Origin: Klebsormidium nitens
Lineage: Eukaryota > Plantae > Klebsormidiophyceae
Direction: 5' to 3'
Length of the DNA stretch: 32,734 bases
NCBI GenBank assembly: GCA_000708835.1
Contig: DF237738.1
Location: forward strand, 1 to 32,734
Below the pieces are notes generated by a model. It had not been told where the DNA came from, did not search any database, and saw nothing but the letters and a program-made list of their open reading frames with translations. A program made the position numbers and the translations under genes. Shown here one piece after another: positions 1 to 32,734 of the stretch. How positions within the stretch are numbered: the stretch's first letter is position 1; the number at the start of each line of letters is the position of its first letter.

Positions 1-382
1 AACCACCGCCGTTTCGCTAACCCGCAGGTCAACGAAATCCTTTCGAGAACGAGGTTAGGCTTAACCGGTCGTAATCGTTACACTGCCTCTATCCAGGAAA
101 AGCGAAGGGTCTAGATATTGCACGCACTTGCTGCCCGTAGAAGAGGCTGAAATGAAGATGGCGACTTGGATTCCATGGGCCATCGCAAGAATTCGCATGG
201 ACTGTGCCCGTCTGGCTACCATGTTCAACACGTTGACAGATGAGCAACTGAGCGAGATTGCTGTAGAACGTGATAATGTGATTGGACGTCCACCACAGAG
301 GTGATACTTTACGAAGCTGGAGGATCATAGTACTCTGCGCCCCACACAAAGAGCTCTGCTGGCATGTTGGAGAGAACGTTGC

Positions 383-437
383 AACAGACTTAAACCGTAG
401 CATGACGGAACAGACTTAAACCGTAACATGACGGAAC
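383..437. repeat. 26-bp tandem direct repeat x2 (AACAGACTTAAACCGTA[G/A]CATGACGG)
   Basis: Units at 383-408 and 409-434 differ by one base, followed by a partial third unit (AAC). Confidence 0.9.
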
Positions 438-693
438 TAATACTTATATCGGTTCTTGTTACGTCTGGAATCGTTACCGTACGGTCGCAGACAAGTGGCA
501 GTCTAGTGGCAGATATTTTGGATCTCGCCCATGTGCGACTTTATGATCGTGTGGCTGTCCAGAGTCGGCGAAGATTCGCAGATTTCCCAATCTCGGCGTG
601 CGAGATTCTAGAAGAAGGAAGGACCTCCACTTTTACTTTTCCTCCACTGCTGATACGAACGGTTCTTTAATGCTGGAAGCATAATACGACGAG

Positions 694-1404
694 ATGGGCA
701 ACGACAATGCGTCTCTTCGTCTTTTGGTCACTAAAATGGAGGGGCAATTGTTGCTTGCTGAGGCTCTGGTGAGGGAGTTGAAGGAAGAGAACGCTGCTCT
801 GATTTTACAGAGCGACAAGCAGATCACATCGGTGACTGCAGAGGCCATTGTTTGGGTGAGCAATGCACAGCAGGAGATCAAAGTGCTCCAGGGAGAGCTC
901 AAACGTCTGAGCGTGGAGAGGGATGTGGCGATTGCTGCGAGAGATCGTGGGACTTGCAAGTACTGCATCGACATGACCCAATGTAAGTAGTTGACAAAAC
1001 GTTTGCACCTTGGTTGGGAACTTTTTGCAGCTGCGTTCCAATGCGATTGTCAAAACCCAGTGCAGTACGTTACAGACATGGTGATGGATTTGTACCAGAC
1101 CATAACACCCAAACAAAAAGACTCGTTGTACATGTTGGAAAAGCGGGTCGCAAAATGTGATTGCCCCATCAATCTGGGGGTGTTTGAAGAATTGGAAACT
1201 GCTCTACACGCATTGGATTTTTGCTTCAAATTTCGAGGTCATGATTTATGTGTAGGTGTTGTGTCTCGTATATTGAAAAATACGTTGAACAAATACCCTA
1301 TCCAACTGGTGACTTGGACGTGCACTGCTGAACCAGACCATGGCTGCTTCATTGGACAGGTTGATCTAACTCACAATTTGCGGACCCATGATGTAGATGC
1401 TTGA
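694..1404 (+). pseudogene. Hypothetical protein (N-terminal coiled coil), probably one gene split by an in-frame TAG at 988-990
   Basis: ORFs 694-990 and 991-1404 are in the same frame, separated only by TAG. The second has no ATG at its start. Confidence 0.5.
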
Positions 1405-1608
1405 CTACTCTTCTTTTTTGTCCCAGGGTCCCTTGATGTCAACGCCTGAGTCGAGTCTCCAGAAGTGTTCCCGGGGTTGTTGTTGTAGACGCGTTGTGAG
1501 AACCATGTCTGAGCTCTTGGATCTGTCAGATGAACTACTGATAAGGATTCTGGATGAGGGGACGTAGGCTCTGTGAAACATAATGTTCATCTGGAGTTGG
1601 TGAAAGTC

Positions 1609-1835
1609 CTGGCGCCGGAGCTGGGCAAGCTGACGGGGCTCACCTTCCTGGACCTGAGGTGCACCGGGATTGGGGAGGCGGGCGCGGCGGCCCTGGCGCC
1701 AGAGCTGGGCAAGCTGGCGGGGCTCACCTCCCTGAACATGGTGTACAACGGGAGTGGAGCTGCGGGGGCGGCGGCCCTGGCGCCGGAGCTGGGCAAGCTG
1801 GCGGGGCTCCACGGGATGGACCTGCTGCTGGAGCA
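1609..1835 (+). pseudogene. Fragment of a ribonuclease-inhibitor-type leucine-rich-repeat gene (about 2.5 x 28-aa repeats)
   Basis: LAPELGKLxGLTxLxL units start at 1609, 1693 and 1777 (84-bp period). The block is visibly GC-rich against AT-richer flanks and has no convincing start. Confidence 0.7.
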
Positions 1836-1903
1836 GCAAAATCTACGCTGCAATATACTCAGGGTATTAAGGGAAAGGCATATTTGATTCGCGCCCAAAA
1901 AAC

Positions 1904-2473
1904 TCAATGAGCTCCGGATACTTGAATGGCGAATGACTGGTACCCATCATTTGCAATTGCCAGCACGACATTTCCAGTCTCCTTACAGAATAGATCGACC
2001 GCCTTTCGCACTCCAAACGTATATTGAAATGAACACCTTTTTGGATTCTTGCCAAAGTCATGCCCGCATATGAATCCGCCGTCCTTGATTTTGGGACGGA
2101 CCGCATTCAAGTCATTGTATGATCCTTCGAACGTGTGGTCTCCGTCGAGGTATGCGACATCAAATGTATGATCTGCAAATTGTTCGAGAGCAGCGGGAGA
2201 CCATTCACGGTGTATGCGCACCGATGCATCATCTCTGAACCGGTTGCAGACTTTCATATGGGCTTCATCTCCTGGGATGCATCTTATATTGTTGCCATCG
2301 GCATTGCCGCTGCAGAGGTTCCCAAACCATGGATCGACCAGGTGCAATTCTGCCGGGTGCAACGAGCTCAAGAAGGCTGCAAAGTCCCCAGTAAAAACCC
2401 CTATCTCTAGCACAATAGCATGTTCAGGGACGAGATTTCTCATCATGTCCTCCCGGGTGTCAAAAGTCTGCAT
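1904..2473 (-). CDS. Class I SAM-dependent methyltransferase (Methyltransf_24-like)
   Basis: Motifs VLEIGVFTG, LHLVDPW, YLDGDHTFEG and GGFICGHDF. ATG at 2473. Confidence 0.8.
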   Translation of the reverse strand: MQTFDTREDMMRNLVPEHAIVLEIGVFTGDFAAFLSSLHPAELHLVDPWFGNLCSGNADGNNIRCIPGDEAHMKVCNRFRDDASVRIHREWSPAALEQFADHTFDVAYLDGDHTFEGSYNDLNAVRPKIKDGGFICGHDFGKNPKRCSFQYTFGVRKAVDLFCKETGNVVLAIANDGYQSFAIQVSGAH

Positions 2474-2507
2474 GCTATATTTAGACAAATCAAAAAAGGT
2501 ACAAATC

Positions 2508-3332
2508 CTATGGATATCGAATGAGACAAGGTGGCGTTGGCACCGGCTCCCTCGGAATAGGCTGATGCTTCTGATCGGGAACGACTATCATGCAGCGGAC
2601 TTCCTCCTCCTCCTCCTCATCTTCAATCGAGATAACCACCTTCGGGACCCTGACCCGCTTCGGCCTCTTGGCTGCTTCGATCCTCGCGAGGACATGCTCC
2701 ACTTCAAACTCCCTGCAGTGCAGCACCTCCAGCCAGAATGCCTTCAGGATTGGCAGCCTCTCGGCGAACCAATCTCGGTCGCGTGCGATCTCCAGGACAG
2801 AGAATATCTCGTCGCTGATCAGAGTCTCTGGCTGGAATTGCACGAAGAATATCTTGTCGACGTTGGCAATCTCCATGCACAGTTGGACTTGGCCAGTGTA
2901 GTACGGAGGGATCTCCCCGTGCTTGATCTGGCGTCTGAGAGGGCACTTGATCTCCAGGAGAGCACAGTCCGATCCGTCCGGCCGGGACAGGAGTCCGTCC
3001 GGGCTTCCTCCGAGGAAGTCGATAGTTGGATGGAGCAGGAGGCCGCTGTCATAGTGATTCCAGCCCAGTCTCTCACAGAAGAGGTTTTGGACGTGCTCCT
3101 CCCAGAACTGCCCATGGCGGGTGGCCTCGTTACCCTCAAATTTCTCCCCATGCCCCGTCTTCTTGAGGATGAGCATGTCCGGACGCTCATATGGATTTTC
3201 TCCCAGCGAGGTGGCGATGTCGCTCGCCGTCAGACGCTGGTAGCGGGCTGCAAACCACTCTGGGGTGCGTTGGGCGGGCTGCGGGAGCGACAGCAGGTGC
3301 TGGATGGTGGGGTGGATCTGAACCTGAGACAT
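2508..3332 (-). CDS. YqaJ/lambda-type exonuclease (viral recombinase)
   Basis: Motifs QRTPEWF..R..RLTASD, HGQFWE, LGGSPDG, LEIKCP and YYTGQVQLCME. Likely ATG at 3332; the longer ORF uses a non-ATG start. Confidence 0.9.
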   Translation of the reverse strand: MSQVQIHPTIQHLLSLPQPAQRTPEWFAARYQRLTASDIATSLGENPYERPDMLILKKTGHGEKFEGNEATRHGQFWEEHVQNLFCERLGWNHYDSGLLLHPTIDFLGGSPDGLLSRPDGSDCALLEIKCPLRRQIKHGEIPPYYTGQVQLCMEIANVDKIFFVQFQPETLISDEIFSVLEIARDRDWFAERLPILKAFWLEVLHCREFEVEHVLARIEAAKRPKRVRVPKVVISIEDEEEEEEVRCMIVVPDQKHQPIPREPVPTPPCLIRYP

Positions 3333-3623
3333 CTTCTTTCTCTTATAGATGCACTTCAATCTCCCTATTATGAGCGCAGCCCCTTCCACCTCGGAAACGC
3401 TGATTGTGTTTGGGTCACCTAGATAGTTCGTGTTTGCCCGGTCGCTTCGGTGGTGTGTAAACCGCGACTGGTGCGACAATTACAGCACATTAATTCTCAC
3501 TCGTGCGCGCGTAATGATTGTATTTAATACGTGTCACCCGGTTTCAAATACTGTTCAAACTCCGACCTTCCTGAAAAGGAACACACTACAGATTAAGCCA
3601 CTAAGCGGACACAGTAAGCTGCA

Positions 3624-4404
3624 ATGAAGCGCAAGGCTATGGCTTCCTGCCACCAGTTCGAGATGGGGCTGCTTTCTAGAGATTACAAGCTGCTGGAGGA
3701 CGGTCCGGAACTGCTGAGGCGGTCCTTCTGCCGCCTAGGCGTGCTGAAGGATCCAACAATGGGGAAGCTCAGCAAATTTGACGCAGCAAAGCATCCCAGT
3801 ATGGCTCTTGCACAATTCATACAGCGAGTGCCAACTTACACGACTTTCACCCCTGCATGTGGCCCCATAGCTGCAATTTACGTGAGGAGGGCATGCCTTC
3901 CAAGGGGCGATCACCTAGTTCCATCAGCTCAGAACGTGCACAGAGTACTCCTTACTGCTTTACTTCTGGCGACGAAGTTCCTGGACGACGAGTGAGTGTT
4001 CCTCCCCCATCATTCAACCCTATGCTGGCTATCATCCATTCACAAAGGCTTGCACATGCATGCAAATAGTTTCAACATTTACCCCTCTCTTCTCTCCCTG
4101 CAGCCACGATCGCAACGGCCAATTTGCCAAAATTGGAGGCATTACGCTCGAAGAGATGAATGAGCTGGAGATCGACCTCCTCATCCGTTTGGACCATCGC
4201 CTGAACGTTCAGGTCCTAGAGCTGGAGCTGCTTCTGACTCAGCTCGAGCAGGTAGACCCCGTAGAAGTAGAAGAGGTAGTTGACCAGTCAGGTCGCACAG
4301 AGGAGGCCTTTCGAGAGTTCAAAAGGATCACAGCTAGGCGGTGCCGGCCCCTAGGGCTGAGGCTGAATCAGGCAAGAGGCGCTCGTTTCGTCCCAACCTG
4401 TTGA
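3624..4404 (+). CDS. PHO80/CYCU (P-type) cyclin; two exons (3624-3991, 4104-4404), 222 aa
   Basis: NVHRVLLTALLLATKFLDD joins in frame to DHDRNGQFAKIGGITLEEMNELEIDLL across a GTGAGT...CTCCCTGCAG intron (3992-4103). Confidence 0.85.
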
Positions 4405-4418
4405 ACCAACAGTTGATT

Positions 4419-5825
4419 TTAATCGATGTACAGGGTTTTCATTTCATCCAGGGTGTATTCCAGGACGTTGTATGTCTCAAACAGAACATGTATGCTGCTC
4501 CCCTCCGGCACCACCTCTGGATTGAGCTGGACCTCCAGAAAATTGCGTGTGTACGAAAGGTCGAAAGCTCCACTCGGCTGGTCCGCGTATGGTGACCCAT
4601 AGTCTGCATCCTTGGCTGAGAATGGGTAGAGGGGCAGCTTGGGTCCCATGTACGGCCTGTCGGCTGTGCTCAAGGCGAACGAGTGGCTGCAGACCCCGGG
4701 CACCCCGCTGCTGGACCCATAGAGATATGGCTGCACGATCTCTGAGTAGAATGCGTCGGTGCTAAGGCCGGTGTTTGGGTCTTTCGGTGCCGTAGCTGCA
4801 ACATCATGGCCGTCGAATACGAGTCTTGAGACTGCAATAGCCCCGGTCATAATAGCGGATCCGGGCATCATGGGTCCAACGACCGTCCACAGTATCCGTC
4901 TGACGGGTCTGTTGCATATGATCTCCAGGCGCTGTATCGGCAGCTCGAGATCTACTGTCTCAATCTGATAGAAGTTCTGTTGGAAGAGCTGTTTCTTGGT
5001 CAAGTCTATCTCCGATCTCAGCAGCTCGTTTGAAACGTCCGGTGGTATGTAAAGATTGCTCGTGACGAGTGACATTTTGGGTGTCAGAGTGGTGTTTTCT
5101 GGGGGCTCTGGCACGATGACTTCAGCGATACTCCTGAATGTGATCTGCAAAACCGCGTCCTCCCTGGCCAGCACGCCCAGAGGAAACGGGTTGCTGACGG
5201 TCGATCTCGCAAACCAAAAAGGCAGCGGAACGTGCAAGAGCCAGTGAGTTGCCGCAGTTTCGTCTCTGAGGGTGCACTCGAAGCGTTCGATAAGCACCTC
5301 GGGCACGCTCACCCCGTCTAGCATATTGGCAACCCCATCGGCCTGTGCGGCTTGCTTAGAGAGCTCTGATTTGACCAGCATCCCCACGCCGCTCATCCGA
5401 TCCAGTTCTACTCCCTTAACGGACAGGGACATGGAATCAATCAGCATGTACCCTAGGTTTGGCTTCACGTAGGCGTAGGGGGCTGTCAAAACGGGTAGCT
5501 CGATGCACAGGAACATGCCGTTTATGAGTCCCCCAGTTTTATCTAACGCACAGGTGAAGGATGTCGATGAGTCAGCAGATATGCATGGCTGTGGTTCATT
5601 GAAGTATTGGACGATTGGATCACTCGAAAAGTGTTGGTAGCGCTCCCATTGGGGTGCGCCTGATGCAAAGAATGAATGCGTGGGATTGATTGAAATGAGC
5701 TTGTCCTGCGGTCCTATGGCGTGAAGCTGATGAATAGTTCCTAAAGATAGCTGCATTTCACTGGCCATGCTAATGGCTGCCTGAAGTACGAGATCAAAAA
5801 ACGGTGACGACATTCCATGTCCCAT
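4419..5825 (-). CDS. Divergent NCLDV double jelly-roll major-capsid-protein paralog
   Basis: Motifs QLHAIGPQD, KTGGLINGMFLCIELP, LGYMLIDSMSL, QPY..., HSFAL, QPSGAFDLS and ETYNVL match the NCLDV capsid pattern. The exact start is uncertain. Confidence 0.8.
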   Translation of the reverse strand: MGHGMSSPFFDLVLQAAISMASEMQLSLGTIHQLHAIGPQDKLISINPTHSFFASGAPQWERYQHFSSDPIVQYFNEPQPCISADSSTSFTCALDKTGGLINGMFLCIELPVLTAPYAYVKPNLGYMLIDSMSLSVKGVELDRMSGVGMLVKSELSKQAAQADGVANMLDGVSVPEVLIERFECTLRDETAATHWLLHVPLPFWFARSTVSNPFPLGVLAREDAVLQITFRSIAEVIVPEPPENTTLTPKMSLVTSNLYIPPDVSNELLRSEIDLTKKQLFQQNFYQIETVDLELPIQRLEIICNRPVRRILWTVVGPMMPGSAIMTGAIAVSRLVFDGHDVAATAPKDPNTGLSTDAFYSEIVQPYLYGSSSGVPGVCSHSFALSTADRPYMGPKLPLYPFSAKDADYGSPYADQPSGAFDLSYTRNFLEVQLNPEVVPEGSSIHVLFETYNVLEYTLDEMKTLYID

Positions 5826-6030
5826 CCTCGGAAAATTCTAGGTCTTTTCTCCTATCTTTCTGTGCCCAGCTCAATGCATCCATGTACGTATCAAAACGTT
5901 TGAAGCGTGTTCCCAAGCCGAGTTCTCTCACGATCTTTAGGGTCTCTGAGAAGGACCTACAGATAGTATACTCGTGGCCGGCATCGACAGCAAAGAAGGA
6001 TGAAAAATCTACATGAGATGATGACTTCAT
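5794..6030 (-). CDS. Stand-alone RNase H1 N-terminal / caulimovirus viroplasmin-like domain protein
   Basis: FFAVDAGHEYTICRSFSET..IVR...TRFKRFDTYMDALSWA resembles the FYAV..G...GIY.TW.EC..QV.G...A.FKKF.T..EA..W pattern. Confidence 0.5.
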   Translation of the reverse strand: MKSSSHVDFSSFFAVDAGHEYTICRSFSETLKIVRELGLGTRFKRFDTYMDALSWAQKDRRKDLEFSEDGTWNVVTVF

Positions 6031-6039
6031 ACAATGTAT

Positions 6040-6408
6040 CTACATATTATCTGCCGATGGGGTCAGATCATACCGAGATCTCAGATCATCGACTAACTCA
6101 TCCCATGCGCCCCATGCAACATAACCACCACTGTCGGCACGTAACTGGAGAATAGTCCGCAGCACGTGGTCATGAAAGCTCTGCCTTCCTGTAGCGTCCT
6201 GTGGTATGCACTCGGCATATGAGGGGTCTCGAAAAACTCTTTCGACCTCTTTTTTCAGAATGCGTTCGAGGTCCCGTGCCGGTATGAAAGTCGCCTTACC
6301 CTCCCTGACGAGCAGACGCCACATGCCGTTGGCCACCTGTTCGGCCAGCCCGATTTGGTTGCTAGAGAGTATCGTAGATGTATCTCGAAACACGGGGGCC
6401 AAAGACAT
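6040..6408 (-). CDS. Hypothetical protein (122 aa)
   Basis: ATG-started ORF tightly packed with its neighbours; no recognised motif. Confidence 0.55.
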   Translation of the reverse strand: MSLAPVFRDTSTILSSNQIGLAEQVANGMWRLLVREGKATFIPARDLERILKKEVERVFRDPSYAECIPQDATGRQSFHDHVLRTILQLRADSGGYVAWGAWDELVDDLRSRYDLTPSADNM

Positions 6409-6463
6409 GCTCTGCTTTCTGCGATCGAAATGTGCTACATTTTTTCCGCACAGGCTTCATAGC

Positions 6464-6715
6464 ATGGCTCTGAAGACTGTGGCAGTCAGGCAGCGCGACG
6501 CGGCGTTGCGCCTGTGTGACCATGTTGTGCAGGCGTTGGAGGTGCACGACGCTTCTTCTGATGAGATGATTTCGGAAGGCTCGCCGATCAATAGGTCCGG
6601 TGAAGGTCCGGTTGTCACTTCACTGACAAAGATTGCCGACCTTAAAGGTCGGTCTTTCGTACTGACCAAACGCGGATTTGAGCAGACCGCCGCGGAGGAT
6701 TTGAAGCGCACGTGA
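6464..6715 (+). CDS. Hypothetical 83-aa ORF whose last 25 codons derive from a primase-helicase C-terminal remnant
   Basis: The C-terminus DLKGRSFVLTKRGFEQ matches the primase C-terminus DLKARAFGIALTKRGFQQ (22600 onward). Confidence 0.4.
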   Translation: MALKTVAVRQRDAALRLCDHVVQALEVHDASSDEMISEGSPINRSGEGPVVTSLTKIADLKGRSFVLTKRGFEQTAAEDLKRT

Positions 6716-7929
6716 GTCGCGCGTACGAATACTTACGGTTATGTTCCCTGGTAGAGTAGGTATAATTCAAAGATGGTGAAGAAGCCATCGCAGACCAAAA
6801 ATGCGATTTACTTGAGGGAGCTGAGGGCCAAGGCAAAGGCAGCCAAGGGTCCCAAGCCTCAGAGGCCTCTCATCCCACCACCCCAGGGTGCTGAAGCCAC
6901 GACGCTATGGAAGCAGCACCACGCCTACCAGACCTACTATGGCAGGCCCGATGGGCAGATCTGGAGCGCCAAGCTCGGCAAGGTCCTCCAAGGTACGTTG
7001 CACCCCAACGGCTACAATCTCATCAACATCGACGGGAAGATGGTCAGGAGGTCCCGTTTCAACCTGTCCCTCTCCCAAGGGAGAGCCATCGGGGAGGGCA
7101 TGGAGTGCGACCATATCGTCCCCATCAGTAGAGGAGGTGGGGACGCCTGGTCCAACCTGCAGGAGCTCACGAAGGAGGCTCACAGGCGCAAGACGGCCCT
7201 GGACAACCCTGAGGCAGGTACGAAGCGTGGGATCACCATGGGCGTTCCCATCATCGCGAGCCACGCGGCCACCGGGGACGATACCCGCTTCGATTCGGTG
7301 ATTGCGGCGGCCAGAGAGCTGAAAATCCATCACGTATTCATCGAACGGTCTCTGAGGGTGAGACGATCAGGGGTGACTACGTCTTCTCATATACCCCGGA
7401 GCACCTGGCCGAGCAGGCCGACCTTCCTGGCGAGAGGTGGCTGGAGGCCGTCAGCAGCTGGGGCCTGCTCCCCAAGATCAGGGCCAGCGACCGCGGTAGG
7501 ATCCAAGACTCCAGAAGGAGGCGGAGCTACGGCTGTGACAAGCACGGTTACAAGGTGTTTGGGGCCGCGATCGATAAGAAGAATAGGGACCTCAAGGTGC
7601 ACGACGTCATCGCGAGGACCTTCCTCGAACCCCCTCCCTCTTCGGAGCATACACCCGACCACATCAACGGAGACCCCTCCGACAACCGCGTGGAGAATTT
7701 GCGCTGGGCCACTCCGACGGAGCAAGGCCGGAATAAGAGTAATAATCGCCGCGTCATCCAGCTGGATTCGGTCACCGGACATCACTTGGTGGTCTTCGGA
7801 AGCATAGCGGAGGCCGCAGAGGCCGTTCGGATTTCAGAGAGCAATATTCGCGCTGTAGCAGGAGGCCTTAAACGCATTGCTGGCGGATTCAAGTGGATTT
7901 ACTTAGAGGCACTTCACACTTAGGGACAT
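6638..7929 (+). mobile_element. Double-HNH cassette copy 1 (primase remnant + 55-bp leader + HNH gene + CTTAGGGACAT)
   Basis: Leader 6718-6772 is 52/55 identical to 22731-22785. The terminal 11-mer is at 7919-7929. Confidence 0.75.
6773..7923 (+). pseudogene. Tandem double-HNH endonuclease, frameshifted at about 7355
   Basis: Paralog of 16644-17777 and 22786-23910. It reads CTGAGGGT where copy 3 has CTGAAGGGT (1-bp deletion); the rest of the protein is in the next frame. Confidence 0.9.
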
Positions 7930-7980
7930 AGACAACCATGATGCCACAATATGATTGATGATGTATTAAAAGAATAGTAT

Positions 7981-8931
7981 TCACGGACCCATGTTCTGCC
8001 TAATAAACTTTAAGAATCTCATCGACGGGATATGGGTGCTGTCTATATCGCTACGATTACAGAATCCAAACTGTACGCGGATTAGCTCTCCGTCGACATC
8101 TACGGACGACCAGAAGAAAGCCTCCCCTACGTTGTTGGCCCACAGATTCCCTGCTCTCGACCCTTGAGCCACCGCATTTCCATGCAGTGTCGCTACTGGC
8201 ACCTTTGCGCCACCCACAAACACTTCCAGCCTCTGGAGGACACCTCCGTTCTTGAGCGCTTCATTGAAGAGCCCGCCAGCTGGATAGTAGTCGTCGGTGA
8301 TGCCCTTGATAATCGGATGAAACCATGTTACTCCCTCTCCATCCTCGTCGTTGTATACGAGGGATTCGAGCTGTCCTCCGGTCCTCCCGAATGAATTGAT
8401 CCTGGTGATCGATGCGTCAAGCTCCGAATCGACTAGGATGGCATTTTCAAACTCCTCCTTAAAGCACATCCCACAGACTTCGGGCCTGAAGAACAATTCC
8501 ACCGCGACTTCCGCCCAGTACGAATCCTCTCTACATGTTGCGCACCCGTAGCACACGAGAGTGAGCCGTATGGAAACGTTTCGCATGACGGCGATCAGCT
8601 CTGACTCTGAGTCGAGCGGGCCGCCCTCGAGGTTGGGGCGCGCAAGGTACATTTGTATGCTCTGCTCATAATCTAAAGAAAGCCCAGGCCCCGGGTGACA
8701 ACTCTGGTCAGACGTCATGAGCGCGCGAACCACGTCCAAGTCGGGCGGGGTTGCCAGCGTGTAGAGCCGATCAATTCGCACCCGCAGGCCCCCAAACTCC
8801 AGGCACTTATGGCTCACGTCCTTCCGGCTCTCTTCTCTGCCCAGCTCCAGCTGCTGTCTAAAGTCATTCCTGTCGATGTCTGTCGAAGTCACCCGAATCT
8901 GCAGGAAGATTTCTTGCGTTTTGGTGAACAT
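7981..8931 (-). CDS. Hypothetical protein (316 aa) with CxxC...CxxC
   Basis: Long ATG-started ORF containing CYGCATC and CGMC; no family recognised. Confidence 0.65.
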   Translation of the reverse strand: MFTKTQEIFLQIRVTSTDIDRNDFRQQLELGREESRKDVSHKCLEFGGLRVRIDRLYTLATPPDLDVVRALMTSDQSCHPGPGLSLDYEQSIQMYLARPNLEGGPLDSESELIAVMRNVSIRLTLVCYGCATCREDSYWAEVAVELFFRPEVCGMCFKEEFENAILVDSELDASITRINSFGRTGGQLESLVYNDEDGEGVTWFHPIIKGITDDYYPAGGLFNEALKNGGVLQRLEVFVGGAKVPVATLHGNAVAQGSRAGNLWANNVGEAFFWSSVDVDGELIRVQFGFCNRSDIDSTHIPSMRFLKFIRQNMGP

Positions 8932-8955
8932 GTTTTCTTCTGACCATTAGACAAA

Positions 8956-9563
8956 ATGGGCAGGAGCTTGAAATGGTACATCGTTCCCCGAGAGATCTCC
9001 CATGACGCTACAAAAAAGCTGTGTATGAACCTGGAGTTTGAGCCAGAAGAAGACGAGATCAATGAATGGATCTACGAAAAGGTTCACCGAGAGGACGTGA
9101 TAGACTACGAGCAGAGACCGGTGAACTACTCGGCACTGTTTGGCAGGCAAAAGAGAGTAGTCACTGTCTCGGCTAGGTACCTATACCACGATATTCACTC
9201 TAAGGACTGGTGCCCAAAGTGCAAGATGTTTGCCAGTGGCCTGTACGATTCACAATTGCTCGTGGGATACACAGACGTTCAGCATAACAATCAAAATCCT
9301 ATATGGAGTTCCGATTGGAACATAAAGGGTTTTTACCTTGGGTCGTCCACAACCGACTTCGTACGCCGGTTTGATAACGACCGAATGTACAGGGAGATAT
9401 CAAAATCCGATGTCGAGGATGCATACGATAGGATTGACAGACTTGGGAATTGTTTCCGCATTCAAACCCAGAGGCTAAAGAAGAAGCGACGCAGGTGTTA
9501 GATTGGCTGAGGACGTATGCCGACGACGAAAACGTTCGCATGGTCATGATGGACGATTACTAA
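8956..9563 (+). pseudogene. Hypothetical protein, probable frameshift at about 9438-9458
   Basis: The ORF ends in an odd basic tail, while the -1 frame continues with protein-like PHSNPEAKEEATQVLDWLRTYADDENVRMVMMDDY* up to the next gene's stop. Confidence 0.55.
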
Positions 9564-9976
9564 ATAACGCTAACCTGGGAGAGGAGCAGCTTCCTGCGCT
9601 TCGATGGGCGTAGCAGGTGCCCCCCGATCTTCCCCGCTCTCCCCACCGGTGCTAGGTGTTGATCGATCATCCACGTCCCGCTGCGAGCAGTCCTCGCCAG
9701 GTCTCTGCCCCTGAATATTGCCACCAGCAAGGACCAGCAACCTCTTAGGAAGATTGGGCTGGCCACCTCCACCAGCTTGTGTGAGAATTCAACAGCTCTC
9801 AGCTTCACAGTGTCTCTGCATGTGACACTGTTGAGCCCCATCACCTGAATAGAGTCCTTGACTGGCCCTGGCTGACAAAGGGCTGACAGGAAGCAAGCCA
9901 TATCTCCATTGGCGTCTACCTTGGTAGCAATGGCGTACACTAGCTCAACTGGAAGGCTGTCAAAGGCGGACGCCAT
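9560..9976 (-). CDS. Hypothetical protein with an F-box-like N-terminus
   Basis: N-terminal FDSLPVELVYAIATKV. Confidence 0.5.
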   Translation of the reverse strand: MASAFDSLPVELVYAIATKVDANGDMACFLSALCQPGPVKDSIQVMGLNSVTCRDTVKLRAVEFSHKLVEVASPIFLRGCWSLLVAIFRGRDLARTARSGTWMIDQHLAPVGRAGKIGGHLLRPSKRRKLLLSQVSVI

Positions 9977-10081
9977 TGCCTCACCTCAGTTCAAATCCTC
10001 CCCGGAAGTCCCGAATGAGTGGTCTTTTGAGACCTAAAGGTTCCCAGTCAGTCGGCCGATGCATAATACCGTTTGCGCAAC

Positions 10082-10140
10082 CGCCGGTCGATCAATCATT
10101 ACGCGATTTAATGCAGTCGCCGGTCGAATAATCATGACGC
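10082..10140. repeat. 23-bp imperfect direct repeat (10082-10104, 10118-10140)
   Basis: CGCCGGTCGAtcAATCATtACGC versus CGCCGGTCGAatAATCATgACGC (20/23), in a divergent intergenic region. Confidence 0.75.
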
Positions 10141-10194
10141 CCACGCCCTCTTCAGATGCCTTTCAGACTAAGATATTTTCATTGACTTGCTGAT

Positions 10195-10641
10195 ATGAAG
10201 CGAAAGACGAGGAGCGACGCCATGCTTAGCATGTGCCATCGGCCAGGCTGTGCTGTGATGTAAGTGGCGTTCCCTTCTCAATGGCCTTCAGTATTGCACT
10301 TCAGAATTTTGCAAATTCAGAATTCATATAGGTAGGCAACGCTTTTTGATTGGTTCTTGTTTGTCTGCAGGTACGTGAGAGGAGAGATGGAGGCTCACAC
10401 AGGCGTCTGCGAATCCAGGGTGTGTGAAAAGAAGATGATGGTTGCCGGTTTTCAGCGTGGATGCGACTGGGAGGGGAATGTATTGGACCTCCCAGAGCAT
10501 CCTTGCAAGATGAACGACGGGGGTGCATATCGTTTGGCTACAGAGCTAGCACATGAGATAAACTGCCTGGTTTTCAAGAGCGAGATGAGATTTCCAAAAG
10601 CTGGGGACATTTACTCTCAGACTCCAGGACTTGCAATATGA
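10195..10641 (+). CDS. Spliced Cys/His-rich protein (TRAF/Sina-like zinc finger); exons 10195-10259 and 10371-10641, 111 aa
   Basis: A GTAAGT...TTGTCTGCAG intron (10260-10370) joins in frame, giving CHRPGC...H..VC...C...GCDWEG....EH.C. Confidence 0.65.
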
Positions 10642-10772
10642 CGCTGGTAGATAGTGGAGTTGATCCGGTTCCAAGGGGTGTACATCTCCAGTGAGTTTGG
10701 CCTTAGCTCCAGCAGTAAGACTAGTAGGAACACGCATGCCAGTGCGAGTGCCACAGCGTAGTTGAAATCCAT
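10617..10772 (-). CDS. Small 51-aa single-pass membrane protein (absent from the ORF track)
   Basis: MDFNYAVALALACVFLLVLLLELRPNSLEMY...: a clean hydrophobic anchor followed by a polar tail. Confidence 0.55.
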   Translation of the reverse strand: MDFNYAVALALACVFLLVLLLELRPNSLEMYTPWNRINSTIYQRHIASPGV

Positions 10773-10842
10773 CTTTGTATACATTGACATTTTTCCCGCG
10801 TCTCATGGATCGTATTTTTTTCTCTCAGAAGAGCAAAGAATC

Positions 10843-11379
10843 ATGAGGCGTCACATGCTGGTCATCTGCCTCATCATGTGTGCATCTGTCCCTGGCCCTG
10901 CCCTCGCTGGAATCCCGAGGAGGTCTTTGCTATGCGCTCATAACAAGACTTGCCATAACATTACTGAGACACCAACCCCAACACCTACACCTACCCCATG
11001 CGATAATGTCACAGAGGCTCCCACTCCCGCCCCTGCTCCAGCCATTGTTCCGGTTCCTGCCCCAGCCCCTGCTCCAGCCATTGTTCCGGTTCCTGCCCCA
11101 GCCCCTGATCCATCACCTCCTCCTCCCACGGCCCCAGCTCCAACGATTCCAGCCACGCCGCCGCCCGAAGTTTTACCAATCGATATTCCATCTCCTCCAC
11201 CTCCACCTCCCACGACCCCAGCTCCAACGATTCCAGCCACGCCGCCGCCCGAAGTTCTACCGATTGATGTCCCATCTCCTCCACCTCCGCCTCCTCCCAC
11301 AACCCCCGCTCCGACATCGTCAGCTCAAGTCTGCTTTAACGAGAGTCAACTGAAACTTTGCAGTTGCACATGTGTGTGA
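10843..11379 (+). CDS. Secreted proline-rich (extensin-like) glycoprotein
   Basis: Signal-peptide-like N-terminus, NKT/NIT/NVT sequons, SPPPP and AP repeats, C-terminal CSCTC. Confidence 0.75.
   Translation: MRRHMLVICLIMCASVPGPALAGIPRRSLLCAHNKTCHNITETPTPTPTPTPCDNVTEAPTPAPAPAIVPVPAPAPAPAIVPVPAPAPDPSPPPPTAPAPTIPATPPPEVLPIDIPSPPPPPPTTPAPTIPATPPPEVLPIDVPSPPPPPPPTTPAPTSSAQVCFNESQLKLCSCTCV
11029..11300 (+). repeat. Intragenic repeats: 36 bp x2 (11029-11100) and about 84 bp x2
   Basis: APAPAIVPVPAP occurs twice with identical DNA. APTIPATPPPEVLPID starts at 11137 and 11221. Confidence 0.9.
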
Positions 11380-11411
11380 TGCACAAAAAAGTTTGTCAAC
11401 ATCATAGATCA

Positions 11412-12446
11412 ATGACTTCGATCGCCCTCATCAACCTCTCAGAATCCGTCAAGCCCCATATTGGGATGCACATGTACAAGGCATGCTTGGAGCAGTTGCG
11501 GCTGATGTGCAAGGCTTGGGGCTTGCCTCGTGCCAGACTCGTCTACTTGGCTATGTTGGGCCCTCTTGACGCCCTAACATTTCCGGTGTTCATCTTAGAT
11601 AACGTCCATCAGGTTTCCGGCTGGAAAGATGATGGGAGACCCTCACGCAGCCTCATTGTGCAAAATGTCTTGAAGCAAAAGGGAGGCCTACTACAGGGGC
11701 CCACAGGCAATTCCGTCAGCGTCTCGGTCAGCCGTCTGGTGCTCGAGCTCTTCCACGAGCTCAACAAGGACACGCGCACGCCTATCTGCTCTCAAGTTTC
11801 ATCGACGAGTTGCACCATTAATCTGGTTAATGCCAAAGTCAAGGTAGACGTTTCCAACTTTGTATTCCCTTCCTGGTTCGATCCGAATGCTCAAGCACCT
11901 TTTGATCAAGCTGGCCATTGTCTTGGTCCCAGGGTTGCCGAGGCAGACCAGGTGCCCACAGCGGTAGCCAACAGCGCAGCCGACAGCCAGCCAACGGCGC
12001 AGCCAACAGCTAGCCAACAGCGCAGCCGGGCAGTTCGAGAGGAAAAAGAGGAGAGCTTCCACTCCCCAGCAACCACCTCCACTCCTTTAACGCCTCATGT
12101 ACCAGAGAAAGTGGAAGTGTCAAACGCACCCACTTACCGTGACGCCCCCAGCGAATCCGACATCCTGACCTACCCAGACAGCGAGTCAGACATCCTGACC
12201 TACCCAGAGATCCCTGAGGCGGGCCCCACGATCCGAGACGCCCAGCTCTCTGTGACGCAAATACCCCCCACAATCGTAGCACCCGATGTCGAGAGCCCCG
12301 CCCAGCTTCCTGCAACGCACGCATCCCCAACAATCGTAGCGACAGAAACGCGCACCCCCAAAATCGTAGAGCCCGATGCCCCTCCCCAAGTTCGGAGAGT
12401 GAGGAACATCCGGGAACTGATACCCAAAAGGAGCGTGTATACTTGA
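11412..12446 (+). CDS. Hypothetical protein: degenerate metallopeptidase-like N-domain plus P/T/S-rich tail
   Basis: IALINLS...SVSVSVSRLVLE...VSNFVFPSWFDP..APFD resembles a family I recall as having SHE.LE at that position. A 30-bp repeat x2 lies at 12150-12209. Confidence 0.55.
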   Translation: MTSIALINLSESVKPHIGMHMYKACLEQLRLMCKAWGLPRARLVYLAMLGPLDALTFPVFILDNVHQVSGWKDDGRPSRSLIVQNVLKQKGGLLQGPTGNSVSVSVSRLVLELFHELNKDTRTPICSQVSSTSCTINLVNAKVKVDVSNFVFPSWFDPNAQAPFDQAGHCLGPRVAEADQVPTAVANSAADSQPTAQPTASQQRSRAVREEKEESFHSPATTSTPLTPHVPEKVEVSNAPTYRDAPSESDILTYPDSESDILTYPEIPEAGPTIRDAQLSVTQIPPTIVAPDVESPAQLPATHASPTIVATETRTPKIVEPDAPPQVRRVRNIRELIPKRSVYT

Positions 12447-12477
12447 GAGGCGTTATTTTCTGTGATGAGAGCACAGC

Positions 12478-12903
12478 ATGTCCATAGACGTAGGCGCCCT
12501 TTTAAACAATGTAAACAGTTTCAGGAGGAGTCACAGTGCCCCAGCAGTGCAGTGGGATGCAGGCATCGCCTCCGTATCTCAGGCCTGGGCCGACCGTAAG
12601 AGATATGCCCACAGCGGTACTTCGAATTACGGAGAAAACCTCGCAAAGGTCTGGGCCAAGGAGGCTGACTTCAAGACCGCAATCTCACTGTGGGCAAAAG
12701 AATTGGACGCGTACAACTATGATTCTCCTAGTTTCAGTCCGACGACGGGTCATGGGACGGCGCTGGTCTGGAAATCGAGTACTAATATCGGCGCGGGTGT
12801 GTCTCAGCTGGCGGACGGATCTTATTTCTACGTCATGAACTTTGCACCACCAGGAAACGTGAGAAGTCAAGAGCTCTTTAGGCAGAATGTGACGCAAAAA
12901 TAA
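12478..12903 (+). CDS. CAP/SCP (PR-1/GAPR-1-like) domain protein
   Basis: Motifs N.FR..H.AP.V.WD, YGENLA, W..E...Y.Y, GHGTALVWK and Y.PPGN (here FAPPGN). Confidence 0.9.
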   Translation: MSIDVGALLNNVNSFRRSHSAPAVQWDAGIASVSQAWADRKRYAHSGTSNYGENLAKVWAKEADFKTAISLWAKELDAYNYDSPSFSPTTGHGTALVWKSSTNIGAGVSQLADGSYFYVMNFAPPGNVRSQELFRQNVTQK

Positions 12904-12913
12904 TCAGTATGTT

Positions 12914-13432
12914 ATGGATGACATGTCAATCTTGCAGACGAGTCTCTCACTGAACAAACAGCTGCAGGATAGGTTTGCAAAGTTGGGGAGTTTTGTAGAA
13001 CGGGTAAAGGGGTTACGAGATGCAAAGGTTGCCAACGAGCAGCGCATATCAGACTTGCGTGGGCATATATACGACCTAGAGCGTATAAGCCCAGCACCGC
13101 AGCGAGCAAGGCGTCCGAAAAGAAAAAACCAGTGGAGCGAGCTCGCAAAGATCGTCGGAGCTCAGAGAGGACGCGTGAGTGTGGTCGGCCGGTCGACACA
13201 GACGATACGAGTTGAGCTGACGGGCAACGTGGGTGTGAAGAAGGCCTCTACGCTCATGAAGAAGATGTCGATTTCTCACAACCTGGGAAGCAGCCATCGA
13301 TTCGAGAGGCACTTGGTCTTCACAAAAGGTCGGCAAACACCAGAGTCGGTCGGTCGCCTGCTCGCAAAGCATAAGAAGGGTACAGGAGCTGTCGTCTTCC
13401 ATGCTGGCCTCGTTCACCACATAGTGAAATAA
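12914..13432 (+). CDS. Hypothetical basic protein with an N-terminal coiled coil
   Basis: ATG-started ORF 10 bp after the CAP gene; K/R-rich. Confidence 0.55.
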   Translation: MDDMSILQTSLSLNKQLQDRFAKLGSFVERVKGLRDAKVANEQRISDLRGHIYDLERISPAPQRARRPKRKNQWSELAKIVGAQRGRVSVVGRSTQTIRVELTGNVGVKKASTLMKKMSISHNLGSSHRFERHLVFTKGRQTPESVGRLLAKHKKGTGAVVFHAGLVHHIVK

Positions 13433-13491
13433 CATCTCGTTCAACTCCCACCCGCGCTCGCTCGAGGCGACGAATAATCTGAGCCCTATCC

Positions 13492-13884
13492 ATGGCTGCA
13501 GCAATTAGGATAGGCTCGCTCACACCGGCCGCGATCTCGCAGACGCTCGCGGCTGGCTGCGTCAAGGTCAAGACCTGGTTGATCGGGCGGGACGGCCTGG
13601 TGCGGCTCACCTTCTCGGGATACGGCCCAAACGAACGGGTCATCGTGGACAAGACGCTCAAGCTGTGCGACGAGCACGTTGAGAAGGGCGAGCACCGGAC
13701 GGACCCGACCTTGACCACCATCCCGTACTGCGACCTCTGCCACGATATCGTCGCGGTGTACGACCGGCTCAAGAACGTCCACTGGCACGAACGTTCCAGA
13801 TCCGTTTCAGCTCCCCAACAACAGCTCCCGACGGCTCTCAGCCTCCAAACCGACGCTAGCGGCCGCCACCTTCTGATTTGCTAA
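13492..13884 (+). CDS. Hypothetical protein (130 aa)
   Basis: ATG-started ORF with visibly C/G-ending codon bias; contains CDLCH. Confidence 0.55.
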   Translation: MAAAIRIGSLTPAAISQTLAAGCVKVKTWLIGRDGLVRLTFSGYGPNERVIVDKTLKLCDEHVEKGEHRTDPTLTTIPYCDLCHDIVAVYDRLKNVHWHERSRSVSAPQQQLPTALSLQTDASGRHLLIC

Positions 13885-13957
13885 GAGATTCTCCATGTAT
13901 TCCGTTTTGGAGAGCGCGTACGTGTGATCCAAACGTTCTCTCGACCACAATACAACG

Positions 13958-15709
13958 ATGAACGTCCTCGTCCTACTGCTTGCTGGTCAGATTTGTTTAG
14001 GGCAACTCAGCTCAGCTCACCCGAGCATCGATTATCAGTCTGCCCTCTCGACGGGCTTACTATTTCTCGACGCGCAGCGAAGCGGGAAGCTCCCTCCGGA
14101 GCAACCGATCCCTTGGCGCAGTGACTCTTGCCTCGGCGACGGCGCTGATCACGGCATCGACCTGACGCAGGGCTATTTCGACTCTGGAGACTTTTGCCTC
14201 TTCGGCCTCCCTCTCGCCTACACCGTGACCATGCTCTCGTACGGTTTGGTAGAGTATGGCACGTTGTATGGCCCCAACTACGCGCCGGCTTCCGACGCCG
14301 TCCGGTGGGGCACTGACTGGTTGATAAAGGCGCACGCATCCCCCAATGAGCTTTACGTACAGGTGGGAGACGGCAACATAGACCATAAATGCTGGCAAAG
14401 GCCCGAGAACCTGACCACACCGAGACCTTCTTTCGCAGTGAACGTCACCAGTCCAGGAACGGAACCTGCAGCAGAGGCCGCAGCGGCCCTCGCTGCGGCA
14501 TCGATTGTCTTCAGAACGTCGGACCCTGCATACTCTCAGACCTTGCTGGTTCAAGCCGCGCACCTGTTCCAATTTGCAGACAAGTACCGTTTAACTTACG
14601 CGGTTTCGGTGCCTCAGGCAGCAGCCTTTTACAACTCCTACTCTGGTTACGGCGACGAGCTCCTGTGGGCTTCGGCCTGGCTGTTCAGAGCCACGTCCGA
14701 TCCGGTCTACCTCCGGTATGCAACCGGCCCGAATTTCGCTGACCCGTCGCTGGGGTGGCAAAACGCCGTCACCGAATTCAGCTGGGACAGCAAGCTAGCG
14801 GGAGCGGTCGTTCTCTGGAGCCAGCTGGCTCCACCTGGCGCTTCGGTCCCTCTCGATCATTACAGGCAGGTTGCAAACGACTTCGCATGCCATTACGTGG
14901 CACCCAACGGTGTGCAAAAGACGCCGGCTGGTCTCGCTTGGCTGCGCGAATGGAGCCCGTTGCAGTACGTCACGAGCAGTTCCTTCTTGATCGCGGCCTA
15001 TGCGGACCACCTAGGGAATGCCACCGTCACCTGTCCAGATCGGGCCTACTCTGCTTTCGAGTTGATTTTTTACAGCCAGGGGCAGGCCGACTACATATTG
15101 GGGTCGAACCCGCTCAGCTTGAGCTACATGGTCGGCTTCACTGCATCGTATCCTACCCACGTCCACCATCGCGCTGCGTCCATACCCCAAGACGGGATCG
15201 AATACACCTGCGATGGCGGCTTCCAATTCTTCTCGACACCAAAACCCAACCCTACCATCGTTGCTGGGGCGATCGTGGGCGGTCCGGATGCGTCGGATGG
15301 CTATTTGGACGTCAGGAGCGAATTTCAACAGTCTGAGCCCAGCACGTACACCTTGGGGTGCTTCCTCGGTCTCCTTGCGAGGCTGTCTGGTAGCGTTCCT
15401 GGTGTGCCGGTGGCGAGCTCTGGCGCGCCTCCCACAAGTGCGCCCCCAAGCGTCGCTCCTGGATCAGCACCTACCGCTGCCCCGAGCATTGGCGCGCCTC
15501 CCCCGAGTGTTGGGCCCGGTGCGGCACCTACACCGGTACCTAGCGCAAGCGCCTCGGCCCCAAGCGTCGCTCCTGGATCAGCACCTACGAGAGTTCCTAG
15601 CGCGCCCCCAAGTGTTGCTCCTCCCAGCGCGGCACCTACGCCGGTGCCTAGTGCAAGCGTAGGTCCTCCTGGGTTTGTACAATGTATGTGTGCTTGCAAC
15701 GGATTTTGA
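13958..15709 (+). CDS. Plant-type GH9 endo-1,4-beta-glucanase with signal peptide and Pro/Ser/Ala-rich tail
   Basis: Motifs LFLDAQRSGKLP, GYFDSGD, LYVQVGDG..DH.CW.RPE, YGDELLWA, SWDSK, HHR and SEPST. Intronless. Confidence 0.95.
   Translation: MNVLVLLLAGQICLGQLSSAHPSIDYQSALSTGLLFLDAQRSGKLPPEQPIPWRSDSCLGDGADHGIDLTQGYFDSGDFCLFGLPLAYTVTMLSYGLVEYGTLYGPNYAPASDAVRWGTDWLIKAHASPNELYVQVGDGNIDHKCWQRPENLTTPRPSFAVNVTSPGTEPAAEAAAALAAASIVFRTSDPAYSQTLLVQAAHLFQFADKYRLTYAVSVPQAAAFYNSYSGYGDELLWASAWLFRATSDPVYLRYATGPNFADPSLGWQNAVTEFSWDSKLAGAVVLWSQLAPPGASVPLDHYRQVANDFACHYVAPNGVQKTPAGLAWLREWSPLQYVTSSSFLIAAYADHLGNATVTCPDRAYSAFELIFYSQGQADYILGSNPLSLSYMVGFTASYPTHVHHRAASIPQDGIEYTCDGGFQFFSTPKPNPTIVAGAIVGGPDASDGYLDVRSEFQQSEPSTYTLGCFLGLLARLSGSVPGVPVASSGAPPTSAPPSVAPGSAPTAAPSIGAPPPSVGPGAAPTPVPSASASAPSVAPGSAPTRVPSAPPSVAPPSAAPTPVPSASVGPPGFVQCMCACNGF
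15430..15670 (+). repeat. Degenerate APPSV(A/G)PGSAPT repeats in the GH9 tail
   Basis: CCAAGCGTCGCTCCTGGATCAGCACCTAC occurs twice, with related variants. Boundaries are approximate. Confidence 0.8.
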
Positions 15710-15792
15710 TGGGCCACGGATACGGACCCAAACAACAGCGATTGAAAAGTGCGTCCGTTGCACTAGAAATATTGTGCACGTATATACAAGGT

Positions 15793-16647
15793 ATGGTGTG
15801 TGTGCCTTCTATTAGTACGTTTGCGGCCGAGCGGGGCATTACTCGCTCGTCCATGGAGACTATGCTCAACATGTTCAATTCTGACGACTTCCCCCGGATT
15901 CGGATATCTGATTTGGACCTCTACGTGTGTGCTATGACGCACAAGAGCACGTTGAAAGAGTACTCTGCAGCCCAAGGCTCCAACGAGAGACTCGAGCTCT
16001 TGGGCGACAGCGTATTAGGATTGATCGTCACAAAGTACATATTCGATAGGTACACCGGTGAAGATGAGGGGTTTATGACCAGGATTCGCACCAAATTGGT
16101 ATGCGGTGAGGCGTTGTCGGCGTGGGCCTTGAAGCTCGGGCTTCAGGAATTCTTGATGATGAATTCCAAGGCCCTTCAACGGCAGTGGAACTTGAACCCG
16201 AGCAAGCTTGAGGATGCTTTCGAGGCCTTGGTCGGAGCCTTATTCGAAGACTGTGGGATCTCAGCATGTCGCAATTTCATTTACAATCTTCTGAAACGCG
16301 TAGATTTCGTGGAGGTGGAACGAGACACGAATTGGAAGGAGTCTCTGATGCGGCACCTCCAGGGAATGTACGCAAACATGTCTAGTAACAATATCGGGCA
16401 GGACATGTTTACGCCGATGTATGCCGTGGAGGACTTTGGAGGAGACGGCAACGACGTGAAACAATTTCGCGTGAGTGTGAGCATAGGTGGGAGGGTTTTT
16501 GGCCGCGGAATCGATCGTAAGAAGAAGGCAGCGGAGCAGATGGCAGCACATTCTGCACTTTGCCAGATTACTGAAAGCGGACGTCTCCCGCTATATTCCA
16601 ACAAATCGACCCTCCGAGTTCCCAATCTCGGTATAGTATGTCCCTAA
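15793..16647 (+). CDS. rnc: Ribonuclease III with dsRNA-binding domain
   Basis: Signature NERLELLGDSVLG, EGFMTRIRTKLV, DAFEALVGA and dsRBD GRG..KKAAEQMAA. The start codon is uncertain. Confidence 0.93.
   Translation: MVCVPSISTFAAERGITRSSMETMLNMFNSDDFPRIRISDLDLYVCAMTHKSTLKEYSAAQGSNERLELLGDSVLGLIVTKYIFDRYTGEDEGFMTRIRTKLVCGEALSAWALKLGLQEFLMMNSKALQRQWNLNPSKLEDAFEALVGALFEDCGISACRNFIYNLLKRVDFVEVERDTNWKESLMRHLQGMYANMSSNNIGQDMFTPMYAVEDFGGDGNDVKQFRVSVSIGGRVFGRGIDRKKKAAEQMAAHSALCQITESGRLPLYSNKSTLRVPNLGIVCP
16559..16634 (+). repeat. 76-bp direct repeat, copy A (inside the RNase III 3' end)
   Basis: 70/76 identical to 17873-17948. Confidence 0.95.
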
Positions 16648-17872
16648 GTGTGGAGTGCCTCTGAATAAATCCACTTAAATCCGCCGGTAGCGAGTCGGCG
16701 GCCCGCTGCTACATTGCCGATATTACTTGCAAATATCCCAAGAGCCTCTGCGGCCTCAGCGATGGTACCAAAGACCGCCAACTGCGCTCCGGTGATCAGA
16801 TCCAGCTGGATAACGCTGCGATTTGACTTCTGATTCCTGCCTTGTTCCGTCGGAGTGCCCCAGCGCAAATTCTCTGAGCGGTTGTCGGACCGATCTCCGT
16901 TGATGTGGTCGGGAGTATGCTCCGACGAGGGAGGGGGCTCGAGGAAGGTCCTGGCGATCACGTCGTGCACCTTGAGGTCCCTCTCATTCTTATCGATCGT
17001 GGCCGAAAATCGCTTGTAGCCGTGCTGATCTCTGCCGTAGCTCCGCCTTCCTCTGGATTCCTGGATCCTACCGCGGTTGCTGGCCCTGATATTGGGGACG
17101 AGACCCCAGCTGCTGACGGCCTCCAGCCACGTCTCGCCGGGCAGGTCGGCCTGTTCGGCCAGGTGCTCCGGAGTATATGAGAAGACGTAGTCGCCCCTGC
17201 TCGTCAGGCCATTCAGATACCTATCGATGACAGTGTGGTGGATTTTGAGCTCTCTGACCGCATCACGAACCGAATTGAAGCTGGTCTCGACTCCGGTAAC
17301 CACGTGGCGCGCGACGATGGGGATGCCCGTGGTGATGCCCGACTTCTTGCCCGCGTCGGGGTTGTCCGAGACGGTCTTGAGCCTGTGATCCGGCTTTGAA
17401 AGCTCCTGCAGGTTGGCCCAGTCATCTCCACCTCCTCTACTGACGGGGACGATGTGGTCGCACTCCATCCCCTCCTCGATGGCGCGTCCGAGGGAGAGCG
17501 ACAGGTTGAAACGAGACCTCGGGCCGTCCTTCCCGTCGATTTTGATGTAGCCGTAGCCATCGGATCTGCTGAAACCTTCGATGACCCGGCCGGTCTTGGC
17601 GCTCCAGACCCTCCCGTCTGGTCTGCCGTAGTAGGCCGGGTAGGCGTGGTGCTGTTGCCACCCCTGGAGCACGGGTGGTGGGATCAGAGGCTTGGGACCC
17701 TTGGCTGCCTTTGCCTTGGCCCTCATCTCCCTCTGGTAGATGGCATGATTGGTCGGTGAGAGCTGCTTCTTCACCATTGTCGAATTATACCTACTCTACC
17801 AGGGAACATAACCGTAAGCATTCGTACGCACGGCTTGCGTCAGGTCTTTGAATCCGCGCTGCTCAAATTGCG
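16638..17872 (-). mobile_element. Double-HNH cassette copy 2, flanked by a 76-bp target duplication
   Basis: Leader 17778-17832 (51/55 identical to the copy 3 leader), terminal ATGTCCCTAAG at 16638-16648, primase remnant at about 17835-17880. Confidence 0.85.
16644..17777 (-). CDS. Tandem double-HNH endonuclease with NUMOD1-like modules (intact, 377 aa)
   Basis: HNH-1 is CDHIVPVSRGG..DWANLQ..H and HNH-2 is PDHINGDRSDNRSENLRW...N. Each is followed by an F.S/TI.EA...L.I helical module. Confidence 0.92.
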   Translation of the reverse strand: MVKKQLSPTNHAIYQREMRAKAKAAKGPKPLIPPPVLQGWQQHHAYPAYYGRPDGRVWSAKTGRVIEGFSRSDGYGYIKIDGKDGPRSRFNLSLSLGRAIEEGMECDHIVPVSRGGGDDWANLQELSKPDHRLKTVSDNPDAGKKSGITTGIPIVARHVVTGVETSFNSVRDAVRELKIHHTVIDRYLNGLTSRGDYVFSYTPEHLAEQADLPGETWLEAVSSWGLVPNIRASNRGRIQESRGRRSYGRDQHGYKRFSATIDKNERDLKVHDVIARTFLEPPPSSEHTPDHINGDRSDNRSENLRWGTPTEQGRNQKSNRSVIQLDLITGAQLAVFGTIAEAAEALGIFASNIGNVAAGRRLATGGFKWIYSEALHT

Positions 17873-17948
17873 TTTGTCAGATCACGGAGAGCGGACGTCT
17901 CCCGCTATATTCCAACAAATCGACCCTCCGAGTTCCCAACCTCGGCAT
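17873..17948 (+). repeat. 76-bp direct repeat, copy B (orphan RNase III 3' end abutting the ATPase stop)
   Basis: Encodes the same CQITESGRLPLYSNKSTLRVPNLGI peptide as copy A. Confidence 0.95.
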
Positions 17949-17949
17949 T

Positions 17950-18735
17950 TCACTTTGACTTGCGCACCCTGATGCCGTTGCTGGTGACAACGACCTCGTT
18001 TCTCTTTTGCAGCTCTGAATCTGCGTACGTGCGATTGTGATGTGCCCAATATGCCGGCGCCCCGATCTTGAAGTGCTCGTGGATGTCTGCCTTGTACCAG
18101 AATATTGCATCGGTCGGTTCCGTGCTCTGGACGGTGTTGTCCAACACGAGGCATTCGTGCTTGCTGGTACACGCCTTGAAGACCGCCTCAAACTGTGAGA
18201 ACGTCTTGAACACGCCAAACAGGTGGTCGTAGTACCTCTTACGGTTGGCGAGGATCGGGTCGTTGTATATGAAGACGTAATCAATGTTGGATCGGACGGG
18301 TGGAGGTATGTCCATGATGTACTGAGACGCCAAGATGACCATGAGGCCGAAATGGCGGCCATTCATGTATAGATAGCGCATGGTGTCAGACTTCATGATG
18401 TTTTGCTTGAAGAGGCAGTCATCCAGGAGGAGGAAGACGCTGGAGTCTTTGACCTTGAGTCTCGTGAGATTCTTCTGCCTGGCGATTAGTTTTTTGATGA
18501 TCTCCTCGTCGAAGGTGTCGTATATGAAACTGTCTGGTATGAACTTGCGGTAGAAGCCGTTGCCGTCCTCTGAGCCGCTTATGACGATTCCGGCTGGAAT
18601 CTGCCGCTTGTGGTACAGTATGTCGGCTATGAGGGTCGTCTTCCCGACGCCCCGTCTGCCAATGACTACGACCGTCTTGTGGTCCTGAAGCTTTGACATG
18701 TCAAACTTTTTGATGTTGAAATCGCCTGCAGCCAT
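17950..18735 (-). CDS. A32-like virion DNA packaging ATPase
   Basis: Walker A GRRGVGKT, ISGSEDGNGFY, Walker B LLLDDC, MNGRH. ATG at 18735. Confidence 0.95.
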   Translation of the reverse strand: MAAGDFNIKKFDMSKLQDHKTVVVIGRRGVGKTTLIADILYHKRQIPAGIVISGSEDGNGFYRKFIPDSFIYDTFDEEIIKKLIARQKNLTRLKVKDSSVFLLLDDCLFKQNIMKSDTMRYLYMNGRHFGLMVILASQYIMDIPPPVRSNIDYVFIYNDPILANRKRYYDHLFGVFKTFSQFEAVFKACTSKHECLVLDNTVQSTEPTDAIFWYKADIHEHFKIGAPAYWAHHNRTYADSELQKRNEVVVTSNGIRVRKSK

Positions 18736-18767
18736 GGCTTTTGGACGGAAAAAAACGGGCACACATA

Positions 18768-19046
18768 TCAGCGCAATTTGAGCGCCAGGGTAGATGTTTT
18801 TGGCAATACCCTCTCACCAATCAGGATTACTCCAGCTGCAACGGCGCCGATGACTACCAACTCTTGATCCGAAATGGCCGCACCGTACACGGGTGCGTAG
18901 CGCACTATCGCAGCTACCACCAGGCCGTAGATGACGTATTTGGCCAGAACTATGATCACGTGCCTGAGGCTGCAGAGGCCACTGTTGTAGTCTTCGTCGT
19001 AATTTTCCTCGTAATTCTCCTCGAACGACTCTTGGTGTGGGTCCAT
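18768..19046 (-). CDS. Small two-TM membrane protein of the kind found beside NCLDV A32 ATPases
   Basis: KYVIYGLVVAAIVRYAP...ELVVIGAVAAGVILI pattern; immediately upstream of the ATPase. Confidence 0.6.
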   Translation of the reverse strand: MDPHQESFEENYEENYDEDYNSGLCSLRHVIIVLAKYVIYGLVVAAIVRYAPVYGAAISDQELVVIGAVAAGVILIGERVLPKTSTLALKLR

Positions 19047-19144
19047 CTTAGCGATATAATACGACAAGAGAAAAAACACCGGTGGGGGCCTGGCGAAGTG
19101 CTCCTCGCGTGCGTTTGGCATTGACTTAATTCCCCACAGATGGC

Positions 19145-19576
19145 ATGGCTACCGAGCTGTATCTGGATGAGGATCCGTTGAAAGTATCTGGTATCAGCTT
19201 TGCGATCGTGAGCTTCGCCACCCCGAACGGCCCTCAAAAGTGCTCGACCTTCGGCCTCAAGATCCGCGGGGCCTTTGACACCTTGGAAGACGCGAACGCG
19301 CACGTGAAGAGATTGATTGCATTGGATCCAAATTTCGACATCTTCGTAGTGGATTGCTACCGCTGGCTGCGCATGCCTCCGGACCCAGAGGTCATCGACA
19401 AACAGATCTATCAGGACCCCCAGTTGAATGCGATAATGGCAGGCCACAAGGACGAGCAGTTGAAGGCCAAGGCCCACTTTGAGGAGAGGAAGCGTCAGGT
19501 GATGGCGGAGGGTCTCGACGCGGTGGCGGAGGAAGGAGGTGGAGGGGCCAGCACCTCAGCTGGGCCTTCGCAGTAA
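19145..19576 (+). CDS. Conserved NCLDV protein (DUF5832-like; label from memory)
   Basis: Motifs YLDEDP..., SFATP, GLKIRGAFDT.E.A, DP.FDIFV and Y....LN.IM. Confidence 0.65.
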   Translation: MATELYLDEDPLKVSGISFAIVSFATPNGPQKCSTFGLKIRGAFDTLEDANAHVKRLIALDPNFDIFVVDCYRWLRMPPDPEVIDKQIYQDPQLNAIMAGHKDEQLKAKAHFEERKRQVMAEGLDAVAEEGGGGASTSAGPSQ

Positions 19577-19593
19577 AACCTCGTTCAATTCAT

Positions 19594-20010
19594 ATGGACG
19601 CTTCTGCCTTGGTGAACGCGGCGATGAAGCTCGACCCAAAAGTACTGGTTCCCATTCTGTTGGGCTTGGGCCTCATCGCGTTCCTCAGTCCGCTGATCAG
19701 CGTGCTGCAGCTCTTTGGCATCCTGCTGGTGCTGACGGCAGCCCTGCTCTACGTTCGTCAGGACGATGTATCGAACAAGCGCAAGCGCCTGCAGCAGGGT
19801 AACAGGGATCTGGACCCCGCAACGGCCGCGATGGCTGCCGCAGAGGCGGCGACGGCCGCCGCCCGAGCTGCGAAAGGCTCGAAGCAAGTCGAGCTGTTGC
19901 CAACGTTGGACATGTTCTACGACAAGAGCAACATCGGGGCCTATATATCGGACAATATGTTTGGTGCGGCGTCTGCCCATGATTCGACACCACAGGCACC
20001 CCGGTCCTGA
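19594..20010 (+). CDS. Hypothetical membrane protein
   Basis: Two hydrophobic segments at residues about 15-50. Confidence 0.65.
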   Translation: MDASALVNAAMKLDPKVLVPILLGLGLIAFLSPLISVLQLFGILLVLTAALLYVRQDDVSNKRKRLQQGNRDLDPATAAMAAAEAATAAARAAKGSKQVELLPTLDMFYDKSNIGAYISDNMFGAASAHDSTPQAPRS

Positions 20011-20088
20011 GTCACTGCGCAGCGCTTGAGCTTAGGGATTACGGGTACTTAGGAGGATAGTGCGCTTCAATTAAGTAACCAATTATCT

Positions 20089-22728
20089 ATGTATTTATCA
20101 GGATCCATGAACCCCACGGCGTCCATCACGGCTACGATCAGGGACCTCGCAGGGGCAGAATTCTACGCCATTCCAGTCCGCATCTACCTGTCCTCGGGCA
20201 AGAAGAAGTCGCAGTTTCCACGCACGTGGAAGAACTTGGACACCGTCTCCACTTGGAAGGCCCAGATCGCAGACGTCATCAAGGAGTGCCCGAACGCGAA
20301 CAGCGTCGCGATATTGACGGGCATCAGCGACCTGTTTGTCCTCGACGTCGACCTCATGGCCTCCGCCGGCAAGAGGTCGGGTTTCGACCTGTGGGAGGTT
20401 CTGGTCGCCGAGCATGGTTCGCCCGACACGCTCCAGGCCAAGACGGGCTCGAACGGTCGGCATTTCTACTTCCGGAGGAACGACTCTACAGGATTAACGC
20501 GCCGCCGGAATTTCGCTGGCCTGAAATTTGAACGCGAGCGGTACGCCATCGATGGAAGAGGGGAGGGCGGAGTCATCTTCGCCCCTCCCAGCAGCTACAA
20601 GGACGAGGACGGCATCACCTACTCGTACGAGTGGCAGAACGGGGACCCACACTGTGGCTGCAACCCCATGCCACAGTGGCTGATCCAGTTGGTCAACTCC
20701 CAGGGGTCGGACGAGGTGCCCCCTCTGATCGGTGGCACTCCCGACGACGAGCCGCTGTCTCCCGAGCCCATATCGGCCCCGAGGAGCCCTGTCGTTGATT
20801 AGAGTGCCATCGTGCGCGAGATGCGGCAGCTCTTGCTAGAACGGGCCGGCGATTCCACGAGCACGTTTGGCGGCACGGTAGAGCACGGCTGTCTCGGCAC
20901 GTACTACTGCTTTCGAGTACATGGGCCCAGGCAATGCTACTTTGGTCGTCAGCATTCCGGCAGCAATAACTTTAACTGCCTCAAGAGGGGCAAACGTGTC
21001 TATGTGCGGTGCCATGGCAGCGAATGCAGCCATGAACCGCCTCGCTACCTCGGAGATCTGTCCCTACAGTCCTCATTGCTCGACGCCTGCCGCGAGCCCC
21101 TGCACGATGTGGACGACTACTCGGTCCTGAACGTGCGTCAGATGCAGGGCGAGGAGCTCCGCCTGTTGATCGCCTTCCTGACAGAGAACGTAGGAGACTC
21201 CTATAGCGGTCTCGGCCGTATCTTTGGCTACGTCTTCGCCAAGGACGGCCGGATCCTGGTCACCGGGCCCAAGAAGCAGTTCTACTACTGGAACGGCCGG
21301 GTCTGGGTGCTGGACGAGTCCAACCGCGTCGTCACCACCTTCTCCTACAAGATGTCGACGCTCTTCAAGTGGTACGACACCCGACGCGATCGGCGCTTCG
21401 AGCGCAAGCTCAGCGAGAAGGGCCTCGTGAACGGGACCGAGAGTGTTGCCCAAACGGTCGCAGCCCTCGATAAGCGAGGCTCCAAGGCCATCATCAAGGC
21501 CTGCTGGGACGAGGTGGACGCCGAGCTGCCGCCGAACCGCATCAACGTCAACTCCCCCAAGGAGGCCCGAGCTTGCCTTGACTACGTCACGAGCGTCTTG
21601 TACGATCCCGAGATGATCAAGCTCATGGATTGCGACATCGACTCGGTCGGCTGTCCGAACGGCGTCCTCGACCTGAGGACGGGCATTTTGAGCTTCGCGC
21701 ACCCGAGCCAGCTCTGCACCCGCTCGACCGGCGTACGTTACATGGGGTTGAGCCACAACACGGACCGCTTCGACGCGTTCGTGATGGATCTCTTCAACTC
21801 CGACGAATCGATCGTCCGGTGGCTCCAGCTGTTCCTCGGTTACGCTCTGACAGGTCATACCAGCGAGGAGATCTTTTGCATCTGGTATGGAGCCGGGAGC
21901 AACGGCAAGAGCGCTCTCAAGATGGCTCTCCAGAAGGCGTTCGGGTCATACTACACGCCCATGAGCAAGGACTGCATCATCAAGGCCGGTGGGAAGCGGG
22001 CCGAAGGAGCCGCCTCCAGCCACCTCGTTGCCCTCAAGGGCGCTCGTCTGGCCCTATGCGACGAGTCCGAGGAGAGCCAGGTCATCAACTCCGCTTGCAT
22101 CAAAGAGATGACGGGTGGAGGTGCGGTCACCTGCCGGGAGCTCTTCCAAAAGTGCGAGAGCTTCGTGCCGACGCACGCCAACGTCCTGCTCACCAACCAC
22201 AAGCCCAGCATAGCCGACGCCGACGGCGGCCTCCTGCGCCGGGTGTCCCTCCTCCCGTTCCGAAATTCCTACAAGGTCGCGGAGGAGGTCGACCCCAACG
22301 ACCCTCACTCCAAGCCGCAGTCCACGCACCTCAAGACGTGGCTGGAGAGCTCGGAGGGAGCCGAGGAGTGCCTGGTATGGGTCGTGCGAGGCAGCGTAGA
22401 ATGGTATGCTCGCCAAAGCGCCAACCCGGCCGCGAAGGTGCTGGCTCCGCTGCCGGCTCCGATGGCGGCCGCTTTCGACGAGTACTTGCGCGAGTTTGAC
22501 GACATGCGCATGTTCTTGAAAGAGTTTTGCGACATCGGGCCGACCTTCGTCGCTCCGTCTGCGGACCTTTTGGCTCGATTCAATGCGGAGATGAATTCCG
22601 ATCTCAAGGCACGCGCCTTTGGTATCGCTTTGACCAAGAGAGGATTTCAGCAGATCGAGTTTACTGTAGATAGGATCAGGCGTCGCGGATTCAAAGGACT
22701 GAAATTGCGAGATATGGCCACGGGCTAA
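20089..22728 (+). CDS. Prim-Pol (bifunctional primase-polymerase) / D5-type SF3 helicase, interrupted by an in-frame TAG at 20800-20802
   Basis: Prim-Pol motifs LFVLDVD, TGSNGRHFYF, IDGRGEGG and APPS. D5 motifs CPNGVLDLRTG, YGAGSNGKS, LCDES, KEMTGG and TNHKP. Both ORFs are in the same frame. Confidence 0.9.
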
Positions 22729-22730
22729 TC

Positions 22731-22785
22731 CGCGCGTACGAATGCTTACGGTTATGTTCCCTGGTAGAGTAGGTATACTTCGAAG
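22731..22785 (+). promoter_or_regulatory. Conserved 55-bp HNH leader (also at 6718-6772 and 17778-17832 on the minus strand)
   Basis: 93-95% identical across the three copies, directly before the HNH ATG. The function is inferred. Confidence 0.65.
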
Positions 22786-23910
22786 ATGGTGAAGCAACAG
22801 GAGCTCTCTCAGACAAAGGCAAAGGCAGCCAATCTTCAGAGGCCTCTCATCCCACCACCCCAGGAAGAAGCCCCATCCAATCAATGGAAGCAGCATCACG
22901 TCTACCTGGCCCACTACGGCAGGCCAGACGGGCAGATTTGGAGCGCCAAGGTCGGCAGGGTCCTCGAAGGTTACGTTGACCCCGATGGCTACTACCGTAT
23001 TACAATCGATGGGAAGCAGGTCCAACGGTCGCGCTTCAACCTGGCACTCTCCCTCGGACGCGCCATCCGAGAAGGATTCGACTGCGACCACATCGTCCCC
23101 GTGAGTAGGGGAGGTGGGGACGCCTGGTCCAATCTGCAGGAGCTGACGAAGGAGGCTCACAGGCGCAAGACGGCCGCGGACAACCCCGACGCGGGCACGA
23201 AGCGGGGAATCACGATGGGCATTTGCATCATCGCACGTCACACGGGAAACGGAGTCGGGTTGCGGTTCGATTCGGTGAAAGCGGTGGAGAGAGAGCTCGG
23301 GATCAGTCACGGAGTCATCGACAGGTCTCTGAAGGGTGCGACGATCACAGGCGACTATGTCTTCTCGTACACCCCGGAGCACTTGGCCGAGCAGGCCGAT
23401 CTGCCTGGCGAGATTTGGCGAGAGGCCGTTAGCCGCCTTGGTCTGCTCCCCAATATCAAGGCCAGCGACCGCGGTAGGATCCAGGACTCCAGAAGGAGGC
23501 GGAGCTACGGCTGCGACAAGCACGGTTACAAGGTGTTTGGGGCCGTGATCGATAAGAAGAGGGACCTCAAGGTGCACGACGTCATCGCGAGGACCTTCCT
23601 CGAACCCCCTCCCTCTTCGGAGCATACCCCCGACCACATCAACGGAGACCCATCCGACAACCGCGCCGAGAACTTGCGCTGGGCCACTGATACTGAGCAG
23701 GGCAGGAATCAGAAGTCAAATCGCCGCGTGGTGCAGCTCGATCTGATCACCGGAGAGCAGTTGGCTATCTTCGACAGTATTGCTGCAGCGGCAGAGACGG
23801 TTGGGATCTCTGCGTGCACTATCACGAATGTAGCAGGGGGGCGCGCCCTTACTGCCCGAGGTTTTGCGTGGCGGTATGCCGAGGATGCACTGCGCAGCGC
23901 TGTTGCTTAG
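22786..23910 (+). CDS. Tandem double-HNH endonuclease (intact, 374 aa), copy 3
   Basis: Same two HNH motifs as copies 1 and 2; ends in CTTAGGGACAT (23906-23916). Confidence 0.92.
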   Translation: MVKQQELSQTKAKAANLQRPLIPPPQEEAPSNQWKQHHVYLAHYGRPDGQIWSAKVGRVLEGYVDPDGYYRITIDGKQVQRSRFNLALSLGRAIREGFDCDHIVPVSRGGGDAWSNLQELTKEAHRRKTAADNPDAGTKRGITMGICIIARHTGNGVGLRFDSVKAVERELGISHGVIDRSLKGATITGDYVFSYTPEHLAEQADLPGEIWREAVSRLGLLPNIKASDRGRIQDSRRRRSYGCDKHGYKVFGAVIDKKRDLKVHDVIARTFLEPPPSSEHTPDHINGDPSDNRAENLRWATDTEQGRNQKSNRRVVQLDLITGEQLAIFDSIAAAAETVGISACTITNVAGGRALTARGFAWRYAEDALRSAVA

Positions 23911-23961
23911 GGACATGCGATACTTACGGAGATGTTAGGAGATCTAGAATAGTCAAGAATC

Positions 23962-25860
23962 ATGGCCAACTCCTCCACGATGACGTCAGTTTCAGCCCTC
24001 GAGAACAAGATTCAGTCCGCCGCCGACGCTTACCACAACTCCGCGAGTCCGACAATGTCAGATTCCAGCTTCGACGCCGCAATAGAACAACTGCGCGCGC
24101 TGGCTCCGCGCTCGGAGGTCCTCGATGCCGTGGGTGCGCCGGCGATGGGTGCCAAAGTTCCACTTCCTTTTCCAATGTACTCGCTTGACAAGGTGAAGCC
24201 AGGGAACGGAGCGCTGGCCAAGTGGGCTGGCAGGAACGCGGGGCCTTTCGTCCTCAGTGATAAGCTCGATGGCGTTTCGGCGCTGGTGGTTTGGAGACGC
24301 AATCCGGGCCAGAAGCAGTGGAAGGTCTCCATGTTCAGTCGCGGCAACGGCGTCGAAGGGACGGACCTGACCCACCTCAGCCACCTGCTGCCCAAGAAGC
24401 TCCGCATCCTGCCGAAGGCGCCGAAAGCCGATCTGTTTGCGGTGCGCGGGGAGCTCATCGTCCCCAAGGCCGACTTTCAGCCGGAGCTCGCTTCCGACGC
24501 CAGGAGTCTGGTGTCTGGGCTCGTCAACCGGAGAAATCTGGACGATGCAGCCATGAAGAAGCTGGCCCTGGTGCACTTTGTGGCGTACGAGGTAGTCTTC
24601 CCCAATCTCCCAAAGCAGGATCAGCTCAAGCTCCTCACCTCGTGTGGTCTGGAAATCGTGCCCGCGCGCGTGGAAGAGGCAGTGAGCGACAGCATTTTGG
24701 AGGCCTACTACTCGCAGCGGCTCAGCCTGTCAAAGTTTGCGATAGATGGCATAGTCGTCGACAGCGGCTCTGCTCACGCGCTCCCGACAAGCGGCAACCC
24801 AACGTACGCTGTCGCGTTCAAGAAGGAGCTGGAGCAGCAAGGAGGCGATACGACTGTCCTCGAGGTCGTCTGGGAGGCCTCCAAGGACTCCAAGCTGATC
24901 CCGCAAGTGCGCTACGAGCCCGTGAACGTTGGAGGCGTGATCCTGAAAGTGGCCACCGGGATAAATGCGCGCTTCATCGAGGCGCAAGGCATCGGCCCAG
25001 GCGCTCGCATCCACGTGATTAGGTCCGGATCAGTTATACCGAAGATCACCCGCGTCATCGAGGCCGTCGCACCTCAGATGCCGCCGGTGGAGTTCGTTTG
25101 GGACGCCAACCGCGTCCACGCAATTGTACTTGGCGATGATGAGGGCGTCGTCTGCAAGCGGATCGTCAAATTCTTCGTTGAGCTAGGGATCGAAAACATA
25201 AAAGAAAACTTGGTCCGCCGCTTCTACGAGAACGGCATGACGACCTTGGCATCCTATCTGGAGGCAGACGAGGCCAAGCTGCTGACGATGCCGGGCGTGA
25301 ACCTCACGCTGGCGAGCAAGCTGGTCAACAACATTCAAGCCGGCATCAAGGGCGCCGATCCGGTCAAGCTCCTGACGGCATCCAACTGCTTCGGCACCGG
25401 AGTGGGCCCTGTCCGCCTCGCTGCTGCCCTTAAGGCGTTCCCAGACCTTCTGGAGCGCGACATGGGCCGCCGCGAAGAGGTCTTGAGCGACCTTCGTGGC
25501 TTGGACGGGTTCTCATCCATCACCGCGGAGCGCATGGTCGTCGGCTTCATCGCCTTCTCTGCCTTTATGGCGGAGCACCCCCAGATTGTTCTCGGTGTTC
25601 CCGATGAGGAGATCGAGCAGGAGCAGGAGGAGGGTCTTCTGGGAATGGTTGCAGTCTTTACCGGCTTTCGCGAGCCGGTATGGGAGAAGGCCATCTTCGC
25701 AGCAGGCGGTAGAGTAACGACCAGCGTGTCGTCACAGACCACGATAGTCGTGGTGAAGGACCTGGAGGTGAAGGAGTCCGGCAAGGAGTCCAAGGCGAGG
25801 AGCCTAGGCATAAGGGTGGTAGATGCGCCCACGTTTGCTGAGGAGTTTGGATTTGAATAG
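23962..25860 (+). CDS. ligA: NAD-dependent DNA ligase (OB, HhH and BRCT domains; no obvious Zn finger)
   Basis: Motifs MYSLDK, KLDG, SRGNGVEG, VRGEL, IDGIVV, AFK, IRSGSVIP and BRCT VFTGFR...GG.V...VS. Confidence 0.95.
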   Translation: MANSSTMTSVSALENKIQSAADAYHNSASPTMSDSSFDAAIEQLRALAPRSEVLDAVGAPAMGAKVPLPFPMYSLDKVKPGNGALAKWAGRNAGPFVLSDKLDGVSALVVWRRNPGQKQWKVSMFSRGNGVEGTDLTHLSHLLPKKLRILPKAPKADLFAVRGELIVPKADFQPELASDARSLVSGLVNRRNLDDAAMKKLALVHFVAYEVVFPNLPKQDQLKLLTSCGLEIVPARVEEAVSDSILEAYYSQRLSLSKFAIDGIVVDSGSAHALPTSGNPTYAVAFKKELEQQGGDTTVLEVVWEASKDSKLIPQVRYEPVNVGGVILKVATGINARFIEAQGIGPGARIHVIRSGSVIPKITRVIEAVAPQMPPVEFVWDANRVHAIVLGDDEGVVCKRIVKFFVELGIENIKENLVRRFYENGMTTLASYLEADEAKLLTMPGVNLTLASKLVNNIQAGIKGADPVKLLTASNCFGTGVGPVRLAAALKAFPDLLERDMGRREEVLSDLRGLDGFSSITAERMVVGFIAFSAFMAEHPQIVLGVPDEEIEQEQEEGLLGMVAVFTGFREPVWEKAIFAAGGRVTTSVSSQTTIVVVKDLEVKESGKESKARSLGIRVVDAPTFAEEFGFE

Positions 25861-26298
25861 TTGTTTATAGCCCAAACGGGATACTCCCATTCAACCTTGA
25901 TGACCTCTTCCGCTACCGACTCGATCCATATCAGACACATATGTGTCCGTTTCATGCGTGCATGTCACCTCCGATGATTGCTATGTATGCCGAATTCTAG
26001 ACGGACTGGTCGCTGCATGTCACCTGCCTTGCAATTGCGTGGACATTTGGAGATACACGGATGGGGGAAAAAAGCATGATTTTCAAGCCCTTTCTACAGG
26101 GGCCGTTGTTTGTCATTTCAAACTTGATTACCTTTTGAAACTTGCGTGTCATCCGAGCACTTTCAAAAACTACTATTTTTTCCTTTACCCCCTCGAGAGA
26201 TTTTGCAAATCTCAAGTGGACGTACCGAAGTGCCGTTAAGGTCAGAGGTTGGTCCCAATTCCGTCTCAAACCCGACTGAAATAGGACCTTTAAGGTGA

Positions 26299-26580
26299 TC
26301 AACCAGAGAGGTCTATACCATCTTCTGGTCCTTGCGATCGTGCATCGGCCCGAAATGTCGGGGGTCTGGATTCGTTGGATTTTTGAGGGGGATCCCTCTC
26401 GTCTTCCAGATATTTCAGAAATTCTTGTTGTATGATTCTTTTCAAGATCTTTGCGTCATCTTCTTTCAGCCCATTCATCCATGTTGGTACGGCAATCTTC
26501 ACCTTCTCCTCTACAGCGTACAACCGCCTCACCCATTCTTTCTGTTTACTTGTCAGAATCGGCCATTCCGGTTTGCTCAT
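26299..26580 (-). CDS. Hypothetical protein (93 aa)
   Basis: ATG-started ORF divergent from the phosphoesterase; weak support. Confidence 0.35.
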   Translation of the reverse strand: MSKPEWPILTSKQKEWVRRLYAVEEKVKIAVPTWMNGLKEDDAKILKRIIQQEFLKYLEDERDPPQKSNESRPPTFRADARSQGPEDGIDLSG

Positions 26581-26653
26581 TTCCGTATACCATCATTTTT
26601 CTTCTCGCGTTCGAGGCCCCCCGATTTAACGGGTGATAGGGGAAAGGCGCGCG

Positions 26654-27457
26654 ATGAACGATTTGAAGATACAGTTTATTTCAGACTTGCATTTGGAGAT
26701 GACTTTGAAACGATTCCCCACCTTTCCTGTCACTGCTCCACACCTGGCATTGCTGGGCGACATAGGCAAGGTAGGAAGTGCAAAGTTTGCAGGTTTCATC
26801 TCAGACATCGCCCCAAAGTACGTCACTGTGTTGGTGGTGGCCGGCAATCACGAGTTTTACAGTGGCATATATGACGATGTCAAAGATGAGATCCGAAAGA
26901 TCACCGACCAACACACAAACGTGCATTTTTTGGATCGCAACGTGTTGGAAGTGCAAGGGGTCAAGATCATCGGATGTACGCTATGGACTCATGTACCCCT
27001 CGCCTGCCAGAGGGCAGTGGAGAGCAGTATCAACGATTACAAGCTGATCTATTGCAAAGACATGCTTGGAATTCCACGGCCTTTTACGGTTGCGGAAACC
27101 AATGAGCTGCATAGAGTTGAGAGAGAATTTATCCTTCGGGAGATTGAAAGTTCGAGAGAAACAGGCAAATGCACTGTCGTTCTCACACACCATGCGCCAT
27201 TGATGAAGGGTACGTCAGATCCCAAGTTCTTTGGAACGCCGACGAGCCACGCATTCAGCACTGACATGCCGGATCTGATGGGATCACCCGTCGTAGCTTG
27301 GCTGCACGGTCACACGCATTTCAATTCTCCCGGCACTCGAATGAAAGGCACGCTCGTAACTGCTAATCAAAAGGGGTACATAGACGAGAATGTAGGACTC
27401 GCTTTTCGACTGGAAGCCTTTTTGCACATTGTTGACTCAACAGCCAGCGTAAAATAG
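26654..27457 (+). CDS. Calcineurin-like metallophosphoesterase
   Basis: Motifs SDLHLE, LLGDIG, GNHE, GCTLWT, THHAP and HGHTH. Confidence 0.92.
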   Translation: MNDLKIQFISDLHLEMTLKRFPTFPVTAPHLALLGDIGKVGSAKFAGFISDIAPKYVTVLVVAGNHEFYSGIYDDVKDEIRKITDQHTNVHFLDRNVLEVQGVKIIGCTLWTHVPLACQRAVESSINDYKLIYCKDMLGIPRPFTVAETNELHRVEREFILREIESSRETGKCTVVLTHHAPLMKGTSDPKFFGTPTSHAFSTDMPDLMGSPVVAWLHGHTHFNSPGTRMKGTLVTANQKGYIDENVGLAFRLEAFLHIVDSTASVK

Positions 27458-27489
27458 GCGCAGCAGTTCTTTACAATTGACTAGGACAA

Positions 27490-28593
27490 TTACTTTCCAA
27501 ACACAGACTTTGTGTTGTATGCCTCTTCAAACTCCTCCTTGTCTCTAGCAAAGGCCATCGGTGAAACGACAGCTACGGAACCCATCACACAGCCCTGCTT
27601 GTGCCTCTTCCAGTCTGCCTGCTGGCACTCCTTACTATAGTAGGACGCGCGCATACACCTGCTGCAAATCAACCTCTTGCTACCTATTGTTTGTGGCTTG
27701 CAGCATTTTTGGCAATTCTTGCTGGCAGCACCCCGTGCACCTTCTGTCAGTTTCACCACGACACTTCTGATACACCTGGCCAGCAAGTCCTCCACAGCAC
27801 TTTCGGTGACGGGCAGCCCGTGCTTGGTCAAGACAACCCTCAGCGTTGCATCATCAGGCCTCTTCCCATTGGAAAGTGTGATACACTCCTCTACCAATGG
27901 CTCTCTGCTCGGGACATGAATGCTAATTGTGATGTCCCCCTTGCTCGCAGACAGCCCCATCAGCTTTGCCCTTTTGGCAATAAGCTTGGGCAGCTCCACA
28001 TAGTCAGCCCACTTTTCTTCCTCCATCAAGCGGTCGCAAGACTCTCTGAAATACAGCAGCGTTTGCAGCTGGTAGCCGGTATCCAACTGAATGAGGGTTA
28101 TGTGCGTCAATTGAGAATTGACGCCCTTGAGTGCTTTGTCAAAATCGTCTCTGAGATCGGCTGCCTCATCTTCTTTCAGTTTGGTAATACTACCATGCGG
28201 CGCTTCTTCAACCGGCAGCATCACATACGCCTGCGTCGATGCATGATAGATGCAAAAGTAGCTGCGCGCCAACCTTGGGGACAGTTTGATGCACCTCAGC
28301 ATGTGGGCAATCTCGAGAACATCTGTGAACATTTGAGGATTGCGCCATCCCCCGCCTCGCACTAGGGCGGTCTTCAATCTATCCAGGTATCTCTGAACGA
28401 CGCCCCTCGGATTCGCCATTTTTGCCCAACGTGTCCGCTGTGTTGTGAAAGGGTAGAGGTTGTGAAGCAAAAAGGAGGCAGGCAGGTGAAATGACATCCC
28501 GTACAAGCTCTGAATGTTGCAGATATTTGCAGGTCGGTACGATCCGTTCTGTCTATGGAAATCTGAACCATCAATTAAGATTCTCTGGCACAT
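27490..28593 (-). CDS. MYND zinc-finger protein (one ligand Cys appears as Tyr)
   Basis: CQKC...CSRCMRASYYSKECQQADWKRHKQGC. The start may instead be at 28419. Confidence 0.75.
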   Translation of the reverse strand: MCQRILIDGSDFHRQNGSYRPANICNIQSLYGMSFHLPASFLLHNLYPFTTQRTRWAKMANPRGVVQRYLDRLKTALVRGGGWRNPQMFTDVLEIAHMLRCIKLSPRLARSYFCIYHASTQAYVMLPVEEAPHGSITKLKEDEAADLRDDFDKALKGVNSQLTHITLIQLDTGYQLQTLLYFRESCDRLMEEEKWADYVELPKLIAKRAKLMGLSASKGDITISIHVPSREPLVEECITLSNGKRPDDATLRVVLTKHGLPVTESAVEDLLARCIRSVVVKLTEGARGAASKNCQKCCKPQTIGSKRLICSRCMRASYYSKECQQADWKRHKQGCVMGSVAVVSPMAFARDKEEFEEAYNTKSVFGK

Positions 28594-28625
28594 GGTCCGA
28601 TCCTCAGATTTTTTGCACTGTCAGC

Positions 28626-28678
28626 ACCCTAAAAACCTTGAAACTCTAAAACCCTAAAACCCTAAAACCCTAAAACTC
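28626..28678. repeat. Telomere-like (CCCTAAAA)n / TTTTAGGG tract, about 6 units, 3 consecutive perfect
   Basis: ACCCTAAA AACCTTGAA ACTCTAAA ACCCTAAA ACCCTAAA ACCCTAAA ACTC. Confidence 0.85.
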
Positions 28679-29901
28679 TTCTGACAACGTTCCGCTCTGG
28701 CCATGATTGTACAAGACTTGGAACGCGGAGCAAACTGTCTTATAATTTATGGAACCGTGGCAGCGGCATGCAAGGCTGGGATCGAGGATGAGCTTGAAGT
28801 TGCCGTCCGTGTTGAATGCCCCCGTCCCGAACCCCGCCTTTTGAGACCATGGCCCGATGAGGGCGTGCTTCGGCGGTATCACCTTGCGCCTCCTGAGGAT
28901 TTCCAGGCAGTCTAGAGTCGCGTCTGTCACCGTCTTGAGATGCAGTGCGTACGCAGGCTTATTGGCGTACACAGCTTGCAACTCTCCTTGACGAGTCATG
29001 ACCTTTTCGAGACACCTGCTCACGAATGGGTCGACGCCGAGGATCCAAAAGGGGTCTATGATGAGATTATTACCCTTCAACACGTACTCCGGCAGCCTCG
29101 AGACGTGAATATCTATGTTAGTCCTCGGCCGGTTGAGGCTCGGGTTGAATTGGTCCACCCTGAACGCTCCCGACACGAAGGAGTGTGCCTGCGCCAGATT
29201 TCTTCCCTTCAACCCGTACTTTATTGGGTTGCGAGACGAGTCCGAAATATGTTTTCCAAGTAGCGGCTGGATGTGAACGGGTGTACGCCGAGTATGTCGT
29301 AGGGGGTGTCATTGGACTTGTAGAAGCCCTGGCCGCCGGCCTGCGTCTGCCAGAGGGATCCTCCGAACCAGTATTTTTGAACGATGGGCGAGGCGACCTC
29401 ATGATACCCGTGCAATTGGGTTGAGTACAGCTCGTAGACGTCCAGGACGTCCTGGCGGAGGAAGTGGAAGTCCTCGGCCCCGATGACGGCGCACATCTTG
29501 TACCAGCCAGGCGATGCGGCTTTCTTCCAGTCTGTCTTCTCTGTTGTGGTCCATTCTCTGTTCCGTTTCGTGCCGAGGTTGCCGTCCTGGATTCTCGCTG
29601 CGGCTATTCCGTCCGCGAGGATGGAGTTGTCTAGGTCCGGACACCCTCTCTGGAGGTCGACTCCAGGATCTCTGAGATCAAAATTTCTGACCAGATCCGG
29701 ATATGCCATTGCTAGGTCGGACGGCTGGGCCTTTTGCTCTTGCGCGTGCGAGAAACCGAGCGCATACGAGTAGCAGTTTCCGCTGGACAGATCGCAATCC
29801 CATGGAAACGTGCTGAAACCGTACTCGGCTCCAGAGATGGGCATCAGGTAGTTGGAATTGAGGGTGGTGCCTTTGAAGGAGGTATCCATTGAAAGAAGCA
29901 T
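28670..29901 (-). pseudogene. Conserved phycodnavirus-like protein (NCYSYA...DFHF...WSQK.G), frameshifted at about 29248
   Basis: N-part: PISGAE, GNCYSYA, GWYKM, DFHFLRQ. C-part in another frame: WSQKAGFG...ILDP...NY..VCSAF. Removing an AT duplication joins the two. Confidence 0.7.
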
Positions 29902-29935
29902 ACATTTTTGCTGCGTACGCAACGAGTGCAATCAA

Positions 29936-31216
29936 ATGAACGTTATAGCAATGGCGGCAGTTCAGCTCTTGCTCTCGGACCTGCTTTTAGCTCATACGCC
30001 AGTTGAACAGGAGATGCTGTTGGCCATGGCCGCGGTCTCCCGAGAGTTCCGGAGCGTGGCTCAGGCTGGCTGGCGTGCTCGGCAGGTCCAATACCAACTG
30101 GGGCTTCAGAGGCATTGCGAGGCGGGGATTGAGCTCAGCAGGAGGACCGGTCAGGTAAGCACGTGCGACGGATGTAAAAGTAGATCAACAATGATCTATC
30201 CCTTCGATCCGGACCTGTATGCGTGCCCCGTCTGCACGTCCAGCACGGGTCCGAGATATCTACGTATCATAAGCTTCACGGCCTGTCGGGAACGTCTCCT
30301 GCTGTTGCCGATCGACCTCTTTCCGTGCATGGTGTTGGAAACTGTTCATACGACGTACGGCAACGCGATTCGTATGTACAGATGGCAGGAGGTGATTGCC
30401 ATCGCTTTCGACAAGCACGGAGGCCCTCGCGGCCTTCAGGACGCCTTGGATGCGAGGGATGTGTCGAGGAAGAAGAAAGGCCTCCCCCGGGAGGCGCGGG
30501 ACTCGTTCGCGAGGGCCGTGATCGCAGAGTGCGACCCCGAAGGCGCTTGCGACCCCGGCGACGTCATCCGATACTGTTGCGACGAGTTCGTCAGGAACGG
30601 GAAGGGTGGCAAGAAGGGCGTCAGAGCTCGGGTGGAGCGCTACGTCAGCTTCAAGGCCGCCATGCCGCCGTGCAGCGGTCACGTGACGACGGTTCTCCAC
30701 CAGTACCTCCACCGATACGTGAGCACGGGCTCCCAGACGGTGCTCGAGGCCGCCCCCAAGGCCAGGCTCCTCTGTGAGGCCCTGCAAGGGGAGACGACGC
30801 ACGTCACATTGGCCGACATGAGCCACTATATACAGGGTCGCTGCTCGTTGGGTGCCACAATCGTGCATTGTCAGCGACGGTCGGCCAGGTTTACGGGTCT
30901 CGTGCATGCTCTGGCAGCGAGAGGGCTCACCTTACGTCCAGATTCCCGAATGTGCTCGGACTTCATCGAGCAGGAGGGTAAGTGGAGCCTCGAGGTCGTG
31001 GTGAACGTGATGGACGAGATGCGCTTCTACTTTGAGCACACGCGCTATGCCAGCGAGGTCCGCCACGCGTCTTCCGAACTGGCCAAGAGCAGGGCTCTTC
31101 GGCAATGGGTTGCCGAAGGGGGTACGCTGGGTTCTCCCGGGCTCCCGTTGAGCCTCGTGCGGCAGGTGGATAAGCTTCTTTGGAAGCGTCGCCGTGCGTC
31201 CGAAGCGCGTGGGTAA
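29936..31216 (+). CDS. Hypothetical protein: F-box-like start, CxxC..CxxC, XPA-C-like module
   Basis: AVSREFRSVA..W; CDGC...CPVC; IRMYRWQEV..IAFDKHGG..GL; LAARGLTLRPDSRMC. Confidence 0.65.
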   Translation: MNVIAMAAVQLLLSDLLLAHTPVEQEMLLAMAAVSREFRSVAQAGWRARQVQYQLGLQRHCEAGIELSRRTGQVSTCDGCKSRSTMIYPFDPDLYACPVCTSSTGPRYLRIISFTACRERLLLLPIDLFPCMVLETVHTTYGNAIRMYRWQEVIAIAFDKHGGPRGLQDALDARDVSRKKKGLPREARDSFARAVIAECDPEGACDPGDVIRYCCDEFVRNGKGGKKGVRARVERYVSFKAAMPPCSGHVTTVLHQYLHRYVSTGSQTVLEAAPKARLLCEALQGETTHVTLADMSHYIQGRCSLGATIVHCQRRSARFTGLVHALAARGLTLRPDSRMCSDFIEQEGKWSLEVVVNVMDEMRFYFEHTRYASEVRHASSELAKSRALRQWVAEGGTLGSPGLPLSLVRQVDKLLWKRRRASEARG

Positions 31217-31229
31217 TAATGTGCAGTTG

Positions 31230-32222
31230 ATGGAAATGGATCTACACCCTCATCACCGGTACGACTCAAAGACTTCGACGATGCCGCAGAGGGATACCCT
31301 CTTTGAACGGCAGAGGCTGGGCCATGCGGCGTCGACGGAGTTGGAGTTCAACACTTTTATCATAGACATCGACTCTTCTGCGCGAGACCAGGACAGGTTT
31401 CCGGACACGGACGAGTATACGGTGTATTTTAAGAATCCGTTGATCAATGTCGTCCGTTGTGACCTGCTGTCTGCAGAGGTCCCGAATGTGGCCTTCAACG
31501 TCGATACATCGAATCAGAACTTTGCCCTTGAAGAGGTGGTGGGGTCCAACGCTCCTTTTGTCGTTGCTTTCGAGATCCAGCAGGGGCACTACGATATTAC
31601 CGGCCTGTCGAACGAGATTCAGCGGCTCTTGAATATCTATACGCATGGTACTGGCTCACCGTACACGGTGTCCTCCATCACGAGCCAGAACAAGGTCATT
31701 TTCAGAGCTGCCGCCCCGGTGACTCGGTTTAGGCTGCGGTTCGACCTCGGGGATAACTGCAGCGGGCTTTTGGGGTTCGGCAACGATGCCACACCGTTCA
31801 ATGACACGGTCGTTTCGACCGACGATCCTATGTACGCTAAAGCTCTCCTATCGACTGCTTATGTGGACACGTCCGGCGATCATTGTGTTTTCCTCACCAG
31901 CCCCGAGCTGGGCACCAACTTTCACGAGGTTTCGTACCAGAAGACTCAGATGGGGCTCGTGACCAGCATGCCTGCCAACTCTTTCGGTAAGATTGCCCTC
32001 GCCGGTGCTGCCGGGAGCCTCGTGATATACACTCCGTCAACCGGTTTCCCCATATTCAAGGAGTTTCGGCCACCTATCGGGAAGCTGGATCAGTTGACGA
32101 TCAAGTGGCTCAGGCGGGACAGCTCACGCGTTGACTTCAAGGGTTTGGACAACTCCCTGCAGCTGCAATTCAAAAGTGTCACCCGATCCCTCGGAGCTCC
32201 TAATTTTGGCGGCTTCTTTTAG
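31230..32222 (+). CDS. Putative penton/minor capsid protein (DUF5901-like)
   Basis: IDIDSSARD..FP...Y.V.F.....NV...L..AEVPN...GHY....L...LLGF...F.PPI.KL..LTI......VDF.G pattern of NCLDV/polinton-type pentons. Confidence 0.65.
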   Translation: MEMDLHPHHRYDSKTSTMPQRDTLFERQRLGHAASTELEFNTFIIDIDSSARDQDRFPDTDEYTVYFKNPLINVVRCDLLSAEVPNVAFNVDTSNQNFALEEVVGSNAPFVVAFEIQQGHYDITGLSNEIQRLLNIYTHGTGSPYTVSSITSQNKVIFRAAAPVTRFRLRFDLGDNCSGLLGFGNDATPFNDTVVSTDDPMYAKALLSTAYVDTSGDHCVFLTSPELGTNFHEVSYQKTQMGLVTSMPANSFGKIALAGAAGSLVIYTPSTGFPIFKEFRPPIGKLDQLTIKWLRRDSSRVDFKGLDNSLQLQFKSVTRSLGAPNFGGFF

Positions 32223-32274
32223 GGACCGTTTTTGCGGAGCCACAAGCATTTTGTTATTTCCTATACGAAAGCAG

Positions 32275-32574
32275 ATGTTGCAGGTCGATGACTTGAAGAA
32301 ATTGGAGACGGGTCACTACGTACTATACATCGTTACTGGTGATGTTCTCCGTAGGGGCATTTATAGGATACCGTTCATTACGGAAACACTTGCAAACGAG
32401 TGTTCATCGGTTTACCAGGAGCACTGCTGCGAATTTTTGGTGAAGAACTATCCGTTCAGTAGGGTGGACAAGGTGATCTGTGTGTTTGACGGAGAGTTGA
32501 TGCATTCGATTTCGGGGTCAGGGACCCGATACTCCATGAAGAAAATCGATGCGTACAACGAGACGATTGTGTGA
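32275..32574 (+). CDS. Hypothetical protein (99 aa)
   Basis: ATG at 32275; no recognised motif. Confidence 0.5.
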   Translation: MLQVDDLKKLETGHYVLYIVTGDVLRRGIYRIPFITETLANECSSVYQEHCCEFLVKNYPFSRVDKVICVFDGELMHSISGSGTRYSMKKIDAYNETIV

Positions 32575-32671
32575 CGCTCTAGGCCTTGAGCAAGCCTAGA
32601 GGCGCACATTTACCTAACTAGTATAAATAATACGGTGAAAACAGCCGGAATATCAACGCGCGTCCTTTTTG

Positions 32672-32734
32672 GCTGCCGTAGCACAGTGGTAGTGTGTGAC
32701 GATTCGAGTCTATGAATCTTCATATCGAACTCGT
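32672..32734 (+). tRNA. tRNA-like 5' half, truncated by the window end (possibly intron-containing)
   Basis: A-box TAGCACAGTGG, D-stem GCAC/GTGT with an AGTGGTA loop, and GACGA.../TCGT pairing. The T-arm and acceptor 3' strand are not visible. Confidence 0.3.

Follow-up and report, generated by a model that had tools for sequence, protein, structure and literature searches.

The primase fossil that precedes dispersed endonuclease genes in a viral stretch of the Klebsormidium nitens genome is best explained, with a probability of roughly 0.7, by the capture of flanking DNA, the captor being an HNH gene of the free-standing homing type in a Klebsormidium giant virus. The scaffold that was analysed over its whole length (32,734 nt; hereafter the window) combines giant-virus genes with three copies of a gene for an I-HmuI-like endonuclease with two HNH motifs. 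These three genes are copies of one unit of about 1.3 kb, which consists of a primase-derived leader, a 55-bp block, the two-HNH gene and a short tail. The viral genes recognized by domain search encode an A32-like ATPase, a capsid-like protein, YqaJ, RNase III, an NAD-dependent ligase and a Prim-Pol/D5_N primase-helicase, and NCLDV core genes of this algal genome are already in print (PMC5294986).

Anatomy of the HNH unit

The interval between the primase and the NAD-dependent ligase, which holds the third HNH copy, is likely the home site of the unit. The unit and its surroundings comprise the following features.

6592..6717, plus strand: leader of HNH copy 1, corresponding to the last ~55 primase codons in decayed form with deletions, most clearly at 6638-6685
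6718..6772, plus strand: 55-bp block common to the three copies, putative promoter region
6773..7923, plus strand: HNH copy 1, frameshifted near 7345-7350
7919..7943, plus strand: 3' tail of the element at copy 1, its first 11 nt common to all three copies
16559..16634, plus strand: RNase III 3' end in use (allele A), from the repeat and allele comparison
16644..17777, minus strand: HNH copy 2, intact, 377 aa, with two HNH motifs and NUMOD modules
17778..17876, minus strand: shared block and truncated leader of copy 2, as far as the RNase III microhomology
17873..17958, plus strand: second RNase III 3' end (allele B), displaced, which carries a stop of its own and continues into the A32 ATPase stop
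20013..20058, plus strand: remnant before the primase that looks like the 3' end of HNH copy 3 with its tail (23/26 nt, 0/5000 shuffles)
20089..22728, plus strand: Prim-Pol/D5_N/P4-type primase-helicase, with the leader-like stretch at 22534-22701
22731..23933, plus strand: shared block, HNH copy 3 (22786-23910) and tail, between the primase and the NAD-dependent ligase

The 55-bp block is likely a promoter region; a 17-nt motif within it matches the region upstream of the ligase at 15 of 17 positions (6 of 5000 shuffles as good). A candidate promoter motif in common with the region upstream of the primase was not significant. Copies 1 and 3 are 96-99 per cent identical over approximately 200 bp (~7500-7700 versus 23470-23670) and 60-90 per cent identical elsewhere, which points to recent conversion between dispersed copies. 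The tail of copy 1, read antisense, resembles the RNase III C-termini of two occupied JGI alleles. Outside the unit, past the leader, the insertion sites share no sequence.

A primase fossil precedes HNH copy 1

A first-pass annotation of the window had described the sequences upstream of copies 1 and 2 as remnants of the primase 3' end, and the leader motifs lie where it had placed them. The resemblance of the copy 1 leader to the primase exceeds chance. Aligned as DNA, leader positions 6630-6717 and primase positions 22596-22730 score 41.2, a value reached by none of 5000 shuffles and by none of 4244 other window segments. Compared as protein, the score of 54 is reached by 1 of 20000 shuffles, and in a wider first test 1 of 2000 dinucleotide shuffles was as good. 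Taken by itself, the part of the leader that precedes 6635 lacks significance (8 of 150 shuffles as good). The gap within the match, annotated as a single codon, in fact spans two.

It is exceedingly improbable that the resemblance is due to chance, or that the leader is the native C-terminus of an 83-aa open reading frame (6464-6715) that ends in it. Such a reading would suit a match that is short and that a profile of primase C-termini fails to detect (E 16-18), but it conflicts with the shuffle controls, with the best-match controls and with the presence of the same leader at a different site in another contig (see below). The 17-residue remnant peptide scores 57, 57 and 54 against the primases of this lineage, the next best values being 35 among 219 proteins compared and 36 in 1.39 million six-frame residues, so the remnant does not match unrelated genes better than it matches primase. 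Since the profile is blind to the remnant, the match is specific to the primase of this lineage. The C-terminal half of the 83-aa frame is the leader of the element, and the frame, which has no Pfam or NCBIfam match, is possibly a gene cut by the insertion. The N-terminal extension of P0008, the sole one to reach far into the leader region, holds no clear primase text.

Among the 16 aligned codons of remnant and primase, 4 are unchanged, 8 show synonymous differences and 4 encode another residue, which bears out the many synonymous differences annotated earlier. Because the codon differences are mostly synonymous, most of the divergence arose while the source of the leader was still coding. 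We therefore consider it likely, from these codon comparisons, that the copy 1 leader was captured from a diverged coding primase allele. Two primases, P0027 and P0147, are closer to the remnant than that of the window by one residue (57 versus 54); neither the true donor allele nor an empty primase-ligase site was found.

The copy 1 leader holds no primase 5' end or upstream terminus: in a comparison with 19900-20200, 3190 of 5000 shuffles score as well. There is also no flanking repeat around copy 1, and no similarity between 6410-6640 and the rest of the window. Consistent with this, the parental termini that an internal-deletion derivative of a transposon would have retained were found neither at 19900-20200 nor at 6410-6640. 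Of the two routes annotated for the remnants, internal deletion thus loses ground and the carrying along of 5' flank gains it, in the form of DNA repair and co-conversion: since the leader lacks the primase 5' end, flank capture during DNA repair is the better fit.

The leader travels with the HNH gene

The leader of copy 2 is shorter. In a wide, unanchored test 76 of 2000 shuffles were as good as its match to the primase, and the figure falls to 0-1 of 5000 only when the comparison is anchored, with gap costs chosen after the gap had been seen. The anchored match upholds the annotated primase text at copy 2 except at its first 8 letters (17873-17880), which also begin a 76-bp duplicate of RNase III; this stretch is therefore a junction and not purely primase. 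A deletion between the two RGF motifs is present in both leaders, as annotated, but the two losses are not identical: copy 2 is without 30 nt, whereas copy 1 keeps 5 nt of the segment and then diverges.

A contig from another study and under another organism label (X5; 5887 nt, depth 2.8) covers RNase III, an HNH gene and A32. Upstream of the HNH gene at the RNase III site it has 114 nt, compared with 91 in the window. Of this leader, 79 letters align to the copy 1 leader at 6592-6690, with 7 other letters and 20 gaps. When rebuilt from the alignment table, from which up to 4 letters may be missing, the X5 leader is collinear with approximately 55 primase codons and scores 56.2, a value reached by none of 5000 shuffles (maximum 38.4). 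It thus matches the primase end better than either leader of the window, and between the RGF motifs it is without 28 nt. The contig does not cover the flanks of copy 1. Because a leader of the copy 1 type stands at the RNase III site in X5, one leader occurs at two unrelated sites and travels with the gene. The annotated descent of both copies from a primase-HNH arrangement is accordingly well founded: both leaders are collinear with the primase end and directly precede the same 55-bp block, and the X5 leader does so with a still better match. In a further X5 record, which corresponds to window positions 22102-22964 and 17146-17523, the primase is followed by an HNH gene with a copy 2-like body that breaks into unrelated sequence.

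The HNH copies might instead have inserted without a leader, the fossil having spread later by ectopic gene conversion from the shared block. The copies are plainly mosaic, and in X5 the HNH bodies at the primase and RNase III sites each resemble the window copy of the other site. Since the copies exchange sequence, conversion among them could have moved leaders after insertion. We nevertheless regard this reading as unlikely: the leader forms the outermost part of the unit, and past it the sites are unlike, so that the same one-sided repair would be needed, and one capture from a primase-linked copy would still be required.

A probable hybrid of two RNase III alleles at the copy 2 site

On either side of copy 2 lies the 3' end of RNase III, as a direct repeat of 76 bp (16559-16634 and 17873-17948). 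All 6 internal differences between the repeats are synonymous (chance 0.0003-0.0008). Because the two repeats encode the same RNase III residues and differ only synonymously, they are best read as two working alleles. As a post hoc hint only, 4 of the 6 differences fall within 13 nt of the junction. The last RNase III codons and the stop sit in the tail of the element (16635-16647), and the allele A 3' end would have arrived with the element. Like the empty allele, allele B continues into A32; it meets the copy 2 leader at a 4-nt overlap within an imperfect microhomology of 8-9 nt. The junction of leader and allele B was not seen among the contig pieces listed.

The site is occupied in the window, in X5 and, judged at the protein level, in two of the three close JGI alleles (P0213 and P0214), which end in the tail of the element. 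The third, P0150, reads into the antisense strand of A32 and matches the window for 6 residues and the stop. It would represent the empty RNase III/A32 site, as read from this one protein C-terminus; the JGI alleles, like about 20 further HNH copies, were compared as proteins.

The repeat might also be taken for a target-site duplication that has drifted, with a transposition-like movement of the element. A direct repeat does flank copy 2 exactly, but the differences between its arms are all synonymous, X5 has a longer leader and gave no alignment with the duplicate at 80-85 per cent likeness, and copy 1 has no flanking repeat. With no repeat at copy 1 and 76 bp at copy 2, there is no constant target-site duplication. 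The domain search of the window returned no transposase or integrase domain, and none of the 25 longest of 189 inverted repeats pairs the ends of the copies as terminal inverted repeats. This reading is therefore very unlikely. What is new here is the combination of the 76-bp RNase III duplication and the microhomology junction, a pattern that one-sided homing between two strains should leave. The duplication, the empty site and the common 3' tail had escaped the first-pass annotation.

The predicted HNH enzyme

Copies 2 and 3 each encode two HNH motifs and NUMOD modules. Pfam families HNH and HNH_3 match above the cut-off, and NUMOD1 and I-HmuI_NUMOD-like also match; beyond HNH and NUMOD no other family was found in the protein. 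The best match to a solved structure is 1u3e (E 7e-7), which we take to be I-HmuI. Across 22 sequences the catalytic positions D107/H108/N122/H131 and D290/H291/N303/N315 are 95-100 per cent conserved, while conservation is only 60-68 per cent in several blocks of 10 residues within the predicted DNA-binding parts. The dN/dS of copies 2 and 3 is 0.36. The AlphaFold model is of low confidence (pLDDT 53, pTM 0.26), and the two halves of the protein gave no alignment to each other in BLASTP (E 0.13). The HNH genes are separate open reading frames between conserved genes, outside introns and inteins, and an Rfam scan of the window gave no match at the gathering score. Judging from these features, the gene likely encodes a DNA-cutting enzyme that behaves as a free-standing homing endonuclease.

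We found 26 relatives of the protein, 24 of them at 62-88 per cent identity (23 of these from JGI records); at E 0.001, the wider HNH-NUMOD superfamily numbers 51,445 representatives. The tree of the HNH proteins is star-like, with 2 of 20 branches supported, and we therefore take no order of events from it. A fusion to the primase C-terminus was not seen among 173 HNH proteins (best score 51, obtained without a shuffle control).

The repeat around the primase and HNH copy 3

The primase and HNH copy 3 together are bounded by a direct repeat (20013-20058 and 23888-23933), in which 23 of 26 nt match and which none of 5000 shuffles equals. The repeats lie 56-58 nt from the start codons of the primase and the ligase, respectively. 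The upstream repeat is kept in relatives, within the N-terminal extensions of P0147 and P0148, and may be what is left of a lost HNH copy or mark one edge of a primase-HNH cassette. Flank capture leaves the 26-46-bp repeat unexplained unless an extra copy has been lost. Two JGI primase fragments from different contigs, P0148 and P0149, which cover the N-terminus, end at the same residue, owing to contig ends or a shared break.

This repeat speaks for an account in which the primase-helicase and HNH genes formed a mobile two-gene unit, as a small circle or a cassette, that integrated before the ligase, and in which the scattered copies are deleted derivatives. The retention of the repeat in P0147 and P0148, the phage/plasmid P4 type of the primase (TIGR01613 above the cut-off) and a K. 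flaccidum row that apparently lacks an entry in the D5 column of a published table (PMC5294986) all agree with it. We consider it improbable all the same, given that the copy 1 leader has no primase 5' end or left terminus, that the primases of relatives have the same upstream sequence, and that sister-lineage primases are 52-56 per cent identical, much like RNase III (57-60 per cent) and as a resident gene would be. A weak match of the 83-aa frame to the Walker B region of the primase (1-2 of 500 shuffles as good, for 2 of 10 primases) was equalled by that of an unrelated HNH protein and found no support in a profile or in DNA comparison. By GC3, the primase-HNH block is not distinct from A32, YqaJ or the ligase. 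Quite doubtful, too, is the bolder version, in which a selfish replicon with a plasmid-type Prim-Pol/SF3 primase-helicase and the double-HNH gene integrated via the 26-46-bp repeat, became the primase-helicase of the virus and seeded dozens of helicase-less derivatives.

Probable flank capture and known homing systems

Under flank capture, the ancestral HNH unit would have sat behind a diverged primase allele, using signals in the primase-ligase intergenic region. A DNA-repair event would have copied the unit, with approximately 170 bp of the primase end, to a new site, and later deletions would have shrunk the fossil. During co-infection, the enzyme would nick or cut unoccupied alleles of neighbouring genes, and repair from occupied genomes would copy the unit and its flank into the cut allele. 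At copy 2 of the window, a one-sided repair may have been homologous within RNase III and closed by a microhomology join inside the leader, which would leave the RNase III end of the donor in use, displace that of the recipient and truncate the leader. Microhomology junctions produced by one-sided homing have been seen in T4 experiments and proposed as a route to ectopic sites (PMC2988022).

The closest parallels in phages are the mob genes of T4-like phages and I-HmuI-type enzymes, which likewise are intergenic HNH-NUMOD genes beside conserved replication genes (PMC2988022). HNH endonucleases of T4-like phages also share with the present case the occupied/empty polymorphism, the co-conversion of flanks and one-sided repair with microhomology junctions (PMC2988022). 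Unlike them, the Klebsormidium element belongs to a eukaryotic giant virus, has two HNH motifs per chain and an activity that is predicted, and its family occupies many sites at ~65 per cent identity and has in common a leader that can be traced to one gene.

In fungal mitochondria, homing endonucleases of Allomyces atp6, Ophiostoma rps3 and Phlebia atp6/cox2 similarly insert at the 3' end of a gene, where an allelic 3' end is added and the original one is displaced (PMC4019555), and an N-terminal version of such a replacement end is described from Tremella (PMC7315562). In contrast to these systems, the Klebsormidium nuclease is antisense to the hybrid gene, and another occupied allele is without the duplication; as X5 lacks it, the RNase III duplication is no fixed part of the element. 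The in-frame duplicated allelic 3' end with its displaced original is present for RNase III and not for the primase piece, which, unlike the fungal replacement ends, is a deleted, non-functional fossil.

The MIGE of Mimiviridae resemble the present unit in having one open reading frame after a short non-coding piece, in many copies (bioRxiv 10.1101/299784). By their description they are set apart by zinc-finger frames and a mode of spread given as unknown, whereas the Klebsormidium frame is an HNH nuclease and the origin of its leader can be traced (bioRxiv 10.1101/299784). HNH genes in giant viruses are themselves well known (PMC13620141, PMC13289167, PMC5871332). In the openly available full texts searched, we found no description of this element and no paper joining Klebsormidium, an HNH endonuclease and a giant virus.

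To date, the routes by which giant viruses acquire free-standing nucleases and MIGE-like elements at new sites have mostly been assumed. The 5' end of the present element records its home site, and the element has both occupied and apparently empty alleles, so its history is unusually readable, and one insertion appears frozen as a hybrid of the RNase III alleles of two strains. The RNase III 3' end near 16559/17873 is a concrete candidate target of the enzyme. On this reading, such elements would move alleles of core genes between viral strains.

State and further content of the viral stretch

A premature stop at 20800-20802 interrupts the window primase at a point where the frame is open in relatives; a contig of run X1, possibly the source of the window itself, crosses this stop without differences. 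This stop and the frameshift in HNH copy 1 suggest decay, and the viral stretch has probably become a degenerating insertion within the algal genome. Exact look-ups of 12 window frames found no identical protein. Scans of viral contigs, metagenome contigs and prokaryote genomes for DNA of relatives gave nothing usable; one viral-contig scan yielded 52 loci, all phage-type primases at 22-32 per cent, which served only as a control set.

A glycoside hydrolase family 9 gene (13958-15709; E 8e-135) has a signal-like N-terminus and Pro/Ala/Ser repeats, and a CAP-domain gene (12478-12903) adjoins it. As both genes are also on the X5 contig, they are part of the viral lineage. Three perfect TTTTAGGG units and degenerate ones lie on the minus strand at 28630-28675, just upstream of a MYND-finger frame; this telomere-like unit, presumably the Klebsormidium telomere repeat, is embedded in an otherwise viral stretch. 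Three leucine-rich-repeat-like units of 84 bp occur in a short frame at 1608-1824, apparently a gene fragment, and a tandem repeat of ~27 bp (383-437) is located upstream of the frame at 428.

Follow-up and report, generated by a model that had tools for sequence, protein, structure and literature searches.

The seg and mob gene cassettes of T4-like phages provide the comparison for free-standing homing-endonuclease genes. Giant viruses carry DNA transposons and MITEs, such as the 'submariner' MITEs of Pandoravirus and IS607/TnpB elements. In mitochondria, mORFs accompanied by a duplication of the host C-terminus have been described in Allomyces atp6 and in Glomus atp6, atp9, cox2 and nad3 (PMC3630166). 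We analyzed a window of 32,734 nt, comprising positions 1-32,734 (forward strand) of contig DF237738.1 in the Klebsormidium nitens assembly GCA_000708835.1. The window encodes a major capsid protein, D5, an NAD-dependent ligase, RNase III, GH9 and an A32-like ATPase, and is DNA of a phycodnavirus-like giant virus within the K. nitens assembly; NCLDV inserts were previously reported for this alga (PMC5294986). The viral genome is already decaying, with one cassette (c1) and several core genes broken. We compared the window with two close relatives, L001 and L003; L007 is a related contig. The window copies of the cassette are referred to as c1-c3, and those of the relatives as L1_b and L1_c (L001) and L3_a and L3_b (L003).

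An earlier sequence-only reading of this DNA had placed three HNH cassettes of ~1.2 kb in the window, and we confirmed all three at those positions. The c1 leader (6718-6772, + strand) comprises the 5' UTR and the promoter motif ATACTTACGG, whose CTTACGG core precedes the ATG by 41 nt. The c1 ORF (6773-7923, +) is broken by a 1-nt deletion near 7355 that splits it into 6773-7807 and 7555-7923, and is either a pseudogene or the product of a sequencing error. It ends in the 3' motif CTTAGGGACAT (7919-7929, +; TAG stop at 7921-7923), after which AACCATGATG follows at 7934. On the minus strand, c2 consists of a leader with promoter motif and 5' UTR (17778-17832), an intact ORF of 377 aa (16644-17777) and the 3' motif CTTAGGGACAT (16638-16648), which on the plus strand gives RNase III its TAA stop (16645-16647). 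The c3 leader (22731-22785, +) starts directly after the D5 stop codon, and the intact 374-aa ORF (22786-23910, +) runs into the ligase promoter region and ends at a TAG there.

Each copy encodes an HNH domain (PF01844), NUMOD1, HNH_3 (PF13392) and a NUMOD-like domain by Pfam, with PF01844 and PF13392 above threshold in c2 and c3. The NUMOD1 and I-HmuI NUMOD-like matches were located after each HNH, and the match to I-HmuI (PDB 1u3e; E 3.6e-8) covered both the N-part and the HNH part. These matches suggest a protein of two I-HmuI-like modules in tandem, each with a beta-rich N-part, an HNH and a NUMOD helix-turn-helix. Both catalytic motifs (CDH..N..H and DH.N..N..N) were invariant across 17 family members, and identity by codon position across the family was 79/80/65%, indicating purifying selection. 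The non-coding sequence around the cassette ORF amounted to only ~55 nt and ~11 nt. A group I intron- or intein-borne endonuclease was rejected, since no Rfam family was found in the window and no Hint domain was found in the cassette protein by Pfam. Judged by its sequence, each cassette is a free-standing, intergenic, I-HmuI-like tandem HNH homing-endonuclease gene. The c2 ORF and its L001 orthologue (L1_b) were 92% identical, with 93/93/91% by codon position, as expected of neutral evolution since the window/L001 split. With c2 neutral since then, and with both c1 and several core genes disrupted, we doubt that there is still activity in the window today. Pfam scans of the cassette ORFs and of the larger ORFs of the window detected no transposase, integrase or reverse transcriptase, as had been noted earlier. 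Pairs of an IS607-like resolvase and TnpB were present in related contigs and showed no linkage to HNH cassettes. We also observed an unrelated 2.7-kb insertion in L001, which had no flanking duplication, and EsV-1-7-type genes are another multi-copy family here.

The leader (55-64 nt) was conserved far better than the ORF, which bears out the earlier observation. Leader identity was 95% over 64 nt between c1 and c3 and 89-91% over 74-76 nt in pairs with c2; each leader was 96.7-98.4% identical to the leader consensus, and all 55 nt were 92-98% identical across paralogues. Among the window ORFs, overall identity was 77-80%, falling to 69-74% at third codon positions. The motif TA-CTTA[CAG]G[GA] is located ~40 nt (41 nt) before each cassette ATG, and the same motif was found upstream of D5, ligase, VLTF3, EsV-1-7-type and further unrelated genes. 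Of its 111 occurrences, 39 lay 25-75 nt upstream of an ORF of at least 100 aa, mostly at 37-45 nt, while permuted motifs gave 2-17 such placements among 74-178 occurrences. Distant family copies retained only GCGCGTA..CTTACGRA, at the same distance from the ATG. We therefore read the leader as the cassette's own predicted promoter and 5' UTR, carrying the ordinary motif of this lineage, and TA-CTTA[CAG]G[GA] at ~40 nt before the ATG is likely the core promoter motif of these viruses. Transcription would be predicted to start downstream of the TACTTACGG motif. Against the promoter reading, homogenization by gene conversion could keep the leaders alike without selection for a promoter.

In addition to its promoter role, the leader may have a second job, as an operator for autorepression or as a 5' homology arm for ORF swaps; we consider this addition possible, but would not presume it. 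There is precedent in I-TevI, which autorepresses at its own promoter. The neutral neighbors of the paralogues (the D5 relic) have diverged by ~25% with indels, against 92-98% identity for the leader, the high-divergence tract starts right after the ATG, and an imperfect palindrome, ATACTTAC..GTAGGTAT, is present in the leader. On the other hand, the predicted RNA structure was no better than that of shuffled sequences (z -0.7 to +1.4), distant copies retained only the core motif, and the operator remains a putative one, proposed from the sequence.

The window contains CTTAGGGACAT three times in all, at the end of each copy, in agreement with the sequence-only reading. Its TAG is the stop of all three ORFs, and the motif holds a stop codon on both strands. 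We found its counterpart in the ligase promoter region (23888-23961, +), where a distal motif CTTAGGGACAT (23906-23916), identical with the c3 'end', and a proximal motif ATACTTACGGAGATGTT (23920-23936) precede the ligase ATG by 56 and 39 nt. The region upstream of the D5 Prim-Pol (20013-20058, +) contains CACTGCGCAGCGCT..GCTTAGGGA..TACTTAGG, which recurs in the ligase promoter and at the 3' end of c3. From these matches, the 3' CTTAGGGACAT is the apparent distal motif of a D5/ligase-type promoter that hitch-hiked with the cassette. The proposed inverted match between the two ends exists as a string (ATGTTCCCT and ATGTCCCT; 8 nt with an indel), but a shuffled leader contained that 8-mer with at most one edit in 2.3% of trials, before correcting for word choice. 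The match was not retained in relatives either: L1_c has ATGTTACCT, L3_b has no 3' motif, and distant copies have neither. A terminal inverted repeat was rejected, being near chance level and showing neither co-variation nor persistence in relatives.

The boundaries of the copied unit varied. A relic of the D5 primase-helicase C-terminus (ADLKGRSF..LTKRGFEQ; 6635-6717, +) lies upstream of the c1 leader. By BLASTP, the ORF at 6206-6712 matched D5 residues 596-614 (E 0.001), and at the nucleotide level the relic aligned with the 3' end of D5 in the window, in L001 and in L003 (local-alignment z of 6-10 versus shuffles). A shortened D5 relic (..FEQRGFKDL..; 17833-17872, -) was carried with c2, and its junction with D8b, the adjacent duplicate described below, falls in the microhomology CTGRC(C)AAA. 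Codons of the D5 C-terminus were found upstream of c1, c2, L1_c and L3_a, and the 10-mer AACCATGATG occurred only twice in ~200 kb, each time just past a cassette end (c1 and L1_b). The copied unit started 105 to 200 nt before the ATG and, depending on the copy, ended anywhere from inside the ORF to +35 nt, apparently dragging along D5 C-terminal codons upstream and spacer of the c1 locus downstream. Since c1 and c2 carry D5 relics, they would have been copied from the D5-ligase locus with a variable flank, which argues against fixed termini. The earlier view of the conserved ends as transposon-like termini thus gives way to a promoter at one end, a promoter relic at the other and variable unit ends; nor were the ends conserved in further copies, given the missing 3' motif of L3_b and the bare leader core of distant copies.

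The only clean pair of empty and filled sites was at a fourth site; the window's own three sites were filled in both close relatives. The fourth cassette, L3_b, occupies 3400-4696 of L003, and the site is empty in L001 and in the window (19453-19536, +), where it forms the 3' part of a DUF5832 gene. In L003 this part is present on both sides of the cassette as a duplication of 83-84 nt. A 76-nt duplication surrounds c2: its gene-proximal copy, D8a (16559-16634, +), holds the last ~25 codons of RNase III, and D8b (17873-17948, +) is a displaced second copy of the RNase III C-terminus, 92% identical to D8a, that adjoins the stop of the A32-like ATPase gene (17950-18762, -). The duplication around L3_a in L003 is the C-terminus of the A32-like gene. 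There were two independent invasions of the RNase III/A32 interval, as neither the junctions nor the duplications of c2/L1_b match those of L3_a (duplications of 76 nt versus 44-50 nt); in more distant relatives RNase III adjoins A32 with no cassette between them. Flanking duplications, 44-84 nt long and made of host-gene C-termini, accompanied only 3 of ~16 copies, and the invaded sites showed no visible common target sequence. The distal duplicates of L003 and L001 were nearest to single native copies (97% for L1_D8b versus L003), and the gene-proximal ones had extra, mostly synonymous changes, in tracts that are noisy and only ~76-84 nt long. In the window both duplicates were equally distant (89%, over only ~76 nt). 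A foreign origin of the gene-proximal duplicate is weakly indicated by these comparisons.

At occupied sites the ORF itself has been replaced. Same-site copies shared ~78% identity (69-70% at third positions), against 85-88% at third positions in the flanking genes; ORF divergence so much greater than that of the flanks indicates turnover of ORFs. The divergent tract is limited by the leader on one side and the 3' region on the other, and the tree of the family is star-shaped, with best matches that are mosaic. The filled/empty polymorphism of L3_b, the double invasion of the RNase III/A32 interval and the ORF replacement support the earlier proposal of a mobile family at unrelated loci, here read from sequence comparison as one of mobile endonuclease genes.

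We put at roughly two in three the probability that these cassettes are a mobile homing-endonuclease gene family with their own promoters and a hitch-hiked 3' promoter piece, which both swap ORFs and invade new sites. The oldest site of the cassette would be the one between D5 and ligase, from which a copy took the distal promoter motif along, and the moves would have run from D5-ligase to the c1 site and from there into the RNase III/A32 interval. Where a site is already occupied, the ORF flanked by the conserved leader and the 3' region gives way to other family members. New invasions are at gene 3' ends, where the cassette arrives imprecisely with a variable donor flank, and 44-84 nt of host C-terminus on both sides let the host gene retain its full reading frame. 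The encoded nuclease would nick or cut cassette-free DNA, and viral recombination-dependent repair would then copy the cassette in, with homology or co-conversion making one junction and microhomology the other. We infer from the sequences that the nuclease may itself drive these moves. A further proposal, that cassettes of this lineage invade essential coding sequence and are tolerated by C-terminal duplication or, in L007, by intron-like splicing, we regard as somewhat unlikely. In L007 a cassette lies antisense in polB exactly at motif C, with the bounds G|GTGAG and polypyrimidine-CAG|; predicted splicing would restore ..CGDTDS.. and make the cassette the body of a spliceosomal-type intron.

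A passive family of paralogues, in which general viral recombination (segmental duplication, template switching and gene conversion) spread the HNH genes, the nuclease had no role and the duplications are by-products of template switching, is an unlikely alternative to this homing-endonuclease reading. The variable copied ends, the donor flank and the microhomology at one junction would fit it, as would the lack of a target motif common to the invaded sites, and these genomes rearrange anyway, witness the 2.7-kb insertion in L001 and multi-copy families such as the EsV-1-7-type genes. However, both catalytic motifs have been kept under purifying selection, the HNH cassette is the unit repeatedly moved and replaced at several sites, the unrelated 2.7-kb insertion lacks the flanking duplication, and the L007 cassette is inserted at polB motif C, which we take to be a classic homing-endonuclease target. 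Least of all do we expect a transposon-like element ending in the leader and CTTAGGGACAT, with an imperfect inverted repeat bound by the HNH protein: both end motifs occur in all three window copies, the leader is kept much better than the ORF and some copies have long direct duplications, but this reading is largely refuted by an inverted match of 8 nt with an indel (p ~0.02 before multiple testing) that does not persist in relatives, by copied-unit boundaries that differ between copies, by a leader motif that is a general promoter motif, by CTTAGGGACAT-type motifs in the promoters of D5 and ligase, which have no cassette end, and by duplications that are variable (44-50, 76 and 83-84 nt) and made of host C-termini, not of the constant short target-site type.

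The repeat would thus be a selfish homing-endonuclease gene family and not a new class of transposon. As a by-product, the analysis yields a likely core promoter motif for the poorly known giant viruses of streptophyte algae, and the cassettes may be usable as markers to track how strains turn over in endogenous giant-virus elements. The natural insertion series would show an endonuclease gene colonizing sites imprecisely, with donor flanks and host C-terminal duplication.

Like the free-standing I-HmuI / HNH_3-NUMOD endonucleases of phages and giant viruses, the cassettes combine HNH_3 and NUMOD modules and match 1u3e, and like free-standing homing-endonuclease genes they are intergenic with their own promoter, show presence/absence polymorphism and are replaced at the same locus. 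Unlike I-HmuI-type genes, they have two tandem nuclease modules, although such tandems are common (both modules are covered by at least 20 of the best 150 representative clusters), are multi-copy at unrelated loci in one genome, insert ectopically with donor flanks and long duplications, and have no cassette-free allele of the window's three sites among close relatives. Giant-virus transposons and MITEs likewise form repeated units at unrelated loci, some with direct duplications, but the cassettes have no terminal inverted repeats, fixed ends or transposase, and most have no duplication. As in mORFs, the endonuclease ORF is inserted at a host gene's 3' end and has that gene's C-terminal segment on both sides (RNase III, DUF5832, A32-like), the proximal copy preserving the frame with mostly synonymous differences and the distal copy being displaced. 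To our knowledge, C-terminal duplication in the style of mORFs has not been described for giant viruses, and the mitochondrial phenomenon would hereby be extended to a giant-virus genome. The cassettes differ from mORFs in that their nuclease is HNH and not LAGLIDADG or GIY-YIG, their duplications are shorter (44-84 nt), with a foreign proximal copy weakly indicated, and they reside not in an organelle but in a giant-virus genome, often antisense to the host gene and with their own promoter.

Three copies of the HNH cassette, c1 (6718-7929, +), c2 (16638-17832, -) and c3 (22731-23916, +), were confirmed where a sequence-only reading of the window had placed them, and each was found to encode HNH, NUMOD1, HNH_3 and a NUMOD-like domain. 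That reading was also right that the leader, the ~55 nt directly before each cassette ATG, is better kept than the coding sequence. The leaders were 89-95% identical (c1/c3, 95% over 64 nt; pairs involving c2, 89-91%) against 77-80% for the ORFs as a whole and 69-74% for their third codon positions. The common 3' end held as well, with CTTAGGGACAT occurring exactly three times in the window, once at the 3' end of each copy, and with the stop codon inside it. The protein matched I-HmuI (1u3e) in the N-terminal beta-rich part and in the second HNH. An exhaustive profile search at E <= 1e-30 yielded 363 representatives, and because at least 20 of the best 150 of these spanned both modules, with two HNH_3 stretches in most, the double-HNH architecture was rejected as an unusual or novel feature; such tandem modules are widespread. 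Structure prediction with AlphaFold from 17 close sequences gave a poor model (pLDDT 45). Identity across the family was 79/80/65% by codon position, which indicates purifying selection on the family as a whole. Between c2 and L1_b, its orthologue in the related contig L001, the values were 93/93/91%, and these two cassettes have evolved neutrally since the window and L001 split.

The larger ORFs of the window encode an NCLDV major capsid protein (4419-5825, -), GH9 (13958-15709), RNase III (15682-16647), an A32-like ATPase (17950-18762, -), DUF5832 (19145-19576), the D5 primase-helicase in two pieces (Prim-Pol, 20089-20802; D5_N, 20812-22728) and an NAD-dependent DNA ligase (23962-25860). Phycodnavirus-like inserts have been reported for Klebsormidium nitens (PMC5294986). 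The viral copy in the window is decaying: an in-frame TAG (20800-20802) interrupts D5, and 1 nt is deleted from c1 near 7355. The related contigs L001 and L003 have CAG in place of this TAG, and D5 of L001 is a single 917-aa ORF. Separately, we noted some six repeats of ACCCTAAA (opposite strand, TTTTAGGG), a green-algal telomere-type unit, at 28626-28676. This array is interstitial, within viral DNA, and lies just upstream of a MYND-finger gene (27490-28593, -). Coding tandem repeats were present at 1608-1809 and 11016-11294, comprising 84-nt LRR-like units and 36- and 84-nt proline-rich units.

A word-indexed protein search identified 24 close family members, in JGI metagenomes 3300060284 and 3300060285 and K. 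nitens only. The syntenic contigs of relatives were all obtained by exact-protein look-up; protein-guided locus searches of IMG/VR and JGI metagenome contigs returned no relatives, and a leader 19-mer had 0 matches in IMG/VR. L001 is ~91% identical to the window, and each of the three window sites is filled in it. L003 carries cassettes at the RNase III site, the D5-ligase site and a fourth site, and copies were also found in other genome regions (L005, L007, L008 and L010-L012). In the more distantly related L013 and L014, where RNase III is 57% identical, RNase III adjoins A32 and the cassette is absent. A distant family member (~40% identity, annotated 'putative endonucleases') occurs at 10402-11514 of K. 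nitens scaffold DF237601.1 (L015), flanked by intron-bearing ankyrin-repeat genes and large host-like genes. Two of the related viral contigs carry genes for an IS607-like serine resolvase and TnpB (Cas12f-like), at 12571-13997 of L005 and 1061-2917 of L008; these do not adjoin HNH cassette ends. At 15175-21125 of L008 the ribonucleotide reductase large subunit is broken up among several ORFs, of which one carries a Hint (intein) domain, and thus other selfish elements also occupy core genes of this virus group.

Comparison of empty and filled sites bore out the proposed mobility. L003 is filled at 3400-4696 (cassette L3_b) whereas the window and L001 are empty, and a stretch of 83-84 nt from the DUF5832 3' coding region (window 19453-19536) is directly duplicated on the two sides of this cassette. 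An all-against-all comparison of loci gave no further filled/empty pairs. Both c2 and L1_b are flanked by a 76-nt duplication of the last RNase III codons (D8a, 16559-16634; D8b, 17873-17948). The L003 cassette in the same RNase III/A32 interval, L3_a, has other junctions and a single D8, and is flanked by a 44-50 nt duplication of the 3' end of the A32-like gene. As the junctions and duplications of c2 and L3_a differ, each genome displays what the other looked like before insertion; the interval was invaded twice, once by c2/L1_b and once, independently, by L3_a. A search for flanking duplications at all of the copies gave none at c1, c3, L1_a, L1_c, L3_c, L5, L7, L8 or L10-L12.

Between genomes, cassettes that share a site were only ~78% identical (third positions, 69-70%), while third positions of the flanking genes were 85-88% identical. 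Divergence sets in directly behind the ATG and stops shortly before the 3' conserved stretch. A tree of 16 copies was a star with c2 and L1_b as the sole sisters, and best matches among these copies shifted along the sequence. This pattern indicates turnover of cassettes at occupied sites. In L001, a 2.7-kb insertion (7296-10008) with three ORFs, one SSNA1/coiled-coil-like, breaks L1_b; it had no flanking duplication and no second copy among the sequences compared. The proposal of a transposon-like family stands in part: the cassettes are mobile and a transposase is absent, but their ends are not termini. We infer that the nuclease is the cause of movement.

The inverted repeat described between leader and 3' end was near chance (p ~0.02 before correction) and was not kept in relatives. 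The conserved ends, taken before as termini, are instead a likely promoter and a promoter relic. The window has four occurrences of ATRCTTACGGNNATGTT, one in each leader and one just before the ligase, and TACTTACGG is a candidate promoter motif of c2, c3, D5 and the ligase. CTTA[ACG]G[AG]N had 111 occurrences in 179 kb (window and relatives). For 39 of them, the ATG of an ORF of 100 aa or more followed at a distance of 25-75 nt, most often 37-45 nt; six permuted motifs used as a control gave 2-17 such cases. Genes with the upstream motif included D5 Prim-Pol, the ligase, VLTF3, several EsV-1-7-type genes, HNH genes and others. CTTANGRA was not enriched in the window alone (6 seen against ~5 expected), and enrichment shows only by position relative to gene starts, across the 179 kb. 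In distant HNH copies GCGCGTA..CTTACGRA was kept at the same distance and the remainder of the leader was lost. Leader RNA folded no better than shuffled sequence, and an Rfam search of the window, leader included, gave no match. Since all 55 nt are 92-98% identical among paralogues while adjacent non-functional sequence is ~25% diverged with indels, the leader is constrained, or homogenised, beyond the core motif, possibly as a putative operator or recombination arm.

The upstream regions of the ligase and D5 each hold two motif copies, at about -56/-58 and -39/-41, with CACTGCGCAGCGCT before them. The c3 HNH ORF runs into the ligase promoter region, where the TAG of the distal motif ends it; a shortened form of the ligase/D5-type stretch, GCACTYCACACTTAGGGACAT, is present in c1 and c2 with no promoter after it. 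The 3' motif is thus best read as a hitch-hiked piece of promoter. It carries a stop on both strands, and because RNase III takes its stop (TAA) from the complement of the cassette end, CTTAGG/CTTAAG (window 16645-16647; L001 11014-11017), it stops translation both ways. The stretch at 20013-20058 was considered as a 'fourth copy' and rejected, being the D5 promoter region without an HNH remnant.

Relics of the last D5 codons (..DLK.R.F..LTKRGF[EQ]Q..RGFK..), differing in internal deletions, were present upstream of the leader in c1, its L001 orthologue, c2 and L3_a, and these four copies therefore stem from the D5-ligase site. In c1, c2 and c3 alike the leader shares its frame with the stop of the preceding gene (..ARTNAYGYVPW*) because c1 and c2 have this descent; having inherited the D5 frame with the D5 relic, they do not make the shared frame independent evidence, and it was rejected as such. 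The spacer 10-mer of the c1 locus, AACCATGATG, was kept after the end of L1_b and occurred at c1 and L1_b only among all sequences compared, and ~150 nt of the L3_a upstream flank is of c1 type. The order of spread was presumably from D5-ligase to the c1 site and then to the RNase III/A32 interval (twice). The copied unit starts 105 to ~200 nt before the ATG, by copy, and ends anywhere from within the ORF (L3_b) to +35 nt, so that it lacks fixed ends. The 85-nt upstream flank of L3_b had no match among the compared sequences.

One family member, at 9879-11247 of L007, lies at motif C within polB (minus strand) and antisense to it. The polB piece upstream of it corresponds to PF00136 113-202 and the piece after it to 229-288, and the edges of the interruption are G|GTGAG and a polypyrimidine tract with a CAG| end. 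Splicing of this interruption, predicted by eye, would restore ..CGDTDS.., and the HNH cassette may form, or be hosted by, a spliceosomal-type intron. A duplication around this cassette was rejected as not significant.

The flanking duplications are host-gene C-termini and not target-site duplications of constant length. The gene-proximal duplicate keeps the reading frame and has extra changes, mostly synonymous. In L001 and L003 the distal duplicate is closest to the single native copy (e.g. L1_D8b, 97% vs L003), and one c2 junction lies within the microhomology CTGRC(C)AAA. Two routes fit the data. A staggered nick pair, perhaps one nick per HNH module, could be filled in after cassette capture; or repair could copy the donor gene end together with the cassette, with homology on one side and a microhomology join on the other. 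Mobile endonuclease ORFs (mORFs) are described in mitochondria at Allomyces atp6 and at Glomus atp6, atp9, cox2 and nad3 (PMC3630166), with the same arrangement of host C-terminal duplicates (PMC3630166). The cassettes are free-standing HNH homing-endonuclease genes that behave like these organellar mORFs.

Follow-up and report, generated by a model that had tools for sequence, protein, structure and literature searches.

The window, by which we mean the whole 32,734-bp stretch of the Klebsormidium nitens assembly analyzed here, consists of NCLDV-type DNA, with coding regions for a capsid N-terminal domain, an A32 ATPase, a D5 helicase, an RNase III, an NAD-dependent ligase, and a YqaJ nuclease. 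Several distinct NCLDV inserts or NCLDV-dominated contigs, likely from several viruses, are described for this assembly (PMC5294986). We focus on the junction of the RNase III and ATPase genes, where an HNH endonuclease gene, HNH2, is flanked by two copies, A and B, of the RNase III gene end (Table 1). The RNase III start is likely downstream of the first ATG.

Table 1. Coordinates of features in the window. X5, X6, and proteins with P numbers are relatives introduced in the text.
Feature	Position	Strand	Basis or remark
RNase III gene (RNase III + dsRBD)	15682..16647	+	ORF; Pfam PF00636, PF14622, PF00035
Polymorphic patch, putative endonuclease target or conversion tract	16530..16587	+	11 listed X5-vs-A differences
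Copy A, 3′ end of the working RNase III, joined to HNH terminus	16559..16634	+	Repeat alignment
Element 3′ terminus, CTTAGGGAC motif common to HNH1 and HNH3	16633..16660	-	18–21 bp shorter than in X6, P0121, P0122
HNH2, free-standing 377-aa gene, two tandem I-HmuI-like HNH + NUMOD modules	16644..17777	-	ORF, Pfam, structure-sequence match
Non-coding leader common to all three HNH copies	17778..17835	-	Likely promoter region; no RNA fold signal
D5 helicase 3′-end remnant on the element's 5′ side	17836..17880	-	Microhomology with RNase III at its end, 17873–17880
Copy B proper, final ~23 codons from another allele of RNase III, detached from the gene, abutting the ATPase stop	17878..17949	+	
A32-like packaging ATPase, convergent with RNase III	17950..18762	-	ORF, domain scan
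HNH1, paralogue with D5 remnant (about 6630–6690), 1-bp frameshift	6630..7945	+	Flanking duplication absent
D5 helicase, then HNH3 (22786–23910)	20812..23935	+	Gene-end duplication absent

HNH2 is a separate ORF on the strand opposite to RNase III, outside introns and inteins, with Pfam matches to HNH, HNH_3, NUMOD1, and I-HmuI_NUMOD-like. Its best structure match was 1U3E (I-HmuI; E = 7e-07), an assignment made by sequence, and both HNH motifs are intact. A search of the whole window against Rfam at gathering score returned no matches. The three HNH copies in the window have their 5′ leader and 3′ motif in common. Decayed D5 3′ ends lie upstream of HNH1 and HNH2, where 1 and 0 of 1000 shuffles, respectively, were as good; for the HNH2 remnant, none of 1000 shuffles reached its score against either D5 or the HNH1 remnant. 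We also read the loose ends of two related sequences, X5 and X6, as a D5 C-terminus before an HNH leader (30 letters each). The D5-adjacent site, where HNH3 lies, is likely the ancestral position of the HNH family, and the remnant suggests that the first target of the family was D5 rather than RNase III.

A search for double-HNH proteins found 26 among 7,666 candidates, with 24 at 62%–88% identity. Of these 24, 23 came from JGI and one was the window's own HNH1 model, and several were found per contig size. The likely positional counterpart of HNH2 is P0128, in which the first HNH motif is altered. These two proteins are 88% identical overall, but 98% identical at residues 101–205 and 71% identical at residues 38–100; the genomes of these viruses are mosaic.

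Gapless alignment of copy A (16559–16634) with copy B (17873–17948) confirmed a 76-bp repeat with its copies 1314 bp apart, as first described, coordinates and letters included, in an earlier sequence-only reading of this DNA. The six mismatches (16563, 16569, 16572, 16575, 16626, and 16632) all fall at third codon positions of the RNase III frame and are all silent, and the 50-bp core (16576–16625) contains no difference; here too the earlier account was accurate. A random substitution in the repeat is silent with a probability of 0.26–0.32. Silent-only mismatches would arise by chance with p = 0.0003–0.001 for six out of six, or p = 0.001–0.003 for five out of five when TGC/TGT at 16563 is left out. 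An identical run of 50 bp would result from six random third-position changes with p = 0.003, a value calculated post hoc. The peptide encoded by the repeat is kept in RNase III relatives at 57%–60% identity, as expected of real coding sequence. We interpret the silence of the A/B differences as arising because both copies were coding until recently.

Three other causes were considered and rejected. A minus-strand reading that has the same wobble positions is interrupted by a stop in copy B, and it is the plus-strand tail that is kept in relatives. CpG deamination in the host would not give silent-only changes, and none of the five A-private sites lies in a CpG as printed. RNA structure was unconvincing as the cause of core conservation, five folds having given z values between −0.04 and −1.98.

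The two copies lead into different gene ends. Copy B reads ...NLGISL* into the ATPase stop, while copy A ends ...NLGIVCP*. A 96% identical RNase III protein, P0001, ends NLG-MGHPNV-TLTCAP*. A six-frame translation of the window has a single TLTCAP*, at 17952, where it is the antisense reading of the ATPase 3′ end. Because its tail corresponds to the antisense ATPase 3′ end, RNase III in the P0001 strain would abut the ATPase with no HNH between them, and this protein represents, at the protein level, the empty state of the RNase III site. Copy B together with the ATPase stop forms a P0001-type junction: P0001 has 13 more bases before the ATPase stop and differs from the B reading by Ile for Val in the core. 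The earlier proposal that copy B is the native gene end at the ATPase stop is thereby borne out. The contigs carrying P0122, an HNH-linked RNase III protein, and P0001 differ in size by 1,307 bp, near the size of the element, which is suggestive only. At the ATPase C-terminus, the window has a Val in common with P0274, while P0154 and P0275, on contigs sized like those of HNH-linked RNase III proteins, have Thr; we infer that P0274 belongs to the HNH-free genotype.

Occupied RNase III sites were found in X5, X6, P0121, and P0122. X5 is one 5,887-bp contig (depth 2.83) from a run of another study and X6 is a 151-nt record (depth 3), and single letters in either may be errors. X5 carries RNase III, HNH, and ATPase in the window's order at about 90% identity, with the 3′ end of its HNH lost; a further sequence, X7, matched the ATPase only. 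Copy A was matched by only one piece of the X5 contig, and X5 has 114 unlike letters where the window has 17859–17949. At a threshold of 80% likeness these letters contain no copy B, although a less similar copy may lie among them. P0121 and P0122 are near-identical RNase III proteins whose HNH-derived tails read NLG-MQSHHGS-IVCP, and the X6 tail reads NLG-QSHHGS-IVCP. This common terminus bears out the earlier reading that the last RNase III codons in the window, IVCP*, are supplied by the element. Judging from these sequences, the IVCP tail is the element terminus in several strains, and copy A has lost the 6–7 codons, (M)QSHHGS, found before IVCP in X6, P0121, and P0122. The 3′ end of HNH1 has a 10-letter piece in common with the QSHHGS spacer. 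The silent ATA/ATT pair that had been counted as the next matching codon is likely coincidental, as ATG or Met follows NLG in P0001, P0121, P0122, and also X5.

The HNH insertion is likely older than the duplication, because X5 has the HNH but no copy B at the 80% threshold, the IVCP terminus is found in P0121, P0122, and X6 and HNH2 has diverged from P0128, while copy B is undecayed. Close relative DNA was not found in viral contigs (no loci for RNase III, the core pattern, or HNH2), and metagenome contigs gave no match to the core; distant RNase III loci in metagenome contigs (80 retained of 277) had 29%–42% identity and were left out of the comparison. Comparison of RNase III alleles and empty sites among relatives thus yielded B-type letters in X5, detailed below, and points to an HNH-free allele through the P0001 protein.

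The sequence-only reading had held that the repeat is not a neutrally decaying target-site duplication, and we agree: mismatches are silent only, and the ~70 bp of copy B are free of indels and of non-silent changes. If the first insertion had made a target-site duplication long ago and a different allele had since overwritten copy A, this could account for the private letters of A (five sites) and for its position in a divergent patch. We consider this very improbable, as B would have stayed free of such changes in an insertion shared with strains about 10% diverged. Moreover, neither X5 nor the other window copies have the duplication: at HNH1 and HNH3 no flanking duplication was found, and 183 and 66 of 300 shuffles, respectively, scored as well. 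With direct repeats at only one of three window copies and absent in X5 at the 80% threshold, the locus is not a transposon target-site duplication, and the element does not regularly carry a gene end. No transposase or integrase family was found among the 29 proteins scanned, nor any terminal inverted repeats among the 25 longest of 129 pairs. The duplication at HNH2 looks like a one-off outcome, not a fixed design of the element.

Copies A and B instead are very probably the alleles of two virus strains, judging by the letters they carry. The working RNase III of X5 has the letters of B at 16569, 16572, and 16575, which are three of the four left-edge sites, and that of A at 16563. At the right edge, A has AAT and GGT and X6 has AAC and GGG, with B sharing the AAC of X6 at 16626; at 16632, X5 has a third letter. 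A has private letters at five sites. Copy B is nearer to X5 than A is at the left edge, and it abuts the native junction, while X5 itself carries an HNH. We note that probably only five of the six mismatches retain their earlier interpretation as allelic. The TGC/TGT mismatch at 16563 is likely a junction or element letter: it is the only site where B departs from both A and X5, and the D5 remnants of HNH2 and HNH1 align across it. Since the remnant begins at the equivalent of 16563, the first letter of copy B is 17878, where there is a short microhomology, and the length of B proper comes to about 69–72 bp. The D5 remnant and this microhomology junction had escaped the sequence-only reading. 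To call the gene end "recoded", as that reading did, goes too far, as the letters are those of natural strain variation.

Differences between X5 and copy A are concentrated in a short patch. Eleven of the 13 differences were listed, and all 11 fall within 58 bp, nine of them at third positions; none of 200,000 random placements was as clustered. No listed difference lies in 16400–16529 or 16588–16625. Within the patch, eight of 10 changed codons are silent, seven of 11 consecutive third positions differ between X5 and the window, and P0001 has two of its changes in the same five codons. Up to 16529, from 16400 on, all listed sites of the window agree with X5, and divergence runs from 16530 on through the HNH. 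Mismatches between A and B do cluster at the repeat edges, which had been read as a sign of crossover, but most differences between X5 and A likewise lie at the left edge or outside it, with one change in the core. Since the same pattern is seen against this independent allele and reaches outside the repeat, the edge pattern alone does not show core crossovers. On this analysis, the patch would fit a nuclease target under escape selection or a conversion tract. Polymorphic target regions have been proposed to protect the genome bearing a homing endonuclease gene (HEG), in the case of MobE (PMC2790892). A putative immunity to cleavage would be plausible here.

Our preferred reading is that A and B are two strains' alleles and that copy B was left by one-sided homing, to which we assign a probability of roughly 0.55. 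An HNH copy with a piece of the D5 gene end, brought from its earlier site, would have settled between RNase III and the ATPase with no long duplication. The HNH-bearing genome, with allele A, would then have met an HNH-free genome with allele B, either while the virus was entering the alga or at an earlier time. A break near codon position 16564, probably made by the HNH, would have followed in the HNH-free RNase III. Repair of the left end by homology would have copied allele A, its stop, and the HNH, while the right end would have been joined by microhomology to the D5 remnant rather than by homology in the ATPase, with the recipient's last ~23 codons staying in place. The recipient would have given the left flank (X5-like to 16529), copy B, and the ATPase end, and the donor would have given 16530–17877. 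An X5-like flank and copy B around an incoming 16530–17877 would fit a window that equals X5 up to 16529 and then diverges. Work on T4 homing describes such one-sided repair (PMC2988022), in which one end is likewise repaired by homology and the other joined by microhomology; that work used engineered intron donors, whereas we deduce the process from one natural locus.

The cut in RNase III by HNH2 is a prediction from sequence, and several observations run counter to the homing route. X5 has an HNH and B-like letters together, so that B-like letters are no mark of "HNH-free"; this counterexample may be excusable because the X5 HNH has lost its 3′ end and the first motif of P0128 is altered. 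The right flank is also not simply X5-like, as the ATPase differs from that of X5 at 54 of about 950 bases. In addition, P0001 departs from the B reading as described above, its His at 16549 also occurs in the flank of A, and the D5 remnant points to D5 as the first target.

The same local structure would result if the HNH had cut nothing and a simple illegitimate crossover had joined an HNH-bearing genome on the left to an HNH-free one on the right, using the microhomology that the D5 remnant has with RNase III. Microhomology would suffice for this, and the uneven identity of HNH2 and P0128 indicates mosaic genomes. However, such a crossover leaves unexplained why the junction lies inside the X5-divergent patch, where P0001 also has changes, and why the left flank is X5-like, and we regard it as quite unlikely.

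An account close to the sequence-only reading invokes hybrid ends: a circle, or a donor segment entering by two crossovers, made of B-left, core, A-right, and HNH and cut out of an HNH-bearing strain at a CAG microhomology, would have recombined into an HNH-free allele within the 50-bp core. Copy A would then combine recipient left with donor right, and copy B donor left with recipient right. B-left does match the HNH-bearing X5 at three sites, but A-right is unlike the HNH-bearing X6, with which B-right shares AAC; when tested as hybrid attL and attR ends of a circle, the left edges fit and the right edges did not. Both outer flanks share a residue with the inferred HNH-free genotype, His (16549) with P0001 and Val with P0274, but the His is likely ancestral (distant relatives have Arg). 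The identical core left by the mismatches agrees with hybrid ends, while the lack of listed differences to X5 in 16400–16529 would be unexpected of a left flank from a different strain. The contig graph would be the same for integrated and empty-plus-circle states, and no integrase was among the scanned proteins. We consider hybrid ends unlikely. Of the original proposal of a circle carrying another strain's allele and integrating by a single crossover, the allele is upheld by the letters of X5, but the circle and the single crossover are not.

Excision is a separate matter: to judge by the sequence, if the cores of A and B recombined with each other, a circle would be released and the gene would again be free of the HNH. 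Contig depths on the HNH and ATPase sides were 11.2 and 11.3 in X1 and 11.7 and 17.6 in X3; they are inconsistent across X1, X3, and X4 and neither support nor exclude excision. If the assembly had fused two viral inserts present side by side through the core, this would be in keeping with the several NCLDV inserts described for the alga (PMC5294986), and none of the listed contigs spans the core with at least 31 letters on either side. Sample S1, the likely source, nevertheless has all four junctions in its runs, including that of the D5 remnant to B: X1 contains A-left, A-right, and B-right, X4 both B junctions, and X3 the two right-hand ones. However the pieces are phased, B-left is thus real DNA. 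With no second near-identical RNase III or ATPase found in X1, we give a chimera very little credence.

The layout of this locus recalls gene hybrids described in fungal mitochondria (Allomyces macrogynus atp6; Glomus atp6, atp9, cox2, and nad3). There, the C-terminal part of a conserved gene is present on both sides of an endonuclease ORF: a foreign copy upstream completes the gene, the native copy, which is nearer to relatives, is displaced, and the protein changes little while the DNA differs (PMC3630166). C-terminal duplications beside HEGs are also reported elsewhere (PMC6279837). The window shows the same arrangement, with a C-terminal duplication flanking the endonuclease ORF and the upstream copy in frame. 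It differs from the fungal cases in that the setting is a giant virus, the endonuclease is an opposite-strand HNH rather than a GIY-YIG or LAGLIDADG enzyme, the duplication is ~70 bp at 92% identity between strains, the junction is a microhomology in a D5 remnant, only one of three window copies has a flanking duplication, and the gene end is not a regular part of the element.

Among phages, T4 MobE (PMC2790892) and the I-HmuI-like HNHs of Skunavirus (PMC12724721) are described as intron-less HNH and NUMOD proteins beside conserved genes, variably present and with a polymorphic neighboring patch, as seen here. In contrast with these free-standing HNHs, the window family has two tandem HNH modules and many copies at different sites in one genome, and normal intronless homing leaves no duplication. 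A phage homing endonuclease has also been reported to drive segmental amplification, a different outcome (PMC13096335). Homing endonucleases of Bodo saltans virus are likewise HNHs in an NCLDV genome, proposed to act between co-infecting viruses, but those in the published account are in introns and inteins, with no gene-end duplication evident there (PMC5871332). In titles and the beginnings of abstracts, we found no report of a giant virus in which a duplicated gene end flanks an HNH, including for endogenous viral HNHs of Klebsormidium nitens.

A broader reading, which we offer tentatively, is that the double-HNH family, restricted to one lineage, spreads by homing through giant viruses associated with Klebsormidium. 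HNH2 would cut RNase III near 16564, about 70 bp from its own site, the frozen one-sided product would mark the cut by its junction and could still excise as a circle through the 50-bp core, and the silent changes of the 58-bp patch would reflect an arms race. As a similarly speculative part of this reading, the DNA-contact segments of the family would vary and recombine between copies.

The homing mechanism itself is not new, and the duplication occurs at one locus only. If our interpretation is correct, the locus would preserve, in nature, a case of intronless homing from one giant-virus strain to another, with the donor and recipient alleles and a predicted cut site within 1.4 kb, and it would extend the fungal mitochondrial gene-hybrid pattern to nucleocytoviruses. 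The double-HNH family, previously undescribed and with many diverged copies per genome, is a possible source of endonucleases with varied specificities.

HNH2, one of three paralogous double-HNH endonuclease genes in the window, is mosaic relative to P0128, its likely positional counterpart. Residues 101-205 are 98% identical between the two, whereas residues 38-100 are only 71% identical and lie nearer to another relative, P0133 (83%). Residues 69-84 and 249-267 of HNH2 were among the least conserved positions, and these two segments probably form strands that contact DNA.

The neighbouring RNase III gene ends in at least four distinct tails across near-identical strains. In X5, an independent run from another study, a deletion removed the final codons of the HNH gene together with its terminus, so that RNase III finishes in a different tail.

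Upstream of HNH1, the D5 remnant, a decayed 3' end of the D5 helicase gene, forms the C-terminus of an ORF; 12 of 19 residues are identical to D5. Loss of a single base pair splits HNH1 itself. Among the public gene models, P0141 reads across this deletion, and P0276 joins the ATPase and HNH2 as one protein; both the bridging and the fusion are likely annotation artefacts.

Rather than forming a single gene, the primase (Prim-Pol, PF09250) and the D5 helicase occupy separate neighbouring ORFs with a 9-bp gap. Directly ahead of the primase gene lies a 46-bp piece, 74% alike to the HNH3 3' end, that reads ...LRSA* with the CTTAGGGA motif next. There are two readings of this piece: a fourth HNH copy was lost and left it as a footprint, or it is the left-hand repeat bounding a 3.9-kb cassette of primase, D5 and HNH3.

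Features and their positions in the window
Feature	Coordinates	Strand
Cyclin-like gene	3624-4404	
ORF ending in D5 remnant	6206-6715	
D5 remnant before HNH1	6630-6715	
HNH1	6773-7923	
CAP-domain protein	12478-12903	
GH9 endoglucanase	13958-15709	
X5 deletion (equivalent position)	16632-16660	
HNH2	16644-17777	-
HNH3-like piece	20013-20058	
Primase and D5 helicase	20089-22728	

Other genes include a cyclin-like gene, seemingly split over two ORFs, a small CAP-domain protein, and an endoglucanase of family GH9 (Pfam E 8e-135). The endoglucanase, encoded within this NCLDV-type DNA, has a tail of Pro/Ser-rich repeats, and its target could be the algal cell wall.
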